Program-made: the position numbers and the translations under genes
NCBI GenBank assembly: GCA_000004695.1
Contig: CM000150.2
Location: 160,001 to 224,000, forward strand
DNA: 64,000 nucleotides
DNA from: Dictyostelium discoideum
Taxonomy: Eukaryota
Reading direction: 5' to 3'
The notes under the pieces: model-generated
What the model saw: only the letters and a program-made list of their open reading frames with translations
Told to the model about the DNA's origin: nothing
The model's database searches: none
Shown here: in pieces, positions 1 through 64,000 of the stretch
Layout of the letters: every line of letters starts with the position of its first letter
Position numbering within the stretch: position 1 is the stretch's first letter

Positions 1-1024
1 AGGTGTCGCACAAAGATGTTTAAATTACATTTTTGATAAATATAAAAATAAAATTGCAAATTTTTTAAATAATTTAAAAAATGCAAAAATAATAGATAAC
101 AAACCAAAACCTTCAATTTCACTATTTGCAAATAAAACAAGGAAAGGAAGAGAGAATAGATCAATATTATATTACCTTTTAATATCAATTAAAAATCAAA
201 TATCAAATGATGATTTTTTAATTATGGAACAATTAGTAACTATATGTTTTAAATTATATAGTGACTCTTTTGATGAAAATGATTTAAATTCACTTCAAGT
301 ATTAATTGAATCGTTTAATGCAAAAGTAAATTTAATTATTGAAACAGAAATAATGAATTTCCACTTGTTGTTACATTATCCAATTTATATAAAAAATTGG
401 GGTGCACCAAAATACACTTCAGCTGAAACTTTTGAAGCACAATTATCAAGAATTAAAAATTATTTAAAAAATAATACAAATAATAGGGATGAACAATATG
501 AAAGGGTTACCAAATTAAACATGGTGAAATTTTTTAATTCAGTAGATAAATTAAAAAGTATTGAACCTGAAAGTACAGCATTAATTATTGGTAACAAAAT
601 AAAAAATCCAGATAATTTAGATAACATAAAAATTAAATTAGATTCATTATTTCAAAATTATAAAAATATAACTTTTCACTCATCAATTAAAAATAATAAA
701 GAAATATACAATGTTGGTGATGCAGTTGAAGTTGCATCAGATAATGAACTTTCAGGTAGATGGTCAGGTATTATCAATTCAATATCAATGATTGAAATGG
801 ATGATAACATAATAAAACATGCAATATTATTAAATTATTTTGACAAATATGTTGGTGACCAATTTAATAAATACCATTTTCTTTCAAATGAATTAAATTA
901 TATTACATATGATAATATTCTAAATAATGTTATACCAATTCAAATTGATGATACCAATTACCTTATTATTTACAAGTGCCACGATAAATTCTCGGCTTCA
1001 AAAAATAAAAAATCAAAAAATTAA
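1..1024 (+). CDS. C-terminal part of a Tnp2/EnSpm-family transposase-like protein (DUF4218-like motif). The reading frame is open from base 2, so the N-terminus lies upstream of the window.
   Basis: ORF 224..1024 continues in frame back to position 2 with no stop. The segment NFHLLLHYPIYIKNWGAPKYTSAETFEAQLSRIKNYLKN fits the DUF4218 signature of CACTA/Tnp2 transposases (H-L-x2-H-L ... G-P ... W-M-Y-x-F-E-R ... L-K-x4-N). It is adjacent to CACTA-like subterminal repeats. Confidence 0.45.
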   Translation, partial: GVAQRCLNYIFDKYKNKIANFLNNLKNAKIIDNKPKPSISLFANKTRKGRENRSILYYLLISIKNQISNDDFLIMEQLVTICFKLYSDSFDENDLNSLQVLIESFNAKVNLIIETEIMNFHLLLHYPIYIKNWGAPKYTSAETFEAQLSRIKNYLKNNTNNRDEQYERVTKLNMVKFFNSVDKLKSIEPESTALIIGNKIKNPDNLDNIKIKLDSLFQNYKNITFHSSIKNNKEIYNVGDAVEVASDNELSGRWSGIINSISMIEMDDNIIKHAILLNYFDKYVGDQFNKYHFLSNELNYITYDNILNNVIPIQIDDTNYLIIYKCHDKFSASKNKKSKN

Positions 1025-1142
1025 AAACTTTTTTACATAATTTTTACATTGTTATGTAAATAATGATTTTTTTTTTTTAATTTTTTTTCATTTTCGGGCA
1101 GACTGAAAAAGCGAAAATGATTTCAATACATATTTTTTTAAA

Positions 1143-1481
1143 ATGAATTCATCTGCAAATTTTATAGCACCAAATGGTAATGTACCTGATTTTAATCAAT
1201 CACCAATCCAAAGAAGAACAAACAATAATATTTCTATCGGAGATGAATCATTTAATAATTTGTCAATAGGTAATGTATTAGGAAATGCAAATGTTCCAAA
1301 CCCAATGGAAAACCAGAGAATAATAATTAGAAGAGTTCCAAGGCCAACTGTTCCACCAATCCAAGAAACAGTGCAAATAGCCACAAACCCACGTGTAACA
1401 TACATATTGGAATACGAAAGTCTTCAGAAAGTTTGTCAAAGTAAATAATATTCAGATGGCGATGTATGTTACCAGATTAAT

Positions 1482-1516
<35 letters not shown>

Positions 1517-1797
1517 AAATAATTTATATAAATAGGTTTCAAATTTCTTTATTACTGGAATAATTAAACAAGCTGGTGGTAGTAACGAAGATTGTACCAG
1601 TCAAAATATTTTTGCAAGGTTAACGAAATGGGTAAGTAATAAGGAAAGTAACACAAGAACAAAAGTAGCTGACAGTTTAGCCATTTATTCAAAAGGTGAA
1701 AAAAACCACAATCTTAAAGTTTATATTTCCGATAGCCAAGTATTTTTTGGTAATGAAATTGTGTGTATAAATTAATATAATCAAAATTTACAAAATA

Positions 1798-1836
<39 letters not shown>

Positions 1837-2112
1837 GAAATATAGTTTTCCCCTGCTTTACTTTCTCTTTTTCTCAGCCACATTAATTATGAAAATTATC
1901 AAAATGATATTTTCATAAAAGAGTTTGTTGACTCTTGTAAAACAGGTGAAGAGAAACACTGGTACCCAGATTCAGTTCCTTTAATAAAGAGATTAATTTC
2001 AATATTAAATGATTTTAGTAGTAAATTTGACTCTAAGGCTAAAATGAGAAAAGATGCACAAGAAGCTTTTCAATTTCCTCATTCTGCACTTTACTTAAAT
2101 TCTTCCCAATAA
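1143..2112 (+). CDS. 3-exon gene (exons about 1143-1440, 1573-1760, 1846-2112) encoding a roughly 250 aa hypothetical protein. It may be an accessory gene of the CACTA-like element.
   Basis: Donor GTAAAT at 1441 in phase 1, acceptor AG at 1571-1572, donor GTGTGT at 1761, acceptor AG at 1844-1845, stop TAA at 2110-2112. The introns are very AT-rich. An inverted partial copy lies at 31797-32761. Confidence 0.45.
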
Positions 2113-2234
2113 AAGTTTTAAATTAATTTTTAAAATTTAAAAATAAATTTTATTATTAAAAAATAATATATCTGTGTATTTTATTGTTCACATAAAATTT
2201 TATTTCATACTATAGTTTTAAAATAATTTTTAAA

Positions 2235-2507
2235 TTTTTTTTATTTATTTTTGTAGCATTATAAATAAGGTGCTTTTAAATGTAATTATTAATAAACTTT
2301 AAAATTCAATTTTTAAGGAGCTTTAAAATGTAATTATTAATATAATTTTTAATCATATTTTTAAGTAATTTTAAAGAGCATTATAAAGTTAATTTTAAAG
2401 GGCATTTTAAAGGTAATTTTAAAGGTAATTTTAAAGGTCATTTTAAAGGTAATTTTCAAGGTCATTTTAAAGTTAATTTTAAAGGTAAGTTTAAAGGTGA
2501 TTTTAAA
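2235..2507. repeat. Subterminal repeat region of the CACTA-like DNA transposon (units of ggt[ag]atttt[ac]aagg). It was split by the Skipper array and continues at 31518.
   Basis: Tandem/inverted 13-14 bp units identical to those inside the MITE copies at 19575-20290. The sequence at 31518-31680 continues the same repeat phase and ends in the terminus ...CATCGCTGTG. Confidence 0.5.
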
Positions 2508-2897
2508 TGTAAAAGTCACTCACACTAATCTTCAATCCATTGTCACATTTGTTCAATCTTAAATCAAACAGTCCAATCTTTAAAGTAATGTATTTTAATA
2601 TGAAGGATAGAAAGAGTGAAAGACTAATATCATAAAAGTAAACATACATAAAAGAGATAATTAAAAGTAAGGGCGTTATGAAACTAAACCGAAAATCAGA
2701 ATTTTTATTATTTTTTTTAAATTTTAATTTAATTTAATTTTTTTTAATTTAATTTTTTATTTTTTTGACTGAAAAAATAAAAAATTAAAAAATAAAAATA
2801 AAAATTAAATGAAATATTTTTACATGGAGATGCGCGAATTTGTTACGTTGTTGAGCTCATACTAACTTTAAATTAATTTAGTTTTGAGTCTCTAACA
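2508..2897 (-). repeat. Skipper 3' LTR of copy 1 (390 bp).
   Basis: Read on the minus strand it runs TGTTAGAGAC ... TTTTACA, identical to 9115-9504. The polypurine tract AAAGAAGGAAGGGGAAGG lies immediately upstream (plus-strand 2898-2915). A TTAAA flank sits at 2503-2507. Confidence 0.8.
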
Positions 2898-2940
2898 CCT
2901 TCCCCTTCCTTCTTTAGGCTAGCTATGGCTCAGAGGTGGA

Positions 2941-5900
2941 CTATAAACTCTTGGGTGTAACTTTTCTTCCTGATCTAGTTGTTTTAATTTGTAAACTAAG
3001 ATCAAGTTCATCATCCTCACTTGAAGTATTTTGATTTCTTGATTTTCTTTTCTTTGATTGGTTTCTTTGATTTGAGATGGAGTTTTGTTGTCTTGGAGTA
3101 ATTGGTTGCAATGTTTGAGAACTTTGAACTTCTTGGGAGAGTGGAGGTGACACAATTGGCTCAACGGCTTCTGTAGTTACATTCTCTCTTTCTCTTCTTG
3201 AGTTCAATTGTTTCTTCTGCACGTTATTCCAATACTCTCTGACTAACTCTTCACAGTCTGTATCGACTTCTTTGATCCATTCAGGTTCTGGGTAACCTTT
3301 GAACTTCACTAGGTACATCTTTTTGACTTTATCGTGATTGAGAATACTTTCAACTTCGTAACTTGCTTCGTCCATCTCCTCAGGTTCGGGCATCGATATC
3401 TCTTCTCTTAACCACTCACTGTCCTCGTATAGTTTTACGATTTGATCCTTGTTGAACACATTGTGTTTCTTTGGATAACCTACTAAATCGAGTGTTACAT
3501 TATTACCATGAACGGCAGTGATTATGAATGGTCCACAATTCTTGGATTCAAGTTTGTGAGAGATTAGATCTTTTGAAAGATTAGTTTGGAAGAATTTTCT
3601 TTTAACCATCACCTTTTCTCCGACTACGAAGATAACATCACCACGACCTCGGTTGTAATACTTTTGAGCATTGATTTGAGCATCTAGTATATTATCACGG
3701 ACAATCTTTTTGATGTTGCTCATTGGTATACGAGTCTTTGTTAATGAATTGAAATGATTAACGGGAGTTGGTGGATTGAATCCATATACGATTTGGAATG
3801 GTGACATCTTTGTAGACTTGCTCATTGATGAGTTCATTGCAAATTCAATAAGTGGAATGATATCTGACCAATTCTCCCCATACTCTGTTGAGGCTTTAGT
3901 TAATATTCTAATAATTTCTCTATTCATTCTTTCAGTTTGACCATCAGCTTGTGCTCTGTGTGCCACAGTCATCTTGAGTTTAGAATCCATCGTCTTTGCC
4001 CATCTCTCCCATATTTCTGAAAGGAATCTTGGATCTCTATCGGAGACGATTGTTCTTGGATAACCATGGAGTCTGAACACATGATTCAACAATAATTGAG
4101 CAGTATGTTGGGCATCTATTGTCTTATGACATGGAACTATATGAACCATTTTAGATAATCTACAAACAATGACACAAACTTGATCGACTTCAACTGTAAA
4201 TCCGTTTATTGCATACATTGTTTTTGGTAGCGATAAGAAATCGATTGATATATCTCTCCAAACTTCAAAGGGAATTTCTAAACTTTGGAGTATACCATTA
4301 TCTTTACGGTTAATGTTCAATTGACATGTTGCACAAGACTTTATGTACCTCTTGATAATAGAAAACATTTCTTTGAAATAGTAATCTTGTCTTATATTAT
4401 TGTATGTGATATCTAAAGCGTGATGACCACTATATTTGGTATCGTGATATTCTCTAATGACGGTATGAATAGTTTCTTTATCTATGATGATTAATTTCTT
4501 GAACCCATCTTCACTAAGGTAACAGATATCATTAATTTCTTCAATGCATAAATTTGGATTCTTTTTCATCTCTAATAGCCATTGAGAATTGATTTGTTCT
4601 TCCTTAATTTTATTTAAAAACGATTCATCCCATTGGAAATTATCATATTTACGAGATAAGAAATCAGCTATACCATTCTTTTTACCACTTATATGTCTTA
4701 ATTCATAATCAAATTCTTTAATATATTTCATATAATTATCTTGTCTCTTTGTGAACGGTTTATCGTTTGACTTATTGATAATATATGTAAGATTTTGGTG
4801 ATCAGTGTAGATTGAAACCTTTTTACCAATTAATAAATGTTGAAACTTCTTTAGAGAATCAATGATTGAAAGGAACTCTCTATCACCTATGCTGTACCTC
4901 TTTTGAGTATCAGTAAGTTTTCTACTATGAAACCAAATGACTTTGAATTTATTACCTTGAATTTGATATAATACACCTGATAATGCTTTATCACTAACAT
5001 CACAATACAAGTGAAAACTACCATTGTTTAGATTATTATTATCTGAATGGATTGGCATGTCTGTTGATGCTTTAACCTTTTCGATATCTATTGGTATGGA
5101 GTTATCTTGTTCAATTGGAATAGCGACAATATTTTCACCTTCAAACTCTTTCTTTAGATTATTGAATTCTTTGAGTGATTCATCAGAAAGTGTTTTCTTG
5201 TTTTTTCCTTTTGATTCTTTGGAAAGGTGATAGGTTTTTTCAGCGTAATTTTCAATGTGTCTCCTGAAGAATCCAAAAAGACCTAATGCAGCTTCAGCTT
5301 CTTTGGCGTTTCTTGGTTCAGGTAACTCAGAGATAGCTCTAACCTTTGCAGCTCTTGGAGATATACCATCTTTATGAATGTGGAAACCAAGGAAATCTAC
5401 TTCAGTCTTTAACATTTCACTCTTTTCTCTTGAAATGAATAATAGGTACTTTCTACAATATAGAAGCATTCTAATGATTTCAATGAAATGTACCATGTAG
5501 TCGAGTTTTGAATGAACCAAAAGATCATCAAAGTATTGTAATAAACTTTTGATTTTTCCAAATATTTCGACCATCAATCTGGCGAATGTGGATGGAGAGT
5601 TGACTAAACCTTGTGGCATTCTAGTATATTCAAATTTACCAATATGTGTAATGAAAGCGGTGTACTTTGCGTGTTCTGGATTAATTAACACTTGGAAATA
5701 ACCCATAATCATGTCAAACTTTGAGAAAAGCTTTGAATCTTTACATTGATTTAAAAGACTATCAACCGGAGTGAATGGATGATCGTCTCTAACAGTGACT
5801 TTATTTAGTTGACGATAGTCGTGGACTACACGCCATGAATCTCTCTTCTTTAATAACATGATTGGAGATGAGTAATTTGATTCTGATCTTTTGATAATAC

Positions 5901-7221
5901 CTAAATCTATAAATTTGAGAACCATTTCTTCGACATGTCTCTTATGATCATCTGTTGAATAATAGATTTGTTTCTTTGTTGGTTCAACATCTTGATCTTT
6001 CTTTAATATGATATTATGTATGATATTACCTCTTCTGGAATTGTTAATCTGATCTGGAATATCAGGAAGTTTATCTACTATAACATCTTCGAATGAATCA
6101 TTAATGAAATCACGTACTGCTTGTATCTCTTCTTCTTCTGGATTAGTTTTAACCAGTATATCACAAAGTTGTGATGGGATGCTTTCAACAAACTTTGTAA
6201 CTTGTTCTTTGATATCTTCATCATCATCTAGTAGATTATGTGACTGTGACTGATTATCATTGGATACGGTAACATGTTTTCTTGGAGCTTTTACATTACA
6301 ATGTAATTGATTCGACTGTTGATAATTAATTTTGTATGTACTGTTATTCAACTTGATTATTTTATCTTTTTGGTTAATGATAGAGTCCTTAAGGATATCA
6401 TTACCGAAAAGTACATCAATGATATCCAATTCTATAATAAAGAAGTTATGAATTTCATTGTTAACTTGTATATTGATTTGTTCAACAAACTCTTCTTTGA
6501 CGTCTAGTAGCGGGAAGTTAATCTTGGCTTTCGTTTTGTGAACGTGGTTCTTCATATCTTTTGAAATCAACCTCTTATTGATTAAACTAACATTACTTCC
6601 AGTATCGAGAATTAATTTGAATTGTTTTTCTTTGGAATGAGAGTTAATTATAATCTTGGGTTTATCCATGTTTTCTCTGTTTGGAACGATTAAACATTTT
6701 AGAGTCGGAATGAGAGCAGTATCACTTGTACCAGTACTATGTAATAATGAGATGATTGGTTTGTTTGTTTCTTTATCGAATTTAATTGTGTAAAGCAATT
6801 CATCTTCTTCATCATTAATTAATTCTTTACTAGAATTTAATATCTTTGGACGATTGAATATGTTAACAGTATAGTTTTTATCTTGAACATTTGTTAACTC
6901 TGTTGGAGTATTAAATTCAATCTTCTGTGGTTTATACTTCATCTCTGATTCAACAGCTTTTGGAATTGGAACGGTTGTATCAGGAACTAGTTTTATACCA
7001 TATGAGTCTTTGACGTATTCTTTAAGTTTGTTGATGTTTTTATGAACATCATGTTGCTGGCTTTGTTGATGTAACTGTTTAACAATGTTTTGATTATAAA
7101 AAGAGTTAAGAGTATAAAGTGAATCTTTGTTCACTGGGTAATCATTATCCTCAAGGTGATGATATTGTGAAATTTTATAATTTTTATTTAAAATCTTTGA
7201 CTTGGACTCATCACCTTCATC
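2941..7221 (-). CDS. pol: Skipper pol polyprotein (protease DTG, RT YFDD, RNase H, integrase HHCC/DDE, C-terminal chromodomain), expressed by readthrough of the in-frame TGA at 7222-7224.
   Basis: 1397 aa ORF with motifs LILDTGSNVSLI, YFDDLLV, TDHQNL, HHALDITYNN...CATCQ, and the chromodomain YEVESILNHDKVKKMYLVKFKGYPEPEWIKE. It is in the same frame as gag (7134 and 8388 are both 0 mod 3), separated from it by a single TGA. Confidence 0.85.
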   Translation of the reverse strand, partial: DEGDESKSKILNKNYKISQYHHLEDNDYPVNKDSLYTLNSFYNQNIVKQLHQQSQQHDVHKNINKLKEYVKDSYGIKLVPDTTVPIPKAVESEMKYKPQKIEFNTPTELTNVQDKNYTVNIFNRPKILNSSKELINDEEDELLYTIKFDKETNKPIISLLHSTGTSDTALIPTLKCLIVPNRENMDKPKIIINSHSKEKQFKLILDTGSNVSLINKRLISKDMKNHVHKTKAKINFPLLDVKEEFVEQINIQVNNEIHNFFIIELDIIDVLFGNDILKDSIINQKDKIIKLNNSTYKINYQQSNQLHCNVKAPRKHVTVSNDNQSQSHNLLDDDEDIKEQVTKFVESIPSQLCDILVKTNPEEEEIQAVRDFINDSFEDVIVDKLPDIPDQINNSRRGNIIHNIILKKDQDVEPTKKQIYYSTDDHKRHVEEMVLKFIDLGIIKRSESNYSSPIMLLKKRDSWRVVHDYRQLNKVTVRDDHPFTPVDSLLNQCKDSKLFSKFDMIMGYFQVLINPEHAKYTAFITHIGKFEYTRMPQGLVNSPSTFARLMVEIFGKIKSLLQYFDDLLVHSKLDYMVHFIEIIRMLLYCRKYLLFISREKSEMLKTEVDFLGFHIHKDGISPRAAKVRAISELPEPRNAKEAEAALGLFGFFRRHIENYAEKTYHLSKESKGKNKKTLSDESLKEFNNLKKEFEGENIVAIPIEQDNSIPIDIEKVKASTDMPIHSDNNNLNNGSFHLYCDVSDKALSGVLYQIQGNKFKVIWFHSRKLTDTQKRYSIGDREFLSIIDSLKKFQHLLIGKKVSIYTDHQNLTYIINKSNDKPFTKRQDNYMKYIKEFDYELRHISGKKNGIADFLSRKYDNFQWDESFLNKIKEEQINSQWLLEMKKNPNLCIEEINDICYLSEDGFKKLIIIDKETIHTVIREYHDTKYSGHHALDITYNNIRQDYYFKEMFSIIKRYIKSCATCQLNINRKDNGILQSLEIPFEVWRDISIDFLSLPKTMYAINGFTVEVDQVCVIVCRLSKMVHIVPCHKTIDAQHTAQLLLNHVFRLHGYPRTIVSDRDPRFLSEIWERWAKTMDSKLKMTVAHRAQADGQTERMNREIIRILTKASTEYGENWSDIIPLIEFAMNSSMSKSTKMSPFQIVYGFNPPTPVNHFNSLTKTRIPMSNIKKIVRDNILDAQINAQKYYNRGRGDVIFVVGEKVMVKRKFFQTNLSKDLISHKLESKNCGPFIITAVHGNNVTLDLVGYPKKHNVFNKDQIVKLYEDSEWLREEISMPEPEEMDEASYEVESILNHDKVKKMYLVKFKGYPEPEWIKEVDTDCEELVREYWNNVQKKQLNSRRERENVTTEAVEPIVSPPLSQEVQSSQTLQPITPRQQNSISNQRNQSKKRKSRNQNTSSEDDELDLSLQIKTTRSGRKVTPKSL

Positions 7222-7224
7222 GAG

Positions 7225-8388
7225 TCATTGTTGCTTTTTGGCTGATGGACCTGGATTGGCTTTGGCATCGACCGGATCAATTCTACATGTAGATGTGGAG
7301 TGATTTGATTTACCACAATTGAGACAGTAGCCTTTGTTTTGACGGTAAACGATGAAACTGCTTCTTATCTTTTTGAGGTCTACCTTAGAGTCTTTTCTTA
7401 TTTCGGGTAATATTGCAGCTCTAATCTTATCAGCTTGAGCATCAAAGGAATTCCTGTTATGAGAGTTATGATTTGGAGTAGCATGATTCTTTTTTAATAG
7501 AAACTTCTCATCAGTATTCGATGCAGAATCGGAAGGTCTTCTTCTCGAGAACTTATCAGCATTGTTAAGAACCAACTCGGTGATGGCTTCACGACACTCG
7601 GTGATATCGGTTTGAGTGTTGAGTTTGATTGCAACATCAGTTTGTAACCAGTCTGGTACGACCATCTTTAACAAAGCAAGGATATTATTATCTAAAATTG
7701 ATCTTAGATACTCTAATTGAACTTCAGCAGTACCATGGATGAGATACACCGGATTAATTACATTGTGGTAACTCATAATGGCTTCGATGTTTTTTATAAC
7801 ATCTTGGGCTGAGTAGCAGTTACGATGGTTAATAGCTTCGACTACTTTAGTGTTGGCAGCTTCGTAGTCAGTTTTGAATGGAACCAAAGTCTTGGATCTA
7901 AAGTTACGGTGGATTAGCTTCTTTAATGTTTCACCTTCAATTTTATCGTTGTTCTTAACTGATTCATTGTGGGTAGGTTGAAGCAATTGAAATAATTCAT
8001 TTGATGCAGCACCATTGTCCATAATGGTCTTCAAGGTTGGTTCAACACCATTCTGGGAGCAGTGGATGGTAAAGAGATTCATGAAGATGACAGCAGTGGC
8101 AGCATTTTTTAAAGCGTCAATGGTTTTAGCTTCAATCGAATTGGTCTTTGATTTCTTTGGCACTTTCTCTCTGACTTCGACGTCGGATACATCAGTGCTT
8201 TCAGTTGAATAAATTTCATCATCAACTTCAGTGGGACGAAGAGTCTTTTTTGATTTTACTTGAACAGTAATAGCATCATCGGAGGCAGTTGTCACTTCAG
8301 CGGCACGTTTGGCGGTGGAAGACACTTTGGCTTTACGGATGGCTTTCTTTGAATGAGTAGTAGTTGATGACATGACTTTCACCAACAA
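7225..8388 (-). CDS. gag: Skipper gag (CCHC zinc knuckle).
   Basis: 387 aa ORF ending in CLNCGKSNHSTSTC (C-x2-C-x4-H-x4-C). It is repeated at 29222-30385 and partially at 13832-14493. Confidence 0.8.
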   Translation of the reverse strand: MLVKVMSSTTTHSKKAIRKAKVSSTAKRAAEVTTASDDAITVQVKSKKTLRPTEVDDEIYSTESTDVSDVEVREKVPKKSKTNSIEAKTIDALKNAATAVIFMNLFTIHCSQNGVEPTLKTIMDNGAASNELFQLLQPTHNESVKNNDKIEGETLKKLIHRNFRSKTLVPFKTDYEAANTKVVEAINHRNCYSAQDVIKNIEAIMSYHNVINPVYLIHGTAEVQLEYLRSILDNNILALLKMVVPDWLQTDVAIKLNTQTDITECREAITELVLNNADKFSRRRPSDSASNTDEKFLLKKNHATPNHNSHNRNSFDAQADKIRAAILPEIRKDSKVDLKKIRSSFIVYRQNKGYCLNCGKSNHSTSTCRIDPVDAKANPGPSAKKQQ

Positions 8389-9114
8389 TTATATATAAAA
8401 TTTATTAAATATAATTTAATTTTATAATTTAATTTTTTTATTTAATTTACATAATTTAATTATATAATTTAATTTAATTTATTTAATTTAATTTAATTTA
8501 ATTTTTAATTAAATAATTAAATATAAGTATTAATATATGTTAACTGTTATTCCACTAATATATTTTTATTGTGGTGTCTTTATATTATTTAATTGATAAT
8601 AAATATTATCTTAAATTATTTTAATTATAACAATGCATCAATATAACTGTTATTCCACTAATAATTTATATTGTGGTGTCTTTATTTAACTGTTATTCCA
8701 CTAATAATTTATATTGTGGTGTCTTTATTTAACTGTTATTCCACTAATAATTTATATTGTGGTGTCTTTGTTTAACTGTTATTCCACTAATAATTTATAT
8801 TGTGGTGTCTTTGTATTTGAGCATTATTATTAAATTAATTGATACAATCTTGTTTTATATTACTTTATAAAAGATGCATGTTTACAATGTGAGTAGGAAG
8901 TGTCGTTGTACCGCCTAAGCAGTACAGCGTTAATCTTGCAAACAGAAGGGCCATTGTAATGCATTTTTATTTTGTTTTAAATACTACTGTTATTCCTCTA
9001 ATCTGAAGAGTCGACTTCTTCATCATGAGGTGTCATTGTATACGAAATATAAGGATTGTATCTAATTATTTGTTTTAATGTATTTGTTTTATGTTAAAAT
9101 TAGAAAAAAAAAAG
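8389..9114 (-). repeat. Skipper 5' leader, including a 43-bp tandem repeat array (about 8640-8815, 4-5 units of aactgttattccactaataatttatattgtggtgtctttattt).
   Basis: Direct tandem units are seen in the sequence. The homologous leader in copy 3 (30645-30895) carries about 6 units. Confidence 0.7.
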
Positions 9115-9504
9115 TGTAAAAGTCACTCACACTAATCTTCAATCCATTGTCACATTTGTTCAATCTTTTATCAAACAGTCCAATCTTTAAAGTAATGTTT
9201 TTTAATATGAAGGATAGAAAGAGTGAAAGACTAATATCATAAAAGTAAACATACATAAAAGAGATAATTAAAAGTAAGGGCGTTATTCCAACTAAACCGA
9301 AAAATCAGAATTTTTATTATTTTTTTAAATTTTAATTTAATTTAATTTTTTTTAATTTAATTTTTTATTTTTTGACTGAAAAAATAAAAAATTAAAAAAT
9401 AAAAATAAAAATTAAATGAAATATTTTTACATGGAGATGCGCGAATTTGTTACGTTGTTGAGCTCATACTAACTTTAAATTAATTTAGTTTTGAGTCTCT
9501 AACA
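9115..9504 (-). repeat. Skipper LTR shared between copy 2 (as its 3' LTR) and copy 1 (as its 5' LTR).
   Basis: Identical to 2508-2897. A PPT at 9505-9522 is followed by the pol stop of copy 2. Confidence 0.8.
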
Positions 9505-9547
9505 CCTTCCCCTTCCTTCTTTAGGCTAGCTATGGCTCAGAGGTGGA

Positions 9548-12500
9548 CTATAAACTCTTGGGTGTAACTTTTCTTCCTGATCTAGTTGTTTTAATTTGTA
9601 AACTAAGATCAAGTTCATCATCATCACTTGAAGTATTTTGATTTCTTGATTTTCTTTTCTTTGATTGGTTTCTTTGATTTGAGATGGAGTTTTGTTGTCT
9701 TGGAGTAATTGGTTGCAATGTTTGAGAACTTTGAACTTCTTGGGAGAGTGGAGGTGACACAATTGGCTCAACGGCTTCTGTAGTTACATTCTCTCTTTCT
9801 CTTCTTGAGTTCAATTGTTTCTTCTGCACGTTATTCCAATACTCTCTGACTAACTCTTCACAGTCTGTATCGACTTCTTTGATCCATTCAGGTTCTGGGT
9901 AACCTTTGAACTTCACTAGGTACATCTTTTTGACTTTATCGTGATTGAGAATACTTTCAACTTCGTAACTTGCTTCGTCCATCTCCTCAGGTTCCGGCAT
10001 CGATATCTCTTCTCTTAACCACTCACTGTCCTCGTATAGTTTTACGATTTGATCTTTGTTGAACACATTGTGTTTCTTTGGATAACCTACTAAATCGAGT
10101 GTTACATTATTACCATGAACGGCAGTGATTATGAATGGTCCACAATTCTTGGATTCAAGTTTGTGAGAGATTAGATCTTTTGAAAGATTAGTTTGGAAGA
10201 ATTTTCTTTTAACCATCACCTTTTCTCCGACTACGAAGATAACATCACCACGACCTCGGTTGTAATACTTTTGAGCATTGATTTGAGCATCTAGTATATT
10301 ATCACGGACAATCTTTTTGATGTTGCTCATTGGTATACGAGTCTTTGTTAATGAATTGAAATGATTAACGGGAGTTGGTGGATTGAATCCATAAACGATT
10401 TGGAATGGTGACATCTTTGTAGACTTGCTCATTGATGAGTTCATTGCAAATTCAATAAGTGGAATGATATCTGACCAATTCTCCCCATACTCTGTTGAGG
10501 CTTTAGTTAATATTCTAATAATTTCTCTATTCATTCTTTCAGTTTGACCATCAGCTTGTGCTCTGTGTGCCACAGTCATCTTGAGTTTAGAATCCATCGT
10601 CTTTGCCCATCTCTCCCATATTTCTGAAAGGAATCTTGGATCTCTATCGGAGACGATTGTTCTTGGATAACCATGGAGTCTGAACACATGATTCAACAAT
10701 AATTGAGCGGTATGTTGGGCATCTATTGTCTTATGACATGGAACTATATGAACCATTTTAGATAATCTACAAACAATGACACAAACTTGATCGACTTCAA
10801 CTGTAAATCCGTTTATTGCATACATTGTTTTTGGTAGCGATAAGAAATCGATTGATATATCTCTCCAAACTTCAAAGGGAATTTCTAAACTTTGGAGTAT
10901 ACCATTATCTTTACGGTTAATGTTCAATTGACATGTTGCACAAGACTTTATGTACCTCTTGATAATAGAAAACATTTCTTTGAAATAGTAATCTTGTCTT
11001 ATATTATTGTATGTGATATCTAAAGCGTGATGACCACTATATTTGGTATCGTGATATTCTCTAATGACGGTATGAATAGTTTCTTTATCTATGATGATTA
11101 ATTTCTTGAACCCATCTTCACTAAGGTAACAGATATCATTAATTTCTTCAATGCATAAATTTGGATTCTTTTTCATCTCTAATAGCCATTGAGAATTGAT
11201 TTGTTCTTCCTTAATTTTATTTAAAAACGATTCATCCCATTGGAAATTATCATATTTACGAGATAAAAAATCAGCTATACCATTCTTTTTACCACTTATA
11301 TGTCTTAATTCATAATCAAATTCTTTAATATATTTCATATAATTATCTTGTCTCTTTGTGAACGGTTTATCGTTTGACTTATTGATAATATATGTAAGAT
11401 TTTGGTGATCAGTGTAGATTGAAACCTTTTTACCAATTAATAAATGTTGAAACTTCTTTAGAGAATCAATGATTGAAAGGAACTCTCTATCACCTATGCT
11501 GTACCTCTTTTGAGTATCAGTAAGTTTTCTACTGTGAAACCAAATGACTTTGAATTTATTACCTTGAATTTGATATAATACACCTGATAATGCTTTATCA
11601 CTAACATCACAATACAAGTGAAAACTACCATTGTTTAGATTATTATTATCTGAATGGATTGGCATGTCTGTTGATGCTTTAACCTTTTCGATATCTATTG
11701 GTATGGAGTTATCTTGTTCAATTGGAATAGCGACAATATTTTCACCTTCAAACTCTTTCTTTAGATTATTGAATTCTTTGAGTGATTCATCAGAAAGTGT
11801 TTTCTTGTTTTTTCCTTTTGATTCTTTGGAAAGGTGATAGGTTTTTTCAGCGTAATTTTCAATGTGTCTCCTGAAGAATCCAAAAAGACCTAATGCAGCT
11901 TCAGCTTCTTTGGCGTTTCTTGGTTCAGGTAACTCAGAGATAGCTCTAACCTTTGCAGCTCTTGGAGATATACCATCTTTATGAATGTGGAAACCAAGGA
12001 AATCTACTTCAGTCTTTAACATTTCACTCTTTTCTCTTGAAATGAATAATAGGTACTTTCTACAATATAGAAGCATTCTAATTATTTCAATGAAATGTAC
12101 CATGTAGTCGAGTTTTGAATGAACCAAAAGATCATCAAAGTATTGTAATAAACTTTTGATTTTTCCAAATATTTCGACCATCAATCTGGCGAATGTGGAT
12201 GGAGAGTTGACTAAACCTTGTGGCATTCTAGTATATTCAAATTTACCAATATGTGTAATGAAAGCGGTGTACTTTGCGTGTTCTGGATTAATTAACACTT
12301 GGAAATAACCCATAATCATGTCAAACTTTGAGAAAAGCTTTGAATCTTTACATTGATTTAAAAGACTATCAACCGGAGTGAATGGATGATCGTCTCTAAC
12401 AGTGACTTTATTTAGTTGACGATAGTCGTGGACTACACACCATGAATCTCTCTTCTTTAATAACATGATTGGAGATGAGTAATTTGATTCTGATCTTTTG

Positions 12501-13828
12501 ATAATACCTAAATCTATAAATTTGATAACCATTTCTTCGACATGTCTCTTATGATCATCTGTTGAATAATAGATTTGTTTCTTTGTTGGTTCAACATCTT
12601 GATCTTTCTTTATTATGATATTATGTATGATATTACCTCTTCTGGAATTGTTAATCTGATCTGGAATATCAGGAAGTTTATCTACTATAACATCTTCGAA
12701 TGAATCATTAATGAAATCACGTACTGCTTGTATCTCTTCTTCTTCTGGATTAGTTTTAACCAGTATATCACAAAGTTGTGATGGGATGCTTTCAACAAAC
12801 TTTGTAACTTGTTCTTTGATATCTTCATCATCATCTAGTAGATTATGTGACTGTGACTGATTATCATTGGATACGGTAACATGTTTTCTTGGAGCTTTTA
12901 CATTACAATGTAATTGATTCGACTGTTGATAATTAATTTTGTATGTACTGTTATTCAACTTGATTATTTTATCTTTTTGGTTAATGATAGAGTCCTTAAG
13001 GATATCATTACCGAAAAGTACATCAATGATATCCAATTCTATAATAAAGAAGTTATGAATTTCATTGTTAACTTGTATATTGATTTGTTCAACAAACTCT
13101 TCTTTGACGTCTAGTAGCGGGAAGTTAATCTTGGCTTTCGTTTTGTGAACGTGGTTCTTCATATCTTTTGAAATCAACCTCTTATTGATTAAACTAACAT
13201 TACTTCCAGTATCGAGAATTAATTTGAATTGTTTTTCTTTGGAATGAGAGTTAATTATAATCTTGGGTTTATCCATGTTTTCTCTGTTTGGAACGATTAA
13301 ACATTTTAGAGTCGGAATGAGAGCAGTATCACTTGTACCAGTACTATGTAATAATGAGATGATTGGTTTGTTTGTTTCTTTATCGAATTTAATTGTGTAA
13401 AGCAATTCATCTTCTTCATCATTAATTAATTCTTTACTAGAATTTAATATCTTTGGACGATTGAATATGTTAACAGTATAGTTTTTATCTTGAACATTTG
13501 TTAACTCTGTTGGAGTATTAAATTCAATCTTCTGTGGTTTATACTTCATCTCTGATTCAACAGCTTTTGGAATTGGAACGGTTGTATCAGGAACTAGTTT
13601 TATACCATATGAGTCTTTGACGTATTCTTTAAGTTTGTTGATGTTTTTATGAACATCATGTTGCTGGCTTTGTTGATGTAACTGTTTAACAATGTTTTGA
13701 TTATAAAAAGAGTTAAGAGTATAAAGTGAATCTTTGTTCACTGGGTAATCATTATCCTCAAGGTGATGATATTGTGAAATTTTATAATTTTTATTTAAAA
13801 TCTTTGACTTGGACTCATCACCTTCATC
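9548..13828 (-). CDS. pol: Skipper pol, copy 2.
   Basis: 1397 aa ORF almost identical to copy 1 (a few substitutions, e.g. R to C). Confidence 0.85.
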   Translation of the reverse strand, partial: DEGDESKSKILNKNYKISQYHHLEDNDYPVNKDSLYTLNSFYNQNIVKQLHQQSQQHDVHKNINKLKEYVKDSYGIKLVPDTTVPIPKAVESEMKYKPQKIEFNTPTELTNVQDKNYTVNIFNRPKILNSSKELINDEEDELLYTIKFDKETNKPIISLLHSTGTSDTALIPTLKCLIVPNRENMDKPKIIINSHSKEKQFKLILDTGSNVSLINKRLISKDMKNHVHKTKAKINFPLLDVKEEFVEQINIQVNNEIHNFFIIELDIIDVLFGNDILKDSIINQKDKIIKLNNSTYKINYQQSNQLHCNVKAPRKHVTVSNDNQSQSHNLLDDDEDIKEQVTKFVESIPSQLCDILVKTNPEEEEIQAVRDFINDSFEDVIVDKLPDIPDQINNSRRGNIIHNIIIKKDQDVEPTKKQIYYSTDDHKRHVEEMVIKFIDLGIIKRSESNYSSPIMLLKKRDSWCVVHDYRQLNKVTVRDDHPFTPVDSLLNQCKDSKLFSKFDMIMGYFQVLINPEHAKYTAFITHIGKFEYTRMPQGLVNSPSTFARLMVEIFGKIKSLLQYFDDLLVHSKLDYMVHFIEIIRMLLYCRKYLLFISREKSEMLKTEVDFLGFHIHKDGISPRAAKVRAISELPEPRNAKEAEAALGLFGFFRRHIENYAEKTYHLSKESKGKNKKTLSDESLKEFNNLKKEFEGENIVAIPIEQDNSIPIDIEKVKASTDMPIHSDNNNLNNGSFHLYCDVSDKALSGVLYQIQGNKFKVIWFHSRKLTDTQKRYSIGDREFLSIIDSLKKFQHLLIGKKVSIYTDHQNLTYIINKSNDKPFTKRQDNYMKYIKEFDYELRHISGKKNGIADFLSRKYDNFQWDESFLNKIKEEQINSQWLLEMKKNPNLCIEEINDICYLSEDGFKKLIIIDKETIHTVIREYHDTKYSGHHALDITYNNIRQDYYFKEMFSIIKRYIKSCATCQLNINRKDNGILQSLEIPFEVWRDISIDFLSLPKTMYAINGFTVEVDQVCVIVCRLSKMVHIVPCHKTIDAQHTAQLLLNHVFRLHGYPRTIVSDRDPRFLSEIWERWAKTMDSKLKMTVAHRAQADGQTERMNREIIRILTKASTEYGENWSDIIPLIEFAMNSSMSKSTKMSPFQIVYGFNPPTPVNHFNSLTKTRIPMSNIKKIVRDNILDAQINAQKYYNRGRGDVIFVVGEKVMVKRKFFQTNLSKDLISHKLESKNCGPFIITAVHGNNVTLDLVGYPKKHNVFNKDQIVKLYEDSEWLREEISMPEPEEMDEASYEVESILNHDKVKKMYLVKFKGYPEPEWIKEVDTDCEELVREYWNNVQKKQLNSRRERENVTTEAVEPIVSPPLSQEVQSSQTLQPITPRQQNSISNQRNQSKKRKSRNQNTSSDDDELDLSLQIKTTRSGRKVTPKSL

Positions 13829-13831
13829 GAG

Positions 13832-14493
13832 TCATTGTTGCTTTTTGGCTGATGGACCTGGATTGGCTTTGGCATCGACCGGATCAATTCTACATGTAGA
13901 TGTGGAGTGATTTGATTTACCACAATTGAGACAGTAGCCTTTGTTTTGACGGTAAACGATGAAACTGCTTCTTATCTTTTTGAGGTCTACCTTAGAGTCT
14001 TTTCTTATTTCGGGTAATATTGCAGCTCTAATCTTATCAGCTTGAGCATCAAAGGAATTCCTGTTATGAGAGTTATGATTTGGAGTAGCATGATTCTTTT
14101 TTAATAGAAACTTCTCATCAGTATTCGATGCAGAATCGGAAGGTCTTCTTCTCGAGAACTTATCAGCATTGTTAAGAACCAACTCGGTGATGGCTTCACG
14201 ACACTCGGTGATATCGGTTTGAGTGTTGAGTTTGATTGCAACATCAGTTTGTAACCAGTCTGGTACGACCATCTTTAACAAAGCAAGGATATTATTATCT
14301 AAAATTGATCTTAGATACTCTAATTGAACTTCAGCAGTACCATGGATGAGATACACCGGATTAATTACATTGTGGTAACTCATAATGGCTTCGATGTTTT
14401 TTATAACATCTTGGGCTGAGTAGCAGTTACGATGGTTAATAGCTTCGACTACTTTAGTGTTGGCAGCTTCGTAGTCAGTTTTGAATGGAACCA
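13832..14493 (-). CDS. gag: Skipper gag, copy 2, N-terminally truncated by an assembly gap.
   Basis: The C-terminal 220 aa are identical to gag copy 1. The ORF runs into the N run. Confidence 0.7.
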
Positions 14494-14593
14494 NNNNNNN
14501 NNNNNNNNNNNNNNNNNNNNNNNNNNNNNNNNNNNNNNNNNNNNNNNNNNNNNNNNNNNNNNNNNNNNNNNNNNNNNNNNNNNNNNNNNNNNN
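14494..14593. other. Assembly gap (100 N).
   Basis: Run of N characters. Skipper gag lies on one side and DIRS-1 ORF1 on the other. Confidence 0.99.
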
Positions 14594-15476
14594 TGGCATT
14601 ACTATTGCTACTGTTTCCTGTAGTGTTATTACCACTTGAGTTAACTGATTTCTTGACATTGGACTTGGAATGATAATTCAATTTTAACAATGATTGTTTA
14701 GCTTCGTTGTTCTTTCTGATTGACTTGGCTAGCTTTCTTACACGTTCAGTTTCAGTTTCATCAAACATCTTTGGTGTATCCTTGATCTTAATTGGTAAGA
14801 GTACTTCAGAACCATAGATTTCTTTAGCGATGTTGTTACGACGGACACGACTAAGCGATGCTTGAGCATTAACGGCTAAGACGATTGCACTCTGAGTTAA
14901 ATAACTAATAAGTTCTACATCGACATTAGAGCTATCAGATGATAACATACTTGACATGAGAAGCAAAGGTTTTAAGCTATCGTTGATTCGCTTTTCGACA
15001 ATCAACAAGTCAGTATCATTGTTCTTGACGTTGGATGATACAGAAATACCTTCAGGTGTACCGAATGGAGCGACATTCACTTGGATGTGAGATGGAAAGT
15101 TGAATACTTTATTCAATGCGGATATCTTATCTTTCTTGAGTACATTCTTCGACAAGTGAAAACCTATTGTTTACCATATGTTTGTACTGACCAAGTAAAG
15201 TATCGGATAATTGATAATCGGTTGGAACATCGACATTGTTACTTGATTCATCTTCACTTTGTTCATTCTCGGTGTCAGAGTTATCATGAGAAGGTTGGCT
15301 ACGTGAATTGGTATTATATGAGAACATAGGTTCTTTCATGAATCTAGTAAAGGCTAAGGAAAGGTTGTTGATTTGATCCTCCATTGATTTCATTCTTAAA
15401 TCAAAGGATTCAGCGCTATTAAAGGCAGAGGTATTGCTACTAAAGGCTTCATATTATTATTATCAGTGGTAGACAT
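14594..15476 (-). pseudogene. DIRS-1 ORF1 (gag-like) carrying a frameshift. Its 3' end runs into the gap.
   Basis: The ATG at 15476 opens MSTT(D)NNN...MKSMEDQINNLSLAFTRFMKEP...HMVNN, then a frame break near 15160, then VAPFGTPEGISVSSNVKNNDTDLLIVEKR... This is homologous to the ORF1 copies at 18462 and 24608. Confidence 0.7.
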
Positions 15477-15918
15477 ATTTTATTGTTGATATCTAAAATT
15501 ATAATATGAGAAAAATAATAATATTAAAAATTTATAAAGAGAAATAATTATTTGTATAAAATTTGTGTGTGTGTGTATCTTAAATATATATAGGAGGAAT
15601 TCCCAAATAAAAATTGTTTTTAGTTTTTAGTGCTACTATTTATACGTTTTTATTTTCTTAAAAATTTCGCAAAACTCAAAAAAATAAGAGTTTTCGACCC
15701 TTCACAACTTTGTGCATAGTGTCGGTTCGGAATTTTTCAGTTTTTCGACCTTGCGCAATGATCGCGTCATTGTGCCGGTTCGAAATTTTTACTTTTCTTT
15801 CGAAAATTTTTTATTCTTCGAATGTTCTAGAACATTCTAAAAAATTATCTTAAATATTTGGGAAATTCAAATAAATAAATGTTATTCATAATATATATAT
15901 ATATATGATAATATAAAA
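15477..15918 (-). repeat. DIRS-1 left inverted terminal repeat (copy A).
   Basis: About 97% identical to 18011-18461 and 24156-24607, including the conserved gggtcgaaaa.../ttttcgacc heat-shock-element-like block and the outer end ttatattatcat. Confidence 0.8.
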
Positions 15919-17455
15919 GACTGATCAATACCCATCACTAATTTACCATTAGGGCAGGGGATCTCACGGATACTAGATTGCGCAAAACTTCCCGTATTCT
16001 CATCAATAAGAAGATATGTGGTGATTGTATCCACAGTGGGGGCTGGGATGGTCCCAATGCCGTGTTCCAGGCCTGATAAAACTTATCAGAATTAGAACCG
16101 CCATCTTGCACAACTATCGCTGGTGTTAATGTAGCAGCCGCAACAAACAACCCTTGATCAAATTTTAATCTATTTCCTGCCTTCGCACTAATACGCACAT
16201 CTCAACTATCGGAAGCAGGACCCGCCATCATATTTAAAATGATAGGTGTGCCGCCATCTTCCATGTACGCTATGAGTGTTGCGTTCTGAATTGTAGGACC
16301 TAGTGCACCATTACCGTAAGCTTGAATGAACTGGCCCTTAGGGGTAGGAATACCGTTATCGCGCCTGGAGCTGATAATATTTCGTTGTCCGTAACATCCT
16401 GTTTCGTGTAAGCCGTGTGAGTAGCCACTGATACTTTGGGTGCTGTAAAGACGTCTTTCACAATGTCATTAATCTCTGCAGCGGTCACAACACCGCCCTG
16501 GATAACTTCCTCTATGTCTGGTAATCCTCCGTTACCACCACCACCGCCCGCTAATGCGATTATATCGCCTAACGTTGCTTTCCTTAAGGCTAATCGTCCA
16601 TCTTCATTTAGTTGGGAAATCGCAACAATCTCCTGACCCGTTATAGTTTGAGCTGCTGGTAATGTAGAAAATTTAACAGCCATAATAACGCTCCATAATT
16701 CAACCGATTTAAATGCTAAAATATCAATATATTGCAATGGTCAAAGCATGGGGTTTTATAGGAGCCCTACTAGACTCTCTCGTTTAAACTTTATACACTA
16801 CTTATTATTATTGATTTAAAAATGAGTGCAGGACTCATTAAGGCTTGCACAGGGAATTGAACCCCAATCCACGTTATCGTTGGTGGCTCTAGGCCGCTGT
16901 GAGCTACATACATTCTGTCAGAAAGGTAACCTACGTCCCTCCAACTTTAACGCACTCTATTGTTGAGCTATACAAGCATAACATAAATGACCCAGCCTCG
17001 CAGTATTTATTACATTCGCAGCGGCGATGCACGCCTAACCACACAGTTTATGAACCCACTAGATTATCAGATCCCGACTGGAAGTTTTGTCACGAACTCT
17101 ATTGTAGGGTAATTAATCCTACGGTCAAGCCGTCTACCAATTAGTTAAGTACCTAGTAAATGTTCAACGATTAAGACATCATCCTCTGGACTCAGTCCGT
17201 ATCTGTTCTTTGCGTGTCTGGCTATTACTGGCTTATTTGTTTGCAGTGGGTCTTTGCTATCATCGCTGAGACTTGGATGATAAAAATACCAACCAAGTCT
17301 TGTTCACCGCTCCACGTATAAGGGGAAAATATTGTCTCCTCAAGACAGCCCGAAGGTAGTCGGTGGCTAACCACAGCCCAACTCACCTTTTGCTCAGGAT
17401 TTACCCTAAAAGGCTATTAACTTTATAACCTCATCTTTGAGTGCGATTAGCTTTC
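15919..17455. other. GC-rich (about 48-50% GC) segment of bacterial or phage-like composition, sitting between a DIRS-1 ITR terminus and a DIRS-1 RT fragment.
   Basis: Abrupt compositional shift. The ORFs 16300..16737(-) and 15938..16198(-) use enterobacterial-style codons (CTG, GCG, CGT) and carry a G-rich GGGGGNGG tract. A tRNA T-arm-like motif gggttcaattccc sits near 16835-16870. Confidence 0.5.
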
Positions 17456-18010
17456 CTTTTAAACCAGCAAGCTTTCTTGGGGAGCAACAATCTAGTTTTA
17501 AAAGTTTCTTATTTCCTTGATGACACTTTTCTTCTTTTCTTTGGGAACAAGAAGCTTCATTGATTTTGAATCGATTTGTAATCCGAGAAATGTAATTGAT
17601 TGAGTTGGTTCAAGAACAATCTTTTCTAGATTCAGCTTGAAACCTAGTTTGACAAGTAAGTCCATTGTCTTTTTGAGGTTGGATAAACATTCTTCTTTTG
17701 TTGAACCGACGATTAATAGATCGTCCAAGTAAGCGATTACGGACACGTTGATATCTCTCAACATTCGAAGTACATGTCTTAACAACATTGTAAAGATACG
17801 AGGAGCTGTCGATAACCCGAACGGCATTGTTTTCCAACGGTAGTGCGAACCTTTCCACACGAAGCGGAATAAGTCTCTGTATTGCGGATCTACTAAAACG
17901 TGGAGGTAGGCTTTCTTGATATCGAGTTTTACCATGTAATAACCTTGTTTGACCATTGACGGTAGATTCTTGATTCCTTCCATCTTGAATGATTGGTTGT
18001 TGATGTAAGT
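17456..18010 (-). mobile_element. DIRS-1 internal fragment (start of ORF2: RT with YLDD).
   Basis: ORF 17498..17983(-) reads MEGIKNLPSMVKQGYYMVKLD...IAYLDDLLIVG. Homology to DIRS copy C breaks at about 17455. Confidence 0.75.
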
Positions 18011-18461
18011 GTTTATTTATATTATCATATATATATATATTATGAATAACATTTATTTATTTGAATTTCCCAAATATTTAAGATAATTTTTTAGAATGTT
18101 CTAGAACATTTGAAGAATAAAAAATTTTCAAAAGAAAAGTAAAAATTTCGAACAGGCACAATGACGAGATAATTGCGCAAGGTCGAAAAACATAAAAATA
18201 CCGAACCGACACAATGCACAAATTTGTGAAGGGTCGAAAACACTTATTTTTTTGAGTTTTGCGAAATTTTTAAGAAAATAAAAACGTATAAATAGTAGCA
18301 CTAAAAACTAAAACAATTTGATTTATTTTATTTGGGAATTCCTCCTATATATATTTAAGATATACACACACACAAATTTTATACAAATAATTATTTCTCT
18401 TTATTAATTTTTAATATTATTATTTTTCTCATATTATAATTTTAGATATCAAAAATAAAAT
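18011..18461 (+). repeat. DIRS-1 left ITR (copy B).
   Basis: Matches the other ITR copies and is directly followed by the ORF1 ATG at 18462. Confidence 0.8.
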
Positions 18462-18929
18462 ATGTCTACAACTGTTAATAATAATTATACCTCTAGTAGT
18501 AGTACCTCTGCCTCTAATAGCGCTGAATCCTTTGATTTAAGAATGAAATCAATGGAGGATCAAATCAACAACCTTTCTTTAGACTTTACAAGATTCATGA
18601 AAGAACCTATGTTCTCATCTAATACCAATTCACGTAGCCAACCTTCTCATGATGATTCTGACACTGAGAATGAACAAAGTGAAGATGAATCAAGTAACAA
18701 TGTCGATGTTCCAACCGATTATAAATTATCCGATACCTTACTTGGTCAGTACAAACATATGGTAAACAATCAAGGTTTACTCGTCGAAGAAGAATGTATC
18801 CTCAAGAAAGATGAGATATCCGAATTGAATAAAGTATTCAACTTTCCATCCAACTTCCAAGTCAACGTCGCTCCATTCGGTACACCTGAAGGTATTACTG
18901 TATCATCCAACGTCAAGAACAATGATTAA
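18462..18929 (+). CDS. DIRS-1 ORF1 (gag-like), copy B. The element is truncated after it.
   Basis: 155 aa reading MSTTVNNN...VAPFGTPEGITVSSNVKNND. Unrelated AT-rich DNA follows 18930. Confidence 0.7.
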   Translation: MSTTVNNNYTSSSSTSASNSAESFDLRMKSMEDQINNLSLDFTRFMKEPMFSSNTNSRSQPSHDDSDTENEQSEDESSNNVDVPTDYKLSDTLLGQYKHMVNNQGLLVEEECILKKDEISELNKVFNFPSNFQVNVAPFGTPEGITVSSNVKNND

Positions 18930-19574
18930 TGTAAAAAAATAAAAAAAAATAATAAAAAAAATGAAACCATAAAACATAAATAAAATGATATGTTTTATTT
19001 TTTAATTTAATTTTGTATAAATATTTGTGAATACAATGAGAAATAATATACCGGGTTACACTGAATTATATAAATAATAACATAATCTTTCTGAAAAACT
19101 TATTAATTTTTTTTTTTTTTTTTTTTTATTTTTTTATTTTTTTTTTTTTTAGTAATTGTTGACTAAAACCTATAAATATTTTCATTTATGTAACTACTGT
19201 ATTCTAAACTTAACTATAATTATATATTTGATATGTGTTTATTAATAATTTACCATTATAAATTGTAAAATAATTTTTAATTTTTTTTTTTTTTACCTTT
19301 TTTTTTATCTTTAATTTTTTTTTATCTTTTTTTTTTAACCTTTTTTTTTTATCTTTTTTTAACCTTTTTTTTATCTTTTTTTTTTTTTTTCTAAAATATT
19401 ATTGCTACATTTGTTGTTAAAAAAAAATAGGAATTTTATTTTTTTTTTATATTTTTTTTCATCACACATTCACAAACATGCTTTATTTTTTAAAAAAAAA
19501 ATATTTAAATTAAAAAAACATGCTTTATTTTTTTTTACAAAAATAAATTTTTTTTTTTTTATTTTTTTTTTTAA

Positions 19575-20290
19575 ACCTATAAACACAGCAAAGAAAAATG
19601 CACCTTTAAAGCAAATTTAAAGTAAAGTTGATTTAAATTGGATTTAAATTGAATTTAAAGCCGCGTTTAAAAAATTCATTTTTAAGGTAATTTTTAAGGT
19701 AATTTTTAAGATATTTAAAAATGCCTTTAAAATTTGCTTAAAAATTTATTTTAAAGGTAATTTTAAAGGTGATTTTTAAGGTAATTTTTAAAATGATTTT
19801 TAAGATATTTAAAAATACCTTTAAAATTTATTTTAAATTAATTTTAAATAGGATTTAAAGTAGATTTAAAGTAGATTTAAAGTGAATTTAAATTTCCTTA
19901 ATATATAAATTTAAGGTTTTTAATAAAAAAGATCTAATTATAGATAAAAAAAATGGGGATAAAATATTCTATCATTTTTAAATTTTCATCAAAGCAATCA
20001 AATGGTCGGGGGATCGAATCCCTTTTGGTAATTTTTGAAAAAATTAAAAAAAAAAAATTTAAAAAATTTATCCGTTAAATAACGGCTTCGAACTCAGGAC
20101 CTCGCTTTTAAAGCGATTAAAAAGGTAATTTTAAAGGTAATTTTAAAGGTAATTTTAAAGGTGATTTTAAAGTAACCTTAAAAATTACCTTTCAAATTAC
20201 CTTTAAAATTGCTTTAATTCAGGACTTTAAAGCAAATTTAAATTTAATTTAAAGCGAATTTAAAGGTGGTTTTTTCTTTGCTGTGAAATA
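19575..20290. mobile_element. Non-autonomous MITE-like derivative of the CACTA-like element (about 716 bp). Termini are CACAGCAAAGAAAAATGCACCTTTAAAGCAAATTTAAA and its reverse complement; subterminal repeats are present, and an internal tRNA-like module is deletion-bearing.
   Basis: Perfect terminal inverted repeat seen directly (19575 cacagcaaag ... 20290 ctttgctgtg), flanked by AAA/AAA. Partial copies occur at 20636-21191, 32762-33135, 35500-35920 and 37640-37920. Confidence 0.65.
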
Positions 20291-20635
20291 TTTTGCTTTT
20301 TTTTTTTTTTTTTTTTTTTTATTATTTTTTTTTACCAACACATAACGACTCTTCCTTACTTATAATATATAAGCAAATAACATTAAAAAAATTGTTAAAT
20401 TATTTACATAACTTTTACGTAAAAACGAACGGATTTTTATTTTTATTTTTATTTTTTTTCAATTTTTTTTTTTTTTGTTTCGGTTATTATTTTTCAGACT
20501 TAAATTATTATTTATAAATTAAATATAAAAAATAATATTGCATCATCTGGAAATGGTAATTATTTAAATTGATATTATCCAACTTCGCTTATTTTAAATA
20601 AAAATGAAACTGCACTAAATCAAAACTGGTAAGGT

Positions 20636-21191
20636 AAGATGATTTTTAAGGTAATTTTTAAGATAATTTTTAAGATATTTAAAAAATACCTTTAAAATTT
20701 ATTTTAAATTAATTTTAAATAGGATTTAAAGTAGATTTAAAGTATATTTAAAGTGAATTTAAATTTCCTTTAAGTATAAATTTAAGGTTTTTAATTAAAA
20801 AGATCCATTTTTAGATCAAAAAAATGGGGATAAAATATTCTACCATATTTAAATTTTCATCAAAGCAATCAAATGGTGTAATGGTTGATGAGACTATCCT
20901 TTGATAGAGGGTCGGGGGATCGAATCCCTTTTGGTAATTTTTGAGAAATTAAAAAAAAAAATTTTAAAAAATTTATCCGTTAAATAACGGCTTCGAACCC
21001 AGGACCTCGCTTTTAAAGCGATTAAAAAGGTAATTTTAAAGGTAATTTTAAAGGTAATTTTTAAGGTGATTTTAAAGTAACCTTAAAAATTACCTTTAAA
21101 ATTACCTTAAAAATTGCTTTAATTCAGGACTTTAAATTCGCTTTAAATTAAATTTAAATTTGCTTTAAAGGTGGTTTTTTCTTCGCTGTGT
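20636..21191. mobile_element. 5'-truncated copy of the same MITE-like element, ending in ...GGTGGTTTTTTCTTCGCTGTG.
   Basis: Collinear with 19700-20290 and contains the full 73-nt tRNA-like module. Confidence 0.6.
20865..20937 (+). ncRNA. tRNA-like pol III module (73 nt) carried inside the MITE. It has an A-box-like TGGTGTAATGG, a B-box/T-arm GGGGGATCGAATCCC, an Ile-type anticodon stem-loop (ATCCT TTGATAG AGGGT), and a T5 terminator right after it. The acceptor stem does not pair, so I read it as tRNA-derived, not a bona fide tRNA.
   Basis: Seen in the sequence. Copies lie at 19994-20031 (internally deleted) and 33018-33090 (minus strand, anticodon loop TTAATAG). Confidence 0.4.
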
Positions 21192-21897
21192 TAATGCCGA
21201 TTTTTTTCATTTTTTGTTTTGTTTCTAATTTTATTTTGAGGATTTGAAAAATCTTGTTTATTTGGTTTTGAATTGTGAAAGTCAATAATATCTTTTTGAT
21301 TTCTAAAATTTCCTTCTTTTAATAAATAATCGACACCTCTTGGTTTATCACATGTATGACATGAGAAATCATTGCAATTATAATGGTTAATCCTACAAGA
21401 TGATCTAAATTCTGTTATATGCATTGTTAATCCATATGGTATAATTTCATAATCATTTTCATTATTATCTTTAATTTTTAATTTATTATTAAATTGCGCT
21501 GAAAATAATTTTTTAATTGTTTGATGTATATTGTGAAACCATTCTTTTGGAACAATAAAAAAAACAATTTTATTATTTTTAAAAAATGGACCAACATAAT
21601 TTTCAAAATCTACCAATAATGTATAATCTGATCTACCTTGATGACTCATTCCTTCACTAAATATTCTTAATAAAATAAATTTATATAAAATTGAATTTTT
21701 TATTTTATTAAACTGTTCTCCAGATTTATAATTTTTATAAATACCTTGCTCATAGTCTTTTGAGAAATCTAAATATTCTAAAAAATTTTTTTTTTCAATT
21801 AATAATTTAACAACTGAATAAATTTCAAAATAAAAAATTGACTCTTCATTTGTAACTCAAAAAGTGACCATCGATAGGTAAATTTGCTAAAAATATA
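21192..21897 (-). pseudogene. Frameshifted fragment of the C2H2 zinc-finger ORF family (homologous to the C-terminal half of 35959..36984), lying between two facing CACTA-like termini.
   Basis: ORF 21191..21649(-), plus an upstream frame that reads ...SIFYFEIYSVVKLLIEKKNFLEYLDFSKDYEQGIYKNYKSGEQFNKIKN...LLRIFSEG. This aligns with ...SIFYFEIKKVLETLLNKKQFFERIDFDTDFETGIYTNYKSGQQFKDLKN...LLRIFTDS of the 36984 gene. Termini sit at 21182-21191 and 21898-21907. Confidence 0.5.
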
Positions 21898-22569
21898 GAA
21901 TCCATACACAGCGAAGAAAAAACCACCTTAAAAGCAAATTTAATCTAAAAAAAAAACAAAAAAAGTATTATTTTAGATTTCTTCAACTTCATCAATAATA
22001 TCAATGCTTTCAAAACCAATCACCAGTTCTTTTAAAATAAATTGATACTACAATTAAATAATAGCTGGTAAGTTAATATAATTTTTTTTTAAAAAAAAAA
22101 AAAATTAAAAAAAAAAAAAAAATAAATAATAATAATAAAATAAAATAGATAGACTAATTTGAAAAATAATAATTATATTTTAGGTTACCTTTCTTATTAT
22201 ACCAACAACCACTTCTTTTCAATCAAATTGATACTTCACTTATATAATAACTGGTAAGTCAATATAATTTTTTTTTTTTAAAAAAAAAATAATAATATAA
22301 AATAAAGAGATTAATATAATTTAAACAATTATATTTTAGGTTGTTTCTTCTTTTATTAGAACCTGTAAAGTAAATGCTTTTGGTACAAATTATAATGGAA
22401 ATAAAGTTCTGCTTTTCAAATTAGTCAATTATAAATGTTGTATTACCATTAAATAAAAAAAATTTCTGATTTCAAATACTTTTACTTTTTAATTAATTCT
22501 TTTTTTTTTTTTTTTTTTTTTAAATTTATTTTAAATTATTATTATAAAATGTTATTTTTAATTTTTATT

Positions 22570-22870
22570 TTTAAGTATTCTTATTAAGTGAACTTTATAA
22601 TTACCCTTAATAATTACCCTTATTAATTATAATTAATAATTCCACTTAATAGTTATACTTAATAATTATACTTAATAATTTTAATTATTAATTATATTTT
22701 ATTATTATACTTAATAATTATGCTTAATAAATATACTTTTTAATTATACTTAATAAATATACTTAATAAATATACTTTTTAATTATACTTATTAATTATA
22801 CTTAATAAATATACTTAATAATTATACTTAATAATTATACTTAATAAATATACTTATTAAGTATACTTAA
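22570..22870. repeat. AT-rich minisatellite with units of about 13-15 bp (tatacttaataa[at]tat).
   Basis: Direct tandem repetition seen in the sequence. Confidence 0.7.
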
Positions 22871-22904
22871 TAATAGTACTATTTACGTTCCTACTTTAAA
22901 GATG

Positions 22905-24155
22905 CTTTTAAGTATTTTTTTTCGCCCCTGTGGAGATTAACACCCTCATTTAGGGGATGTCTTGACCAGAACACAGGTTATCCCCTTATTTTTTCTTTTA
23001 ATTCAATGGAGGAATGTCATGCCATGTAAACCTTTTGATTTTGGTAACAGGACAAAACGCACTGCAGCGGTCGATAAAGCCAAGCGAGTTGCTAATCCAA
23101 TTCGTCGTACTCAGTTACTGAAGAAGATTCGTTAATGACTGATCGGAAAGTCAGCATCGCTAGAATGGTAGATTGTCGTTGAGATGCAGGGCGTAAAGCC
23201 CAGCTATTGGCAAAGATGTAAGCGGCTTAAGAGCCCCTAATTAGTATCCGCGGTCACGGCCGCACATCCTAGCCTATGGGCTCACACCAATGCGTAATAT
23301 GGTAGCAAAAATCATGTCAGATGAAGACATCCCAGATCATGATACCCGTACATGGTATTGTCTCCAGTATCCAATAACCTCAATCTGCCATCAAACCAAA
23401 TTATAATATTTAAAAAAAAAAATTTGAATCTCAAAAATCATTTTCTAGATCTGAAAAAACCCACTTAAATTATTATTAAATTACTATTTTTTTTAATAAT
23501 TTAGTAAATAGATATTTTAAGTCATAAATTAAGCGATAAAATCTATTTTTTTGGTTAACCAGCATAGTCTAGGTGTTTATCTATTTAATATGTTTTTTGT
23601 GGATAATAAAGCATATTTCAATCACTAATGATATTTATTAAATTTATTAAATTTGTTTATTTTTTTTTTCCGTGATGGAAAATGGTAAGACCATTAGTTC
23701 GTTCTGCATTGCCCATTACATCACCACTTCTTACATGTCAGCGTCTGGTGAAGTTACGCTGGGTGATGCAGCCGATAAAGAGACACAGTTCGCTATTAAC
23801 TCGACTGGATCGATTAATATGTAAGCGCCACGTTTTGTTCTGAAGGGTATTCGGGATGAGAGAACACCTGTTTTTGAATGCTCATGAATTATCCAGCATA
23901 GTATGTGGAATTCTATAGACCCTATTACCAGAAATACGACCACGGAAGATCTTGGTTCGCAACGCGTTTGCTGAAGTGGTTCACACACAACTATCCAACA
24001 GCGGTGATTGATGTGGTTAAGTCCGTGGCCCTGGTTCTTGTTAAACATCGCGATTTGATTGGTAACCCATCATTCATTGACACAGAGTGGTTTTTGGATG
24101 GTGAGTGTTTGCGTCATCTTAATAACGCACTGGTCATGGAAAACGAACCGGTTTA
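22905..24155. other. Second GC-rich bacterial or phage-like segment (with a short AT-rich stretch at about 23400-23680), ending exactly at the outer terminus of the DIRS-1 copy C ITR.
   Basis: About 47% GC with enterobacterial-style codons. A small ORF at 23027..23143 (+) reads MPCKPFDFGNRTKRTAAVDKAKRVANPIRRTQLLKKIR, and ORF 23905..24189 (+) reads ...ATRLLKWFTHNYPTAVIDVVKSVALVLVKHRDLIGNPSFIDTEWFLDGECLRHLNNALVMENEPVY. I cannot name the protein family. Confidence 0.5.
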
Positions 24156-24607
24156 TTTATATTATCATATATATATATATATATTATGAATAACATTTAT
24201 TTATTTGAATTTCCCAAATATTTAAGATAATTTTTTAGAATGTTCTAGAACATTCGAAGAATAAAAAAAATTTTCCAAAGAAAAGTAAAAATTTCGACCC
24301 GGCACAATGATGCGATAATTGTGCAAGGTCGAAAAACTGAAAAATTCGGAACCGACACTATGTACAAAGTTGTGAAGGGTCGAAAACTCTTATTTTTTTG
24401 AGTTTTGCGAAATTTTTAAGAAAATAAAAACGTATAAATAGTGGCACTAAAAACTAAAACAATTTGATTTATTTTATTTGGGAATTCCTCCTATATATAT
24501 TTAAGATACACACACACACAAATTTTATACAAATATTTATTTCTCTTTATTAATTTTTTATATTATTATTTTTCTCATATTATAATTTTAGATATCAACA
24601 ATAAAAT
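24156..24607 (+). repeat. DIRS-1 left ITR (copy C).
   Basis: Matches the other two ITR copies, with the ORF ATG at 24608. Confidence 0.8.
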
Positions 24608-26469
24608 ATGTCTACCACTGTTAATAATAATGATGCCTCTAGTAGTAGTGCCTCTGCCTCTAATAGCGCTGAATCCTTTGATTTAAGAATAAAATCAATG
24701 GAGGATCAAATCAACAACCTTTCTTTAGCCTTTACAAGATTCATGAAAGAACCTATTTTCTCATCTAATTCCAATTCACGTAGCCAACCTTCTCATGATA
24801 ACTCTGACACCGAGAATGAACAAAGTGAAGATGAATCAAGTAACAATGTCGATGTTCCAACCGATTATCAATTATCCGATACCTTACTTGGTCAGTACAA
24901 ACATATGGTAAACAATCAAGGTTTACTCGTCGAAGGAATCAAGAATCTACCATCAATGGTCAAACAAGGTTATTACATGGTAAAACTCGATATCAAGAAA
25001 GCCTACCTCCACGTTTTAGTAGATCCGCAATACAGAGACTTATTCCGCTTCGTGTGGAAAGGTTCGCACTACCGTTGGAAAACAATGCCGTTGGGGTTAT
25101 CGACAGCTCATGGTATCTTTACAATGTTGTTAAGACCTGTACTTGGAATGTTGAGAGATATCAACGTATCCGTCATCGCTTACTTGGACGATCTATTAAT
25201 CGTCGGTTCAACAAAAGAAGAATGTTTATCCAACCTCAAAAAGACGATGGACTTACTTATCAAACTAGGTTTCAAGTTAAATCTAGAAAAGAGTGTTCTC
25301 GAACCAACTCAATCAATTACGTTTCTCGGATTACAAATCGATTCAAAATCAATGAAGCTTCTTGTTCCCAAAGAAAAGAAGAAAAGTGTCATCAAGGAAA
25401 TAAGAAACTTTTTAAAACTAGATTGTTGCTCCCCAAGAAAGCTTGCTGGTTTAAAAGGAAAGCTAATTGCACTGAAAGATGCAGTTATCCCATTCAGACT
25501 TTACACTCGTAGAACAAACAAGTTTCACTCTCAGTGTCTGACTCTAGCCAATGGAGATTGGGATCAATCATTCCCCATTCCTCAAGAGGTCAAGTCAGAG
25601 ATTTCACATTGGTTAACAGTTCTAAACCAATGGAATGGAAAAGAAATCAGTCTGTTTCCAAGTTACGACTATGTTCTTACAACCGATGCCTCGGAATCAG
25701 GTGCAGGTGCCACTCTCAAGAAAGGAAACAAGGTAATCAAAACTTGGTCATTCCAGTGGTCAACAACTCAATCAAACATGTCGTCAAATCGTCGAGAAAT
25801 GCTCGCGCTGCTAATGGCCTATCAAGCGCTATGTCAGAAACTGAACAACTGCAAGCTGAAGATTCAAACCGACAACACTACCACTCTCTCTTACATCAAT
25901 CGCCAGGGTGGTCAGATACAGGATCTCTCAGTTCTGTTCGAACAACTTTGGAAACAATGCCTCAAGAAGAAAGTGAACTTGATTGGAGAGCATATTCCAG
26001 GATTCTTCAATGTAAAAGCCGACCACCTCAGTCGTCTTTCAGAGATGAATCACAAATCATCGTCCAGAGTAATCAAGAGTTACAACTGGCAACTGAAGAA
26101 GGAAGTGTTCAATCGCATCCAACTTCAATTCGGTCAAATACAGATGGATCTGTTCGCATCTCACTTCAACCATCAAACGAACAACTACTCAACAATCAGA
26201 ATGAATGCACTCCACCTCGATTGGAGTCAATGGAAGCAATGTCTGGCCTTTCCACCACCCATTCTTTTGCCTTCTATCCTGGAGAAGATGAACTCATCCA
26301 GTTCGAAGAAGGTTTCTATAATACTGATCTTCCCAATCTGGAGATCAGCAACTTGGTATCCGATGATTCAAGCTCAAGTTCCTCGTCATCATCGTCACAT
26401 GTTTCCTCAAGTACTGGGAACATTCCAAGAAGTATTGACCAAACAATCAGTAGAGTCGATACCAATCCA
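24608..26469 (+). CDS. DIRS-1 ORF with an in-frame internal deletion that fuses the ORF1 N-terminus (about 105 aa) to RT (YLDD), RNase H (TDAS...E...D) and downstream domains. It runs into the assembly gap.
   Basis: 620 aa are readable: MSTTVNNN...HMVNNQGLLVE|GIKNLPSMVKQGYY...IAYLDDLLIVG...VLTTDASESGAGA...IQTDNTTTLSYINRQGG...ADHLSR. Copy B carries another 45 aa of ORF1 after LLVE. Confidence 0.75.
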
Positions 26470-26569
26470 NNNNNNNNNNNNNNNNNNNNNNNNNNNNNNN
26501 NNNNNNNNNNNNNNNNNNNNNNNNNNNNNNNNNNNNNNNNNNNNNNNNNNNNNNNNNNNNNNNNNNNNN
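26470..26569. other. Assembly gap (100 N).
   Basis: N run between DIRS-1 copy C (+) and Skipper pol copy 3 (-). Confidence 0.99.
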
Positions 26570-29218
26570 TAATAGCCATTGAGAATTGATTTGTTCTTCC
26601 TTAATTTTATTTAAAAACGATTCATCCCATTGGAAATTATCATATTTACGAGATAAGAAATCAGCTATACCATTCTTTTTACCACTTATATGTCTTAATT
26701 CATAATCAAATTCTTTAATATATTTCATATAATTATCTTGTCTCTTTGTGAACGGTTTATCGTTTGACTTATTGATAATATATGTAAGATTTTGGTGATC
26801 AGTGTAGATTGAAACCTTTTTACCAATTAATAAATGTTGAAACTTCTTTAGAGAATCAATGATTGAAAGGAACTCTCTATCACCTATGCTGTACCTCTTT
26901 TGAGTATCAGTAAGTTTTCTACTATGAAACCAAATGACTTTGAATTTATTACCTTGAATTTGATATAATACACCTGATAATGCTTTATCACTAACATCAC
27001 AATACAAGTGAAAACTACCATTGTTTAGATTATTATTATCTGAATGGATTGGCATGTCTGTTGATGCTTTAACCTTTTCGATATCTATTGGTATGGAGTT
27101 ATCTTGTTCAATTGGAATAGCGACAATATTTTCACCTTCAAACTCTTTCTTTAGATTATTGAATTCTTTGAGTGATTCATCAGAAAGTGTTTTCTTGTTT
27201 TTTCCTTTTGATTCTTTGGAAAGGTGATAGGTTTTTTCAGCGTAATTTTCAATGTGTCTCCTGAAGAATCCAAAAAGACCTAATGCAGCTTCAGCTTCTT
27301 TGGCGTTTCTTGGTTCAGGTAACTCAGAGATAGCTCTAACCTTTGCAGCTCTTGGAGATATACCATCTTTATGAATGTGGAAACCAAGGAAATCTACTTC
27401 AGTCTTTAACATTTCACTCTTTTCTCTTGAAATGAATAATAGGTACTTTCTACAATATAGAAGCATTCTAATGATTTCAATGAAATGTACCATGTAGTCG
27501 AGTTTTGAATGAACCAAAAGATCATCAAAGTATTGTAATAAACTTTTGATTTTTCCAAATATTTCGACCATCAATCTGGCGAATGTGGATGGAGAGTTGA
27601 CTAAACCTTGTGGCATTCTAGTATATTCAAATTTACCAATATGTGTAATGAAAGCGGTGTACTTTGCGTGTTCTGGATTAATTAACACTTGGAAATAACC
27701 CATAATCATGTCAAACTTTGAGAAAAGCTTTGAATCTTTACATTGATTTAAAAGACTATCAACCGGAGTGAATGGATGATCGTCTCTAACAGTGACTTTA
27801 TTTAGTTGACGATAGTCGTGGACTACACGCCATGAATCTCTCTTCTTTAATAACATGATTGGAGATGAGTAATTTGATTCTGATCTTTTGATAATACCTA
27901 AATCTATAAATTTGAGAACCATTTCTTCGACATGTCTCTTATGATCATCTGTTGAATAATAGATTTGTTTCTTTGTTGGTTCAACATCTTGATCTTTCTT
28001 TAATATGATATTATGTATGATATTACCTCTTCTGGAATTGTTAATCTGATCTGGAATATCAGGAAGTTTATCTACTATAACATCTTCGAATGAATCATTA
28101 ATGAAATCACGTACTGCTTGTATCTCTTCTTCTTCTGGATTAGTTTTAACCAGTATATCACAAAGTTGTGATGGGATGCTTTCAACAAACTTTGTAACTT
28201 GTTCTTTGATATCTTCATCATCATCTAGTAGATTATGTGACTGTGACTGATTATCATTGGATACGGTAACATGTTTTCTTGGAGCTTTTACATTACAATG
28301 TAATTGATTCGACTGTTGATAATTAATTTTGTATGTACTGTTATTCAACTTGATTATTTTATCTTTTTGGTTAATGATAGAGTCCTTAAGGATATCATTA
28401 CCGAAAAGTACATCAATGATATCCAATTCTATAATAAAGAAGTTATGAATTTCATTGTTAACTTGTATATTGATTTGTTCAACAAACTCTTCTTTGACGT
28501 CTAGTAGCGGGAAGTTAATCTTGGCTTTCGTTTTGTGAACGTGGTTCTTCATATCTTTTGAAATCAACCTCTTATTGATTAAACTAACATTACTTCCAGT
28601 ATCGAGAATTAATTTGAATTGTTTTTCTTTGGAATGAGAGTTAATTATAATCTTGGGTTTATCCATGTTTTCTCTGTTTGGAACGATTAAACATTTGAGA
28701 GTCGGAATGAGAGCAGTATCACTTGTACCAGTACTATGTAATAATGAGATGATTGGTTTGTTTGTTTCTTTATCGAATTTAATTGTGTAAAGCAATTCAT
28801 CTTCTTCATCGTTAATTAATTCTTTACTAGAATTCAATATCTTTGGACGATTGAATATGTTTACAGTATAGTTTTTATCTTGAACATTTGTTAACTCTGT
28901 TGGAGTATTAAATTCAATCTTCTGTGGTTTATACTTCATCTCTGATTCAACAGCTTTTGGAATTGGAACGGTTGTATCAGGAACTAGTTTTATACCATAT
29001 GAGTCTTTGACGTATTCTTTAAGTTTGTTGATGTTTTTATGAACATCATGTTGCTGGCTTTGTTGATGTAACTGTTTAACAATGTTTTGATTATAAAAAG
29101 AGTTAAGAGTATAAAGTGAATCTTTGTTCACTGGGTAATCATTATCCTCAAGGTGATGATATTGTGAAATTTTATAATTTTTATTTAAAATCTTTGACTT
29201 GGACTCATCACCTTCATC
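26570..29218 (-). CDS. pol: Skipper pol, copy 3, 3'-truncated at the assembly gap (PR-RT-RH and part of IN are present).
   Basis: The first 860 aa are identical to copy 1. Confidence 0.8.
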
Positions 29219-29221
29219 GAG

Positions 29222-30385
29222 TCATTGTTGCTTTTTGGCTGATGGACCTGGATTGGCTTTGGCATCGACCGGATCAATTCTACATGTAGATGTGGAGTGA
29301 TTTGATTTACCACAATTGAGACAGTAGCCTTTGCTCTGACGGTAAACGATGAAACTGCTTCTTATCTTTTTGAGGTCTACCTTAGAGTCTTTTCTTATTT
29401 CAGGTAATATTGCAGCTCTAATCTTATCAGCTTGTGCATCAAAGGAATTCCTGTTATGAGAGTTATGATTTGGAGTAGCATGATTCTTTTTTAATGGAAA
29501 CTTCTCATCATTATTCGATGCGGAATCGGAAGGTCTTCTTCTCGAGAACTTATCAGCATTGTTAAGAACCAACTCGGTGATGGCTTCACGACACTCGGTG
29601 ATATCGGTTTGAGTGTTGAGTTTGATTGCAACATCAGTTTGTAACCAGTCTGGTACGACCATCTTTAACAAAGCAAGGATATTATTATCTAAAATTGATC
29701 TTAGATACTCTAATTGAACTTCAGCAGTACCATGGATTAGATACACCGGATTAATTACATTGTGGTAACTCATAATGGCTTCGATGTTTTTTATAACATC
29801 TTGGGCTGAGTAGCAGTTACGATGGTTAATAGCTTCGACTACTTTAGTGTTGGCAGCTTCGTAGTCAGTTTTGAATGGAACCAAAGTCTTGGATCTAAAG
29901 TTACGGTGTATTAGCTTCTTCAATGTTTCACCTTCAATTTTATCGTTGTTCTTAACTGATTCATTGTGGGTAGGTTGAAGCAATTGAAATAATTCATTTG
30001 ATGCAGCACCATTGTCCATAATGGTCTTCAAGGTTGGTTCAACACCATTCTGGGAGCAGTGGATGGTAAAGAGATTCATGAAGATGACAGCAGTGGCAGC
30101 ATTTTTTAAAGCGTCAATGGTTTTAGCTTCAATGGAATTGGTCTTTGATTTCTTTGGCACTTTCTCTCTGACTTCGACGTCGGATACATCAGTGCTTTCA
30201 GTTGAATAAATTTCATCATCGACTTCAGTGGGACGAAGAGTCTTTTTTGATTTTACTTGAACAGTAATAGCATCATCGGAGGCGGTTGTCACTTCAGTGG
30301 CACGTTTGGCGGTGGAAGACACTTTGGCTTTACGGATGGCTTTCTTTGAAGGAGTAGTAGTTGATGACATGACTTTCACCAACAA
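29222..30385 (-). CDS. gag: Skipper gag, copy 3.
   Basis: 387 aa, about 98% identical to copy 1, with CCHC present. Confidence 0.8.
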   Translation of the reverse strand: MLVKVMSSTTTPSKKAIRKAKVSSTAKRATEVTTASDDAITVQVKSKKTLRPTEVDDEIYSTESTDVSDVEVREKVPKKSKTNSIEAKTIDALKNAATAVIFMNLFTIHCSQNGVEPTLKTIMDNGAASNELFQLLQPTHNESVKNNDKIEGETLKKLIHRNFRSKTLVPFKTDYEAANTKVVEAINHRNCYSAQDVIKNIEAIMSYHNVINPVYLIHGTAEVQLEYLRSILDNNILALLKMVVPDWLQTDVAIKLNTQTDITECREAITELVLNNADKFSRRRPSDSASNNDEKFPLKKNHATPNHNSHNRNSFDAQADKIRAAILPEIRKDSKVDLKKIRSSFIVYRQSKGYCLNCGKSNHSTSTCRIDPVDAKANPGPSAKKQQ

Positions 30386-31197
30386 TTATATATAAAATTT
30401 ATTAAATATAATTTAATTTTATAATTTAATTTTATAATTTAAATTATATAATTTAATTATATAATTTAATTTAATTTATTTAATTTAATTTAATTTAATT
30501 TTTAATTGAATAATTAAATATAAGTATTAATATATGTTAACTGTTATTCCACTAATATATTTTTTTTGTGGTGTCTTTATATTATTTAATTGATAATAAA
30601 TATTATCTTAAATTATTTTAATTATAACAATGGCATCAATATAACTGTTATTCCACTAATAATTTATATTGTGGTGTCTTTATTTAACTGTTATTCCACT
30701 AATAATTTATATTGTGGTGTCTTTGTTTAACTGTTATTCCACTAATAATTTATATTGTGGTGTCTTTGTTTAACTGTTATTCCACTAATAATTTATATTG
30801 TGGTGTCTTTGTTTAACTGTTATTCCACTAATAATTTATATTGTGGTGTCTTTGTTTAACTGTTATTCCACTAATAATTTATATTGTGGTGTCTTTGTAT
30901 TTGAGCATTATTATTAAATTAATTGATACAATCTTGTTTTATATTACTTTATAAAAGATGCATGTTTACAATGTGAGTAGGAAGTGTCGTTGTACCGCCT
31001 AAGCAGTACAGCGTTAATCTTGCAAACAGAAGGGCCATTGTAATGCATTTTTATTTTGTTTTAAATACTACTGTTATTCCTCTAATCTGAAGAGTCGACT
31101 TCTTCATCATGAGGTGTCATTGTATACGAAATATAAGGATTGTATCTAATTATTTGTTTTAATGTATTTGTTTTATGTTAAAATTAGAAAAAAAAAG
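30386..31197 (-). repeat. Skipper 5' leader of copy 3, with about 6 units of the 43-bp tandem repeat (30645-30895).
   Basis: Collinear with 8389-9114 but with more repeat units. Confidence 0.7.
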
Positions 31198-31517
31198 TGT
31201 AAAAGTCACTCACACTAATCTTCAATCCATTGTCACATTTGTTCAATCTTAAATCAAACAGTCCAATATAAAAGAGATAATTAAAAGTAAGGGCGTTATG
31301 AAACTAANCCGAAAATCAGAATTTTTATTATTTTTTTTAAATTTTAATTTAATTTAATTTTTTTTAATTTAATTTTTTATTTTTTTGACTGAAAAAATAA
31401 AAAATTAAAAAATAAAAATAAAAATTAAATGAAATATTTTTACATGGAGATGCGCGAATTTGTTACGTTGTTGAGCTCATACTAACTTTAAATTAATTTA
31501 GTTTTGAGTCTCTAACA
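31198..31517 (-). repeat. Skipper 5' LTR of copy 3 (320 bp; internal deletion of about 70 bp; one N at 31308).
   Basis: Termini TGTAAAAG...CTCTAACA, followed directly by TTAAA and then CACTA-like subterminal repeats (no PPT), so this is the outer 5' end of the array. Confidence 0.75.
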
Positions 31518-31680
31518 TTAAAGGTGGTTTTAAAGGTGATTTTAAAGGTGATTTTAAAGGTCATTTAAAAAATTGCTTTTAAATTAATTTTTAAGTGACT
31601 TTTTTATAGGACTTTAAATCCACTTTTAATTTAATTTAAAGTTGCTTTAAAGGTGTAATTTTCATCGCTGTGTATTAATA
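31518..31680. repeat. Right-hand subterminal repeats and terminus (...GTGTAATTTTCATCGCTGTG) of the CACTA-like element. The 5-bp TTAAA at 31518-31522 duplicates the one at 2503-2507.
   Basis: The repeat phase continues from 2507 across the Skipper array. The terminus resembles the MITE termini. Confidence 0.55.
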
Positions 31681-31796
31681 ATGCTACAAAAATAAATAAA
31701 AAAAATTTAAAAATTATTTTAAAACTATAGTATTAAATAAAATTTTATGTGAACAATAAAATACACAGATATATTATTTTTTAATAATAAAATTTA

Positions 31797-32089
31797 TTTT
31801 TAAAGTAGAAACTTTTATTGGGAAGAATTTAAGTAAAGTGCAGAATGAGGAAATTGAAAAGCTTCTTGTGCATCTTTTCTCATTTTAGCCTTAGAGTCAA
31901 ATTTACTACTAAAATCATTTAATATTGAAATTAATCTCTTTATTAAAGGAACTGAATCTGGGTACCAGTGTGACTCTTCACCTGTTTTACAAGAGTCAAC
32001 AAACTCTTTTATGAAAATATCATTTTGATAATTTTCATAATTAATGTGGCTGAGAAAAAGAGAAAGTAAAGCAGGGGAAAACAGTATTT

Positions 32090-32139
<50 letters not shown>

Positions 32140-32761
32140 TATTTTGTAAATTTTGATTATATTAATTTATACACACTATTTCATTACCAAAAAATACTTG
32201 GCTATCGGAAATATAAACTTTAAGATTGTGGTTTTTTTCACCTTTTGAATAAATGGCTAAACTGTCAACTACTTTTGTTCTTGTGTTACTATCCTTATTA
32301 CTTACCCATTTTGTTAACCTTGCAAAAATATTTTGACTGGTACAATCTTCGTTACTACCACCAGCTTGTTTAATTATTCCAGTAATAAAGAAATTTGAAA
32401 CCTATTTATTTAAATTTATTAATTTTTTTTTTTTTTTTTTTAAAACTATTAATCTGGTAACATACATCGCCATCTGAATAGTATTTACTTTGACAAACTT
32501 TCTGAAGACTTTCGTATTCCAATATGTATGTTACACGTGGGTTTGTGGCTATTTGCACTGTTTCTTGGATTGGTGGAACAGTTGGCCTTTGAACTCTTCT
32601 AATTATTATTCTCTGGTTTTCCATTGGGTTTGGAGCATTTCAATTTCCTAATACATTACCTATTGACAAATTATTAACTGATTCATCTCCGATAGAAATA
32701 TTATTGTTTGTTCTTCTTTGGATTGGTGATTGGTTAAAATCAGGTACATTACCATTTGGTG
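31797..32761 (-). pseudogene. Inverted, 5'-truncated copy of the 3-exon gene at 1143-2112. It has an in-frame stop (GCA to TGA) in exon 1 and is cut in exon 1 by a MITE terminus at 32762.
   Basis: The reverse complement matches 1190-2235 at over 95%. ORF 32406..32624(-) reproduces ...MENQRIIIRRV(Q)RPTVPPIQETVQIATNPRVTYILEYESLQKVCQSK. Confidence 0.6.
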
Positions 32762-33135
32762 CTACACAGCGAAGAAAAAACCACCTTTAAATTCGCTTTA
32801 AATTAAATTTAAATTTGCTTTAAAGTCCTGAATTAAAGCAATTTTAAAGGTAATTTTAAAGGTAATTTTTAAGGTTACTTTAAAATCACCTTAAAAATTA
32901 CCTTTAAAATTACCTTTAAAATTACCTTTTTAATCGCTTTAAAAGCGAGGTCCTGAGTTCGAAGCCGTTATTTAACGGATAAATTTTTTAAAATTTTTTT
33001 TTTTAATTTTTCAAAAATTACCAAAAGGGATTCGATCCCCTGACCCTCTATTAAAGGGTAGTCTCATCAACCATTACACCATTTGATTGCTTTGATGAAA
33101 ATTTAAAAATGATAGAATATTTTATCCCCATTTTT
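32762..33135. mobile_element. Fragment of the MITE-like element (terminus CACAGCGAAGAAAAAACCACC at 32762) carrying the tRNA-like module on the minus strand.
   Basis: Reverse-complement match to 20860-21191. Confidence 0.6.
33018..33090 (-). ncRNA. tRNA-like pol III module (73 nt), the probable target of the adjacent TRE5-A insertion.
   Basis: Minus-strand sequence GCAATCAAATGGTGTAATGGTTGATGAGACTACCCTTTAATAGAGGGTCAGGGGATCGAATCCCTTTTGGTAA followed by TTTTT. The TRE5-A A-module starts about 48-51 bp upstream of its 5' end. Confidence 0.4.
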
Positions 33136-33138
33136 TTG

Positions 33139-33403
33139 GAGATCGAAAAAAACAAACAACAACAACAATCTCTTTTTTTGATTATTTCATTTTTCATATA
33201 AAAAAGACTTAAAAAACAAATAAATAAATAAATAAACTATTTTAAAAAGCCATCTTTTTACTTTATTGTAATTTATTATTTGTTTCGTTTTGAGAATTTT
33301 GCGTAGCAAAATTTTCAAAAAAAAAGCAAAAAATAATCAGATCGAAAAAAACAAACAACAACAATCTCTTTTTTTGATTATTTCATTTTTCATATAAAAA
33401 AGA

Positions 33404-33439
<36 letters not shown>

Positions 33440-35146
33440 GGAACCCAAGTTAATCAGAAAATTTCCAGATTTTTAACTTTTTAAAGAAAAATAAAAAAAA
33501 TAGAAAGAAAATAAGATGAAAATCACAAACAACACCACAAATATTAAGCAACACAAATGCCTACAAAAAATAAGCGAAATTGTGGATAAAACTCAATTAA
33601 AAAAAAAACAATTCAAATACGTCATAAACATCAATCACGAACCAGACGATAAAATAAAAAAAGATTTAGAAAAAAGTTTGGACAAAAAAGATGTTTTAAT
33701 CAAAAGTAATAATACATTCAAAATTCTCACAGACAGTATTAGTACAGTAATCTATTTTGTAAATATGTTTGATGCAGAATTAAAAGGACAATTTATAACC
33801 ACTATAAGACCAAAAAATATGTATACAGATTTTGATTGGTATAAATCACTCACAGAAATAGAATGGGTAATAGAAAATGAAGGATGTAAACTAATTAAAT
33901 TAGAAATTAAAGGCGAAACTCTAATTATCAAAACAGTGAAAAGAGTCGTAGAAGAATTTGACACTATCATTGAACTAGACAATCTAACATTAATTGGACA
34001 CTCCAACAAAGGATGGAGAGATCAAACCTCATTACCAGAAAATCAAGAAGAAAACAAAAATAAAAAACAATCAGATGAACAACAACCACAATCTACATCA
34101 GAACAAATACCAAAACAAGGAAAAAGAACAATCATTATCCCACCAATCACATCCTCATCTAATGATAAAACATTTATGGCCCTAGATGATACAGCTCAAA
34201 AGGTAATAGAAGCATCACTAGAAAACGTAGATGAACTAACAAGAATAGAGAATGAGATCAATACACAATCGATAAACAATCAAGAAATTAAAACAAAATC
34301 AGAAAAACCTATCGAACCACCATCTCCATACAATACACCAATAAAACAACACGGCGAAACAAAGGGACTAACAACGGAAGAAAAACTTAGAGAGGCAAAT
34401 GATATCTTCGACTTCACCAGCCCAAACACTGATGCAATAAGAAAAATAGAATTCCCACTTTCAATCCCTTCAAATCAATGGTTCTTCTCCTCTCCAATAA
34501 AACATATCATGAGTTTCAGCCCAACCTATGGTACACCATCGAAAATTATCGATTCACCAAGTAAATTGTTAAACACACCAAAAAAGAAACAACAAGACAA
34601 AACAAACAAGACCAACAAAACACCAGTCAAACCAAAATTGGGTGAATATGGACAAAAAAGCATAAAAACAAAAATGGATGAAGATATAGACAACTTCAAC
34701 AAGGAAATTCTAAAACAAATCAATAAATCAAAAAACCCCACAAACACACAAGACCAACAACACAACGAACAAAGTAAAGATCAGTTAGAAGACAAAATAA
34801 ACCAGAAACTTCAAAAGGTAGATAAAAATCTACCCCAAATAAAACTATAAAGAAAAACACAATAAGAATAGGTGTTTGGAACATCCAAGGATCCAACACC
34901 ATCCAATCTGCCAGCATAATAAACACCGTTTTAGACAACAACAAGCTGGACGCAGCACTTCTAACTGAAACAAATATAAAAACAAATAAAATTTACTCAA
35001 TAAATCAACAATATAAAAACAAAATAACACACCACGCACCAATTGATAAAACAGGACAAGGGGTGTCACAAATCATCATCAACACCCGCAATAGAACTTC
35101 CTAAACATCTCAAAAAATACAATAATTCACTCAGTACTTTCTATAA

Positions 35147-35201
<55 letters not shown>
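33139..35201 (+). mobile_element. TRE5-A (DRE)-type tRNA-gene-targeted non-LTR retrotransposon, a deletion derivative. It has one and a half copies of the 199-bp A-module (33142-33340, 33341-about 33415), a B-module, ORF1, the first 250 bp of ORF2 (APE-type endonuclease N-terminus), then a poly(A) tail.
   Basis: A 199-bp direct repeat is visible. ORF1 is 33516..34850 (444 aa). Downstream in another frame the sequence reads ...NTIRIGVWNIQGSNTIQSASIINTVLDNNKLDAALLTE (the L1/APE endonuclease start) and then breaks into A45 at about 35150-35201. Its position 48 bp upstream of a pol III module is the TRE5 hallmark. Confidence 0.65.
33516..34853 (+). CDS. TRE5-A ORF1.
   Basis: 444 aa ORF directly after the A/B modules. 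The same N-terminal 62 aa recur at 35246. Confidence 0.6.
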
Positions 35202-35204
<3 letters not shown>

Positions 35205-35446
35205 CAAGTTAATCAGAAAAATAAAAAAGATAGAAAGAAAATAAAATGAAAATCACAAACAACACCACAAATATTAAGCAACACAAATGCCTACAAAAAA
35301 TAAGCGAAATTGTGGATAAAACTCAATTAAAAAAAAAACAATTCAAATACGTCATAAACATCAATCACGAACCAGACGATAAAATAAAAAAAGATTTAGA
35401 AAAAAGTTTGGACAAAAAAGATGTTTTAATCAAAAAGACCCTGTAA
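35202..35446 (+). mobile_element. Second TRE5-A 5' fragment (B-module end plus the first 66 codons of ORF1).
   Basis: 35202-35440 is nearly identical to 33470-33710. ORF 35246..35446 reads MKITNNTTNIKQHKCLQKISEIVDKTQ... Confidence 0.6.
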
Positions 35447-35499
35447 AAAAAAAAAATAAATAAAATGAGATCTAGCATCTCAAGGAGAAGCAAATAATA

Positions 35500-35920
35500 A
35501 TTGCGTTATCCAATTCAAAAAAAAAATATCCCCATTTTTTTGTTCTAAAATTAGATCTTTTTTATTAAAAACCTTAAATTTATGTTTAAAGGAAATTTAA
35601 ATTCACTTTGAATCTACTTTAAATCTACTTTAAATCCTATTTAAAATTAATTTAAAATAAATTTTAAAGGTATTTTTAAATATCTTAAAAATTATCTTAA
35701 AAATTACCTTAAAAATCACCTTTAAAATCACCTTTAAAATTGCTTAAAAAATTATTTTAAAGCAAATTTTAAAGGCATTTTTAAATATCTTAAAAATTAC
35801 CTTAAAAATTACCTTAAAAATGAATTTTTTAAACGCGGCTTTAAATTCAATTTAAATCCAATTTAAATCAACTTTTCTTTAAATTTGCTTTAAAGGTGCA
35901 TTTTTCTTTGCTGTGTAACC
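35500..35920. mobile_element. MITE-like element fragment (inverted orientation) ending in ...AAAGGTGCATTTTTCTTTGCTGTG at 35920.
   Basis: Reverse-complement match to 19600-19990, including the ggggataaaatattct and subterminal repeats. Confidence 0.6.
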
Positions 35921-35958
35921 AATCATTTGGTACTACAAATAATAATAATTTATTATTT

Positions 35959-36984
35959 TTATTCATTTCCAATATAATTTTCTATATCCAGCATTATAGA
36001 ATAATCTTTCTTGTTTTGACACTGCATACTATCAGTGAATATTCTAAGTAAAACAATTTTATTTTTATTTTTATTTTTTAAATCTTTAAATTGTTGACCA
36101 CTTTTATAATTTGTATAAATTCCAGTTTCAAAATCTGTATCAAAATCTATTCTTTCAAAAAATTGCTTTTTATTTAATAAAGTTTCTAATACTTTTTTAA
36201 TTTCAAAATAAAAAATTGAGTGATCATAATTTTTATTTATAAATGTTTCTCCTTTTATTTGAAAATCTTCCATAAATAATTTATCCATATATTGAGGTGT
36301 GTATCTTATTTGATTTAAATTGGTTTTATTTTTGTCAATAAAACTTTTAAATTTTTCAAGTAGCTTTAAACTTATTGAGTTTTCAATTCCCAACATTAAA
36401 AATTCAATTTCAGTTTCATTTAATTTTTTTTTTGATTTTTCATTATCTAAATTATTATTTAGATTATTATTTATTGGTTCGTTTTGAGCATTTTCATTTT
36501 CATTATTTTCATTATTTTCATTATTAATGTTTGCTTCATTTTCATCTATTCTAATTTCATTGTTTTCATCTTCACTATGTACCAACCCAATTATATCATG
36601 ATTTTCTTCATTATCAATTGTTTGATTGTTTTCATTATTTTCATTATTTTCTTGATAAAAAATTTCATCTTGGTTTTGGTTACATAAATGTTTACATGGG
36701 TCATCTGGATCATTTGTTGGATATTTTATTTTTTCACCAGTAATATCCATTAATTTTTTATAAAAGCTATCTCTTTTTTGATTATTTGTAATAATTTTAT
36801 TTTGTTCATTTTTACATTTTTTGGTGTTGAAATGTCCATTTACATCATAAAATTGTTTATAAGAACGGTAATATGCAAGACAAAATGGACATATATTTTT
36901 ATGCATAATATAATGAATAATAATATTTTTAAAATTCTTTAATTTTTCTCTGCAATTAATGCATGATATGTTATTTAAATTCAT
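35959..36984 (-). CDS. C2H2 zinc-finger protein (341 aa) with an acidic N/E-rich linker. It belongs to a repeated family whose copies abut CACTA-like termini.
   Basis: CINCREKLKNFKNIIIHYIMH (C-x2-C-x12-H-x3-H) followed by CPFC...H. The C-terminal 90 aa are homologous to the pseudogene at 21192-21897. Confidence 0.5.
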   Translation of the reverse strand: MNLNNISCINCREKLKNFKNIIIHYIMHKNICPFCLAYYRSYKQFYDVNGHFNTKKCKNEQNKIITNNQKRDSFYKKLMDITGEKIKYPTNDPDDPCKHLCNQNQDEIFYQENNENNENNQTIDNEENHDIIGLVHSEDENNEIRIDENEANINNENNENNENENAQNEPINNNLNNNLDNEKSKKKLNETEIEFLMLGIENSISLKLLEKFKSFIDKNKTNLNQIRYTPQYMDKLFMEDFQIKGETFINKNYDHSIFYFEIKKVLETLLNKKQFFERIDFDTDFETGIYTNYKSGQQFKDLKNKNKNKIVLLRIFTDSMQCQNKKDYSIMLDIENYIGNE

Positions 36985-37639
36985 TTTGTTTGCTGGCTGG
37001 AAATTAAAAATAATATTTTTTTTTTTTTTTTTCCTCGAGTTTTTACGTTTTTTTTTTTTTTTTTTTTCATTTTATTCAAATTTTAGCATTATAGCAAGTA
37101 GATATATGATTTAGTACTTAGAATTTTATATTTAGAGGGATATACCCCATTTTCAAAAAATGACGGGGAACCTATGACCCTGTCTATACCTTTTTCTTTT
37201 TAAAATATTAAAAAAAAAAACTATAAAATCTGCCCAATTTATTGTAAAACTACACTAATGCAATAATATACATGTGCACTCGTTAATTGTTTATTAATTA
37301 TAAAAAATAAAAAATAAAAAATCTTTTTTTATATGTATGTTTATACTTATAATATAAATATGCAAAACAAATAATTAAATTTTTTTTTTTTTTTTTTTGA
37401 TATTTTTCGCTTTTTGAAATGAGAAGTAAAATTTAAAATAACATAATATAAAACCCAAGGCAACTGAAACACTTATTTATTATTAATTAATAAAAATAAT
37501 AATAATAGAATTCAATTGCCACTGAAACAAATAAATAAAGAATTAAAATTAATTTGGTTATCTTTTTAGTTTTTTTTTTTTTTAATTTTCTTAATTTTTT
37601 TTTTTTTTTATTTTCTTATTTTTTTTTTTTTTTTTTATT

Positions 37640-37920
37640 AAATTTGGAATAAATAGTTATTTTAAAGGTGCATTTTTCTTTGCTGTGTAATTTTAAATTA
37701 CATTAAAAATAACTTTTTTAAATTTATTATAAAGTGATTAAAACATTATTTAAAAACCGCTTTATAATAAATTTAAAAGGTCATTTTTAATATAATTATA
37801 AATGACCTTAAAAATATCTTTAAAATTACCTTTTTAAAAAGCAAATTTAAAGCCAATTTAAAGCAAATTTAAATTGTATTTGCTTTAAATTGGCTTTAAA
37901 GGTGCATTTTTCTTTGCTGT
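37640..37920. repeat. Two solo CACTA-like termini/short fragments in the same orientation (ending at 37689 and 37920).
   Basis: AAAGGTGCATTTTTCTTTGCTGTG occurs twice. Confidence 0.5.
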
Positions 37921-38889
37921 GCAAAAATGAATAATAAAAAATACTACATACATTAGGTTTATTTTTTGCAAAGTCGGAAACAATATTCATATTTTCTTAC
38001 CAAAAGTTTGATTTAAATAAATAAATTTATTAATTGAACTAAGATTATCACTAAGATTTAATACATTTAAAAAAAAAAAATTAAAAAATATAAAAAAAAA
38101 AGTTTTTATTTTTTATTTTTTATTTTTTTTTTTATCAGGAAAAAAAATAAAACAAATAATAATAACAATACTAGTAATCAATATAAAATCAATAAATTTT
38201 ATTTAAATAGAAATGAAATATTAAAATTATACCACTAGATTTTTTTTTAAAAAAAAAAAAAATAAAAAAATAAAAAATAAATAAAATAAAAAATAAATAA
38301 AAAAAAAACAAGAAAAACCATCAATAAAATGACATTTAAAACAAAATGAAATTTCAAAGAGAATTAAAAATGAAAATTAAAAAGTATTCCTGTAAAAATG
38401 GAATTTAATTTTAATTTTAATGGTATTAAAATGTTATATCTTGATTTGATTGGTCACAGCAAATGATATAAAATATATTTCCAACTCGTTTTTCTTCAAA
38501 ATAAAACAATTAAAAATGAAAAATTATCAAACACTCCAAATTATTTATTATTAAAAAAAAATAAAAAAAAAATTTTAGGAAAAAGAATTATTTTAATTTC
38601 CATTATTTTAATTTTTAAATTTTATATAATTTTGTGTATTTGTGACTGCTCAATTTATCCTATTTATCTGATTTAGATTATTTTTTTAGGTTTAAAAATA
38701 TTTCTTAACACCAACCCAATTATTTATTTGAAATATTTGAAAGGATTTAAATAAGATAACAAACTTTGATCTGAACTGTTATTGTTATTATTACCACTAT
38801 TATTAAAATTGTTTGAATTATCTAGAGGCTACAAAGAATTTTTAAAGATTGAAAAAAAATTTAATATTCCTTCTATTGTTATTTCAAAA

Positions 38890-39400
<511 letters not shown>

Positions 39401-39432
39401 TTATTATTTTTTTTTTAAAATTTAGTAAAAGA

Positions 39433-40556
<1,124 letters not shown>

Positions 40557-41216
40557 ATTTGCTGAAAATTAAAGAAAAAAATAAAAAAATTAAAAAAAAA
40601 AATAAAAAAAAATAAAAAAAAATAAAAAAAAATAAAAAAAAATAAAAAAAAAAAAAAAAAAATAAAAAAAAAAAAAAAAATAAAAAAAAAAAAATTATTT
40701 GATGTTTTGGAACTTGGACTTTAAAAATAATAAAAAAAAAAAAAAATTACAATAAATGTAAATTTAAAAATTACACTTGAAATTCTTATAAAAACAAATC
40801 TATTTTTAAAAAAAAAAAAAAAAAAAATTTAATTTGGGATATTGGTGAGATTTAAAAATTTTTTTTTAATAATATTTTTTTTATTTTTTTTTTTTTTGGA
40901 AAAATGTGAGAATTTGGGAAATATTTTTTATATTGAATAATTATTAAATTTTTTTTTTTTTTTTTTTTCTTTTTTTTTTAAAAAAAAATATTTTAATTTT
41001 TATATATAAGTTATTTATTTGTAAGTTTTTTTTTTTTTTTCTCAAAAAATATATTTAAATTTTTCTAATTATCAAACAAATAAAAAAATTATTAATTATT
41101 TATTATAAAAAATGTTTTTATAAAATAAAATAATACAGAAAAAAAAAAAAAATTTTATAAAAAACCTTTCACATTTAAAAAAAAAAAAATTCTATTTAAA
41201 AAATTCTATTTAAAAA

Positions 41217-41375
41217 ATGTCTCTTAGCAACAACCAAACCCAATTCGTAACAGTTTTCGTTCCAATCCAATTATCAATTGATGTTTTCAGAAAAATGAAC
41301 AACATCAATTCTTTTGTTAATGACAACCTCACCAACTTTCCAATTGTAACTGTTGACCAACTTATCAAAGTTGTC

Positions 41376-41436
<61 letters not shown>

Positions 41437-42154
41437 CTTCAATTTCCAACAATGGCGACATCAACAATTGTTTGGCTACCTTTGAACAAGTCCAAAACAA
41501 TTGTTTTGAAACTTGTGATTTCAAGGCTACAGAAAGGGAGCATTATTTTGCCAGTGGCAAACAAATACAAGAATCAGTTTTGCCAGAAGAAGAAGAAGAG
41601 AAGATTTCCGTCAACAACTTTGCCATGGTTACCGTCGAACCAAACAATTGTTTTGTCAAGGCCCAACAAATTAACTCTGTTGCTCCATTGTCATTGGATA
41701 ATAGAAATTGTGTTAGAAGGGCTCACAGGGAGGTCAATACTTTTGTACAGGTGTTTGATGTTTGTGTTTTTAATCTCAAAGTTGTTAATGTTGCCACCAA
41801 TGAAAGTCAAGTCAATCTCTTTAATGGGGGCAATGTTGAAAACATTTGTTTTGATCGTTCTATACAAATGCCACGTTCATCAGCAGATGATTTTGATTGG
41901 TCGTCACAACAACAATCCTCTTGGTATTCACTTGCTCTCTCCATTATCCCAATTTATCATGAAATTATCATTAGTTCTTTGCAATTGGTTAGTAGTTGCC
42001 TTTTACAAGTATTGGCAGCATCAGCAACAAAAGCAACTACCTCCACATCCACTCAACATCATCGTTCCCAATGTTTCCAAAAGAATTGCTGTAAACCTCA
42101 ACAATCAATTAATAAGTCTTACCTTTACCAACTTCCTAAAAAACATCTTCTTCT

Positions 42155-42242
<88 letters not shown>

Positions 42243-43257
42243 AACCAACAACAACCAATTAAATCTTTCTAAAGAGATTTGTAATGAAAATCTCAATTTC
42301 GAAGAATTTAACTTTGAAGATGAAAGTGTATGCAAGTACAATAGATTGACAAACTCCTGTGAAAATATATCAAAAATACAACAAGTCAATGAGGAATCAG
42401 AATTACTAGATTGGTTCTCTGATTTTGAAGAAATGGATTCAGTTTTATTACAGAACGGAACCGAGTTTGACAATGATCACCCAATGGTAAAGTCACAGGC
42501 TCCATCCATTACTTTTAAGAGTTTGGATCAATTTATAAAATATTTAGAAGAGAATAACTGTGTTGATGATATCGAAGTTTCTCCATGCTCAAAGTCCCAT
42601 ACATTCAATAGACCAGTTTCAACACCACGTCTAATTATTAAACCAACATGGTGTGTCTATGGTGACTCATTAAATACTGAATTCTTCCACTCTTGTCTAA
42701 AGGATAAAACATGTGGTGATATTATTGTGGACCACTTTGAGCCATTGGTCTCCTCACCAACAGACTTTTTATTATCAAATGGTGGCCAAAGAATTTTAGA
42801 TACACCAAATGCTGGTGGTTCATCCGTTTGGTCAGAGGTATTATCATTTGAAGTATTAAATCAAGTTTTTGGTGCACAATTAAAGAAAACTGAAACTGAA
42901 ATTGAATATGCTCCAGGTTCAAAAATTACAGATTTCTCTGTTGATATTAACAATAGTCATATTGGAGTTTCTGTGGTAAGAATAATTAACTTTTTCGATC
43001 TCAATGGAAGAACGTACAAAGCTGTTTTCACACCAGAATATGCTCGAAATCTTTTGTACAAAAAGTTATTTGGTGTCATTGCCTCCACTGAAGCGGTTGT
43101 TGATAAATGGGAAAAACAAATTCTTTATGTTTGGACTACATCTTCTTGTGTCGCCGATATAATTGTTCAAGAATATTGGAAAGTTCCAGCAAAGTTAAGA
43201 TCAAATACTTTAGTTTATGTTAATCATGCAACAAACTCTGAATTTTTATTTTAATAA
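41217..43257 (+). CDS. Hypothetical AAC/CAA-repeat protein (poly-N and poly-Q tracts) with a conserved-looking globular C-terminal domain (about 42300-43254). The frame changes once near the (CAA)n tract at about 42160-42250.
   Basis: ORFs 41217..42272 and 41353..43254 overlap in different frames. The C-terminal 320 aa are low in repeats. Confidence 0.4.
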
Positions 43258-43415
43258 TAAAAAATAAAAAAAATAAAAAAAATAATAAATGTACATTTAA
43301 AATTTAATAAAATAAATATTTATTTTTTATTATTATTATTATTGTTATTATTATTATTATTGTTATTATTATTATTTATTTTTATTTTTAATTTTTTTTT
43401 TTTTTAATTTTTTTT

Positions 43416-44415
43416 TTTTTAATTAGACATTGAGATAAATAAATTCATTAAACGAGGTAAGATATTACCAGACATTGGGAAATCTATTTTACCAGCAAAC
43501 AAAGCAATACATTGAGTTCTAGATTGAAGATCTTGAATGGTTTGTTTACGACCAGCAAATAAGGCACTACGATTAGTAAATTCGTCAAAGTTATTTAGTA
43601 AATGGTATTGTTTAACAATGATGTCAACGTATGCTTGAATGATAGAAGAGAAATTTCTAGTGATATGTGGTGAAAGGAAACGATAATCTTGTACCTTTGA
43701 ATCGATTTCTGATTCAGAGATTGGTAAGATTTCCAAATTTTCAATCTTTTGAATTGCCTCTTGATACTTTTCTTTGTTGTATAGGTCAAAGAAATCGCAA
43801 AGTTTCAATAATTGCTCAAAGGCTAAATAACTGGTTCTTGCTGTTGAGGTTGTTTTTAATCTACCTTGATAATCATTGAATAATTGCTTACCAAATTGAT
43901 ATAATTGATCTCTTTCACTTGAAATTGAGGTTAATAATACCGATATTCTACTATTATAAATCTCTAAAACTCTTGGATACTCTTCAATCATAATCCAAAA
44001 TTCAATTGCACTTTGATATTCATTCTTATTCTCTAATTCCAATGCTGATTGTTCTATAATAGTTCTCCATTGTTGTTTATTTATAAATTCCTATTAATAA
44101 GAAATAAAAAATAAAAAATAATTTTATTAGTAAGTCTATTTTTTTTTTTTTTTTTTTTTTTTTTCAAAAAAATTATCCACAATTTGGAATACTTACAGAA
44201 AATAAAGATAATTCATGAGCAAATTTAAAACCATTTGGAGATGATACTACAAGTTCAGAAATTTCTTGGATTTTAATATCATTATCAGCAATTAAAAGGT
44301 AATAGAAAAAAGCCTCTCTATTCTCTTCAAAGGAAAATATTTTTGTGTATTGTTTAATCATTTCTACCAAATGAATTGATTTGGAAGTTTGATCGTAAAT
44401 TTCTTTTTGTTGTTC

Positions 44416-44453
<38 letters not shown>

Positions 44454-45013
44454 GATTTTGTTGGTAAGTCATAGTGTTTGTATTGGTGGTGCTTTTATTG
44501 AATTTATTGATTTCATCAACATGTTTATTATTGATACCACTATTTGAGGTTCTCAAAAGTTTATAATAATCTAATGCGATTGCTAAATGTAAAGAATCAT
44601 CGGGACAAAATTGATAAAGACTAACGATTGCATCTTCAAATTGTAACGATACCAAAAGTAATTGAAATATTTCCAATGTTTCATAGTTATTTCTATTTTT
44701 TTCAATTGAATTTTTAATATCATTTTGTAAGGACTCTAACAATGAAATCGCTGAATCATTAGTTGGTTCAATGGTGATTCTTTCCCTTATGAAATTTAAT
44801 CTCCACCAAATATAATCTTGAATAGATGTGATCACTTGTTGTTTTGTTGAGTTTGGATCATTACAAGATAAAAGATTAAATACAGAGATCTTAAACACAT
44901 CTTTACTCTCTGTTTTAGCTGTATTAAATTCTCTAGTCATTCTATCTCTTTGGTCTTTATTTATTGATGTATTATTAGTAGTAGTTGGTAATGAAGATTT
45001 TTGTTGTTGTTGC

Positions 45014-45050
<37 letters not shown>

Positions 45051-46329
45051 GCTGCTGTTGTTTTTCTTTAAAGATTGGTGATAAAATATCGAAATAACGA
45101 GATCCACATTTTTCCAATGCAAATTGGTATGCCTCTAAGGTATAACCACTACGTAATAGATAGTAAATGATACACCAAATGGAACAACCTTCATAAATTT
45201 CATCAGAACTATCGGTTAATGGTGATTGATTCAATGACTTGATATATGCCACAATAATATTCAGTGGTAATGATACATTTGAATGTTTTGGTAAACGACT
45301 TTCAATTACTTGACTAAACTGAGTCTCTAAAAATGAAATAGATCTCTTTAATAATTGGGCCATAGTTGGTTTTGTGTGATATTTTGTATGTTTTTGAAGT
45401 TCTGTTAATTGTTGTTGTTTTTGTTGTTGTTCCTTTAATTGAGGTGTTTGTTGTTGTTGTTGTTGTTGTTGTTCTTTTAATTGTTGAATATAATTTGTTG
45501 TATCGATTTCACTTGTTAATGTTAATAATAAATTCCAAACATGGGTTACTATAGTAGTGGCAGTATTTGTATTAATTCCACCACCAATATTAATATCTGT
45601 TGAAAGACAGGCATCCATTAATCTATGAACCAATGGGAAACCATAAGATTTTGATTGATCTGCCATGTGAATATCATACTCTTCAATTATACTTGCATAC
45701 TTTTTCATTTTATCTGATAATTTAGTTCTATCTTCATTCTGACCAGTTTGTCTTTGAGAATATATACCACCACCACTACCACCACCAACTCTACTTATAT
45801 TACCACCAATTGAGATTGTTGATGAACCACCAAATTGAGATTGTTGACCATAAGTAGGACGAACACTTTGACCCATAATACTTGAAGATAATCCACCACG
45901 AACGCTTTGTTGAAATAATGATGATGATGATGATGATTGATTACTAGCGCTAGCACCACCAACACTTGGTAAAACTTTAATATGTTTTTGACCTAAAATC
46001 TCCTCTAAATATTTTTTATCTCTATTCCAATCATGAATTGATGTTTGTTCATAATGGGATTGAAACTCTTTTGATGTCTTTTTTTGAATGTCACAAATTG
46101 TATTCAAAATGATATTCTCAAATTGAACCTTTAAATAACCATCAATATCTGTTGGTACTGATTGAACATCTGTGAATGATGATGTATTGATATTAGATAA
46201 ATTCTTTGCTAAAACTTTTGGATCTAATCCATATTTTCTATTAATTTTACTATTTAAATAAAAAATAAAAGGTAAATGAGAAAATTTAAAAAATAAATAA
46301 AATTTTAAGTTATTATTATTATTATTATT

Positions 46330-46362
<33 letters not shown>

Positions 46363-46582
46363 CTTACGAATCTTGAAATACATTTGGTTCCAATGGATTT
46401 GAAAATGGAGTTTTTGATGAAGTTAAATCATTCAATTGTTTTGATGTATCACCAATCTCTTGTAGATTTCTTTCAATGTTGAATGATGATAACCCAATTG
46501 GACTTGAAAATGATGATATTCTATTGATTATTTGATTGGATTTATTTGATAAATCATTAAAATCCATTTCCTTTACATTCAT
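43416..46582 (-). CDS. nup93: Nucleoporin Nup93/Nic96 homologue. Three exons, about 46582-46373, 46235-44206 and 44078-43416.
   Basis: Donor GTAAGT after ...PNVFQDS, acceptor AATAG|AAAATATGG. The central region reads ...DEIYEGCSIWCIIYYLLRSGYTLEAYQFALEKCGSRYFDIL..., typical of Nic96. Donor GTAAGT sits at about 44205 and an acceptor at about 44079. Poly-Q tracts are present. Confidence 0.55.
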
Positions 46583-46836
46583 TTTTTTTTCCCTCCTTTT
46601 TTATTTATTTATCATAAATGTTGGGTTAATAGTTGAACAACACTTTCCAAAAAAAAAAAAAAAAAAAAAAAAAAATTAAAAAATAAAAAAATAAAAAAAT
46701 ATGAAAAATTCAAAAAAAAAAAAAATAAACAAAAATAAAAATAAAAAAAAACGAATTTTTTTTTATTTTTTTTTAATTTTGAATTTTTCATATTTTTTTT
46801 TTATTTTTTAATTTTTAATTTAAACAAACAAATAAA

Positions 46837-47170
46837 ATGAACGGTGGAGCACCAACAAAGATTGCAAATTTTCTTCATAAATCAATTGTTTCAGTATTAG
46901 CACTCACATCATTAGGCTGTGGTGTTTTTGTTATCAGTGCAACTGCTGATTTATTGGAAAGAAGAAAAGTATGTATACTTTACTTTTTTTTTTTTTTTAT
47001 TATTTCTATTCATTTTTATTTATTATATATATTTAAAATTATTAACCTCTATCAATTCAATAGAAAAGAAGGGAAGAAGAAGATAGAATTATAAATGAAT
47101 TTATTGAAAATGATAAAAAAAGAATTTTAGAAGAAAATTTAAGACAACAACAACAGCAACAACAAAAATA
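46837..47170 (+). CDS. Small single-pass membrane protein (about 80 aa) with one intron (donor at 46970, acceptor at about 47062).
   Basis: MNGGAPTKIANFLHKSIVSVLALTSLGCGVFVISATADLLERRK|KRREEEDRIINEFIENDKKRILEENLRQQQQQQQK. The intron runs from GTATGT to an AT-rich CAATAG. Confidence 0.4.
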
Positions 47171-47267
47171 AAATATTATTGGAAGAATATTTATTATAAA
47201 ATGTGTAAATAAATGGCTTTGGTATGATTTATTTCATTCCCACCAAATATCTAACTTCTATGTATAG

Positions 47268-47304
<37 letters not shown>

Positions 47305-48099
47305 TGTAATTCAAAATAGGATATATCTATTTTAAGAAAAAAAAAAAACATTTAATTTTTTATTTAAATCTATTCAAGCGTTTTCCAACTTTTTTTTTTT
47401 TTTTTTTTTTGTGAGTTTTTTGTTTTTTGTTTTTTTTTTATTTTTATTATTTCCCATTTTTCAACGTTACACATTTCCAACATTACACTCACACAAAAAA
47501 AAAAGATAAAAAGAAATGCACACAAAAAAAAAAAATAAAAATAAAATAAAAAAGAAATATCAACATTACACTCACTCAAAAAGATAAAAAATCACCTGAT
47601 TGCTTTATTTTGTAACACTTCTTAACACAACCATCTTTTTATCTCTACATAAATCAACTTTTTCACAACATTTTGATATTATGGAGACAAACTTGGAACG
47701 TCAACATCAACATCCAGTGTGTCAGTATTTTAATTTTTATGCATCCAAATCACTTACTTTGGGGAATCCATTGATTTCACACTCAGACAGCACAAGAAGA
47801 ATAGACATACACTGTTTATCAAATTCAATAGAAGTCTCTTTAAATTAATCAATTTGAAGATGATGATATTGAAAAGGATAAGGATATTTCAATTGCACCA
47901 TCAACATCAGAGTTAATATTTAAATTACCCGAAAATTAAAAATTAAATTGAAATAAAAGAAAAATAATAATCTATTTTTAGAAAAAAAAAAAAAAAAAAA
48001 ACAAAAAACAAAAAAAAAAAAAAAAAAAAAAAACAAAACCAATTTTTTTTTTTTTTTATTTTTACTTTTTTCAAAACACAATTAAGAATTTCAAATAAT

Positions 48100-48200
48100 A
48101 TGTCTGCAGACTCTAAAAATCAAAAGAAAGTTCTTTTTGTTTGCTTAGGAAATGTAATAATTTTAATACATTTTTGTTTTCTAAACCATTTCTAATTTTT

Positions 48201-48232
<32 letters not shown>

Positions 48233-48442
48233 TTTGTCGTTCCACTATGGCAGAGATTGTGCTCAGAGGACTTGTCCATTCAAGAGGAATTTTAGATGAT
48301 TTTCAAATTGATAGTGCAGGTACTTCTTCTTATCATATTGGAGATACTCCTGACCCAAGAACAGGTGAGTGTTCAAAAGATTTTATTAAAAAAAAAAATA
48401 AAAAATAAAAAAAGTAGAAATAAAAATGGGTAAATGGTCTAA

Positions 48443-48477
<35 letters not shown>

Positions 48478-48845
48478 AATTATATAAAGTTCAATCATGT
48501 AATCAAAATATGGGCAGGGCAATATCAGAGGAATCATTGAAACACTTTAAATCGATTCCTTTACATAGAGCAAGACAATTTACAGATGAAGATTTTAGTA
48601 AATTTGATTATATCTTTGCAATGGATGAATCCAATTTATCAAACATTAAAAAAGTGTTGAAACACTCCACCACAAAGGATAATCATATTGCAACCATTAA
48701 AAGATTAGGTGAATATCACACACATAAAAAAATTAATGTAGAAGATCCTTACTATGGTGATATGTCAAATTTTAATATTTGTTTCAATCATGTTCACGAT
48801 TGTTTGGTAAATTTTTTGAAAGAAATAGAATCTTTAAATTAATTA
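48100..48845 (+). CDS. Low-molecular-weight protein tyrosine phosphatase (ACP1 family). Three exons: 48100-48153, 48231-48362 and 48492-48845.
   Basis: P-loop VLFVCLGNICRS (C-x5-R) spliced across intron 1, and DPR|VQSC aligned with the vertebrate DPRAVSCL. The C-terminus reads YYGDMSNF. Donor and acceptor sites are canonical. Confidence 0.8.
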
Positions 48846-48944
48846 TTGGATTCTATTTTTTTGTAATAAAATTATTATTATTATTATTTTTTGTATAAAA
48901 TTATTATTGTCTTTTTTTTTATTTTTTTTTATTTTGTTTTTTTT

Positions 48945-49680
48945 TTAATGTTTTGGTGGTTTATAACCATCAACTGTCATATTTCTTGATGCACTTGGTA
49001 ATGTTACCTCCATACCTTCTAATTCTTTAGTTAGTTTAATTTGACAACCTAATCTAGAGCTTTATTTTTATTATTATTTTTATTTTATAATGTTAACATG
49101 TGTTTTGAAATTAATTAATTTATCATTAGTTTTTATTATTTTTTTTTTATTATTTTATTTTTATATATATTTTTTTTTAAACATACTTTTCTTTGAGTTG
49201 AAAAGCTAAATCCAACATATCATTCTCTTCATCAGTTGGTTCAGGTAAAATATTATAAATTTTTGGTTCTAAATAAACGTGACATGTTGAACATGCACAT
49301 GAACATTCACAAGCTCCTTCTAAATCAACATCATTGTCATGTGCTGCTTCCAATATATTTTTACCAACTTCTTCTGTAACTTTGGTTTTTGATCCATCTT
49401 TATTTATAAATGTAAATGTAACTCTTTATATTTTTATTATTATTATTATTATTATTATTTTTTTTTTTTTTCAATTATAATTTAAAATATTAAAAATTAG
49501 TAAACGATAAAGAAATTCTTTATCAAATGATTACCAACCATTGGTAGACATACTTATTATCATTGCTACTTGATGAAAATTGTCTATATATTATTCCATT
49601 TGAAAATTTATTTTTATTGTTTGTAATTTTGTTGAATCTTTTTATGTTATTAAAACATACTTGTTTAAAAATTTGGTTCA
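48945..49680 (-). CDS. Adrenodoxin-type mitochondrial [2Fe-2S] ferredoxin. Three exons, about 49680-49554, 49423-49187 and 49062-48945.
   Basis: [14 protein letters not shown] cluster motif (C-x5-C-x2-C ... C) and SRLGCQIKL. The N-terminal presequence is basic and hydroxylated. Donors are GTATGT in both introns. Confidence 0.75.
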
Positions 49681-49930
49681 TTGTGTTGTTAAAAATAAAT
49701 AAAATATAAAAGATAAAAAAAAAAAAACTGAAAAAAAAAAAAAAAAAAAAAAAAAATGAAAAATGAAAAATGAAAAAGAATCTTCGGTCAAAACAACTAA
49801 TTAATTTGTATTCGTTTTTGAAAATATCAAAAAAAAAAAAAAAAAAAAAAAAACAAAAAAAAAAATATTTACTCCTTTCGTTGTTTTTTCAAATAAAAAC
49901 ACTCATTTCCAAATCTATATTAAAAAAATG

Positions 49931-49972
<42 letters not shown>

Positions 49973-50205
49973 TTTTTGGCATTAAATAAAAATTAAATAA
50001 TATACCTATTCATTGAAATTATTTGATTTATCTTTAAAATGTTTCAGGGCAACACTATTGATAGAATTAACCAATATTAAGAAAGAAAAATTAGTGGAAA
50101 TAGATGGTGATAAACGTTTTAAATATCTTGAAAACTAAAAAATAAATTAAAAATCCAACACTTTTCGTAAGAAAATAGGGGATTAAAAAAAAAAAAAAAA
50201 AAAAA

Positions 50206-50243
<38 letters not shown>

Positions 50244-50355
50244 TTTCATATTTTTTTTAGTTTCTAATAAATTTTATTATAATTAAAATTTTTTTTTTTT
50301 TATTTCTTTTATTTTTTTCATTTTCCCAAATTATTAATAGGTTTATTAATTTAAA

Positions 50356-51190
50356 ATGAAGATATATGAAAATGATAAAGGAAACATAACGATTGAATGG
50401 GATATAATGATAAAAGAAATGTTTGATTTTATTGGGTTGTATGACCATGAAACCAAAGTGATAAATGATTATATTGGATATTGGAATATTGGAGGATATC
50501 AAGGTAATGGAATCAAAGATACAGGTATAGTTTGCGATAGGAATTGTAGTTATTATTTAAAATATTGGAGAGCAGTCGAAACGAATTCAATCAAGAGCAC
50601 AACACCATCAATTTTCAGTTCACCATCAAACTATCAGTTGATTGAAATCGCTACACTCAAAGGTAATCCATCAATTAGTATATCAGGTGAACCTGGTGAA
50701 CCATTATTGGTTAAATGGTCACACTCTAATTGTAGTAATGCAAATAATTTCATTGGTATTCACAATAGTACAAATTCATTACCTCATAATGCTAATAGAT
50801 ATTTAGATTGGTGTTATGCTAATAAGTTCAATGGCCAATTCAAATCCAAATTAATAAATAGAGGTTTACCTTATTATGCAGTTTTATGGGCAAAAGTAAA
50901 AGGTAATCAAAAGTTCATTCCATTATCAATATCTTCAAAATTAGGTCCTTCTCCAAAAAGATTATCAATCGTTGAAGCTTATAATACAAATGAAGATCAT
51001 GCTCCGTTATCAAACTCCATCAATTTAAATATTCGTTGGCATAATTACCATTATTATCATATTCATGATTATGTTTTTTTATCAATAAATAAAAACATTC
51101 ATATCAATTCAAATGATAATAATTCAAATAATAATAATTCAAATAATAATAATTCAAATGATAATAATTCAAATGATAATAACTCAAATG

Positions 51191-51270
<80 letters not shown>

Positions 51271-52557
51271 CAAATTGAAAATAAAGCACTCTCTTATTTA
51301 ACTGGTGAATCATTTCTTATTAAAAATTATTCAAATGGAGTTTGCGAAACTTCTTATCAATTAAAAGGTTTGGATGAGAGTGAGGATTTTGTTGCAAATT
51401 ATTGCAGTTATAGTTATGAAGAAAAAAAATTTACATTAATCGAGCAAAGGATGTTTAAAGGTAAACTTTTATTTATTATTATTATTTATTATTTATTATT
51501 ATTTATTATTATTTATTATTTTAAAATAAATAAATAATAAAATATAAAAAAAATAATTACTAATTTTATTAAACATTTTCTGAAAATATATTGAAAAAAA
51601 AAAAAAAAAAAAAAAAAAGAATTTTCAAATTGGATGTCAATTCATTGGGAAAAGATAAAAAATAAAATGGTAAGGGAATTAGTTATACCAGGAAGTCATG
51701 ATGCAACAACCTATGGAATTAATTCATCATCTAAAAGATCACCAGATTATAAAAGCCCAAATTTTACACCAGATTTAATAATTTCAAAATGGTCAAAAAC
51801 TCAAAGTGCAACCATTTATAAACAATTACTATTTGGTGTTAGATATTTCGATTTAAGAGTAGCACCATATCCAACAACTGGTGAATTATGGACAATACAT
51901 AATATGTTTTCAGTACCAATCTCTGAAGTTTTGGATGACATTGAAAGATTTATGAAAAATGGACCAAAAAGAGAGATTTTAATATTACATTGGAACCATT
52001 TGGATTATCTCTCCAATGAACAACATGTCCAACTACAAACTATGATAAAACAAAAACTTTCTCCATTTATGGCTCCAAGATCATTTGGTAATGATGTAAC
52101 CGTACAACAACTAGAACTTACTCCAATAATAAATGTTTATGATGATGGTTTCAGGAAATTGGCAGAAGAATCACAACCTGCAAAAAATGACACCATAGAG
52201 TTTGAAACATTCTTTTGGTATTTTCATCAATCATTACGTTCAAGTTATGAGACTAAAGAGTATCACACTTCAAAAACTGTCATTAAATTCCTTGAAAGAG
52301 AGATTGAAAAAAATCATTCAACATTTTGGGTTCTACAATGTATCCTAACAGTAAATTCTCAATTAAACTTTAATAATGTCCTTAAAATAGCAAAGGATTC
52401 TTTGTTTAGCTGGAATAATTCTGAAATTCCAACCTTTTTAAACTTTTTGGATAAATTGGAAAGAAATCAAACAAAGTGTAATATTATAATGACTGATTTT
52501 TGTACTTTTATGGATGTAACACAATATGCAATTAGAAGAAATATTTCTTCATAAAAA
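50356..52557 (+). CDS. PI-PLC X-domain-containing protein (PLCXD family) with an N-terminal Asn-rich extension. Two exons: 50356-51466 and 51620-52557.
   Basis: Exon 2 reads VIPGSHDATTYG...RYFDLRV...LHWNHL, the catalytic X-box pattern. The donor is AAAG|GTAAAC in phase 1 and the acceptor lies at 51618-51619. Confidence 0.65.
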
Positions 52558-52708
52558 AAAAAAAAAAATACTAAATATATGTTTAAAATTTGTAAATAAA
52601 CTATGGTTTTTTTTTTTTTTTTTTTTTTTTTGCAATATCAAATTATTGTTATTTTATTGTATAATTATTATTTTTGAAAATTAAAAAAAATTAAAAGTAA
52701 GATTGTAT

Positions 52709-54898
52709 ATTTTATTTTGATGTATTAAAAACTCTTTTACCAGATCTTGGATCCACTGTCATACCATAATTTAATCTTTCTCCATGAGTTACAGTTGTAC
52801 TTGATGAAGCAGAAGGAGAGCATTTCATACAATAGTCTTTTTGGTCAAGACGAACAAATTGAGTACCAGTGATTTGACTTTTACATTTGAAACAATTGAC
52901 ACTTGATGAAGATGAGGATGAGGATGTATGTTTTTCATTATCATAACAAGATTTATGATATACTTTACCAGCAACTTTTAAAATTGAGCCCTCAATGATT
53001 GGTTTACTACATTTGGCACAATGATCAGTTGTTGTTGATTGTTGAATTTTAATTGAACATTTTTGACAATATGGTTTTTTATCATGAGGAAAGTATCCAG
53101 TGAGTAAAGGGGCATTACAAGATTTATCTGTACATTTGAAGCAACCTTTATGATAGAATGAATCGAAAATTTTAGCCACTTCTCCATTCAATGGTTTAAC
53201 ACATACAACACAACGATCACTATCAAGCCATCCAGAAGTAATGAATGGTGAACCACCTTGTTTTGGTTGTTTTTGATTTCCACTTGTGTATTGATTCAAT
53301 TGACTTGCACAAGGATTACAAAATGGTTCATTATCAACCTCTGTGAAATCTTCTTTCAAGTTTTTACTACAAGAATAACATTTTAAACAATTTGGATGAT
53401 ATGGTCTGTCTAATGCTTCAACTGATGAACCTGAAATTGGTTTTTTACAATCATGACAATTCTTTGATGATTTGTTATTATTGCTTGAACATGGACCACA
53501 TAATGGATTACCTGTAGTTGGTGATTTTTTGATTTGATCATTTTGATTTAAATTCTTATTACAACTATCACATTTGAAACATTGAGGATGAAAATTTTTA
53601 TCCATTACACTGATGGCACTACCAACCAACTCTCCATTACATTTACCACAAGTTCCATCTTTTTCATGAGGAGTACAATATTTATCTCTATCATCACCAT
53701 ACTTTTTAGTTTTATTGTCAACTGGTTTATCACACATTTTACATGAGTCTGATTTCTTTTTTGCTAATGGAGAATTAGAGTTGGTGGTGGTGGTGGTGGT
53801 AGTTGGTTTATTATGATTATGATGGTGATGATCATGACCATCTTTATCCATGACTTGCTTTGGTTTATTTCTATCTTTTGCACAAGGTTCACAATATTTT
53901 GAAATACCCTCTTCATAATATCCATCTTCTAAACTTTTACCACAAGATTTACAAGAACAAGAATCACAAACCTTTTTTCCATCTTTTACTTGGAAATTAC
54001 CAATTAATGGGTCATGACATAAATCACAGATACAACTTGTACAATATTTCTTTTCTTTATCATTTTCATCTGGTACATAACCTTTTTCTAAAGAACCAAA
54101 ACAACCTGAACATTTATTGTTGTTGTTGTTGTTGGATTTGTTTTTTCCTCCTGATGAATTATTTGACCCTCCTAAATTTGTTGCACCCAACATACAATTT
54201 TCACACCAAAAATTGTTTGATTCTTGGTAGAATTTCTTTTTTGGATCCAATTTACAACTACAAGAACAACAAACTGCACAAGAAGTATGGAATTGTTGAG
54301 TCATTGTTGTCAAGTAATCATTATTTGTGATGGCTTTTTTACAAGCAGAACAATTCATACCTTGGAATTTTAACAAATCTAATTGTGGACCTTTATAAGT
54401 TTGTGATGCTCTTGCTGCTCTACCTAACCAATATAGTGTAATTGCGATCTATTTTCATTTTTTTTTTTTTTTTTAAGATTTTTTTTTTTAGTGAATGTTT
54501 TTTTTTTTTTTTTTTTTTTTTTTTTTCAAACATAGTTTTCCAATTTTCATAAAATAAAATTTCTTTATAATTACATTTCTAATTCTTATACTTTCAAATA
54601 AATCTTGAGATTCAAATAATTGAGTATCACGTAAACCCATTGAATGTTTGGCTGATTTAATAAATAATTGGATATTTTCTCTCTTTGCAAAGTCAGTTGA
54701 TGGAGATTGGTTATATTTTGGAACAGAATTTGGTTGGATTTGATTTATTAATTTACATAAAAAGATACCATCTCTTAAAGAACTTTGAAAGTCTGATGGA
54801 AACTTTTGATTGATTACTCTCTCTATCCAATCTCTGGATTCATCTAAAGCCAATTCCAAATTAAATGCTGAAGTTGATGTCCAATTTGCTTTTATCAT
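52709..54898 (-). CDS. Calponin-homology plus multi-LIM domain protein (ChLim-like). Two exons, about 54898-54587 and 54448-52709.
   Basis: Exon 1 is a CH domain (...WIERVINQKFPSD...FLCKLINQIQPNSV...). Exon 2 carries at least 5 LIM-type C-x2-C-x16-23-H-x2-C-x2-C-x2-C-x16-21-C-x2-(C/H/D) units, e.g. CAKCSKPIIEGSILKVAGKVYHKSCY. Donor GTAATT, acceptor AATAG. Confidence 0.6.
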
Positions 54899-55247
54899 AT
54901 TTTTTATTAATTAAGTAATAAATTTAAAAAAAAAAAAAAAAAAAAAAATAGTGATTTTGAAAATAAAAATAAAATAAAAAAAAAAAAAAAAAGAATAGAA
55001 AATTGATTTAAAAAAAAAATGGTGGTTTAAAAATAAAATTAAAAATTAAAAAAATAAAAATAAAAAAAAAATTATTTTTAGTTTCAAAAATTTTCTTTGA
55101 AAAAAAGTGGCTTTTATTAAAAAAAAAAAAAAAAAAGAAGAGAAAATTGATGAAAAAAAAAAAAAAAGAAAAAAAAAAGGGTTTGGAAAATAAAAATAAT
55201 AAAAATTAAAAAAATAAAAGGGTTTATTTATATTATATATATATATT

Positions 55248-55441
55248 ATTCTATTTATCATTTGTTGAATCTACTTTTATATTAGTTTGATTATTTTGCT
55301 TTTTGGATTCAACTGGAATTTCAATTTGTTGGTTCTTGTCATTTTCCAAAATTTGTTTTCTCACTTCAATAATATTTTGTTGTTCATTTTTTGATAATTG
55401 ATTGTTTTCGTTAATACGAATATTATTATTATTATTATTAA

Positions 55442-55487
<46 letters not shown>

Positions 55488-57568
55488 TTTTGGATCATCA
55501 ATAGGTATAAAATTAAATTGTGGTTGAGTTAAAATGGTTGGTTTAAAAACTTTTTGCTTTTTAAAATCTTCATCACGTTTTTTTTTTAATTCTTCTCTTT
55601 CTTTAATAAGTTGTTCTCTATTTTTTTTATTGGCTAAGGATTTGCTTGCAATGATATCTTTGATTTCATCCAAAGATAAAGTTTCATATTCCAAAAGTGC
55701 ATTTGCAATTAAATGATGTTCTTTAGAGTATTTCTTTAAGAGTTGAGTAGCTCTGATATAACTAGAGTCTAAAAGGGATTTAACTTCAGAATCAACCAAT
55801 TCTCTTTGAGCTGAACTAAGTTTCTTTTCGGATTGAATATAAATTTGACCAACTTTTTCAGACATACCATAATTTGAAACCATTGCTTTTGCGATAGAGG
55901 TAGCCTTTTGAATATCACTACTTGCGCCTTGAGAAATATTTTCCTTGCCAAGAATGAGTTCTTCAGCGGCTCTACCACCCATTGCAACATCCATTTGAGC
56001 GATCAATTGTTTCTTTGTAACAAAGGTTTCCTCTTTTTCCAACATACTAACCAAACCTAAAGCATCACCTCTTGGCATGATGGTTGCTTTATGAACGGTT
56101 CTAGCACCAGGTGTCATTATAGCAACCAAAGCATGACCAGCTTCATGGAATGCACAAATCTTTCTTGCTTCATCACTCATCAATAGACTATGTCTTTCTT
56201 TACCCATCATCAAGTTCTCCTTTGCGTTCTCCAATTGTTCCATGGTGATTTCTGGTAGGTTATGTTTGGTTGTCTCCAAAGCGGCCCAATTGACAAGATT
56301 AAAAAGATCGGCACCACTAAAACCTGGTGTACTTTGGGCGATAGTAGTTGTATTTACATGTGAAGCAATTGGTTTATCCTTGAGGTAATGATCAATGATT
56401 GATTTTCTTGCCTTTCCATCTGGTAATGGTACTTGAATGATACGATCGAATCTACCTGAACGAATTAAAGCGGTATCCAAAGAATCTTGATAGTTGGTAG
56501 CAGCCATAACCATAACACCCTCTCTACCATCGAAACCATCCAACTCTACCAACAATTGATTTAAAGCTTCAGATGGATGATAATTTACACGCTTTGTACG
56601 ACTTCCACCAACGGAATCAATTTCATCAATGAATACGATACATGGTGAATTCTTTCTTGCGGCCTCAAAGAGTTCACGTACACGTTTTGCACCAACACCA
56701 ACAAATGCCTCTTCAAACTCTGAACCATTGATGGTGATAAATGAAACACGTGCTTCTCCTGCCAATGATTTGGCTAACAAAGTTTTACCTGTACCTGGTG
56801 GTCCAACCAATAATATACCCTTTGGCATAACTATATTACGTCTATAATATTTCTCTGGATTACGTAAGAAATCTACCAAATCTTGTAATTCTCCCTTTGC
56901 CTCTTCAGCTCCCATAACATCAGCAAATGTTGTATTTGGTCTCTCCACCAAGGTTTTGAATGGTTTACTTGTTAAAATTGACATTATTCCTCCCTTATCC
57001 TTACCTTTACTTGAATAAAAATAATATATAATAGCTCCAGCAACCAATATAAATAAAAGTACTTTAAATTTTGATTGAACAACTTGTACTTTTATTGGTT
57101 GTCCTACATTTAAATTATTATTATTTAATTGATCTTGATTATTTAATTTATCTGTTCCTGAAAATATCTATTTAGAAAAGTAAATAATAATAAATAATAA
57201 TAAATAATAATAATAATAATAAATAATAATAAATAATAATAATAAATAATAAATAATAATAATAAAAATAATTAGTGAAAAATAATAAAAATTTGATTTA
57301 TTATTAAATTACATACAGAAGTTGCTCTTTTTCTAAATGAAAGTAATGGTTTTGTTGTTGAAAATTCTCTGTTTAATGATAAAATATTTTCATTTCTTTT
57401 AAAAAGTGATGTGCTGAAAATATCATTGTGAGGGGTATTGCTAATTTTATTTAAGTTTTTTGCGCCATTAAATTGATTGTTTTGAGTAAATTTTTGAGAA
57501 ATATTACTAGCATAATATTTCGTTGTATTATTATTAAAAATACGAATAGGTAATCTATTCATTTCCAA
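55248..57568 (-). CDS. YME1/FtsH-type i-AAA metalloprotease (mitochondrial inner membrane). Two exons, about 57568-57322 and 57167-55248.
   Basis: Walker A GPPGTGKT, second region of homology, and zinc-protease HEAGH. A transmembrane segment lies before the AAA domain. The N-terminal exon is presequence-like. Confidence 0.75.
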
Positions 57569-57762
57569 TCAATATTTCTTTGGTGTGTGGTGTGGTTGTT
57601 GAAAATTTATAAAATAAAAAAAAAAAAATAAAAAAAAAAATAAAAAAATATAAAAAAAAAAAAAAAAAAATAAATGAAAATTTTTAATTTCCAACAACTC
57701 ATATTTATGTGTTTAAAAAAATAAAATAAAATAAAAAATAAAAATTTAAAAAAACCATTGCA
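57569..57762. promoter_or_regulatory. Putative bidirectional promoter region between the YME1-like gene (-) and the acidic protein gene (+).
   Basis: Short AT-rich divergent intergenic spacer. This is inferred from position only. Confidence 0.25.
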
Positions 57763-58368
57763 ATGGATCTAAATAAAAAAGAAAATAACCAAGCAGATGA
57801 TGAAAAAGGAGACATTAATAATTTAGATATCTCAAATAAAATAGTAAATAAAGATGAATTAGAATCAACAATATTGAAAAACGATATTGGAGCAAACACA
57901 GAAAATAATACAATACTAGAGGAACAAGATTTTAAAATTCCACAAACTCCAAAGAAAGTGGAGGATAAACAATACTTAAAATCAATGATCTCAACTGTTT
58001 TTGAAAGTGATAAAGATGACAATGAAAAAGCTAATCAATTAATGAATCAACTATTAAAAAGTAGCACTAATTTCAATGAAAATGATACTCTCTTTAATGA
58101 AAATGATGATCATGATGATCCAAACAAAAAAAGAAAATTTTTTAACAAAATAAATGTAAATCAAAATAATCAAAATAATAATAATAATATTAATAATGGT
58201 GATGATAACGACGATGATCATGACCATAATAATAACAGAGAAAAAAAGAAACCAAATACCCTTAAATATGATGAAGATGATGAATTTGATTCAATTTTAA
58301 TAGAAAAAAAGAAAGAGTCTGAAACTATAAACAAAAATAAAAAAAAGGAAAAATTTAAATTTTGATTA
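57763..58368 (+). CDS. Acidic, Asn/Asp-rich low-complexity protein (200 aa), divergent from the YME1 gene.
   Basis: ORF with no recognisable domain. It shares a 190-bp AT-rich intergenic region with the 57568 start. Confidence 0.35.
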
Positions 58369-58593
58369 AAGGAATATTTATACATTTATTTTTTTTTTTT
58401 TTCTTTAAGTTTTTTATTCTAATGAAAAATAAACTTTTAAAAAAATAAATTTTATTTAAAATTTTTAATATTTAAATTGCGGAAGATCAAGATTTGAATT
58501 ATCAAAAATAATTGAAGTGTTCATTTTTTTTTTTTTTTCACTTTTCATTTTTTTGAAAAAATATCAAGAAATGTTTCTAATAATGATATCTAG

Positions 58594-58631
<38 letters not shown>

Positions 58632-58813
58632 TTTTTTTTTCACTTTTCATTTTTTTATTTTTTTTTTTTATTTTTTTTTTCAATCGTCAAAAAAAATAGC
58701 GGAATAAACTTTATTTATTAGATTTGTACAATAAGCATATATTATAGATAACTGTACCATTAAAATATAAAATATAAAAAATTTTTTAAAAAAAAAAAAA
58801 TAAAATAAACTTT

Positions 58814-58856
<43 letters not shown>

Positions 58857-58912
58857 AAAATAAAACTTTTAAAAAAAAAAAAAAAAAAACCAAAAAATAC
58901 ATATATATATTA

Positions 58913-64000
<5,088 letters not shown>

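Follow-up and report, generated by a model that had tools for sequence, protein, structure and literature searches.

The transposon that is cut by the left edge of a 64,000-nucleotide stretch of the Dictyostelium discoideum genome (hereafter the window; assembly GCA_000004695.1, contig CM000150.2, positions 160,001 to 224,000) is, with a probability of roughly 0.8, the right half of a class II (cut-and-paste) DDT element encoding a DDE transposase of the CACTA/Mirage/Chapaev-Transib-RAG1 type. The element is a known one and it is the superfamily assignment that is new, contradicting reviews in which the DDT transposases have no known relatives and are without significant similarity to known ones (PMC5633606). 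A literature search for reports tying DDT to EnSpm or to the CACTA/Mirage/Chapaev (CMC) group returned no relevant paper.

We refer to the copy at the left edge as element A; it occupies window positions 1-2507 and 31518-31672 and is broken up by a Skipper-based cluster. These segments form the right ~2.67 kb of a ~5-kb transposon bounded by terminal inverted repeats (TIRs), and they are colinear, through the Skipper junction, with positions 8541-11190 of the full-length copy L001, which is 5056 bp long (6135-11190) and has perfect 26-bp TIRs. L001 (5056 bp) and L006 are independent copies, both colinear over the junction and both with an inverted CACAGC... terminus 5' of the transposase. The inverted CACAG terminus that the preliminary description had expected upstream of the transposase gene is indeed present in full-length relatives, at L001 6135, L003 6465, L005 6985 and L006 9004. 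The full element consists, in order, of TIRs, subterminal arrays of a 12-bp motif, a transposase gene (~800 codons in the family) and a second gene of three exons and ~270 codons. The structure, termini and copy number of the family are matters of direct observation, and the earlier view that this is a multi-copy family of TIR DNA transposons, with the right subterminal array of the window copy broken by a single Skipper insertion, is upheld. Feature coordinates are collected in the table.

Table. Features of element A, of the interrupting cluster and of related copies in the window
Feature	Position	Strand	Remarks
Transposase gene, 3' part	2..1024	+	Last 340 codons; stop at 1022-1024; frame open at left window edge
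H(3)H zinc motif and putative catalytic Glu	362..436	+	HLLLH codons 362-376; GAA 434-436, 20 residues downstream
Predicted C-terminal BAH-like beta domain of transposase	653..955	+	About ORF residues 218-318; boundaries approximate
Gene 2 (ORF2), pseudogene in element A	1143..2112	+	Exons about 1143-1467, 1536-1760 and 1846-2112; from tblastn of P0077
Right subterminal region, proximal part	2113..2507	+	24/48-bp repeat zone at 2266-2365, then 12-bp units TTTTAAAGGTNA from about 2357
Interrupting Skipper LTR-retrotransposon cluster	2508..31517	.	29 kb; foreign to element A
702-bp MITE belonging to the family, probably DDT-S	19584..20285	+	Both termini; AA(A) flanks
Divergent transposase gene fragment	21263..21849	-	48% identical in amino acids; resembles the L002/P0008/P0019 subfamily
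Right subterminal region, distal part, and right TIR	31518..31672	+	Ends ...GGTGTAATTTTCATCGCTGTG at 31672; colinear with L001 to its terminus at 11190
Inverted second-copy fragment, gene-2 region	31673..32764	-	Corresponds to 1165-2267; 95% identical; different stop codon
Non-autonomous short element with ends like the 0.7-kb MITE	32765..35915	-	Unrelated ~2.4-kb insert; flanks TA/TA
Left ~2 kb of another copy	35916..37921	-	Left TIR at 37921, then 5' part of transposase gene

Element A was broken by one Skipper insertion. The cluster begins TGTAAAAG... and finishes ...CTCTAACA, and is bounded by the 5-bp duplication TTAAA at 2503-2507 and 31518-31522. Nested DDT-type elements lie inside it, along with a DIRS-1-like ORF and two 100-N gaps. 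When the Skipper block and one copy of TTAAA are removed the register of the 12-bp repeats is unbroken, and the joined right end of element A is nearly identical to the uninterrupted positions 12880-13126 of L006; the earlier observation that the repeats resume in phase at 31518 is thus borne out. An origin of 31518-31672 from an element other than that at 1-2507 was considered and ruled out by the colinearity with L001 and L006 together with the Skipper duplication.

The TIRs of the family are imperfect, about 26-35 bp in length, and start 5'-CACAGC(A/G)AAGAAAA. Ends of the CACAGCAAAGAAAA type, as described earlier, occur 13 times in the window compared with 1.4 expected by chance, and CACAGC...GCTGTG is found at every end examined, which fits the 5'-CA..TG-3' termini of CMC elements and of the wider CMCT clade (CAC...GTG in CACTA-like members). 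The right end of element A, initially placed at 31680, lies at 31672 (...CATCGCTGTG). The dense subterminal repeats are there as reported, but their period is 12 bp rather than 13-14 bp; about 16 units of the motif TTTTAAAGGTNA are present in element A, and within the family the tandem motif is restricted to the subterminal regions and absent from element interiors.

The target-site duplication (TSD) is 2 bp. All seven intact copies have one of this length (CT, AA, AA, TA, GG, GT and TA), two of them supported by empty sites (L002 and the window Skipper at 5662/5663) and one, the pair at 32765/35915, having flanks that do not adjoin each other in the reference element. The preliminary description had given 3-bp AAA flanks as the TSD; AAA/AAA is found at one MITE only (19584-20285), and a duplication of 3 bp was rejected with six of the seven pairs against it and one compatible. 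A length of 2 bp falls in the 2-5 bp range of CMC and CMCT elements.

The portion of the transposase ORF within the window is 93-97% identical to the D. discoideum proteins P0018, P0003 and P0007 and includes the block HLLLHYPIYIKNWGAPKYTSAETFEAQLSRIKNYLKN, previously called DUF4218-like. The open frame (nt 2-1024) and the block are confirmed, but there is no direct Pfam DUF4218 match; the evidence supports the reading of the block as the H(3)H motif plus the segment with the catalytic Glu, which in plants Pfam models as DUF4218. In an alignment of DDT with 34 distant proteins (A8), conservation exceeds 90% at both His residues, at the Gly and at the Glu. The first two catalytic Asp residues and the C(2)C of element A are upstream of the window; in relatives the second Asp is followed by C-H-T-C, which corresponds to C(2)C. 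A DILHNILLG motif was tried as holder of the third catalytic residue and dropped, since the Glu after H(3)H fits the CMCT definition better. As part of the favored explanation, and with the high probability given to it as a whole, the transposase is built on an RNase-H-like core in which C(2)C, following the second Asp, and H(3)H, twenty residues ahead of the Glu, make up a zinc module, the core being preceded by an N-terminal C2H2-type finger and followed by a predicted BAH-like domain.

Comparisons of profiles and of a predicted structure demonstrate the homology and fold of the transposase. The direct route suggested earlier, a Pfam search for Transposase_21 and DUF4218, gave no match for the window ORF or for 10 longer relatives, even at E <= 1-10, and the same sequences had no direct match to the curated models Transposase_21, DUF4218 and Plavaka; a PDB-sequence profile search with the family alignment returned nothing relevant. 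A family profile searched against 1.84 billion proteins recovered 37 distant matches (E 6e-9 to 1e-3), eight of which match DUF4218; P0041 exceeds the Transposase_21 cut-off (28.6 bits) with a match of 42.3 bits, P0033 has a weak match to Plavaka, and two match DUF1258, a Caenorhabditis family. Alignment of the family with the distant proteins by hhalign gave a probability of 98% (E 2e-13); it extends for 354 columns, starting at the first Asp and reaching the Glu, and lines up D, D, C(2)C, H(3)H and E. A reciprocal HMM built from five distant CMC-like proteins scored the window ORF at 50 bits, compared with at most 5.6 bits for shuffled controls. An AF2 model of the transposase reached a pLDDT of 70.4 (an earlier AlphaFold model from an 11-sequence, family-only alignment, with pLDDT 34, was discarded), and a Foldseek search with it found RAG1 (E 3.8e-8); the distant proteins in the hhalign comparison and the AF2 alignment were picked by the DDT profile, so that both tests are partly dependent on the profile search. 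Like CMC and CMCT transposases, the family has a DDE triad on an RNase-H-like core and the C(2)C/H(3)H motifs. These data support the DDT transposase as a remote homologue of the CMC group, the link being a transitive one suggested by remote-homology methods through distant proteins that bear DUF4218, Transposase_21 or Plavaka.

The order D, D, C(2)C, H(3)H, E is the same in DDT as in the CMC/CMCT elements (EnSpm/CACTA, Mirage, Chapaev, Transib and Plavaka, with RAG1 as a domesticated relative), a clade whose defining features are D, D, C(2)C, H(3-4)H, E, together with 5'-CA..TG-3' termini and TSDs of 2-5 bp (PMC12730594). DDT further shares with this group CAC...GTG termini, a short TSD and a RAG1-like fold, and its short subterminal repeats and conserved second gene recall those of En/Spm. 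It differs in being too divergent for Pfam Transposase_21 and DUF4218, in a terminus that reads CACAG and not CACTA, in a gene 2 without detectable similarity to TNPA, and in the putative C-terminal BAH-like domain, undetected by sequence in distant relatives. The TSD also differs from the classical 3 bp, and is like that of the Mirage lineage, where it is 2 bp, and of some animal CACTA elements. Ends of the form CAC..GTG combined with 2-bp TSDs are known among CACTA elements (PMC6004678). From the strict definition of EnSpm/CACTA (CACTA terminus, 3-bp TSD) the family departs on both counts, and of the CMC/EnSpm label applied earlier the superfamily part stands, with the distant DUF4218 and Transposase_21 proteins and the hhalign result behind it, but the strict CACTA part is not supported.

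It is improbable that element A is a bona fide En/Spm (Tnp2-family) CACTA element, an autonomous copy with 3-bp TSDs. Such an element would have the CAC...GTG termini, subterminal repeats and two-gene layout seen here, Transposase_21 and DUF4218 proteins are among the distant matches, and the family terminus resembles CACTACAAGAAAA, which we take to be the En/Spm TIR. The TSD pairs are against it, however (2 bp in 7/7; 3 bp fits 1/7), as are the CACAG terminus and the lack of Pfam Tnp2/DUF4218 matches among the family members scanned; the best distant proteins are not plant-type Tnp2, some being DUF1258 and Plavaka-like, and autonomy is at odds with a nonsense codon in gene 2 and the 29-kb insertion. 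Still less probable is membership in another RNase-H-fold superfamily (Transib proper, P element or hAT) with a superficial likeness to CMC, given that the sequence-level matches bear DUF4218, Transposase_21 and Plavaka domains and not those of Transib, P or hAT, that a 2-bp TSD is unfit for these groups (5 bp in Transib, 7-8 bp in P and 8 bp in hAT), and that the termini and subterminal repeats suit CMC. A non-mobile host gene pair beside AT-rich satellite DNA, as might be suggested by database names that are all 'hypothetical protein' and by a very AT-rich genome in which short repeats are common, has a negligible probability and is refuted by empty-site comparisons (empty/filled site pairs exist); also against it are many dispersed copies with the same TIRs at different loci and with different flanks, deletion derivatives and MITEs with the same ends, and frequent stop codons and frameshifts.

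The second gene follows the transposase gene and has three exons, as first described, and it matches the annotated 270-aa protein P0077. In element A it has decayed into a pseudogene, with a TAA in frame at 1446-1448 in place of the Tyr102 codon of intact copies. Gene 2 adjoins the transposase gene in L001, L002, L005 and L006, and its family has 20 members, all from Dictyostelium. No Pfam domain was found in the 20 members, a scan of the gene-2 exons gave nothing meaningful, and no similarity outside Dictyostelium was detected. Given this nonsense codon, the internal 29-kb insertion and a left half that lies beyond the window, element A cannot be called autonomous, as had been proposed, and the copy is very probably immobile. 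In an active copy the transposase, possibly together with the gene-2 protein, would bind the 12-bp subterminal repeats and the TIRs (compare TNPA/TNPD of En/Spm), and the transposase would excise the element by DDE chemistry and reinsert it with a 2-bp stagger.

Tdd, DDT and thug make up the DNA transposons of D. discoideum (PMC5633606). The enzymes of Tdd-4 and Tdd-5 are integrase-like (PMC2836005), which the window transposase is not, and an identity with Tdd was therefore rejected. Among these transposons DDT (DDT-A, DDT-B and DDT-S) is distinct both from Tdd and from the small thug family, and it comes as elements of ~5 kb with short 0.7-kb derivatives; both hold for the family described here. 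Centromeres are enriched in both DDT and Skipper, and copies of DDT are grouped with one another (PMC2665215); the window family is likewise nested with Skipper, DIRS-1 and its own kind. The preliminary description had left the catalogued family open; by elimination of Tdd and thug, and from size and context, it is most likely DDT, and the 0.7-kb relatives are most likely DDT-S. Element A itself is most likely DDT-A, a name that we presume to apply by elimination and from element sizes.

The tail of the transposase is predicted to be BAH-like, the BAH fold being seen in one model of medium confidence. At the sequence level there is no Pfam BAH match, and no relevant match came from a PDB-sequence profile search in which the C-terminal domain was used by itself. 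A BAH-like domain common to the distant CMC-like proteins was also considered and dropped, since it is undetectable there by HMM or hhalign, and a search for literature joining BAH and transposases found no relevant paper. The domain may tether the transposase to heterochromatic nucleosomes; such tethering, if true, would account for DDT copies being nested inside one another and inside clusters of centromeric repeats. We put forward only tentatively, as a rather doubtful proposal, that DDT is a separate amoebozoan lineage of CACTA/Transib/RAG1-type transposons in which an acquired BAH-like nucleosome reader steers integration into heterochromatin and the gene-2 protein is a lineage-specific binder of the 12-bp repeats. 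Steering of this kind would, if real, account for the self-nesting of DDT and for its ~20% share of Dictyostelium centromeres. A possible functional analogy is offered by the chromodomain integrases of chromoviruses, including Skipper, where a mobile-element enzyme likewise has a C-terminal domain of chromatin-reader type and the elements accumulate in heterochromatic repeat clusters, although the DDT domain would be BAH-like and not chromo, and DDT encodes a DNA transposase and not a retroviral-type integrase.

Placement of DDT in the CACTA/Transib/RAG1 group supplies a mechanism for the family (DDE chemistry with a zinc module), carries this clade into the Amoebozoa and names catalytic residues that can be mutated. 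The putative BAH-like tail provides a testable explanation of the preference of DDT for centromeric, heterochromatic repeat clusters, and a BAH-guided DDT, if true, would be the DNA-transposon counterpart of chromodomain-guided retrotransposons such as Skipper. For annotation, the numerous 'hypothetical protein' models in new D. discoideum assemblies (ACTFI*, DDB_G029xxxx) can be renamed as transposon genes.

Several further copies of the family lie in the window. The DNA directly to the right of the element A terminus is not flanking host DNA but the inverted second-copy fragment; it sits exactly between two element termini, and probably served as the target in which both element A and the next element landed. 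The copy represented by its left ~2 kb covers the transposase from the N-terminal C2H2-type finger, past the first catalytic Asp, as far as ...VPNDWL. Within the Skipper cluster a second, partial MITE has its end at 21190, and the divergent transposase fragment is flanked by two outward-facing termini, at 21190 and 21907.

Element A, the right part of a ~5-kb DNA transposon split by a cluster of Skipper elements, is a real feature: a decayed copy, interrupted by Skipper, of a transposon already catalogued for Dictyostelium and named as DDT by elimination. The autonomy initially suggested for it does not hold. Its transposase frame is open from nt 2 to a stop at 1022-1024 (340 codons) and, as reported in the preliminary description, contains the block quoted there. 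Tandem Repeats Finder detects 13.1 copies of a 12-bp tandem repeat, consensus ATTTTAAAGGTA, at 2357-2512, and the same period of 12, rather than the 13-14 bp originally proposed, recurs at 31518-31570. The first Skipper LTR starts TGTAAAAG at 2508 and the last finishes ...CTCTAACA at 31517; TTAAA is present on both flanks (2503-2507 and 31518-31522) and is the 5-bp duplication from a single Skipper insertion. When the Skipper block and one TTAAA are removed in silico, the 12-bp register runs unbroken through about 16 units, showing that the repeats do resume in phase at 31518 as had been noticed, and the rejoined right end is near-identical to one from a copy that lacks the insertion (L006 12880-13126). 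Element A's last base is 31672 (...TTTTCATCGCTGTG), 8 bp short of the 31680 at which the terminus had been placed.

Contigs encoding relatives of element A's proteins (L001-L006) were compared; these protein relatives are from D. discoideum or D. cf. discoideum only. In L001, a copy of 5056 bp spans 6135-11190 and has inverted ends that match perfectly over 26 bp, CACAGCAAAGAAAATCACACCTTAAA. Its segment 8541-11190 aligns in one piece with window 1-2507 plus 31518-31680 (76% identity, 2747 columns), stopping exactly at window 31672 and placing the window start ~2.4 kb from the element's left end. L003, L004, L005 and L006 hold more copies, along with deletion derivatives and 0.7-kb MITEs that share these ends, so the inverted CACAG terminus expected upstream of the transposase is present in full-length relatives, with that of this copy lying outside the window. 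The terminal 14-mer CACAGCAAAGAAAA occurs 13 times in the window with two or fewer mismatches (1.4 expected), and the nine matches that start with CACAG are element ends. A 13-bp tandem array (ACTTAATAATTAT, 21.8 copies, 22592-22874), ~700 bp inside an element with its left terminus at 21907, may represent a different subfamily's subterminal repeat.

Seven intact end pairs from the window, L001, L004 and L006 (Table) all fit a 2-bp target-site duplication (TSD), and one fits a 3-bp duplication; the AAA duplication first suggested comes only from that ambiguous MITE pair. The flanks of the L006 element inside a Skipper map to window Skipper positions ...5663 and 5662...; three Skipper copies show this 2-bp overlap.

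Pfam searches at permissive thresholds gave no match to the window ORF or to ten longer relatives, and the direct domain test proposed for the CACTA-like reading therefore fails as stated. That reading is right at the superfamily level, on distant-protein, motif and fold evidence. Searching 1.84 billion representative proteins with a profile built from nine family members returned 52 matches, comprising 15 family members and 37 distant proteins with whole-library E-values of 6e-9 to 1e-3. Pfam DUF4218 is found in 8 of the 37 (best 1.4e-5) and DUF1258 in two; one, P0041, matches Transposase_21 (Tnp2) at 42.3 bits against a cut-off of 28.6 bits, and another, P0033, has a weak Plavaka match. Profile-profile comparison of the family with five long distant proteins gives a probability of 98% (E 2e-13, 354 columns), and an HMM built from these five scores the window ORF at 50 bits, corresponding to E 1e-8 in a 1.8-billion-sequence database, with shuffled controls reaching at most 5.6 bits.

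Multiple alignment of DDT with its distant relatives yields the motifs listed in the Table. D, D, C(2)C, H(3-4)H and E form a signature common to EnSpm/CACTA, Mirage, Chapaev, Transib, Plavaka and RAG1 (Kojima 2025, PMC12730594), elements mostly with 5'-CA..TG-3' ends and TSDs of 2-5 bp (PMC12730594); there are documented CACTA-type elements that combine CAC..GTG ends with 2-bp TSDs (PMC6004678). From the motif alignment and this signature, the block flagged at the outset is the predicted H(3)H zinc motif (362-376) with the putative catalytic Glu (434-436), 20 residues apart. RAG1 H942 and E962 have the same spacing. Family gene models at related loci in new D. discoideum assemblies (P0010, P0018, P0004, P0003) are all named 'hypothetical protein' and many are mis-spliced; P0018 leaves out the DILHNILLG segment, and P0010 starts with translated 12-bp repeats (GDFKGNFKGNFKG...).

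Features of element A, its relatives and the window (window coordinates unless a contig is named)
Feature	Position	Strand	Details
First Asp			DDT LLRIFSD; distant relatives WIDAVQ, NTDGCS
Second Asp			DDT LTMDIPEF; distant relatives LSADTEG
C(2)C			DDT ACHTC; distant relatives GCTFC
DxxH..G			DDT DILHNILLG; distant relatives ENLHCIFEG
H(3)H			DDT HLLLH; distant relatives same pattern
FE			DDT TFEAQ; distant relatives FEAWN
Gene 2 exons	~1143-1467, 1536-1760, 1846-2112		
End pair	L001		CT/CT; related uninterrupted L002 sequence has single CT
End pair	L004 5227-7148		AA/AA; 3-bp flanks unequal, TAA vs AAT
End pair, MITE	19584-20285		AA(A)
End pair	32765-35915		TA/TA
End pair	L006 9004-13126		GG/GG
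End pair	L006 577-1266		GT/GT; inside a Skipper
End pair	L006 14872-15629		TA/TA
Skipper gag-pol ORFs	2941-7134, 9548-13741, 26447-29131		
DIRS-1-like ORF	24608-26569		RT, RNase H, Dam-like adenine methyltransferase domains; inside Skipper cluster
Nup93/Nic96 homologue	44176-46383	minus	
PI-PLC X-domain ORF	51634-52551		
Four-LIM-domain protein	52715-54376	minus	
FtsH-like AAA/M41 protease	55254-57047	minus	

An AlphaFold model of the family protein P0002, made from an alignment of 44 sequences with the distant proteins included, has pLDDT 70.4 and pTM 0.60, with most of the core at 80-96; the model from a family-only alignment has pLDDT 34. Foldseek matches the P0002 model to the RAG1 core (E 3.8e-8, about 403 columns), and this predicted RAG1-like fold supports the sequence result, although not fully independently because the alignment members were picked by the DDT profile. 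Just ahead of the basic tail, a stretch of ~100 residues (window nt ~653-955; motif YNVGDAVEV...GRWSGII...LLNYF) is modelled as a beta domain. Its top structural matches are without exception BAH domains (ZMET2; PBRM1, EBS, ASI1, Rsc2 and Sir3), suggesting that the transposase has a BAH-like C-terminal domain.

The second, three-exon gene described downstream of the transposase was recovered with the annotated 270-aa protein P0077 as tblastn query. In element A it carries a TAA at 1446-1448, the position of Tyr102 in intact copies. All 20 relatives of its product are from Dictyostelium, with no Pfam domain in any of them. Gene 2 lies directly 3' of the transposase gene in all copies examined, including the divergent L002 subfamily, and is an element gene. 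En/Spm TNPA binds 12-bp subterminal motifs, and by analogy the gene-2 protein is a candidate subterminal-repeat binder.

The DNA transposons of D. discoideum are Tdd, DDT and thug (PMC5633606). DDT and Skipper, together with DIRS-1, are centromere-enriched repeats (PMC2665215); thug is a minor family at 0.1% of the genome (PMC5633606). Tdd identity is rejected, as Tdd-4 and Tdd-5 encode integrase-like enzymes (PMC2836005) and the transposase of element A is of another kind. According to a review, none of the Tdd, DDT or thug transposases resembles known ones (PMC5633606), and our literature search found no paper linking DDT to the CMC group, a classification that Repbase may hold. The superfamily assignment, with putative catalytic residues named, is new here, as are the BAH-like domain and the TSD of 2 bp.

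To the right of element A, 31673-32764 is an inverted copy of 1165-2267 (95% identical), lying exactly between the element A end (31672) and the end of the next element (32765). The latter, 32765-35915, has MITE-type ends and a 2.4-kb foreign insert, and 35916-37921 holds the left-hand 2 kb of a minus-strand copy. The simplest reading of 31673-37921 is that family members nested by insertion into an older copy, which agrees with the reported clustering of DDT elements with one another (PMC2665215); the flanks of 32765-35915 are non-adjacent in the reference element, so a deletion would also be required. These flanks (32752-32764 and 35916-35935) are from the gene 2 start and the transposase ...VPNDWL of the older copy respectively, and share a 12-bp near-identical stretch, CATTTGGT[G/A]CTA, which may be chance or a trace of microhomology-mediated rearrangement. 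The insert itself (33139-35526, ~2.4 kb) was not found in the other loci compared and is strongly skewed in composition (GC skew -0.30, AT skew +0.36); it contains a 444-aa ORF (33516-34850) with no Pfam match, and its boundaries are formed by direct repeats of ~310 bp (33396-33705 and 35161-35435, 87% identical) and an A58 run (35145-35202). The left end of the minus-strand copy has two same-orientation termini, 37687 and 37921, 234 bp apart, and the related L006 copy differs over this stretch, with 88 bp vs 30 bp between aligned blocks.

The window is AT-rich, and its left 38 kb is a mobile-element nest of Skipper and DIRS-1-like ORFs (Table) that also holds many fragments of element A's family. 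Ordinary host genes begin at ~41-44 kb, directly after the nest (window 41000-62300), so the window takes in the border of a repeat cluster. Two 100-N gaps (14494-14593 and 26470-26569) and a single N at 31308 fall within the Skipper cluster, leaving the array incompletely assembled in its internal order and copy number. A Skipper 43-bp tandem repeat is present in 3.9 copies at 8644-8812 and 6.0 copies at 30642-30898, with units 99% identical.

Follow-up and report, generated by a model that had tools for sequence, protein, structure and literature searches.

An apparent 29-kb Skipper tandem array and DIRS nest in a Dictyostelium discoideum assembly is probably a misassembled single Skipper insertion

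Skipper sequence and its target site

The window analysed here, a stretch of 64,000 nucleotides, carries three Skipper long terminal repeats (LTRs), all on the minus strand and with TG...CA ends. LTR1 (2508-2897, 390 bp) is the 3' LTR of the local element, type P, and LTR3 (31198-31517, 320 bp, with one N at 31308) is its 5' LTR; the middle, 'shared' LTR2 (9115-9504, 390 bp) is of another type, Q. LTR3 is identical to LTR1 apart from a 70-bp internal deletion, which is also present in an independent chromosome-scale assembly used for comparison (GCA_054883475.1, hereafter the second assembly). The left LTR is adjoined from 2898 by a polypurine tract (in reverse complement ...aaagaaggaaggggaagg/TGTTAGAG, with the slash at the LTR boundary) and the right LTR by a polypyrimidine tract (in reverse complement TTTTACA/cttttttttttctaa), which identifies the left as a 3' LTR and the right as a 5' LTR. 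Every Skipper copy examined has both TTTTACA/cttttttttttctaa and gaaggaaggggaagg/TGTTAGAG. The sequence from 2508 to 9504 measures 6,997 bp in the window and contains a pol ORF (2941-7134, minus strand) and a gag ORF (7225-8373, minus strand). Matches to reverse transcriptase (RT), RNase H, integrase and chromodomain were found in pol: the Pfam families RVT_1, RT_RNaseH, Integrase_H2C2 and rve, and a weak Chromo match (E=0.0012, under the curated cut-off). The gag translation has a CX2CX4HX4C motif at its end. The positions given for the three LTRs in a preliminary description of this DNA are all right, and its view that the elements lie on the minus strand, with a 3' LTR leftmost and a 5' LTR rightmost, agrees with the ORF strand and with both tracts. 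An ARAGORN scan of the window found no tRNA genes.

The outer LTRs are flanked by TTAAA at 2503-2507 and again at 31518-31522. To the left, positions 2261-2507 belong to a multicopy repeat element, are built of its 12-bp repeats (ggtNattttaaa) and end in TTAAA; to the right, positions 31518-31672 begin with TTAAA and continue into the repeat element, ending ...CATCGCTGTG at 31672. Rejoining the flanks with a single TTAAA gives 554 bp that align over their full length with an uninterrupted paralogue of 555 bp in locus L008 of the second assembly, at 95.5% identity and with one gap column, so that taking out one TTAAA copy gives back the length of the paralogue. A chance match was considered as the source of the TTAAA pair, since this motif recurs with roughly every 12-bp unit where the repeat is clean (18 occurrences in 318 bp); it is rejected because the target-site duplication (TSD) is confirmed directly, both by a locus with a single copy and by the empty site in the paralogue. 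Among the Skipper loci compared, the 5-bp TSD is TTAAA here and at locus L010 of the second assembly, and TTGTT, GACAG and TTTAC at its loci L003, L001 and L008, respectively. Within the window the same TSD is found only at the two outer ends and not at LTR2, as a single element likewise predicts. Together, the outer LTRs and the TTAAA duplication support one Skipper integration into the 12-bp-repeat element. Three earlier proposals are thereby upheld, namely that TTAAA lies on both outer flanks, that the flanks rejoin into an uninterrupted repeat, and that a single Skipper integration took place, the second assembly holding exactly one Skipper with the same flanks and the same TSD.

Assembly gaps and a mosaic of two Skipper types

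Two runs of 100 N (14494-14593 and 26470-26569) split the region into three contigs. Both lie exactly at transitions between Skipper sequence and a DIRS-rich middle block: what had been called copy 2 extends to the first gap, copy 3 begins at the second, and neither junction of Skipper with the middle block is sequenced. With gaps at both block boundaries, the 29 kb amount to three scaffolded contigs. The left contig is free of gaps throughout 2508-14493. The two gaps go unmentioned in the preliminary description. The middle contig (14594-26469), which is placed by scaffolding only, contains degenerate, putative DIRS-1 fragments in both orientations, several of them inverted, that are 93-96% identical to one another. 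At 19540-21237 it includes copies of the 12-bp-repeat element, and at 22473-22914 a tandem array of 13-bp units. Pfam matches to RT, RNase H and Dam methyltransferase lie at 24608-26469 on the plus strand, and a further RT match at 17498-17983 on the minus strand. Self-BLAST, which also served to delineate the DIRS-1 fragments, found no Skipper sequence in this contig. Exact-protein look-ups in the second assembly did not place the left end of the window or the middle contig; the ORFs that returned no exact match there are 224-1024, 35959-36984, 21191-21649, 17498-17983, 18462-18929 and 44173-46383.

In self-BLAST the three Skipper copies are 99.4-99.6% identical, and the sites at which they differ are distributed as in a mosaic. 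The internal region from 2898, where the polypurine tract begins, to 6006 covers most of pol on the minus strand and is of type P, differing at 11 sites from the L003 type. It is followed by a switch zone (6007-6699, minus strand) in which P and Q are identical and no variant sites occur; P markers lie to its left and Q markers to its right. The remainder of copy 1 (6700-9114, minus strand: end of pol, gag and leader) is of type Q. Set against the local element, which L010 and copy 3 both represent, it shows substitutions at more than 25 sites and is without 86 bp (2 x 43 bp) that both of those have; in the second assembly it is no part of this locus. Between LTR2 and either outer LTR there are 5 substitutions and 4 indels. 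Copy 2 (9505-14493, minus strand) is the 3' part of a Q-type element, repeats the Q sequence of 6007-7886 and ends at the contig end. Copy 3 (26570-31197, minus strand) is the internal region of P again, with the 5' part of pol, gag and a leader of four 43-bp repeats. Copy 1 agrees with copy 3 against copy 2 at 6 sites in 4573-6006 and with copy 2 against copy 3 at 12 sites in 6700-7886, and is never the odd one out in the three-copy comparison. The same Q segment is thus present twice (12614-14493 and 6007-7886, 0 differences), as is the same P segment (26570-28696 and 4573-6699, 0 differences over 2,127 bp). A two-copy tandem, with copies 2 and 3 as parts of one element, was considered and is ruled out by 18 differing sites over their 3,314-bp overlap. 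In the text of the assembly copies 1 and 2 do share one LTR (9115-9504), as the preliminary description had noted, and there is neither a TSD nor flanking sequence around LTR2.

The syntenic locus in the second assembly, L010 (CM142508.1, positions 1-17115), consists of the right flank, one Skipper of 7,016 bp and the left flank, with identical junctions and the same TTAAA duplication; neither the tandem nor the DIRS block is present at this locus of GCA_054883475.1. L010 agrees with copy 1 at every variant site over 2508-6006 (0 differences) and with the sequence of copy 3 and its LTR (26570-31517) over all 4,948 bp (0 differences). When window positions 1242-6300 are merged with 28298-33138, the product is L010 without a single difference inside the element, and with 2 substitutions and 3 indels in the flanks: joined, the left part of copy 1 and copy 3 amount to exactly the one element that the second assembly has. 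The other type also has a counterpart. L003, a solo Skipper with its own TSD at an unrelated locus, agrees with copy 2 at every variant site and with copy 1 over 6700-9504, LTR2 included. No differences from L003 were found over the 3,498 bp of 6007-9504 or between LTR2 and the 5' LTR of L003, and the identity over the 5,379 bp of 9115-14493 is 100.0%. Neither 6007-9504 nor copy 2, with LTR2 (9115-14493), comes from the local element.

The two assemblies represent nearly the same genotype, with 0 substitutions outside poly-A/T runs in unique sequence at about 37.3-42.8 kb of the window. The window carries at 33139-35526 a poly-A retrotransposon of 2.39 kb, flanked by a 16-bp TSD, that is cleanly absent in L010; this indicates that the second assembly comes from another lineage than the window; its strain is probably AX2-214 (PMC12745789). 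Given this difference in lineage, sequence by itself leaves room for a strain-specific rearrangement. The second assembly has trouble near this locus too, with a contig end 1.27 kb to the left of Skipper (equivalent to window position 1242).

Origin of the apparent tandem array

Since two gaps split the region and an independent assembly contains a single element, we consider the 29-kb tandem array and DIRS nest to be an assembly artefact, with a probability of about 85%, and the real feature to be one Skipper insertion. With the same confidence we take the genuine element to be one young Skipper-1 of full length, about 7.0 kb, that lies on the minus strand between the two copies of a 5-bp duplication, TTAAA. 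The apparent tandem amplification would most likely be a Sanger-era misassembly. We infer the behaviour of the assembler from its product, as follows. The left contig, up to 14493, would start in the true local element P and, within the identical stretch 6007-6699, move to reads of another Skipper copy, Q. On reaching the 5' LTR of Q, the assembler would overlap it with the identical 3' LTR of Q and wrap into the 3' end of that element, creating the false internal-LTR-internal junction at 9115-9504 before the contig ends. LTR2 is likely the point of this wrap-around, where the 5' LTR and the 3' LTR of a single element were taken to overlap; because no unique junction has to be crossed, overlapping 5' and 3' LTR reads are enough for an assembler to produce an internal-LTR-internal join. 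The right contig, from 26570, would run through the genuine 5' part of P into the right flank. Although the left and right contigs overlap by 2.1 kb without a difference, their merging would have been missed, and an orphan DIRS-rich contig scaffolded between them with 100-N gaps on either side. The window's own strain, by this reasoning, presumably has a single copy as well. In the D. discoideum shotgun data, automated assemblers gave ambiguous positions to repeat reads, repeats of more than 5 kb were especially hampered, and the libraries were of short inserts only (PMC2665215). The same study did not find in the centromeres the tandem units expected of unequal crossover (Glockner & Heidel 2009, PMC2665215).

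The reading proposed earlier, in which the founder integration expanded in situ by unequal recombination or tandem amplification so that all three copies derive from it and the LTR-sharing array holds the DIRS nest, accounts for the TTAAA duplication and the identical LTRs at the outer ends, for the LTR-internal-LTR-internal order and for the 99.4-99.6% identity of the copies. It is contradicted by the pattern of P and Q markers, and we regard it as hardly credible. LTR2, which should be a recombinant of the founder LTRs, is instead identical to the LTR of a copy elsewhere, and Q-type sequence, 100% identical to L003, makes up copy 2 as well as the right part of copy 1. A trimer produced by unequal exchange should have a chimeric middle copy, whereas here the left copy is chimeric. 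In the comparison of the two assemblies, the second has one copy. Near-identity of the internal regions, proposed as a check of tandem amplification, does not discriminate: dispersed copies are equally similar, and copy 2 has a 100% identical counterpart at another locus.

A real, lineage-specific rearrangement would instead have P recombine with a Q-type Skipper by ectopic recombination, by break-induced replication with template switches or through multimers of Q cDNA, the hybrid tandem carrying or later receiving the DIRS-rich block, and the second assembly would then retain the ancestral single-copy state. Recombination of cDNA yields LTR-sharing multimers of Ty1 in yeast, which offers a precedent; at least one genuine transposon insertion differs between the assemblies, consistent with separate lineages, and the left contig runs without gaps through 2508-14493. 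We nevertheless consider this history unlikely, and likewise think it improbable that the window's strain truly carries a hybrid tandem of the local Skipper and the sequence or cDNA of a dispersed copy, joined by a template switch at the LTR. If it did, Skipper arrays would have a recent means of growth, specific to a laboratory lineage, that dispenses with insertion by integrase. Several ad hoc steps would be required, and both junctions that would prove it fall in N gaps. The crossover points are not those that a single crossover with a Q monomer or dimer would leave on integration: copy 2 is Q-type past the switch point of copy 1 and copy 3 is P-type to the left of it; homologous integration of Q as a circular monomer or as a dimer was set aside after its predicted switch points failed to match. 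Old DIRS fragments (93-96% identical) would also have to enter a Skipper that is 100% identical between lineages whose genotypes are otherwise almost identical.

It is highly improbable that the window is correct and that the second, long-read assembly collapsed a real nest across the 2.1 kb of identical P sequence. The end of its contig lies 1.27 kb from the element, and an identical overlap of 2,127 bp could allow such a jump, but with long reads and a haploid genome the loss of about 22 kb across a 2.1-kb repeat is unlikely. For the probable source assembly, structural validation with CRAQ is reported by its authors (PMC12745789), and the identity of the extra Skipper sequence to L003 would be left unexplained.

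If the tandem were real, it would be the first documented recombinational growth of Skipper arrays in Dictyostelium. On the preferred reading of one misassembled Skipper, the main value of the analysis lies in flagging a probable error in this assembly. Skipper would be over-represented by about 8.5 kb in this stretch and a DIRS-rich contig would sit inside a Skipper element without sequence support, so that one could be misled in counting Skipper copies, 'intact' elements or DIRS outside centromeres. Target-site studies could also make use of the genuine element, a young Skipper-1 whose 5-bp TSD is clear and for which a paralogous empty site exists.

Comparison with known systems

Tandem arrays that share LTRs are known from Ty1 multimers in yeast and from plant and Drosophila LTR elements of the tandem or 'complex' kind. 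The text of the window is alike in its diagnostic LTR-internal-LTR-internal order and in having no TSD at the middle LTR. It is unlike them in that the arrangement is absent from an independent assembly and the 'second' copy equals an element at another locus. Repeat-induced misassembly of Sanger data, under limits such as those described in PMC2665215, takes the form of chimeric contigs, LTR wrap-around and orphan repeat contigs that ambiguous mate pairs have placed. With it the region has in common contig ends inside repeats of more than 5 kb, 100-N gaps at repeat boundaries, identical overlaps left unmerged and a mosaic of two real copies, the assembler's behaviour being read from the product. 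[quoted passage not shown]

Dd-Skipper-1 is a Ty3/gypsy chromovirus with a consensus of 6,998 bp and 390-bp LTRs (Spaller et al. 2016, PMC5006619). The element described here is alike in length (6,997-7,016 bp) and in its 390-bp LTRs, and has the same two ORFs, gag and pol, the latter with RT, RNase H, integrase and, at its C terminus, a chromodomain. Both also have a polypyrimidine tract, and not a primer binding site, beside the 5' LTR, as well as a 5-bp TSD and a setting among other transposons. The local copy differs in the 70-bp deletion of its 5' LTR and in having four 43-bp leader repeats instead of two; nothing essential differs. Both its gag and pol ORFs are open, and the genuine local element is a young and apparently intact Skipper-1.

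Skipper copies and assembly gaps

With a G+C content of 27%, the window is AT-rich; it contains Dictyostelium transposons. Self-comparison resolved one LTR retrotransposon in three stretches, all on the minus strand: copy 1 (2508-9504, 6,997 bp), a complete element with 390-bp LTRs at 2508-2897 and 9115-9504; copy 2 (9115-14493), which starts with the LTR at 9115-9504; and copy 3 (26570-31517), with a terminal 320-bp LTR at 31198-31517. The gag ORF has 382 aa and a CX2CX4HX4C motif, and the pol ORF (~1,400 aa) includes RT, RNase H, and integrase zinc and core domains, with a weak chromodomain match. A polypurine tract adjoins 2897 and a polypyrimidine tract adjoins 31198, and therefore the leftmost LTR is a 3' LTR and the rightmost a 5' LTR, as the preliminary description had stated for minus-strand elements.

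That description is accurate at the letter level but overlooked two runs of exactly 100 N each (14494-14593 and 26470-26569). The first run terminates copy 2, and copy 3 begins immediately behind the second. Self-comparison detected no Skipper sequence in the intervening block (14594-26469). Its DIRS-like fragments are degenerate, lie in both orientations and carry RT, RNase H and Dam-methyltransferase domains; alongside them are copies of an element with 12-bp repeats and a 13-bp tandem array. Both junctions between Skipper and this block lie unsequenced in the N gaps. The supposed 29-kb nest therefore consists of three contigs that scaffolding has joined.

Two sources for three copies

A look-up of the copy 3 gag protein returned one place in a second assembly, GCA_054883475.1: the first 17,115 bp of CM142508.1 (locus L010), syntenic with the window. 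L010 matches window positions 42831-37033, 36993-35527 and 33138-26570, and then runs straight on through 8814-1242. There, a single Skipper of 7,016 bp sits between the right and left flanks, and its junctions and TTAAA match those of the window; L010 has neither a tandem nor a DIRS block. When the left and right contigs of the window are merged where they overlap (1242-6300 plus 28298-33138), the product equals L010 throughout the element with 0 differences, and departs from it in the flanks by only 2 substitutions and 3 indels.

The same look-up with the copy 1 gag protein gave three other loci of that assembly, among them L003, a solo full-length Skipper surrounded by unrelated genes and flanked by its own duplication, TTGTT. 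Window 9115-14493 matches L003 at 100.0% identity over 5,379 bp, and window 6007-9504, which includes the LTR that copies 1 and 2 were described as sharing, shows 0 differences from it in 3,498 bp.

Over the 3,314 bp common to all three copies, copy 1 agrees with copy 3 against copy 2 at 6 sites (4660-6006) and with copy 2 against copy 3 at 12 sites (6700-7741); at no site does copy 1 alone differ. Across all variant sites, L010 equals copy 1 over 2508-6006 and copy 3 throughout, whereas L003 equals copy 2 throughout and copy 1 over 6700-9504. Thus two real elements, one local (P) and one distant (Q), account for all three copies. A P segment (4573-6699) recurs at 26570-28696 and a Q segment (6007-7886) at 12614-14493, each with 0 differences. 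Unequal exchange within one founder would be expected to leave a middle LTR identical to those of the founder, together with a middle copy that is chimeric, and neither was found: apart from 70 bp deleted from the right one, the outer LTRs are identical, whereas 5 substitutions and 4 indels separate the middle LTR from both.

Both assemblies carry the 70-bp deletion in the 5' LTR of P. With part of that LTR missing, transcription of the element, whose ORFs are open, might be affected. The Skipper leader carries 43-bp tandem repeats whose unit number varies among copies (8601-8943 versus 30642-31027), and the leader of P exceeds the Q type by 86 bp, or two units.

Target site and neighbouring elements

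TTAAA lies at 2503-2507 and 31518-31522. Both flanks are made up of 12-bp repeats (ggtNattttaaa), with TTAAA occurring in roughly every unit (18 times in 318 bp), so the match by itself is weak evidence of a target-site duplication. The duplication is real nonetheless. Rejoined with one TTAAA removed, the flanks (554 bp) align end to end with an uninterrupted paralogue at locus L008 (555 bp) at 95.5% identity, with one gap column and an equal number of repeat units, and other Skipper copies of the second assembly each have a matching 5-bp duplication (TTGTT, GACAG, TTTAC). Together with the identical junctions in L010, this supports the earlier claim of one integration.

Just outside the target, 1165-2267 and 31673-32764 form 1.1-kb inverted repeats of 95% identity. 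Before insertion these arms would have been ~0.4 kb apart, with the 12-bp repeats between them, in a large palindrome-like structure. The contig of the second assembly begins within the left arm, at the equivalent of 1242.

A 2.39-kb poly-A-tailed retrotransposon (33139-35526) carries a 444-aa ORF, which recurs in identical form in at least 7 other places, and contains an internal direct repeat of 221 bp (33485-33705 and 35215-35435). A 16-bp duplication, TATCCCCATTTTTTTG, borders the element, which is cleanly missing from L010 (~7242-7257) and therefore represents an insertion polymorphism between closely related lineages. No tRNA genes were found in the whole window, an unusual setting if this were a tRNA-targeted TRE-type element.

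A multicopy element of ~760 bp with 12-bp subterminal repeats occurs at 32764-33138 plus 35527-35919, 19583-20285 and 20636-21191, and elsewhere at L001 (8264-9025 and 15909-16668) and L008 (20169-20923). One L001 copy lies within a Skipper 5' LTR, the outer duplication of that Skipper, GACAG, being intact; the L008 copy breaks the arm sequence at window-equivalent 2104-2106. A related host repeat ends in ...CATCGCTGTG (window 31672, and L008). The element looks like a small non-autonomous DNA transposon targeting other repeats. At L002 in the second assembly, a 5.6-kb insertion (12671-18232) splits the pol of another Skipper at the equivalent of 12311/12312; with its 13-bp tandem array and sequence ~80-94% related to window 21192-22932 in the middle contig, it adds another transposon family to those nested in Skipper.

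Assembly artefact or rearrangement

The single element in L010, the P/Q mosaic and the identity of copy 2 and the middle LTR with L003 speak against expansion as an LTR-sharing tandem array. The array is most likely an assembly artefact (probability roughly 0.85). The left contig would be a chimera that begins in P, switches to Q reads within a 693-bp stretch identical in P and Q, and runs into the 5' LTR of Q. Because the two LTRs of Q are the same, it could then resume out of the 3' LTR into the 3' end of Q a second time; such an internal-LTR-internal join has no unique junction and can therefore be created by overlapping LTR reads. The right contig contains the genuine 5' part of P, and the DIRS-rich contig was placed between the two, presumably via ambiguous mate pairs.

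A real rearrangement specific to the window's lineage is possible. The second assembly comes from a separate lineage, as the poly-A element polymorphism indicates; its contig stops only 1.27 kb left of Skipper, and exact-protein look-ups did not find the middle contig in GCA_054883475.1, which is probably the Nanopore and Illumina AX2-214 assembly of Holland et al. 2025 (PMC12745789). The genotypes are otherwise almost the same, with no substitutions outside poly-A/T runs in unique sequence at ~37.3-42.8 kb. Substitutions and 10-19-bp indels between the window and the second assembly cluster at 36760-37272, the rest of the flank being identical; poor sequence quality or a small repeat may be the cause. 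Such a rearrangement would, however, need several unsupported steps, its key junctions all fall in N gaps, and the P/Q switch points do not agree with simple homologous integration of Q.

The artefact reading agrees with what has been published on the limitations of the D. discoideum shotgun assembly: repeat reads were assigned ambiguous positions, assembly suffered most at repeats of >5 kb, and the libraries were all short-insert; the same study found no centromeric tandem units such as unequal crossover would be expected to leave (PMC2665215). The genuine feature is an ordinary, young Skipper-1 insertion, agreeing with the published Dd-Skipper-1 in size, in the length of its LTRs and in having a polypyrimidine tract next to the 5' LTR (PMC5006619).

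What the first reader, a model, noticed from the sequence alone, without database searches (positions are those of the whole stretch)
15919..17455. Bacterial/phage-like GC-rich segment 1 wedged between DIRS-1 fragments
A 1.5-kb block of about 48-50% GC sits inside about 25% GC amoeba DNA. Its ORFs use codons typical of enterobacteria (CTG, GCG, CGT, CCG) and include a glycine-run protein (..ALAGGGGGNGGLPDIEEVIQGG..). It starts precisely at the outer terminus of a DIRS-1 ITR (15918/15919) and ends at a breakpoint inside a DIRS-1 RT fragment (17455/17456). It contains a tRNA T-arm-like motif (gggttcaattccc) of the kind found at phage or ICE attachment sites. There are two possibilities: real horizontally acquired DNA trapped in a DIRS-1 (centromere-type) cluster, or a chimeric-clone or contaminant artefact in a poorly assembled repeat region.
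Basis: seen in the sequence. Interest (0 to 1): 0.7.

Follow-up and report, generated by a model that had tools for sequence, protein, structure and literature searches.

The report
Dead phage tail-fibre gene fragment in amoeba DNA
A 1.5-kb piece of bacteriophage DNA, carrying a broken and truncated tail-fibre-like gene and a broken tRNA-like sequence, sits between DIRS-1 retrotransposon fragments on Dictyostelium discoideum chromosome 1; it is most likely inert ingested DNA and not host-bacterium contamination, but independent reads are needed to prove that it is really in the genome.

Summary
The block is real, but its details need correcting. The unique segment is 15918-17424, about 30 bp shorter on the right than reported. 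Its GC is 43.5%, not 48-50%. Its codon usage is not enterobacterial (CTG 0, CCG 0, GC3 36%).

On the minus strand, a gene with a conserved GGAG ribosome-binding site starts at 16683. It runs to the DIRS-1 ITR terminus through two 1-nt deletions in C-runs and one TGA. Once repaired, its 256 codons are 53% identical to residues 1-255 of P0002. P0002 is a 453-aa protein on a 118-kb jumbo-phage-like contig (Logan SRR13790903), and it is the only relative found among billions of proteins.

The 'T-arm motif' belongs to a tRNA-like relic at 16842-16977. It becomes a callable tRNA only after a 64-nt insert is removed, and there is no att-type duplicate. E. coli genomes, phage, plasmid, GTDB, IMG/VR and JGI collections hold nothing near-identical. 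The window is D. discoideum AX4 chromosome 1, where this locus is annotated as the spliced gene model DDB_G0267332.

The best reading is a genuine, old, decaying insertion of phage DNA in a transposon cluster (about 0.65). An assembly or cloning artefact remains possible (about 0.2). Interest is modest.

The parts
15015..15917 (+). Right-hand end of a DIRS-1 copy, ending in its inverted terminal repeat. The outer terminus lies at about 15917-15923.
   Evidence: It is repeated at 24156-24377 and 18016-18231 in reverse orientation at 94.5-95% identity. All three copies end at the same point and then continue into unrelated DNA.
15919..16683 (-). Phage tail-fibre-like pseudogene: the N-terminal ~256 of ~453 codons, starting at the ATG at 16683-16681. 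There are 1-nt deletions in C-runs at 16347-16348 and 16038-16042, and a TGA replaces a Ser codon at 16202-16204. The 3' part is cut off by the DIRS-1 ITR.
   Evidence: tblastn and blastn against L001 follow three successive frames: 16701-16324, 16381-16040 and 16040-15930. The repaired translation is 53% identical to P0002 residues 1-255. HMMER gives E 3.5e-27 for the first ORF alone. It is 34% identical over 67 aa to PhiEaH1 gp080 'tail fiber protein' (E 5e-8). A codon model trained on L001 genes recovers the same three frames.
16691..16694 (-). Shine-Dalgarno GGAG, 7 nt upstream of the ATG, within a block conserved with the phage homologue (TGAAnTATGGAGnGTTATnATGG).
   Evidence: Alignment of the two upstream regions; sequence read directly.
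16842..16977 (-). tRNA-like relic. It has a 7-bp acceptor stem, a D arm, a 5-bp anticodon stem and a canonical T arm (GGGGTTCAATTCCC), but a 64-nt insert sits at the 5' side of the anticodon loop and position 33 is C. The insert itself holds a second D-arm-like stretch (GTAGCTCACAGCGGCCTAGAGC).
   Evidence: ARAGORN at default settings calls tRNA-Val(AAC) only after the 64 nt are removed. It is not called otherwise, and Rfam finds nothing. The T-loop consensus is unique in the window. Caution: relaxed ARAGORN settings give 0.45 hits per shuffled segment.
16978..17424 (-). Unassigned remainder of the foreign block (41.7% GC for the whole 16684-17424 stretch). It shows a weak minus-strand coding signal at about 17394-17147, in two frames. 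This may be the 3' end of a second, decayed gene cut by the right junction.
   Evidence: The codon-model scan scores near 0 here, against -10 to -38 in the other frames. Its dinucleotide signature is closest to the ORF half of the block. No homologue was found by 6-frame tblastn against phages, or by PHROGs, Pfam or the word-index search.
17425..17983 (-). Internal DIRS-1 reverse-transcriptase fragment. The breakpoint with the foreign block lies at about 17425-17431.
   Evidence: 95.7% identical to 25212-25488 of the DIRS-1 copy at 24151-26469. RVT_1, E 7.5e-26.

Best explanation
The block is a 1.5-kb fragment of DNA from a large tailed bacteriophage, or from a phage remnant in a bacterium. 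It became inserted into a retrotransposon cluster on Dictyostelium discoideum chromosome 1 and is now inert.

Shown:
- The fragment carries, on the minus strand, the first ~256 codons of a tail-fibre-like gene with its bacterial ribosome-binding site.
- That gene is disabled by two 1-nt deletions and one stop codon.
- It is truncated exactly where a DIRS-1 inverted terminal repeat ends.
- Upstream lies a broken tRNA-like sequence, followed by about 450 bp of unidentified DNA of the same composition, cut off by a DIRS-1 RT fragment.

Inferred:
- The amoeba eats bacteria. Phage or bacterial DNA that escaped digestion was joined into a chromosome break inside an existing DIRS-1 copy (the right junction).
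- A later DIRS-1 insertion removed the gene's 3' half (the left junction).
- The sequence has since decayed neutrally by roughly 2-3%, too little to lower its GC content visibly.
- It does nothing. The annotated spliced gene model DDB_G0267332 is an artefact of gene prediction across the frameshift.
For: Locus identity: the only hit in the 5.8-billion-protein index is DDB_G0267332 of D. discoideum AX4, on a 4,923,596-bp contig. That protein is a spliced reading of this same DNA.

Phage origin:
- An exhaustive HMMER search finds P0002 (E 3.5e-27), which lies on a 118-kb Logan contig.
- That contig has densely packed same-strand genes, including a head-maturation protease (Peptidase_S80, phrog_3014), a Peptidase_S74 tail-fibre chaperone domain, ThyA and GyrA.
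- It also has an ATPase whose best matches are 277-307-kb jumbo phages of Ralstonia and Klebsiella.
- Homology covers the whole repaired gene, at 53% over about 252 aa, plus the ribosome-binding-site block.
- The gene matches PhiEaH1 gp080, annotated 'tail fiber protein'.
- The N-terminal motif is shared with P0004 and P0006, which carry PHROG tail-fibre domains.

Genuine insertion:
- The left junction is at the terminus common to three ITR copies.
- Both junctions lie in one gap-free 11.9-kb stretch.
- There are three disabling lesions in 770 bp.
- The flanking DIRS-1 pieces are themselves old, about 5% diverged, and the neighbouring RT fragment has its own frameshift.
- GC1 and GC2 equal those of the phage homologue, so the lower GC3 reflects donor codon bias and not decay.

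Not a host or vector contaminant.
Against: - No independent data set was available to confirm the junctions. Exact-product look-ups for five reading frames of this locus found nothing, but so did a control amoeba ORF, so they are uninformative.
- The region is a manually reconstructed repeat cluster with 100-N gaps 1.3 kb to the left and 9 kb to the right (PMC2665215).
- Both frameshifts are single-base losses in homopolymer C-runs, which is also the signature of sequencing error.
- GC content shows no shift towards the host's 22-27%.
- Only one homologue exists anywhere, so the direction and age of the changes cannot be inferred.
- Half of the block (16684-17424) has no identified homologue.
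Confidence: 0.65

Rival explanations
1. Assembly or cloning artefact. A fragment of contaminating phage or bacterial DNA was ligated between two DIRS-1 fragments in a shotgun clone, or was mis-joined during the manual reconstruction of this repeat cluster. On this view the frameshifts are read errors and the block is not in the amoeba chromosome.
For: The region has 100-N gaps nearby and was reconstructed by hand from read pairs and unique sites (PMC2665215). Both frameshifts are 1-nt losses in C-runs. GC content has not shifted towards the host. The 1.5-kb size could be spanned by the two end-reads of one small-insert clone (inference).
Against: It needs two chimeric junctions, not one. One of them falls within about 5 nt of the true DIRS-1 ITR terminus, a chance of roughly 0.2% for a random shear point in a 4.8-kb element (inference). 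The TGA is a substitution, not a homopolymer error. There is no match to any E. coli genome, sequenced phage, plasmid or GTDB genome, and a jumbo-phage relative is an unlikely contaminant of an axenic culture. The genome project's coverage of about 8x (own knowledge) makes three errors in 770 bp unlikely.
Confidence: 0.2
2. The insertion is real, but the donor was a bacterial chromosome and not a free phage. In this case the donor segment was a cryptic prophage remnant lying next to a tRNA gene, already frameshifted in the food bacterium or symbiont before transfer.
For: The arrangement, a tRNA-like sequence 160 bp upstream of a tail-fibre gene, resembles prophage ends at tRNA genes (established knowledge). 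The gene upstream of P0002 in the phage contig is not conserved here. Pseudogenes are common in cryptic prophages.
Against: No relative was found in 185,579 species-representative bacterial and archaeal genomes. The only homologue is on a lytic-type jumbo-phage-like contig, and jumbo phages commonly carry their own tRNA genes (own knowledge). There is no integrase and no att-type repeat.
Confidence: 0.2
3. A domesticated, functional amoeba gene (DDB_G0267332) of phage origin, expressed through splicing that bypasses the frameshift.
For: A spliced 176-aa gene model exists in the reference annotation.
Against: The model begins inside the tRNA-like relic and joins pieces so as to skip the first frameshift, then ends at the TGA (compare). 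The homology to P0002 continues in other frames beyond the model's end. The gene is truncated by a transposon, keeps a bacterial ribosome-binding site, and has no homologue in any other eukaryote.
Confidence: 0.03

Closest known systems
P0002, an uncharacterised 453-aa protein on Logan contig SRR13790903_41 (118 kb, jumbo-phage-like)
   Same: 53% identical over residues 1-255. It has the same start, the same ribosome-binding-site block, the same glycine run (ALAGGGG.GGLP) and a similar GC (46.6% against 45.3%).
   Different: P0002 is intact and 453 aa long. The amoeba copy has two frameshifts and a stop, and lacks the last ~200 codons. The neighbouring genes differ.
Erwinia phage PhiEaH1 gp080 'tail fiber protein' (Iapetusvirus, 218 kb), with related hits in Serratia phage PCH45 and Erwinia jumbo phages
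   Same: One shared module: query residues 104-170 match gp080 residues 181-246 at 34% identity, E 5e-8. P0002 matches the same region at 47%.
   Different: gp080 is 1292 aa long with many other fibre repeats. Only this one module is shared, so this is domain-level relatedness and not orthology.
Bacterial genes acquired horizontally by D. discoideum (the candidates listed with the genome paper; own knowledge) and, more broadly, the 'you are what you eat' model of gene transfer to phagotrophs
   Same: Prokaryote-type DNA in the nuclear genome of a bacterivorous amoeba.
   Different: Those cases are intact, expressed genes with host-like composition. This one is a non-functional, truncated fragment that keeps bacterial signals and donor composition, and it comes from a phage structural gene.
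Organelle-DNA insertions (NUMT/NUPT-type 'filler' DNA captured at chromosome breaks)
   Same: A short piece of non-nuclear DNA, inserted without target specificity and decaying as a pseudogene inside repeat-rich DNA. This is the mechanism I infer here.
   Different: The donor here is a phage or bacterium, not an organelle. The capture mechanism is inferred, not shown.

Membership tests
Phage tail-fibre proteins (P0002 / PhiEaH1 gp080-like module) | Significant sequence homology to proteins of tailed phages that are annotated, or profile-classified, as tail fibres | tested here: met
   E 3.5e-27 to P0002 on a phage contig. E 5e-8 to gp080, 'tail fiber protein'. The N-terminal motif is shared with P0004 and P0006, which hit PHROG tail-fibre and minor-tail families. 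The pseudogene translation itself hits no Pfam or PHROG model.
Phage tail-fibre proteins (P0002 / PhiEaH1 gp080-like module) | Intact full-length reading frame | tested here: not met
   Two 1-nt deletions, one TGA, and loss of about 200 C-terminal codons at the DIRS-1 ITR.
Genuine horizontally acquired DNA in a eukaryotic chromosome | Clear non-eukaryotic affinity of the sequence | tested here: met
   The only homologues are phage proteins, the bacterial ribosome-binding site is conserved, and there is no eukaryotic homologue apart from the locus itself.
Genuine horizontally acquired DNA in a eukaryotic chromosome | Physical continuity with host DNA on both sides | tested here: met
   Both junctions lie within the gap-free stretch 14594-26469. 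The left junction is at the authentic ITR terminus. This holds only at the level of the assembly.
Genuine horizontally acquired DNA in a eukaryotic chromosome | Independent confirmation: spanning long reads, PCR, or presence in other strains | not testable with these tools
   Look-ups by exact product found nothing, either for five reading frames of this locus or for a control amoeba ORF.
Cloning-host, vector or food-bacterium contaminant | Near-identity (>99%) to E. coli, a known phage, a plasmid or a sequenced bacterium | tested here: not met
   No blastn match in E. coli genomes, phages or plasmids. No relative in GTDB genomes, IMG/VR or JGI metagenomes. Klebsiella was tested only through its GTDB representatives and its phages.
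tRNA gene serving as a phage or ICE attachment site | An intact tRNA gene | tested here: not met
   ARAGORN at default settings and Rfam find none. A cloverleaf appears only after 64 nt are deleted, and it has C33.
tRNA gene serving as a phage or ICE attachment site | A duplicated tRNA 3' segment (attL/attR) and an adjacent integrase | tested here: not met
   The 24-nt 3' segment occurs once in 64 kb even with 3 mismatches allowed. No integrase-like coding was detected in the block.
DIRS-1 retrotransposon (the flanks) | Inverted terminal repeats with a shared terminus; an ORF with RT, RNase H and DNA methyltransferase domains | tested here: met
   Three ITR copies share one terminus. RVT_1 + RT_RNaseH + Dam in 24608-26569, and RVT_1 in 17501-17983. 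The tyrosine recombinase was not detected by Pfam in the overlapping ORF.

The most novel reading that the evidence does not exclude
This is a genuine germ-line capture of jumbo-phage DNA by a bacterivorous amoeba, preserved in a centromere-type transposon cluster. That would make it one of very few relics of a phage structural gene in a eukaryotic nuclear genome. It would also be a direct snapshot of the 'you are what you eat' transfer route before any domestication, with the bacterial ribosome-binding site and a tRNA remnant still recognisable. A more speculative extension, not excluded by the evidence, is that the exact ITR-terminus junction reflects DIRS-1 tyrosine-recombinase activity on the foreign DNA.
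Probability: 0.6. Interest if true: 0.45.

Novelty: new member of a known kind. Interest (0 to 1): 0.35.

Why it matters
If the insertion is real, it shows that raw phage DNA can reach and become fixed in the nuclear genome of a phagotrophic eukaryote, and that transposon-rich heterochromatin can hold such fragments as neutral fossils. It would be a dated, non-selected example of the first step of prokaryote-to-eukaryote gene transfer.

In practice, it shows that the reference gene model DDB_G0267332 is not a gene but a phage pseudogene read across a frameshift.

If the block is an artefact, it flags a foreign sequence in the reference chromosome 1 of a model organism. Either way the biological consequence for the amoeba is probably nil.

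Tried and rejected
- **E. coli, phage or plasmid contaminant.** blastn in 'distant' mode found nothing. tblastn of the first ORF against phages also found nothing.
- **rRNA, rDNA-palindrome cap or another known RNA.** No Rfam hit, even at E<=10.
- **Intact tRNA or tmRNA.** None. The second 'unit' suggested by a 14-nt repeat at 17092-17105 does not align or fold like a tRNA. The tRNA-like stretch has no blastn match in phages.
- **Attachment-site duplication.** None.
- **More relatives of the gene.** The word-index searches found only the locus itself and P0002 itself. IMG/VR, GTDB and JGI scans found none. Pfam, PHROGs and PDB sequence searches found nothing.
- **Identity of 16684-17424.** The 6-frame tblastn against phages, PHROGs, Pfam and the last word-index search all came back negative.
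- **Independent assemblies carrying the junctions.** Look-ups of the annotated protein and of five ORFs of the locus, one of them spanning the left junction, all came back empty. A control amoeba ORF was also absent, so these negatives carry no weight.
- **Block 22886-24150 as the missing 3' half of the gene, split off by a DIRS-1 insertion.** No similarity to P0002 or L001, and no minus-strand coding signal.
- **Promoter and terminator scans.** At chance level.
- **Literature.** Nothing on this locus, the SRA run, or phage DNA in Dictyostelium.

Full report
**Where we are.**
The only hit for the block's reading frame in the 5.8-billion-protein index is DDB_G0267332, a 'hypothetical protein' of Dictyostelium discoideum AX4 on a 4,923,596-bp contig, which is chromosome 1. 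That 176-aa protein is a spliced reading of this same DNA. The left half of the window is a transposon cluster. Its dominant repeat is an LTR element with an RT-RNaseH-integrase polyprotein (Skipper-like). The pieces next to the finding are DIRS-1, shown by an RT + RNaseH + Dam-methyltransferase ORF and shared inverted terminal repeats. The right half holds ordinary amoeba genes. Two 100-N gaps lie at 14494-14593 and 26470-26569, so the finding sits in a gap-free 11.9-kb stretch.

**The observation.**
A self-comparison of the window shows that 15918-17424 (1507 bp) is single-copy. DIRS-1 ITR homology ends at 15917, and DIRS-1 RT homology begins at 17425. A direct alignment puts the right breakpoint at about 17425-17431, some 25-30 bp left of the reported 17455/17456.

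Three ITR copies end at the same point, within about 5 nt, and then run into unrelated DNA. The left edge is therefore the authentic DIRS-1 terminus.

GC is 43.5% overall: 45.3% in the gene half and 41.7% in the rest. The window averages 27.4% and the flanks about 32%. Only the best 200-nt windows reach 47-48.5%, and the richest DIRS-1 internal 1.5 kb reaches 41.3%.

The codons said to be typical of enterobacteria are not there: CTG 0, CCG 0, CGT 2. Leucine is mostly TTA, and GC3 is 36%.

**What the gene is.**
The minus strand has an ATG at 16683, preceded by GGAG at a spacing of 7 nt. The open frame reads MAVKFSTLPAAQTITGQEIV...ALAGGGGGNGGLPDIEEVIQGG. It stops at 16300, but the coding sense continues in two other frames down to the ITR.

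Standard searches found nothing. These were Pfam, PHROGs, tblastn against 50,697 phage records, IMG/VR, and blastn against 5,426 E. coli genomes and 72,556 plasmids.

The exhaustive HMMER scan of 1.84 billion cluster representatives found one true relative, P0002 (453 aa, E 3.5e-27). It also found two short proteins that share the N-terminal motif.

tblastn against the P0002 locus follows the amoeba sequence through three frames: 16701-16324, 16381-16040 and 16040-15930. DNA identity is 65% over 572 bp.

Relative to P0002, the lesions are these:
- a lost C in TTCC(C)TACC at 16347-16348;
- a TGA where P0002 has Ser, at 16202-16204;
- a lost C in a C-run at 16038-16042.

Once repaired, the 256 codons are 53% identical to P0002 residues 1-255. 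The homology stops where the ITR begins, so about 200 codons are missing. The 20 nt around the ribosome-binding site are also conserved between the two loci. A codon model trained on the phage contig's genes recovers the same three frames independently.

**What the relative is.**
P0002 lies on a 118-kb contig assembled from SRA run SRR13790903; 21 kb of it is held here as L001, with 46.6% GC. Its genes are densely packed on one strand. They include a Peptidase_S80 / phrog_3014 head-maturation protease, a Peptidase_S74 domain protein, thymidylate synthase and a GyrA-like protein. An ATPase on the contig has its best matches, at 44-47% identity, in 277-307-kb jumbo phages of Ralstonia, Klebsiella and Serratia.

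P0002 itself matches jumbo phages of Erwinia and Serratia. One matched protein is PhiEaH1 gp080, annotated 'tail fiber protein' and confirmed as such by PHROGs. The repaired amoeba sequence aligns to gp080 directly, at 34% over 67 aa, E 5e-8. P0004 and P0006, which share the N-terminal motif, carry PHROG tail-fibre or minor-tail domains.

The gene is therefore a tail-fibre-like gene of a large tailed phage lineage that has almost no sequenced members.

**The T-arm motif.**
GGTTCAATTCC occurs once in the window, against 0.1 expected. It belongs to a 136-nt stretch on the same strand as the gene, 160 nt upstream of it. That stretch has a perfect acceptor stem, a D arm, an anticodon stem and a T arm, but a 64-nt insert sits in the anticodon region.

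ARAGORN at default settings calls tRNA-Val(AAC) only after the insert is removed, and position 33 is C where tRNAs almost always have U (the U33 rule is own knowledge). At default settings neither ARAGORN nor Rfam reports anything. The relaxed settings needed to see it give 0.45 hits per shuffled segment.

I read it as a broken tRNA-derived sequence, which fits a large phage since these often carry tRNA genes (own knowledge). There is no support for an attachment site. No second copy exists in 64 kb, even with 3 mismatches allowed, and no integrase was found.

**The rest of the block.**
16978-17424 has no homologue by any search. It shows a weak minus-strand coding signal in two frames. Its dinucleotide signature is closest to the gene half of the block and far from DIRS-1, Skipper and the amoeba genes. 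With only about 750 bp per half, that signature comparison is noisy. It is probably the decayed 3' end of a second phage gene, but this is unproven.

**Real insertion or artefact.**
The named artefact test, near-identity to a cloning host or food bacterium, fails. Nothing similar exists in E. coli, sequenced phages, plasmids, species-representative bacterial genomes, IMG/VR or JGI metagenomes.

Four points favour a real insertion:
- One junction is at the exact DIRS-1 terminus, as expected if a DIRS-1 copy inserted into DNA already present. A random ligation would rarely produce this.
- Two junctions are needed, and both lie in one gap-free contig.
- The gene has three disabling lesions, one of them a substitution.
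- The flanking DIRS-1 pieces are themselves about 5% diverged from their sister copies, and the RT fragment has its own frameshift. The whole neighbourhood therefore looks old.

The unchanged GC content is not a strong objection. Three disabling lesions imply only a few per cent of neutral change (a rough inference). GC1 and GC2 equal those of the phage homologue, while GC3 differs in the way donor codon bias would.

Three points count against:
- The cluster was reconstructed by hand from read pairs (PMC2665215).
- Both frameshifts are in homopolymers.
- I could not obtain any independent reads. Exact-product look-ups were empty both for this locus and for a control amoeba ORF.

I put a genuine insertion at about 0.65-0.75 and an artefact at about 0.2.

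**Mechanism proposed.**
Most of this is inferred. A bacterivorous amoeba took up phage DNA, or bacterial DNA holding a phage remnant. A fragment was joined into a break within a DIRS-1 copy; this is the right junction, inside the RT. A later DIRS-1 integration cut off the 3' half of the tail-fibre gene; this is the left junction, at the ITR terminus. The fragment has since drifted neutrally. It has no function, and DDB_G0267332 is a prediction artefact.

**Verdict.**
The phage origin is supported, while the enterobacterial codon usage and the attachment-site idea are not. This is a new example of a known kind of thing: foreign DNA fossilised in a eukaryotic repeat region. Its interest is modest, and long reads or PCR are needed to confirm that it is really in the chromosome.

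Noticed in passing
window 22886-24150: A second single-copy, relatively GC-rich block (37.9% GC, with an AT-rich core at about 23400-23640). It abuts the outer terminus of another DIRS-1 ITR at 24156. It has no long ORFs. There was no hit to phages (6-frame tblastn), to L001, or to Pfam or PHROGs. Its dinucleotide signature is nearer to the phage-like block and L001 than to DIRS-1 or Skipper. It may be a second foreign fragment, but its identity is unknown.
   Followed up: partly
window 14494-14593 and 26470-26569 (also a single N at 31308): Two 100-N assembly gaps. The gap-free contig between them begins inside the right end of one DIRS-1 copy and ends inside the left part of another. The order and orientation of this 11.9-kb island relative to its neighbours therefore rest on scaffolding.
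   Followed up: partly
window 1165-14493 and 26570-33236: The dominant repeat here is not DIRS-1. It is an LTR-type element (Skipper-like) with a 1397-aa RT-RNaseH-integrase ORF and a 387-aa ORF, in head-to-tail copies 6607 bp apart.
   Followed up: partly
window ~17490 (within 17425-17983): Compared with the copy at 25212-25488, the DIRS-1 RT fragment next to the block has its own 1-nt deletion in an A-run. This creates the stop that ends ORF 17498-17983.
   Followed up: yes
window 15882-16913 (gene model DDB_G0267332): The reference annotation's 176-aa protein starts inside the tRNA-like relic (MYVAHSGLEPPTITW...). It splices around the non-coding spacer and the first frameshift, and it ends at the TGA. 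It is a gene-prediction artefact laid over a phage pseudogene.
   Followed up: yes
window 33516-35500: A stretch with extreme AT skew (+0.34 to +0.56). It holds a 444-aa ORF (33516-34850, plus strand) with no Pfam match.
   Followed up: no
L001 (Logan SRR13790903_41, positions 36014-57375 of 118,137): A jumbo-phage-like contig with no close sequenced relative. It encodes an RNA 2'-phosphotransferase domain (PTS_2-RNA), an RlaP nucleotidyltransferase, ThyA, a GyrA-like protein and a tRNA-synthetase-like fragment. P0002 has no homologue other than the amoeba pseudogene.
   Followed up: partly

Follow-up and report, generated by a model that had tools for sequence, protein, structure and literature searches.

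The window analysed here spans 64 kb (64,000 nucleotides) of chromosome 1 of Dictyostelium discoideum AX4 and is densely packed with nested transposons. Very probably, some of these are DDT DNA transposons that harbour the decayed form of a tRNA gene, and the promoter boxes of this gene still attract tRNA-targeting retrotransposons. The argument depends on the structure of the carrier element, on the promoter layout of the tRNA-like module in its interior, and on the positions at which retroelements have inserted beside that module.

The repeat family and its mobility

The carrier belongs to a family of DDT-S-like repeats, which are about 750 bp long, non-coding and bounded by terminal inverted repeats (TIRs) with CACAGC(A/G)AAGAAAAA tips. 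The window holds the following members and related pieces.

19584-20285, + strand: copy A, a DDT-S-like non-autonomous transposon of 702 bp with both TIRs, target site duplication (TSD) AA/AA and a 35-bp internal deletion
19584-19621, + strand: left TIR of copy A, with tip CACAGCAAAGAAAAA; its partner arm is at 20248-20285
20636-21190, + strand: copy B, 5'-truncated, element positions ~207-749, with the right TIR tip at 21176-21190
21036-21111, no strand assigned: subterminal hairpin of copy B, near-perfect, with 12-bp repeats (AAGGTAATTTTA)n
32765-33138, - strand: right half of copy C/D, with the module at 33013-33101 inside
35543-35915, - strand: left half of copy C/D, with the TIR tip at 35901-35915
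21907-21944, + strand: TIR that opens a longer DDT-family element and matches the right TIR of copy B at 97% identity
31518-31672, + strand: right-end fragment of a diverged DDT-type element, cut short by a Skipper-type LTR
37650-37921, - strand: solo DDT TIR (tip 37687) and, after it, a small diverged fragment of DDT type at 37688-37921
35959-36984, - strand: DDT-associated zinc-finger open reading frame (ORF) DDB_G0268476

An earlier note on this DNA had placed a 716-bp element with perfect 38-bp TIRs at 19575-20290. A member of the repeat family does lie at essentially those coordinates, within the slightly narrower limits of copy A, but its TIR arms are perfect for only 15 nt from the tip and are identical at 31 of 38 positions (43 of 60). 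Across the five full copies with these tips the arms share 27-31 of 38 positions. The second copy, described as 5'-truncated at 20636-21191, is borne out almost to the nucleotide, and carries a 41-bp segment (21130-21170) in inverted orientation relative to the other copies. The third, given as 32762-33135, is a genuine minus-strand family match but merely the right half of an element: copy C/D is complete, and its two halves flank a 2.39-kb TRE5-A.2 retrotransposon at 33139-35527.

Full copies measure 702-774 bp and none has an ATG-initiated ORF longer than 51 aa, in agreement with the earlier view of the element as non-coding. All seven copies for which flanks were compared have 2-bp TSDs (AA, TA, CA, AC, GA, TA and TT). 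Insertion polymorphism, which had been proposed as a check, is represented by one filled and empty pair, in which an element at 20176-20923 of locus L005 is missing from the corresponding site at ~2104-2106 of the window. Further copies, likewise sought, number at least 12 across the window and loci L005, L007 and L013, in several assemblies; the module-bearing copies sampled are only about 12, every one from a transposon-rich locus. In these respects the element behaves as a MITE, and the copies are very probably non-autonomous members of the D. discoideum DDT family that move by cut and paste. The CACAG tips and 2-bp TSDs only hint at a CACTA/Mirage-like superfamily. The ~750-bp element is most probably the DDT-S published in Glockner 2001, to which it is linked through the literature (Barth 2022). 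The thug-S and thug-T families, of which thug-S has hairpins that give miRNAs, were considered and dropped, as Barth 2022 ties the A/B box to DDT-B.

The subterminal hairpin of copy B has a counterpart with the same 12-bp repeats in copy A (20131-20206), and these are probably transposase-binding repeats. The hairpin also gives a weak mir-548-like match in Rfam. Neither the spacer between copies A and B (20286-20635) nor the sequence to the left of copy A has a match in the other sequences compared.

A candidate autonomous partner is suggested by the sequence around copy C/D. In intact copies the DDB_G0268476 ORF runs on into the gene segment found at 31673-32764, which is repeated at 1165-2267; copy C/D is nested in this gene. 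Window ORFs of 444 and 341 aa are 98-100% identical to D. discoideum AX4 proteins encoded on the 4.92-Mb contig of chromosome 1, and Pfam scans of the DDT-associated proteins find no transposase domain. The longer element at 21907 has a different, intron-bearing internal sequence; neither it nor the fragment at 37688-37921 shows the module in the sequence that is present. Related left ends occur in the DDT gene-bearing loci L009-L011, and no module is found in them.

A probable decayed tRNA gene inside the element

The module and its parts are laid out as follows.

20854-20942, + strand: module of copy B, from the 5' box to the T5 run
20854-20864, + strand: 5' box of copy B, TTTTCATCAAA, followed by the +1 G at 20865
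20874-20884, + strand: A box of copy B, TGGTGTAATGG, matching TRRYNNARYNG
20896-20914, + strand: anticodon-like hairpin of copy B, ATCCT-TTGATAG-AGGGT
20917-20927, + strand: B box of copy B, GGATCGAATCC, in the T-arm; the T5 run is at 20938-20942
20989-20999, - strand: inverted second B box of copy B, GGTTCGAAGCC, in a piece resembling a tRNA 3' half
33013-33101, - strand: module of copy C, with the +1 G at 33090, A box at 33071-33081 and B box at 33028-33038
19983-20036, + strand: module remnant of copy A, with the 5' box TTTTCATCAAA, G at 19994, B box at 20011-20021 and a T5 run

The module lies in the interior of the element, at positions ~423-511 of about 750, and its position is constant among TIR-bounded copies with unrelated flanks. 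Every part of the unit of about 73 nt read earlier in copies B and C can be located, namely the A box, the B box with its T-arm, the Ile-type anticodon hairpin and the T5 terminator, and in both copies the acceptor stem is indeed unpaired. The hairpin of copy C is ACCCT-TTAATAG-AGGGT, so that the two copies read GAT or AAT. Copy A has the inverted second B box at 20085-20093, and copy C at 32957-32965. Copy A has suffered a 35-bp deletion between GGT microhomologies (junction ~20003-20006) that removed the A box and anticodon arm; its module therefore keeps only the B box of the two. This is the sole loss of the A box, as the sampled intact D. discoideum copies all retain both boxes.

The module can be compared feature by feature with tRNA genes of this species. 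Its 5' box TTTTCATCAAA is the box found upstream of the real D. discoideum tRNA genes examined. Its A box, TGGTGTAATGG in D. discoideum and TAGTATAATGG in D. cf. discoideum, conforms to TRRYNNARYNG in both. Its B box, GATCGAATC, lies 44 nt from the A box and has one mismatch (T54A) to GTTCRANNC, and the same GATCGA-type variant occurs in the genuine D. discoideum genes for tRNA-Arg-TCT and tRNA-Ala-AGC, the former being itself a TRE5-A.2 target (locus L001). The distance from the +1 G to the A box is 9 nt (10 nt in D. cf. discoideum) and not the usual 7. Searched with the published A/B consensus expression, the window gives just two sites, those of copies B and C, against a shuffle mean of 0.28, and GGWTCRANNCC occurs 7 times where 0.68 are expected. 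The permissive A/B expression also matches DIRS-1 coding sequence elsewhere.

As a tRNA, the module is not recognised. ARAGORN calls no tRNA in the window or in loci L005, L007, L008, L012 and L013. Rfam gives no match in the window at its gathering threshold and, at E<=10 over 2 kb, nothing but mir-548-like hairpin matches. When the Rfam tRNA model is applied to 101 nt of the module, the alignment runs from end to end with 12.4 bits, compared with a threshold of 29. Folding yields no cloverleaf (z-score about -0.4), whereas a control tRNA folds correctly, and the module resembles none of seven D. discoideum tRNAs with which it was compared. A call of a normal tRNA-Ile had been named as grounds for abandoning the reading of a hybrid between a DNA element and a Pol III unit; since neither ARAGORN nor Rfam makes that call, the reading is left standing. 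The module is very probably a decayed tRNA gene, which has lost the ability to yield a tRNA and has retained its promoter features, and from these features it would be predicted to bind TFIIIC and TFIIIB and to be transcribed by Pol III.

Retrotransposons inserted at the module

The TRE5-A.2 insertion that divides copy C/D comprises two features.

33139-35527, + strand: TRE5-A.2 non-LTR retrotransposon that has an oligo(A) tail and, as its sole ORF, ORF1 (33516-34850, 444 aa)
33124-33138 and 35528-35542: its 15-bp TSD, ATCCCCATTTTTTTG

This TRE5-A.2 is head-to-head to the module and 48 nt upstream of the +1 G (50 nt when measured from the point 7 nt before the A box). As controls, a 99% identical TRE5-A.2 lies 46-48 nt upstream of five genuine tRNA genes, for tRNA-Arg, Gly, Pro, Val and Lys, in loci L001-L004 and L006; the distances agree within 2 nt, as do orientation and TSD. 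A second kind of element behaves comparably. A 4.96-kb LTR element, whose LTR is followed after 2 bp by the DGLT-A primer-binding signature TGGCGACATCG, is found 11-12 nt upstream of the module in both D. cf. discoideum (L008/L012) and D. discoideum (L013), and a related LTR element ends 15 nt upstream of a tRNA-Asn gene in D. citrinum (L014). The earlier suggestion that such elements attract tRNA-targeting retrotransposons is thus supported by TRE5-A.2 at -48, by DGLT-A-type elements at -11/-12, and by controls at those distances.

How many independent events do these represent? The DDT-S::TRE5-A.2 composite recurs at a second locus with its boundaries at the TIR tips, and the two TRE5-A.2-bearing copies descend from one insertion. 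The DGLT-A insertions of D. discoideum and D. cf. discoideum may likewise be one old event, and there may therefore be just two independent hits. The two flanks of the window composite are ~610 bp apart in intact copies of the gene. A clean insertion of the composite with a TA TSD was rejected on this ground, and deletion or recombination between two copies must have been involved; its TA/TA flanks may be coincidental, because of the 610-bp target deletion.

Conservation between species

In a single cross-species comparison, of D. discoideum with D. cf. discoideum, the block CGGGGGATCGAATCCCTTTTGGTAA is 100% identical, and the 25-nt B-box block is 100% identical compared with 64% overall. The 5' box, A-box consensus and B box are kept in both species, and the inverted second B box of D. 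cf. discoideum is the B-box consensus itself (GTTCGATTC). Anticodon and acceptor pairing are not preserved, the D. cf. discoideum module having a C4-to-G change without compensation, and the flanking sequence diverges. Other parts of the element also reach 70-80% identity in the same alignment. Within D. discoideum, variable columns make up 9% of the module and 17% of the rest of the element, a marginal difference (p=0.047). A metagenome scan for exact matches to the conserved 24-mer gave none.

Proposed explanation and alternatives

We propose that a tRNA gene was captured by a DDT element as DNA, together with its 5' flank; capture as DNA is argued by the inclusion of the 5' box, which is untranscribed or leader sequence. 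The element, with its CACAGC(A/G)-type TIRs and subterminal 12-bp repeats, would presumably be mobilised in trans. Retained with it were the 5' box, the +1 G, the A box, the GATCGA-type B box and the T-run. TFIIIC bound to the boxes would place TFIIIB upstream, and to retrotransposons that read the TFIIIC/TFIIIB complex the module would resemble an active Pol III gene, with TRE5-A integrating ~48 nt and DGLT-A ~11-15 nt upstream. By such mimicry DDT copies would turn into landing pads, and a retroelement that has landed in one could later move along with the DNA transposon.

Could the association have arisen otherwise? That the A/B-box likeness is chance in AT-rich DNA, and the adjoining retrotransposons coincidental nesting in a transposon graveyard, is very unlikely. 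The TRE5-A.2 insertion agrees with its five tRNA-gene controls, a second retroelement class keeps to the distance that is canonical for it, the boxes are accompanied by the species-specific 5' box and by a +1 G, motif counts exceed those of shuffles, the boxes are conserved between species, and a tagged TRE5-A has integrated de novo at the A/B box of DDT-B (Barth 2022, PMC9012585); against these stand the dense packing of the window with nested elements and the DIRS-1 match to the permissive expression. An internal A/B-box promoter with a T-run is also what tRNA-derived SINEs possess, but a SINE or other retroposed element with incidental inverted ends is extremely improbable, given an internal rather than 5'-terminal module, the absence of an A-rich or simple-repeat tail, the defined TIRs, constant 2-bp TSDs and empty/filled pair typical of DNA transposition, and a 5' box that points to DNA capture. 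An ordinary host tRNA-Ile gene or pseudogene, with the surrounding repeats coincidental, is effectively refuted and carries practically no weight: its GAT or AAT hairpin and full-length alignment to the Rfam model are outweighed by the null results of ARAGORN and of Rfam at the gathering threshold, by the lack of a cloverleaf, and by a constant internal position in an element that takes the module to unrelated flanks.

A different matter is whether the module works for its carrier. It might be a selected part of DDT. As a chromatin boundary dependent on TFIIIC it could keep the element ends open to access, or it could drive a short Pol III RNA that DDT mobility requires or is regulated by; the attraction of retrotransposons would then be a side effect. 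The preservation across species of the 5' box, A box, B box and inverted B box while flanks and RNA pairing diverge, the fully identical B-box block, and the presence of both boxes in every sampled intact D. discoideum copy except copy A, which lacks the A box, are consistent with such a role, and the same question is raised by Barth 2022 (PMC9012585). Yet the comparison between species is a single one in which other element parts are likewise 70-80% identical, the signal within species is marginal, the predicted RNA has neither a stable nor a conserved fold, copy A shows that an A box can be lost, and two other DDT pieces lack the module in the parts present. We consider this alternative possible but rather unlikely.

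We therefore favour the DDT transposon with a decayed tRNA gene that draws in retrotransposons, for the reasons given above. It can be extended, tentatively, to a module with both roles: a maintained functional organ of DDT, recruiting TFIIIC/TFIIIB to protect or mark the element end or to produce a short Pol III transcript, and a mobile decoy tRNA gene that offers TRE5-A and DGLT-A safe landing sites and later re-mobilisation as passengers. The first role is suggested by the conservation of the boxes in both species and implies that the module may benefit DDT; re-mobilisation is suggested by the composite, present at two loci with its boundaries at the TIR tips. We hold this extension to be speculative and doubtful as it stands.

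D. discoideum is the model for how retrotransposons persist in a haploid, gene-dense genome, which they do by homing to Pol III genes. A DNA transposon with a decoy tRNA promoter would provide them with more targets and would link DNA transposons and retrotransposons mechanistically; it may also help to account for tRNA-targeted elements in centromeric clusters. If the organ and decoy reading is true, it describes a previously undescribed route by which tRNA-targeted retroelements enter centromeric transposon clusters. Handles on the role of the module for DDT are provided by the conservation of the boxes, the 5' box, the DGLT-A-type hits and the composite at the second locus.

Comparison with known systems

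Like the tRNA-derived SINEs, the element has an internal Pol III A/B-box promoter from a tRNA gene. SINEs, however, spread by retroposition, begin with their promoter, have an A-rich tail and are flanked by TSDs of variable length, whereas the element here has TIRs, 2-bp TSDs and an internal module. The earlier characterisation of an unusual hybrid, MITE-like in its ends and SINE-like in its core, is right in that a TIR DNA element has the promoter layout of a tRNA gene; "SINE-like core" is too strong, since the element moves as DNA and holds the module in its interior, and a hybrid of this kind has already been published.

The extra-TFIIIC (ETC) sites and chromosome-organising clamps of yeasts contain a B box, bind TFIIIC away from functional tRNA genes and can serve as chromatin boundaries. 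ETC sites usually have no A box and no TFIIIB, and they are not known to be carried by transposons. A B box outside a functional tRNA gene is what they share with the DDT module.

Spaller 2017 (PMC5391098) defines target sites by an A box TRRYNNARYNG, a B box GTTCRANNC 30-60 bp away and a +1 G 7 bp before the A box, with TRE5-A 37-50 bp upstream in a fixed orientation. The TRE5-A.2 at the copy C/D module, head-to-head at 48 nt, falls within this distance and orientation; the +1 G spacing of 9 nt departs from the 7 given. The A/B-box loci of the rDNA in the same work (PMC5391098) likewise have a +1 G and A and B boxes at 30-60 bp without a tRNA, with TRE5-A ~45-50 bp upstream, and are proposed to be sites of Pol III complex assembly. 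They differ in being immobile and in having no further similarity to tRNA, whereas the DDT module has a T-arm, an anticodon-like hairpin, a 5' box, a T-run and a DNA transposon as its carrier.

DDT-S, DDT-A and DDT-B (Glockner 2001, Genome Res, cited in PMC5633606 and PMC4559204) are D. discoideum-specific putative TIR DNA transposons, whose proteins are not known to resemble any transposase and whose family has a small non-coding member. The closest counterpart is DDT-B, of the same species and transposon family, in which Barth et al. 2022 (PMC9012585) describe an A/B-box motif and, 46 bp upstream of it, a natural TRE5-A.2, as well as a new tagged TRE5-A integration at that A/B box, leaving its role for DDT as a question. 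That an A/B box in DDT is targeted by TRE5-A is therefore already known (PMC9012585). There, too, the A/B box lies within ~430 nt of a DDT end, and the TRE5-A.2 is beside DDT gene sequence, so that the window shows a very similar arrangement; here the carrier is a complete, TIR-bounded, non-autonomous element of ~750 bp on chromosome 1. That paper does not report the 5' box or the +1 G, a second B box in inverted orientation, an insertion of DGLT-A type, conservation in D. cf. discoideum, TSDs of 2 bp, or a second locus with the composite.

Genomic setting

The window is low in G+C (20-30%) and dense in mobile elements, including two Skipper-like copies of a Ty3/gypsy pol (1397 aa) with gag (387 aa) and DIRS-type RT/RNase H/methyltransferase ORFs. 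Because two exact products, DDB_G0268476 and DDB_G0267494, are both of AX4 chromosome 1, and mobile elements are so dense, we assign the window to a transposon cluster on D. discoideum chromosome 1. An ORF at 33516-34850 (444 aa) is 98-99% identical to several D. discoideum AX4 proteins. Three assembly gaps lie inside Skipper-like and DIRS-like elements, and around them the order of repeats given in the reference may be unreliable.

35959-36984, DDB_G0268476
57763-58365, DDB_G0267494
14494-14593, 26470-26569 and 31308, N runs

A small element that moves as a DNA transposon

Three families of DNA transposons are named in the D. discoideum literature: Tdd, DDT and thug. The ~750-bp element studied here, a non-coding repeat bounded by terminal inverted repeats (TIRs), is most probably DDT-S, the small DDT member. 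The repeat family is real, its copies being recovered by both blastn and a repeat finder:

19584-20285, copy A
20636-21190, copy B, beginning at about element position 207
32765-33138, minus strand, copy C, right half of the element only
35543-35915, left half of the copy C element, parted from the right half by a 2.39-kb insertion

The earlier note had placed copy C about correctly, but the copy is not whole and its partner half had been missed. Nor are the TIRs perfect over 38 bp, as had been claimed: the arms of copy A are perfect for 15 nt (CACAGCAAAGAAAAA) and identical at 31/38 and 43/60 positions, and other full copies reach 27-31/38. The absence of coding capacity holds, with a longest ATG ORF of at most 51 aa across full copies. 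Copy A has lost its A box and anticodon arm through a 35-bp deletion between GGT microhomologies. Copies beyond the window were found as full-length elements of ~750 bp in three D. discoideum loci fetched via neighbouring proteins (L005, L007 and L013).

The element moves as a DNA transposon. A 2-bp direct repeat (AA, TA, CA, AC, GA, TA, TT) flanks every copy with both ends readable, and a filled site at L005 20176-20923 (GA/GA) has an uninterrupted paralogue in the window at ~2104-2106 (TTGGGAAGAAT); this empty/filled pair fixes both the termini and the 2-bp duplication. A longer element from 21907 has a 97% identical TIR and a different, intron-bearing interior, and L009-L011 hold gene-bearing relatives whose left ends are similar. 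The DDT-associated zinc-finger proteins are restricted to D. discoideum and D. cf. discoideum. A Pfam scan matched them to no family, in agreement with the report that Dictyostelium DNA-transposon proteins are unlike any known transposase (PMC5633606).

Several structural features of individual copies were also seen. A subterminal 41-bp segment of copy B (21130-21170) is inverted relative to copies A (20225-20265) and C, with 100% complementarity and with short inverted CTTTAAA/TTTAAAG repeats at its edges. At L013 two DDT-S copies lie tail-to-tail, at 12862-13610 (+) and 13611-14333 (-), with a third, diverged copy overlapping 14003-14732, which indicates that copies nest locally there. The 12-bp subterminal repeats fold as a near-perfect 76-nt hairpin (20131-20206 and 21036-21111) with a weak mir-548-like Rfam score (36-39 bits vs 90). 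The thug-S hairpins of D. discoideum are known miRNA sources, and by analogy the DDT hairpins might be a source of small RNA.

The tRNA-like module

Copies B and C contain the tRNA-like unit, here called the module, as the earlier note described it, with an unpaired acceptor stem; the anticodon-type hairpin carries GAT in copy B and AAT in copy C. The tRNA-finder check that the note proposed, run with ARAGORN and the Rfam tRNA model, called no normal tRNA. ARAGORN made no tRNA call in the window or any element-bearing locus, Rfam at gathering thresholds gave no match in the window, and the module alone aligned end to end with the Rfam tRNA model at only 12.4 bits, where the threshold is 29. 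RNAfold gave the module no cloverleaf and a stability not above that of shuffles, whereas a control tRNA-Arg folded correctly. The module is not a tRNA; it reads as a decayed tRNA gene with its promoter layout intact.

The A box, TGGTGTAATGG, matches the stringent D. discoideum consensus TRRYNNARYNG, and the B box, GATCGAATC, 44 nt away, has one mismatch to GTTCRANNC (consensus sequences from PMC5391098). Its GATCGA variant also occurs in genuine tRNA genes of D. discoideum, those for tRNA-Arg-TCT and tRNA-Ala-AGC. The fetched tRNA genes of D. discoideum and D. citrinum (L001-L006, L014) have in common a 5' box, (T)TTCATCAAA, immediately before the +1 G; in the module, TTTTCATCAAA directly precedes a G, with 9 nt from this G to the A box, against 7. 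Most of these tRNA genes also have an extra B box on the same strand 25-35 nt downstream; that of the DDT module is inverted and ~60 nt away. The window contains GGWTCRANNCC 7 times, with 0.68 expected. The strand complementary to the module carries a tRNA 3'-half-like piece, with CGCTTTAAAAGCG as a hairpin, AGGTC as a variable-loop motif and GGTTCGAAGCC as a perfect B box, but without a T-stem partner. A permissive regular expression for the A/B arrangement found only the two modules in the window (shuffle mean 0.28) and, in the other loci, real tRNA genes, modules and a coincidence in DIRS-1 coding sequence, where a conserved stretch probably fits by chance.

20085-20120, 20990-21025 and 32930-32965, tRNA 3'-half-like piece
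L007 14498-14556; L009 19935-19994; L011 4370-4429 and 14861-14920; L013 2017-2076, A/B match in the DIRS-1 tyrosine-recombinase coding region

Aligned between D. discoideum and D. cf. discoideum, the element shows ~64% identity and the module 78-85%. CGGGGGATCGAATCCCTTTTGGTAA is unchanged, the A box differs in D. cf. discoideum (TAGTATAATGG) yet stays within the consensus, and the opposite-strand second B box, ~60 nt downstream, is GTTCGAAGC in D. discoideum and GTTCGATTC in D. cf. discoideum, with its consensus kept; pairing in the anticodon arm and the partial acceptor pairing are lost. Within D. discoideum, variable columns make up 9% of the module and 17% elsewhere (p=0.047). This suggests that it is the DNA boxes that are constrained and not an RNA fold, although one cross-species pair is not decisive.

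Retrotransposons at the module

The insertion that splits copy C matches the published TRE5-A.2, the ORF2-less derivative of TRE5-A, whose integration is fixed in orientation and falls ~47 bp upstream of tRNA genes (PMC5391098; PMC9012585).

33139-35527, TRE5-A.2 insertion, ORF1 only with an oligo(A) tail
33124-33138 and 35528-35542, its 15-bp target duplication, ATCCCCATTTTTTTG

The 5' end, GAGATCGAAAAAAAC, points toward the module, whose +1 G (33090) is 48 nt away. Six fetched loci encoding an identical ORF1 served as controls. In five, a 99%-identical element lies head-to-head with a tRNA-Arg, Gly, Pro, Val or Lys gene, 46-48 nt upstream of it; the sixth, L005, has no tRNA and carries the same split transposon instead. 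The earlier suggestion that such elements attract tRNA-targeting retrotransposons thus agrees with the spacing at genuine tRNA genes. Within the window insertion, 33139-33400 contains a ~200-bp tandem duplication (33139-33230 resembles 33340-33430), consistent with a duplicated A-module, and L006 has a tandem pair of TRE5-A.2 upstream of a single tRNA-Lys gene.

A second retrotransposon class is found at the same module. A 4.96-kb LTR retrotransposon interrupts the homologous transposon of D. cf. discoideum at L008, an arrangement duplicated in L012.

L008 2207-7167, L012 7331-12290 and L013 7859-12854, DGLT-A-type LTR elements

The L008 element has 389-bp LTRs (99% identical, TG..CA ends), a gag-PR-RT-RNH-IN coding region with no chromodomain match, and, 2 bp past the left LTR, TGGCGACATCG, the DGLT-A primer-binding signature (PMC5006619). 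Its right LTR ends 11 nt from the module +1 G. In D. discoideum L013 a related element (80-86% identical) lies in a DDT copy at that same nucleotide, which would put it 12 nt away from the G; its right LTR is truncated by another DDT-S, whereas the D. cf. discoideum element is complete. AX4 has been published as having no full-length DGLT-A. A genuine tRNA-Asn-GTT gene of D. citrinum (L014) has the end of a related element 15 nt upstream of it; published distances are 13-33 bp (mean 15) for DGLT-A and 10-19 bp for related D. purpureum elements (PMC5006619). The coincidence of position in two species means either that the composite is old and shared or that targeting was precise and repeated. 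Two Pol III-directed retrotransposon classes have inserted at the module at their canonical positions.

How did the composite of DDT-S and TRE5-A.2 come to exist twice? The right half, TRE5-A.2 and left half at window 32765-35915 recur at L005 9248-12392, on a different chromosome-scale contig, with 98.5% identity and, homopolymer lengths aside, the same TRE5-A junction and target duplication site. Similarity ends exactly at both TIR tips; the flanks share no relation, and CA/CA borders the L005 copy. Most simply, TRE5-A.2 inserted first and the DNA transposon carrying it moved later; the alternative is that gene conversion between copies made the second composite. In the window, both flanks of the composite belong to one DDT-associated gene.

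Window 35916-37100 and 31673-32764; L007 9889-11440; L009 9900-11620, gene flanking the window composite

In intact copies these flanks are ~610 bp apart, and a deletion or recombination has therefore also taken place at the window composite. Recombination, if such it was, would have joined two DDT-S copies, and the TA/TA flanks may be coincidental.

Relation to known elements

Because TRE5-A integration requires a functional B box and its ORF1 binds TFIIIB subunits (PMC5391098), TFIIIC probably binds the module and places TFIIIB upstream. Each intact copy would then be a mobile decoy tRNA gene, and the T5 run right after the module would stop a Pol III transcript at ~75-80 nt. We think it less likely than not, though conceivable, that DDT maintains the module as a functional part of itself and that the module is also a vehicle for retrotransposon hitch-hiking. 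Apart from the TIRs and the completeness of copy C, the observation in the earlier note was largely right, and its interpretation is supported by direct sequence evidence and the tRNA-gene controls.

In the accessible literature we found no mention of a 5' box with +1 G at the module or of its inverted second B box, nor of DGLT-A-type elements inserted there, conservation between species, a 2-bp duplication with its empty site or the recurrence of the composite. The core finding is already published for the DDT family, since Barth et al. (2022) described an A/B motif targeted by TRE5-A in DDT-B: a natural TRE5-A.2 lies 46 bp upstream of this motif in a rearranged DDT-B fragment, and a new tagged TRE5-A integrated at the same motif, whose relation to DDT-B replication they left to be determined (PMC9012585). 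The locus in the window, with TRE5-A.2, a DDT end bearing the A/B box and DDT gene sequence in that order, is closely similar to the one they described.

Follow-up and report, generated by a model that had tools for sequence, protein, structure and literature searches.

The window analysed here, a stretch of 64,000 nucleotides from chromosome 1 of Dictyostelium discoideum strain AX4, contains two segments of decayed jumbo-phage DNA, which derive from a single locus of a phage genome and now lie among centromeric retrotransposons. We hypothesize, with a probability of roughly 0.6, that both descend from a single old acquisition of phage DNA that was later broken up by insertions of DIRS-1 and by rearrangement.

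The left half of the window is occupied by copies of Skipper and DIRS-1 and includes two 100-N assembly gaps, and ordinary genes (Nup93, LIM, FtsH-like) follow from about 33 kb onward; the window therefore represents the inner edge of the chromosome 1 centromeric repeat cluster. This cluster was 'manually reconstructed' from short-insert clones, and consists of about 86% repeats with two tRNA (pseudo)genes (Glöckner & Heidel, PMC2665215). The gaps (14494-14593 and 26470-26569) flank an 11.9-kb contig that holds both phage pieces, and since each gap falls between one DIRS-1 copy and one Skipper copy, the placement of the phage island rests on repeat-based joining. The features of this contig are as follows.

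15464-15917, minus strand: left inverted terminal repeat (ITR) and leader of DIRS-1 copy A, continuing leftward into the gap 14494-14593
15918-17424, minus strand: segment 1, from the same phage source as segment 2
16683 down to 15918, minus strand: tail-fibre-like pseudogene, frameshifted near 16335 and again near 16030, with a TGA at 16202-16204
16842-16977, minus strand: tRNA-like sequence, scoring 31.6 bits with the Rfam tRNA model (gathering score 29)
about 17165-17390, minus strand: conserved phage non-coding element of segment 1, upstream of the pseudogene
17425-18010, minus strand: internal (RT) fragment of an older DIRS-1 copy; its junction with the 5' end of segment 1 is illegitimate
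18011-18929, plus strand: DIRS-1 copy B, inserted into the older DIRS-1 RT fragment
22905-23395, plus strand: segment 2a, jumbo-phage-derived DNA (tblastn, synteny, pairwise comparison, family HMM)
22952-22999: terminator-like hairpin with a T-run in segment 2a, seen by eye (fold z -1.45)
6 nt upstream of the next feature: GGAGG Shine-Dalgarno motif in segment 2a, seen by eye
23019-23135, plus strand: intact 38-aa ORF MPCKPFDFGNRTKRTAAVDKAKRVANPIRRTQLLKKIR in segment 2a
about 23136-23230, plus strand: decayed homologue of a phage 45-aa gene, with a 1-nt deletion
23290-23390, plus strand: N-terminus of a 334-aa-family gene in segment 2a (ORF 23290-23403, 38 aa)
23396-23669, no strand: AT-rich filler of 274 bp (17% GC) inside the 334-aa-family gene
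23670-24150, plus strand: segment 2b, the rest of the 334-aa-family gene followed by an ORF cut by the ITR
23672-23833, plus strand: second piece of the 334-aa-family gene (residues about 69-128), with a premature stop at its end
23905-24189, plus strand: ORF '...KWFTHNYPTAVIDVV...ENEPVY', 94 aa from a GTG, running into the DIRS-1 ITR
24151-26469, plus strand: DIRS-1 copy C, with left ITR and leader at 24151-24607 and the ORF1 start at 24608
15917/15918, 17424/17425, 22904/22905, 23395/23396, 23669/23670 and 24150/24151: the six host/phage junctions

Segment 2 (22905-24150) first stands out by its composition, as a sequence-only reading of this DNA had recognized: its GC content is about 44%, against 6-22% (100-base bins) in the flanks. 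The content is uneven within the segment, with bins of 38-51% in 22901-23400 and of 41-47% in 23701-24100, separated by the filler at only 17%. Directly to the left of the segment, at 22592-22874, lies a tandem array of 21.8 copies of a 13-bp unit, ACTTAATAATTAT. With a related phage contig as its training set, a third-order Markov model outscored all rival models, built from host and transposon sequences, only for segments 1, 2a and 2b; these three are alike in composition and group with the phage contig, as nothing else in the window does. Six-frame searches of the whole window found phage loci and a phage-family HMM to be matched by segments 1 and 2 only, and neither these searches nor the composition models revealed further phage pieces in the window.

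The two ORFs of segment 2 that the sequence-only reading had quoted, MPCKPFDFGNRTKRTAAVDKAKRVANPIRRTQLLKKIR and '...KWFTHNYPTAVIDVV...ENEPVY', are both present, and the clue to the source of the segment came from a third. Searches of Pfam and PHROGs with eight ORFs gave nothing significant and a single hint, phrog_10337 (E 0.007), which prompted a tblastn search with the ORF at 23290-23403 and was later borne out by phage homology. In a 2.3-Gb phage collection this ORF matched, with 57.6% identity over 33 aa (E 1e-3), the very N-terminus of ACSA002_2040, a 334-aa protein encoded by Salmonella jumbo phage vB_SalM_SA002 (SA002), and the amoeba copy, SA002 and Erwinia phage AH06 all carry the motif GKTIS(S/T)F. 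Segment 2b has, at 23672-23833, the counterpart of residues 69-128 of ACSA002_2040; ten further members of the family all match 23290-23388 and most of them also match 23672-23833, with E values for segment 2b down to 5e-5 (local tblastn). A family HMM built from the ten recovered members and searched against 3,587 six-frame fragments of the window matched at E 6.4e-9 (family positions 1-33) and 1.3e-3 (positions 69-121), and these were its sole matches among the fragments. As the filler is flanked by family residues 1-33 on one side and 69-121 on the other, the AT-rich 274 bp sit within one phage gene, where they stand in for about 24 codons; the host AT-rich model fits them best, and they resemble Dictyostelium intergenic DNA and not phage DNA.

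Upstream of this gene, the intact 38-aa ORF matches a 40-aa gene of SA002 (E 3e-4, identical positions in the pairwise comparison), and the remnants of the 45-aa gene, IVVEMQ at 23172-23189 and RKAQLLAK at 23192-23215, lie in different frames, which places the 1-nt deletion between them. A promoter and terminator scan gave a signal no higher than the shuffled expectation, so the Shine-Dalgarno motif and the hairpin are features seen by eye only. Downstream, the phage-side part of the last ORF (23905-24150, 82 aa), cut by the DIRS-1 ITR, had no homologue in a word-indexed protein search or an IMG/VR peptide scan and only chance matches in tblastn, and the final 320 bp of segment 2b have no detectable relative, by the family HMM included. 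Segment 2 had no blastn match among E. coli genomes, phages and plasmids, and IMG/VR peptide scans with ORFs of the window returned none either. The protein-level homologies identify segment 2 as decayed jumbo-phage DNA. The earlier description of it as bacterial-like was right in that this is foreign DNA of prokaryote type; the homology to SA002 and AH06 points to a phage, and not to a bacterium, as its source. Ribosomal DNA palindrome, mitochondrial DNA and a known transposon had also been considered as origins, and were dropped once the phage homology was established.

Segment 1 contains a frameshifted and truncated tail-fibre-like gene together with a conserved non-coding element, both of which point by homology to jumbo phages. 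In a HMMER search the ORF at 16300-16683 matches a protein of 453 aa (P0002) with 56% identity (E 3.5e-27), and the match to the P0002 gene extends through three minus-strand reading frames and one TGA stop, at 55-62% identity over about 250 residues. The pseudogene stops at about residue 250 of 453, where the ITR of copy A begins. P0002 is encoded on the Logan contig SRR13790903_41 (118,137 bp, 46.6% GC), which, in the 21 kb from which its contents are known, shows close-packed co-directional genes including ThyA, GyrA, a Peptidase_S80-family prohead protease and Peptidase_S74; it is apparently a jumbo-phage contig, undescribed so far, and its gene the nearest known relative of the segment 1 gene. 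The remaining relatives of P0002 occur only in jumbo phages of 212-294 kb, namely pEa_SNUABM_37 (genes 104/105), PhiEaH1 (annotated 'tail fiber protein') and PCH45. The members of this phage family share their N-terminal domain with the amoeba copy, which differs from them by two frameshifts, one stop and the lack of the C-terminal 200 residues. At the DNA level, a search with segment 1 gave a sole match of 45 nt.

The only match to the segment 1 ORF in the word-indexed protein search was the amoeba's own DDB_G0267332 (P0001, 176 aa; 15918-16913, minus strand), a spliced gene model that joins an ORF overlapping the tRNA-like region to two frames of the tail-fibre pseudogene. DDB_G0267332 is very likely not a real gene, and the consequence for the annotation is that this model rests on a phage pseudogene. 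The tRNA-like sequence at 16842-16977 has an insertion of about 64 nt in its anticodon loop and is not called by ARAGORN; a scan of the whole window with Rfam at the gathering score and with ARAGORN found nothing. The context of the tRNA-like sequence suggests that it is phage-derived, and it probably accounts for one of the 'tRNA pseudogenes' reported from centromere 1.

About 100 nt of the non-coding element share 71-83% DNA identity with SA002, AH06 and two IMG/VR contigs (L005 and L006), and the element was located in phage sequences at 24030-24160 of L002 (SA002), 11960-12090 of L004, 12930-13060 of L005 and 12935-13065 of L006. It is kept among otherwise divergent jumbo phages. Rfam matched it to no family and its covariation is weak (4/15 pairs); one possibility is a phage RNA not described so far, another a regulatory site. 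The genes beside the element differ: SA002 and AH06, unlike segment 1, have no tail-fibre-like gene there, and AH06_219 and SA002_2070, which adjoin it, are not homologues of that gene. In SA002 the element adjoins tRNA-Tyr, and the AH06 annotation has a tubulin/FtsZ-like gene downstream of the element, at a distance of about 5 kb. A further SA002 site, at 22897-22967 of L002 (about 176307-176377), scores 34 bits with the Rfam tRNA model and is probably an unannotated phage tRNA, where the record annotates a small hypothetical CDS, ACSA002_2056.

The gene order links the two segments. We compared the amoeba copy with SA002 (vB_SalM_SA002, MN445183, 288 kb; cluster ACSA002_2020-2040) and AH06 (Agricanvirus, MZ501268, 275 kb; cluster AH06_211-213), each with its downstream non-coding element. 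The three consecutive genes of segment 2 follow the order and orientation of SA002 2020/2030/2040 and of the AH06 trio (a 39-aa 'MPC..' ORF, a small ORF and a 335-aa gene), so that in all three a small basic 'MP..' ORF is succeeded by a small ORF and then by the 334-aa-family gene, in the same orientation. In SA002, AH06, L005 and L006, the start of the 334-aa-family gene is followed after 3-4 kb, again in the same orientation, by the element found in segment 1, and pEa_SNUABM_37 carries homologues of both the segment 1 gene and the segment 2 gene. Unlike its SA002 and AH06 counterparts, the amoeba copy is frameshifted, interrupted by AT-rich DNA and truncated, and it is distant from them, with matches at the DNA level limited to short blocks. 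Thus the segments show significant homology to genes known only from jumbo phages and a gene order shared with SA002, AH06, L005 and L006; the 2.7 kb that are preserved hold none of the hallmark genes (major capsid, chimallin shell, PhuZ tubulin, multisubunit RNA polymerase).

Because the homologues of both segments fall in one phage neighbourhood of 3-5 kb, the segments come from one phage genome and are not independent captures; by this synteny they are neighbouring parts of that genome. The check that the sequence-only reading had proposed, whether both come from one genome and are collinear there, thereby gives a positive answer, and a common origin of the two is borne out; the same composition in both agrees with it. 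It might still be supposed that the same or similar phages contributed DNA twice, each piece landing independently in the centromere, as the segments are 5.5 kb apart in the window and inverted relative to each other, the DNA between them consisting of DIRS fragments and of about 4 kb that are AT-rich and host-like. However, four phage genomes (about 275-290 kb, or partial contigs) have the homologues of both within 3-5 kb, chance would place two pieces of a phage genome of about 280 kb within 5 kb of each other in only about 4% of cases, and the composition is the same, which makes two acquisitions decidedly unlikely.

Self-comparison revealed three DIRS-1 left ends in the window, A (15464-15917, minus strand), B (from 18011) and C (from 24151), all of them left ends since each continues into the ORF1 start. 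Their alignment gives a common left terminus, GTTTATTTATATTATC, at 24151/24152, so that the right edge of segment 2 coincides with the outer end of the copy C ITR within 1-2 bases, as had been proposed from the sequence. The end of copy A is about 5 bases shorter than the B/C consensus, and adjoins the 3' truncation point of the segment 1 pseudogene; on its far side, segment 1 meets the internal DIRS-1 RT fragment at 17424/17425. Copy C ends in a 100-N assembly gap. Within 24608-26469 it has also lost internal sequence, so that ORF1 (..GLLVE) is joined straight to the RT domain (GIKNLPS..), and in copy B ORF1 reads on normally past the deletion point.

According to the accepted model, the tyrosine recombinase of DIRS-1 integrates the element as one complete circle, with existing DIRS-rich DNA as the preferred site (PMC7192593). 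If the element inserts as a complete copy, any target sequence will end exactly at an ITR terminus, and on this model the junctions at the ITR ends are the normal outcome of DIRS-1 integration, for which no capture mechanism would be needed. They resemble other DIRS-1 junctions in D. discoideum centromeres (PMC2665215, PMC7192593) in having complete left-ITR ends beside unrelated sequence, nested and fragmented elements and no visible target-site duplication; they differ from them in that the sequence struck is phage-derived and not another transposon. The sequence-only reading had seen in the two segments independent foreign pieces abutting left ITRs, and had offered repeated capture during DIRS-1 replication or integration as one explanation. 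Both segments do abut the outer termini of left ITRs; since they are not independent, repeated capture becomes unnecessary.

A direct role of DIRS-1 in the acquisition would require that its replication intermediates or its tyrosine recombinase recombined with incoming DNA, the junctions being made at that moment. Extrachromosomal DIRS-1 cDNA exists and is usable for integration (PMC7192593), and both phage pieces meet the outer end of a left ITR with the phage sense strand reading into the DIRS sense strand. This shared polarity in two of two cases would arise half the time by chance, though, and the segments lie outside the ITR outer ends, not within an element, are unique in the window and so not repeated beside its other DIRS copies, and are joined at their other ends to an internal DIRS fragment or to plain AT-rich DNA, not to ITR termini. 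As ordinary insertion into pre-existing phage DNA yields identical junctions, we give capture by DIRS-1 only a slim chance. Slimmer still is the broader proposition that ingested foreign DNA enters by way of the DIRS-1 centromeric cluster, where the circular cDNA of DIRS-1 or its tyrosine recombinase would recombine directly with phage DNA; if it were true, centromeric retrotransposon arrays would be a route of phage-to-eukaryote gene transfer in a bacterivorous amoeba.

The state of the genes bears on a different doubt, namely that contaminant phage DNA was joined to DIRS-1 reads by chimeric clones or by repeat-driven misassembly, of which systematic chimerism, also suggested earlier, is one form. 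The repeat region was indeed assembled by hand, the island has an N gap on either side, and both outer ends of its contig are DIRS-1 sequence, where misjoins occur. In the assembly of this gap-bounded contig, the phage pieces are joined to DIRS-1 or AT-rich host-type DNA at the six junctions listed above. Against the doubt, an artefact would need all six to have arisen independently within 12 kb. The segments also bear signs of residence, with two frameshifts and a stop in segment 1, and a 1-nt deletion and a 274-bp Dictyostelium-like block in segment 2, which are unexpected in fresh contaminant DNA. Searches of E. coli genomes, plasmids, phages, IMG/VR and protein collections turned up no source nearly identical to the segments, and the closest protein is only 56% identical. 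Strain AX4 is cultured axenically, and a lytic enterobacterial jumbo phage is therefore improbable as a contaminant. An artefact of cloning or assembly is thus unlikely.

The single old acquisition, which we prefer, would have proceeded as follows. Several kilobases of DNA from a lytic jumbo phage that resembled the group of Salmonella SA002, Erwinia AH06-Agricanvirus and pEa_SNUABM_37 would have entered the DIRS-1-rich centromeric region of chromosome 1 in one integration event. The hosts of this group are Enterobacterales, the kind of prey the amoeba eats, and ingested phage-infected bacteria may have been the route of uptake. The phage DNA would have come first and the DIRS-1 insertions afterwards: the non-functional insert would have decayed through frameshifts, a stop codon and the 274-bp AT-rich replacement, and been split into two or more pieces of opposite orientation, with DIRS-1 copies A and C inserting into the phage DNA, copy B nesting in the older element, and further deletion or filler events and at least one inversion. 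That DIRS-1 landed inside the phage insert would account for each phage piece stopping at the outer terminus of a left ITR. Several observations count against this reading. Both phage pieces sit in one 11.9-kb, gap-bounded contig of a manually reconstructed centromere, and as copies A and C run into the gaps, phage sequence beyond them is out of sight. The segments still have a GC content of about 44%, and so have undergone little AT-amelioration so far; the pieces are mutually inverted, and the last 320 bp of segment 2b lack a detectable homologue.

If the junctions are real, DNA of a lytic jumbo phage has become fixed in a phagotrophic eukaryote's nuclear genome, as a trace that can be dated and is physically mapped; it lies in heterochromatic centromeric repeats, the one compartment where useless DNA can persist. 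The phage DNA probably explains one unexplained 'tRNA pseudogene' of centromere 1 and part of its 'non-repetitive' fraction, and the pieces, as a unique marker, allow insertions of DIRS-1 and rearrangements of the centromere to be dated in different strains. A literature search found no report of phage DNA in a Dictyostelium centromere, and nothing relevant on DDB_G0267332, SRR13790903 or phage horizontal gene transfer in Dictyostelium.

A foreign-DNA fossil is a known phenomenon; the donor, a lytic jumbo phage, and the location are unusual, and no new mechanism is evident. That phagotrophic eukaryotes acquire prokaryote and phage DNA horizontally is the idea expressed as 'you are what you eat', and the present case is like others of this kind in that DNA from the world of the prey has been fixed in the genome of a bacterivore. 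It is unlike them in that what was fixed is non-coding debris of a lytic jumbo phage in heterochromatic centromeric repeats, where no functional gene is retained and selective retention is not implied.

What the first reader, a model, noticed from the sequence alone, without database searches (positions are those of the whole stretch)
33018..33345. TRE5-A inserted 48 bp upstream of the MITE-borne tRNA-like module
The first A-module of the TRE5-A element begins at about 33139-33142, 48-51 nt from the 5' end (33090) of the minus-strand tRNA-like unit, and in the head-to-head orientation expected for TRE5 elements. This matches the canonical TRE5-A integration distance. It is therefore internal evidence that the tRNA-like module is recognised as a pol III gene, even though it does not fold into a proper cloverleaf.
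Basis: partly seen in the sequence, partly recalled or inferred. Interest (0 to 1): 0.55.

Follow-up and report, generated by a model that had tools for sequence, protein, structure and literature searches.

The report
Retrotransposon landed beside transposon-borne tRNA-gene mimic
A Dictyostelium retrotransposon that normally inserts about 47 bp upstream of tRNA genes has inserted at that distance from a tRNA-gene look-alike carried by a small DNA transposon, which suggests the look-alike recruits the RNA polymerase III machinery; a similar case was published in 2022.

Summary
The window is D. discoideum AX4 chromosome 1. A 2,388-bp ORF2-less TRE5-A (33139-35526, +) sits inside a 747-bp TIR element (MITE: 32765-33138 + 35543-35915). 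A perfect 16-bp target-site duplication flanks it (33123-33138 / 35527-35542).

The element's first base is 48 nt from G33090, and the two 5' ends face each other. G33090 heads a minus-strand module with a tRNA-gene 5'-flank box, an A box, a GTC-signature B box and T-run terminators. The module is not a foldable tRNA.

Three results make this targeted rather than chance:
- Another D. discoideum assembly has the orthologous locus with the MITE intact and empty, 747/747 identical.
- A second MITE copy elsewhere carries an independent TRE5-A at the same spot with different junctions.
- Sixteen control TRE5-A copies lie 41-57 nt (median 47.5) from real tRNA genes.

This rests on the published TRE5-A mechanism, not on a direct test, and transcription of the module is untested.

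It is not new in kind. A/B-box loci without tRNA context are published TRE5-A targets on the rDNA palindrome (2017) and in the DNA transposon DDT-B (2022).

The parts
32765..33138 (-). MITE copy C, module-side arm (374 bp), ending in the TIR ...AAAGGTGGTTTTTTCTTCGCTGTG (32765-32788 on the - strand)
   Evidence: TIR search. Alignment with copies A, B, L006 and L008. 100% identical to the intact allele L008.
35543..35915 (-). MITE copy C, other arm (373 bp), with the TIR CACAGCAAAGAAAAATGCACC (read on the - strand from 35915)
33018..33090 (-). tRNA-gene-like module, with G33090 as the '+1' equivalent. It is not a foldable tRNA.
   Evidence: Sequence. ARAGORN and Rfam negative. Fold z = -0.3. 50 of 73 positions identical to tRNA-Val(AAC), about the same as different real tRNAs share with each other (mean 47).
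33091..33101 (-). tRNA-gene 5'-flank box (TTTTCATCAAA immediately before +1 G on the module strand)
   Evidence: The same TTTGATGAAA(A/T) string abuts +1 of real tRNA genes in L001, L002, L021 and L022, with weaker versions in L004 and L027.
33071..33081 (-). A box TGGTGTAATGG (module positions +10 to +20)
   Evidence: Fits the D. discoideum motif TRRYNNARYNG (PMC5391098) perfectly. Regex scan.
33029..33044 (-). B box with the internal-type signature: GTC-AGGG-GATCGAATC (core 33029-33037, positions +54 to +62)
   Evidence: Fits GTCnnnnGTTCRAnYC (PMC3159450) except T->A at core position 2. It is 33 nt after the A box, within the published 32-57 range.
33013..33026 (-). T runs on the module strand (T4 at 33026-33023, T5 at 33017-33013): candidate pol III terminators
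   Evidence: Read from the sequence.
33123..33138 (.). Target-site duplication, left copy: TATCCCCATTTTTTTG
   Evidence: Present once in the empty allele L008.
35527..35542 (.). Target-site duplication, right copy
33139..35526 (+). TRE5-A, ORF2-less (TRE5-A.2-type), 2,388 bp. Layout: A-module, partial A-module, poly(A), B-module, ORF1, short ORF2 remnant, poly(A), 3' B-module with an ORF1 5' fragment, C-module, A10 tail.
   Evidence: The same architecture is found at 97-100% identity in L001-L007. The element is absent from orthologous L008.
33139..33339 (+). First A-module (5' end GAGATCGAAAAAAAC)
   Evidence: Direct repeat with 33340 onward. 100% identical to the A-modules of L003, L005 and L006.
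33340..33410 (+). Partial second A-module, running into a poly(A) tract
33516..34850 (+). TRE5-A ORF1 (444 aa)
   Evidence: Exact match to AX4 proteins DDB_G0277285 and DDB_G0293690, and 98-99% identical to other AX4 TRE5-A ORF1 proteins.
35517..35526 (+). Oligo(A) tail at the 3' junction
32950..32967 (+). Second B-box unit on the opposite strand (GGTCCTGAGTTCGAAGCC; core GTTCGAAGC at 32957-32965), about 52 bp downstream of the module
   Evidence: Fits GTCnnnnGTTCRANNC. It reads GTTCGAATC in the L028 copy. No A box lies upstream of it.
20636..21190 (+). MITE copy B (truncated on the non-module side). Intact module at 20865-20937. No TRE insertion.
19584..20285 (+). MITE copy A (full TIRs). A 35-nt deletion in the module removes the A box and the anticodon-like hairpin; the B box is kept. 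No TRE insertion.

Best explanation
A 747-bp non-autonomous TIR DNA transposon (MITE) of D. discoideum carries a decayed tRNA gene together with its promoter context. The context comprises the species-typical 5'-flank box, a +1 G, an A box, an internal-type B box (GTC signature, with A at the T54-equivalent position) and T-run terminators.

Inferred mechanism. The module still recruits TFIIIC through the A and B boxes. TFIIIC then places TFIIIB about 30-50 bp upstream of the +1 G.

Shown. An ORF2-less TRE5-A was inserted by target-primed reverse transcription 48 nt upstream of the module, head-to-head with it, producing a 16-bp TSD. By the published model, ORF2 protein is supplied in trans and the ORF1 protein binds TFIIIB.

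The insertion is recent. It is present in AX4 and absent from another D. discoideum assembly. The same site in a second MITE copy was hit independently. The MITE therefore spreads extra TRE5-A landing pads around the genome. Whether the module is actually transcribed is not known.
For: Insertion anatomy. TSD, oligo(A) tail and a full-length 5' end are all present.

Empty-site allele. L008 is colinear with the window over 28000-33138 and 35527-43000 at 99.6-99.8% identity. Its MITE is 747/747 identical to the window's MITE with the insert removed.

Independent second event. L006 is a different MITE copy with different flanks. Its left junction is ...CCCCAT13|GAGATCG, against ...CCCCAT7G|GAGATCG in the window. 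Its right junction is A10|TCCCC, against A10|TATCCCC. By its TSD, the insertion is 47 nt from the G.

Controls. Sixteen TRE5-A copies at ARAGORN-called tRNA genes lie 41-57 nt away, median 47.5, all head-to-head. Their TSDs are 13-17 bp and start 29-34 nt from +1; the values are 32 in the window and 34 in L006.

Promoter features. The A box matches TRRYNNARYNG. The B box matches GTCnnnnGTTCRAnYC with one mismatch. The spacing is 33 nt. The 5'-flank box is shared with real tRNA genes.

No alternative target. There is no tRNA gene anywhere in the window.

Literature. TRE5-A needs a functional B box. Its ORF1 protein binds TFIIIB. 80% of integrations fall at 47+/-3 bp. A/B-box loci without tRNA context on the rDNA palindrome are hit at 45-47 bp (PMC5391098; PMC3159450). 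An A/B-box motif in the DNA transposon DDT-B carries a natural TRE5-A.2 at 46 bp and also received a new tagged insertion (PMC9012585).
Against: There is no direct evidence here of TFIIIC/TFIIIB binding or of a transcript.

The B-box core is GATCGAATC, which fails the strict GTTCRANNC motif at position 2. From general knowledge, eukaryotic initiator tRNA genes also have A at this position and are pol III genes.

The A box starts at +10 from the G rather than +8. The module therefore does not satisfy the published '+1 G 7 bp upstream of the A box' rule. Measured from the A box, the two insertions are 1-3 nt further away than in the controls.

MITE copy B in the window and the copy in L028 have intact modules and are unoccupied. 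This is compatible with the finding that only 24% of real tRNA genes are occupied, but it means the sample is small.

L006 was found through a TRE5-A look-up, so occupancy frequencies are biased.
Confidence: 0.85

Rival explanations
1. The module is an ETC-like factor-binding site only. It assembles TFIIIC (and enough TFIIIB to attract TRE5-A) but is not productively transcribed, so it is 'recognised' by the pol III machinery without being a pol III gene.
For: The predicted RNA has no acceptor stem and folds no better than shuffled sequence. The B box is off-consensus and the A box is 2 nt out of register. tRNAscan-SE lists only three pseudogenes in the genome, and pseudogene sequences were not detected among mature tRNAs (PMC13063481). 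Published authors draw the same analogy with ETC sites for the rDNA B boxes (PMC3159450).
Against: The module keeps a +1 G, the 5'-flank box and T4/T5 terminators at the right places, so it has what a type-2 pol III unit needs. TRE5-A targeting needs TFIIIB at the start site, which is the step immediately before polymerase recruitment.
Confidence: 0.3
2. Coincidence. TRE5-A landed here for reasons unrelated to the module, for example insertion into AT-rich repeat DNA or attraction by neighbouring retroelements in this transposon-rich region.
For: The window is a transposon cluster containing three Skipper-type LTR elements and DIRS-1 fragments.
Against: Two independent insertions lie within 1-2 nt of each other in two MITE copies at different loci. 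Distance, orientation and TSD geometry match the tRNA-gene controls. All other resolvable sampled TRE5-A loci sit at tRNA genes or in tandem behind elements that do. By my arithmetic, the chance probability of the geometry is about 1e-4 per event.
Confidence: 0.02
3. One ancestral event. The MITE-plus-TRE5-A composite arose once and was then copied or transposed as a 3.1-kb unit, so the window and L006 are not independent.
For: Copy C and L006 are each other's closest MITE relatives: 3 substitutions and one 12-nt repeat unit apart. Both inserts are the same TRE5-A.2 type with the same 5' end.
Against: In the assembly that holds L006, the orthologous copy-C locus (L008) is an intact, empty MITE. 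Both junctions differ between the two inserts: the TSD is 16 nt in the window and 13 nt in L006, the 3' junction is shifted by 2 nt, and L006 has 6 extra T at the 5' junction.
Confidence: 0.02
4. Targeting is driven by a B box alone, either the module's or the inverted perfect-core B box 52 bp downstream. The A box and the other tRNA-like features are irrelevant.
For: Isolated B boxes are principal TRE5-A targets in the TRE-trap assay (PMC5391098). The MITE carries two B-box units.
Against: Isolated B boxes work at less than 1% of tRNA-gene efficiency. On the rDNA palindrome only loci with a good A box were hit. The inverted B box would direct an insertion to the other side and in the other orientation. 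Copy A, which lacks the A box but keeps both B boxes, is unoccupied (n = 1).
Confidence: 0.08

Closest known systems
[quoted passage not shown]
   Same: A natural TRE5-A.2 lies 46 bp upstream of an A/B-box motif inside a D. discoideum DNA transposon. The motif lies within the first 428 nt of the transposon and is read toward its terminus ('428-1'). The geometry here is the same: +1 G at nt 326 and the insertion after nt 374, both counted from the module-side terminus. The published site also took a new tagged TRE5-A insertion.
   Different: [quoted passage not shown] This window is on chromosome 1, and the carrier is a complete 747-bp MITE with both TIRs. Whether the MITE arm is homologous to DDT-B nt 1-428 (for example as the short relative DDT-S) could not be tested, because no DDT consensus is available in the tools. 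The paper describes only an 'A/B-box arrangement'. The 5'-flank box, GTC signature, terminators, tRNA-level similarity and the empty-site allele are shown here.
A/B-box loci on the extrachromosomal rDNA palindrome (Spaller, Groth, Gloeckner & Winckler 2017, PLoS One, PMC5391098; Siol et al. 2011, PMC3159450)
   Same: These are non-tRNA sequences with tRNA-type A and B boxes that are hit by natural and tagged TRE5-A at 45-47 bp from a '+1 G', as if they were tRNA genes. They are interpreted as pol III complex assembly sites.
   Different: Those loci show no other similarity to tRNA genes, match the B-box consensus exactly, have the G 7 bp before the A box, and are fixed segments of the rDNA element. 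Here the unit rides on a mobile element, resembles a whole tRNA gene with its flanks, has one B-box mismatch, and has the G 9 bp before the A box.
Canonical TRE5-A integration at tRNA genes
   Same: The distance (47+/-3 bp), strict head-to-head orientation, 10-16-bp TSDs and oligo(A) tail all match. In-session controls L001-L027 give 41-57 nt, median 47.5.
   Different: The target is not a tRNA gene by ARAGORN, Rfam or folding.
tRNA-derived SINEs, and yeast ETC / fission-yeast COC sites (general knowledge)
   Same: A mobile or dispersed sequence carries internal type-2 pol III promoter boxes. Such sites are TFIIIC-bound without coding for a tRNA.
   Different: SINEs move by retrotransposition, lack TIRs and end in A-rich tails. 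This carrier has TIRs and subterminal repeats and moves as DNA. ETC and COC sites are not transposon-borne.

Membership tests
Functional tRNA gene | Cloverleaf with an acceptor stem; detected by tRNA finders or a covariance model | tested here: not met
   ARAGORN finds 0 genes in the window. Rfam tRNA gives no hit at gathering score or at E<=10. The MFE fold lacks an acceptor stem, z = -0.3, against -2.4 and -2.8 for real tRNAs.
Type-2 pol III promoter locus ('A/B-box locus' sensu Spaller 2017) | A box matching TRRYNNARYNG | tested here: met
   TGGTGTAATGG at 33081->33071.
Type-2 pol III promoter locus ('A/B-box locus' sensu Spaller 2017) | B box matching GTTCRANNC (internal type: GTCnnnnGTTCRAnYC) | tested here: not met
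   The core is GATCGAATC, with T->A at position 2. The GTC signature and all other positions fit. The strict regex finds no A/B locus in the window; relaxing this one position finds only the two MITE modules.
Type-2 pol III promoter locus ('A/B-box locus' sensu Spaller 2017) | A-B spacing of 30-60 bp | tested here: met
   33 nt lie between the boxes; the distance is 44 nt start to start.
Type-2 pol III promoter locus ('A/B-box locus' sensu Spaller 2017) | +1 G located 7 bp upstream of the A box | tested here: not met
   The G preceded by the 5'-flank box is 9 nt upstream, so the A box starts at +10. The base 7 nt upstream is an A at 33088.
Type-2 pol III promoter locus ('A/B-box locus' sensu Spaller 2017) | Targeted by TRE5-A at about 47 bp, head-to-head | tested here: met
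   48 nt in the window and 47 nt in L006, two independent events.
Type-2 pol III promoter locus ('A/B-box locus' sensu Spaller 2017) | Occupancy by TFIIIC/TFIIIB/pol III; a transcript | not testable with these tools
   Requires ChIP or RNA data.
TRE5-A retrotransposon (TRE5-A.2-type) | A-module 5' end, TRE5-A ORF1, B- and C-modules, oligo(A) tail, no ORF2 | tested here: met
   ORF1 is identical to AX4 TRE5-A ORF1 proteins. The whole 2.39-kb architecture is shared with L001-L007. Only a short ORF2 remnant is present.
TRE5-A retrotransposon (TRE5-A.2-type) | Variable TSD of about 10-16 bp made by target-primed reverse transcription | tested here: met
   A perfect 16-bp TSD. Controls have 13-17 bp. 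The published range is 10-16 bp.
MITE / non-autonomous TIR DNA transposon | Terminal inverted repeats, small size, no coding capacity, several copies | tested here: met
   TIRs CACAGC(A/G)AAGAAAAA.... Size 747-760 bp. Copies A, B and C in the window, plus L006 and L028, plus solo ends at 21907, 31672, 37687 and 37921. No ORF of 40 aa or more was listed inside the module-side arm.
MITE / non-autonomous TIR DNA transposon | Target-site duplication of fixed length | tested here: inconclusive
   Flanks are compatible with a 2-bp TSD: TA for copy C, CA for L006, AA for copy A. The L028 insertion into TRE5-A ORF1 shows no clean duplication.
MITE / non-autonomous TIR DNA transposon | Evidence of mobility (insertion polymorphism or nesting) | tested here: met
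   In L028 a 760-bp copy interrupts a TRE5-A ORF1 that is uninterrupted in all other copies.
DDT-B / DDT-S transposon family | Sequence homology to the DDT-B consensus (nt 1-428 hold its A/B-box motif) | not testable with these tools
   No DDT consensus is held. Only the geometry described in PMC9012585 agrees. Glockner et al. 2001 could not be read.
tRNA-derived SINE | Retrotransposed unit with an internal pol III promoter, an A-rich or LINE-derived tail, and no TIRs | tested here: not met
   The carrier has TIRs and subterminal inverted 12-bp repeats, and no A-tail at its ends.

The most novel reading that the evidence does not exclude
A currently or recently mobile MITE family carries a complete tRNA-gene mimic: flank box, A box, B box, terminator, plus a second inverted B box. 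It thereby seeds functional TFIIIC/TFIIIB assembly sites at new chromosomal positions. These sites would act as portable landing pads for tRNA-gene-targeting retrotransposons. They might also act as ETC-like chromatin elements, or serve the MITE's own regulation or targeting. This would mean a DNA transposon and a retrotransposon reciprocally shape each other's distribution; both nesting orders are seen here, TRE5-A inside the MITE and the MITE inside TRE5-A.
Probability: 0.3. Interest if true: 0.6.

Novelty: new member of a known kind. Interest (0 to 1): 0.4.

Why it matters
TRE5-A insertions are used in the field as in-vivo reporters of pol III transcription-complex assembly. This locus adds a clean natural example: an empty allele and a filled allele, a perfect TSD, and a second independent hit. 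It shows that a transposon-borne tRNA-gene mimic is read as a target.

It extends the single published DDT-B case to a compact, recently mobile MITE on another chromosome. It shows that the motif is a whole decayed tRNA gene with its flanks, not just two boxes. It also offers natural variants for dissecting what positions TFIIIB and TRE5-A: an A54-type B box, an A box 2 nt out of register, and a copy with the A box deleted.

In practice, it shows that tRNA finders miss a class of pol III-type sites that could affect retrotransposon mapping and the annotation of the Dictyostelium pol III targets. It does not change the established model.

Tried and rejected
Identity of the module.
- ARAGORN and Rfam, at gathering score and at E<=10, found no tRNA or other curated RNA at the module.
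- The only Rfam hits were sub-threshold matches of the MITE's long AT-rich hairpin (32833-32942) to hairpin miRNA families. I treat these as a generic consequence of the inverted repeats.

Is this the published chromosome-5 DDT-B locus? I rejected this. Three window ORFs are exact AX4 proteins on the 4,923,596-bp chromosome 1.

Is L006 the orthologue of the window locus? I rejected this. Its flanks differ, and the true orthologue is L008.

Look-ups that returned nothing.
- AX4 reference proteins P0001 and P0004 are not in the gene-position index, so the AX4 genome itself could not be surveyed.
- Glockner et al. 2001 and Eichinger et al. 2005 are not held, so DDT-B, DDT-S and thug descriptions could not be read.
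- Literature searches for a MITE with a tRNA-like unit in Dictyostelium found nothing beyond PMC9012585.
- A metagenome scan for the module found nothing.

Other checks.
- The solo TIR at 21907 is not the end of an autonomous partner element; the match ends after 37 nt.
- No TRE3 or DGLT-A insertion was seen at any module. All copies read are intact MITE sequence downstream of the module.
Full report
**What is at the coordinates**

The window is AT-rich Dictyostelium DNA. Three of its ORFs are exact matches to D. discoideum AX4 proteins: DDB_G0268476, DDB_G0267338 and DDB_G0267334. All three lie on the 4,923,596-bp chromosome 1. The neighbourhood is a transposon cluster with three Skipper-type LTR elements and DIRS-1 fragments, next to host genes such as a Nup93/Nic96 homologue.

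On the minus strand, 33090->33018 reads GCAATCAAATGGTGTAATGGTTGATGAGACTACCCTTTAATAGAGGGTCAGGGGATCGAATCCCTTTTGGTAA. From 33139 rightwards on the plus strand lies a TRE5-A. Its parts, in order, are:
- an A-module (33139-33339);
- a partial second A-module (from 33340);
- a poly(A) tract and a B-module;
- ORF1 (33516-34850, 444 aa), identical to annotated AX4 TRE5-A ORF1 proteins;
- a short ORF2 remnant;
- a 3' B-module with an ORF1 5' fragment, a C-module and an A10 tail ending at 35526.

The same 2.39-kb ORF2-less architecture is found at 97-100% identity at seven places in a second assembly. It is therefore the standard non-autonomous TRE5-A.2 type, not a local rearrangement.

**The carrier is a MITE, and TRE5-A inserted into it**

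The tRNA-like unit is repeated in the window: there is a full copy at 20865-20937 (+) and a deleted copy around 20010. All copies lie inside a ~750-bp element. It has terminal inverted repeats (CACAGC(A/G)AAGAAAAA... / ...TTTTTCTT(C/T)GCTGTG) and subterminal 12-bp repeats in inverted orientation.

Copy C is split by the TRE5-A into 32765-33138 and 35543-35915. The insert is flanked by a perfect 16-bp duplication, TATCCCCATTTTTTTG, at 33123-33138 and 35527-35542.

A look-up of the neighbouring gene's orthologue returned locus L008 from assembly GCA_054883475.1. L008 is colinear with the window over 28000-33138 and 35527-43000 at 99.6-99.8% identity. It lacks exactly the TRE5-A and one TSD copy. 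With the insert removed, the window's MITE is 747/747 identical to the L008 MITE. This is a textbook pair of filled and empty sites. The MITE was there first, the retrotransposon came later, and the insertion is polymorphic between D. discoideum genomes.

**Distance, orientation and controls**

The TSD fixes the first base of the element at 33139. Six other full-length copies begin with the same GAGATCGAAAAAAAC. Exactly 48 nt separate it from G33090, and the two 5' ends face each other.

As controls I used TRE5-A ORF1 look-ups that returned 28 loci in GCA_054883475.1. In 16 of them an ARAGORN tRNA gene directly precedes the first A-module. All are head-to-head, with 41-57 nt between tRNA +1 and the element (median 47.5; 13 of 16 within 44-50). 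TSD lengths in the controls are 13-17 bp, and the TSD begins 29-34 nt from +1. For the window the values are 16 bp and 32 nt.

The remaining loci fall into these groups:
- downstream members of TRE5-A tandems, or long A-module arrays whose start lies outside the fetched DNA;
- one rearranged locus (L017);
- L028, which sits at a tRNA-Phe gene;
- L006.

The literature gives the same picture. 80.2% of 1,003 tagged integrations fall at 47+/-3 bp, orientation is strict, and TSDs are 10-16 bp (PMC5391098; PMC9012585).

**A second, independent hit**

L006 lies about 30 kb from one end of a 5.58-Mb chromosome. It is a different copy of the same MITE: the flanks outside the TIRs differ, there are three substitutions, and there is one extra 12-nt repeat unit. 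It also carries a TRE5-A.2 at the same place, but the junctions differ:
- The left junction is ...CCCCAT13|GAGATCG, against ...CCCCAT7G|GAGATCG in the window.
- The right junction is A10|TCCCC, against A10|TATCCCC in the window.
- This gives a 13-nt TSD that starts 2 nt further from the module, with six extra T at the 5' junction.

Because the same assembly holds the empty copy-C allele (L008), the two insertions cannot descend from one event. Two independent integrations 47 and 48 nt upstream of the same G, in two MITE copies, exclude chance.

**What the module is**

It is not a tRNA gene. ARAGORN and the Rfam tRNA model find nothing, even at E<=10. The RNA folds into three hairpins without an acceptor stem, at z = -0.3; real tRNAs from the control loci give z = -2.4 and -2.8. 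tRNAscan-SE reports only three tRNA pseudogenes genome-wide (PMC13063481), so these units are not annotated.

It does keep the parts a type-2 pol III unit needs:
- An A box, TGGTGTAATGG, fits the D. discoideum motif TRRYNNARYNG perfectly.
- Thirty-three nt later comes GTC-AGGG-GATCGAATC. This is the internal-type B-box signature GTCnnnnGTTCRAnYC with one deviation, A for T at core position 2. From general knowledge, eukaryotic initiator tRNA genes have A at the same position, so this variant is not expected to abolish TFIIIC binding.
- T4 and T5 runs follow at +65 and +74.
- Directly upstream of the G lies TTTTCATCAAA. The same string abuts +1 of real tRNA genes in L001, L002, L021 and L022.

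Overall the module shares 50 of 73 positions with tRNA-Val(AAC), about what different genuine tRNAs share with each other (mean 47). About 52 bp downstream, roughly where 66% of D. discoideum tRNA genes have an external B box, there is a second B-box unit, but it is on the opposite strand (GGTCCTGAGTTCGAAGCC, 32950-32967).

The simplest reading is a decayed tRNA gene captured together with its flanks.

With the strict published B-box motif, no A/B arrangement exists in the window. Relaxing the single deviant position finds only the two MITE modules (shuffles give a mean of 0.27).

One detail does not fit the published rule that +1 lies 7 bp before the A box. Here the G that follows the flank box is 9 nt before it. 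The two insertions agree with the controls when measured from that G (47-48 nt against a median of 47.5). Measured from the A box they are 1-3 nt further away than the controls. With n = 2 this is only a hint that upstream sequence, and not the A box alone, helps to place TFIIIB.

**Mechanism**

Shown here: a TRE5-A.2 retrotransposed into a MITE, with canonical geometry relative to a unit bearing A and B boxes. This happened twice independently.

Established by others: TRE5-A needs a functional B box. An isolated B box works at less than 1% efficiency. ORF1 protein binds TFIIIB subunits. Non-tRNA A/B-box loci are targeted like tRNA genes.

[quoted passage not shown] ORF2 protein would be supplied in trans.

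Not known: whether pol III transcribes the module. An ETC-like, factor-binding-only state is the main live alternative, and it does not conflict with the targeting result.

**Comparison with what is known**

This is a known kind of event. Spaller et al. [quoted passage not shown]

Barth et al. 2022 reported a natural TRE5-A.2 46 bp upstream of an A/B-box motif in a rearranged DDT-B fragment ('nt 428-1 + 3291-1646'). [quoted passage not shown] They also reported a new tagged insertion there, and asked whether the motif relates to DDT-B replication.

The geometry agrees with the MITE arm: +1 G at nt 326 and the insertion after nt 374 from the terminus, read toward nt 1. The MITE may therefore be a short DDT-type derivative. 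I could not test this, because no DDT consensus or description is available in the tools.

The present locus is on chromosome 1, so it is a different site. What is added here:
- a filled/empty allele pair;
- a second independent hit;
- the recognition that the motif is a whole tRNA-gene mimic carried by a compact MITE;
- evidence that this MITE has been mobile recently. In L028 a 760-bp copy interrupts a TRE5-A ORF1 that is intact in all other copies, so both nesting orders occur.

**Verdict**

Novelty is that of a new member of a known kind. Interest is moderate (0.4): a useful, clean natural example for specialists, with some mechanistic handles, but not a surprise.

Noticed in passing
L028:3387-4146 (GCA_054883475.1 CM142510.1:2971263-2979358): A 760-bp copy of the same MITE (736/760 identical to window copy C) is inserted inside a TRE5-A ORF1. 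That TRE5-A itself sits at a tRNA-Phe gene. The gene caller spliced the MITE out as an intron, giving a 464-aa product. This is reciprocal nesting and evidence of recent MITE mobility. The junctions show no clean TSD.
   Followed up: partly
window 19584-20285 (copy A), module region about 19995-20030: This MITE copy has a 35-nt internal deletion that removes the A box and the anticodon-like hairpin of the module but keeps the B box. It is a natural A-box-less variant and is unoccupied by TRE5-A.
   Followed up: partly
window 21127-21166 (copy B): Near the module-side TIR, the segment between two palindromic CTTTAAA/TTTAAAG motifs is inverted relative to the other MITE copies.
   Followed up: no
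window 32833-32942: A near-perfect 52-nt-arm hairpin built from inverted 12-bp subterminal repeats (TTTAAAGGTAAT). It gives sub-threshold Rfam hits to hairpin miRNA families such as mir-548 (42.6 bits; gathering score 90). thug-S transposon-derived miRNAs are published for D. discoideum. Whether this MITE yields small RNAs is unknown.
   Followed up: no
window 32950-32967 (+): A second B-box unit with the GTC signature lies on the strand opposite to the module, about 52 bp downstream of it. In L028 its core is the perfect GTTCGAATC. No A box accompanies it.
   Followed up: partly
window 31673-32764 and 1165-2267: The 1.1 kb flanking the MITE's module-side TIR is itself a repeat: a 95% identical copy lies in opposite orientation at 1165-2267. 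It is bounded at 31672 by a diverged TIR end of a related element (AAAGGTGTAATTTTCATCGCTGTG). In the other copy the sequence continues ...GGTGCTA|TAAAATTTGC without a MITE.
   Followed up: partly
window 35959-36984 (-): DDB_G0268476, the C2H2-type protein gene abutting the MITE, belongs to a family with 8 members at >=90% identity on chromosomes 1, 2, 5 and 6. It is probably transposon-encoded, possibly DDT-type.
   Followed up: no
MITE flanks: window 32763-32764 / 35916-35917; 19582-19583 / 20286-20287; L006 2246-2247 / 5391-5392: The flanks are compatible with 2-bp target-site duplications (TA, AA, CA). The TIRs start with CACAG and the element has many subterminal repeats, which is reminiscent of CACTA-type elements. 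The superfamily was not determined.
   Followed up: no
L014, L026, L029 (upstream of ORF1): Tandem arrays of at least 15 A-modules (199-bp period) precede some TRE5-A copies. Most copies have one or two A-modules.
   Followed up: no
L017:2380-2640: A TRE5-A is preceded by the tRNA-gene 5'-flank motif (TGATGAAAATC...), but the tRNA gene itself is replaced by a truncated TRE ORF2 in opposite orientation. This is a rearranged target locus.
   Followed up: no
window 30640-30900: About six tandem copies of a 43-bp unit (TGTTATTCCACTAATAATTTATATTGTGGTGTCTTTGTTTAAC) lie next to the Skipper-type gag ORF, presumably in the LTR region. There is also a single N at about 31308.
   Followed up: no
window 24608-26572 and 41217-43254: DIRS-1-type ORFs (RT, RNase H and Dam-like methyltransferase domains) lie among three Skipper-type elements (2941-8388, 9548-15155, 26447-30385). 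This composition is typical of a D. discoideum centromere-proximal repeat cluster.
   Followed up: no
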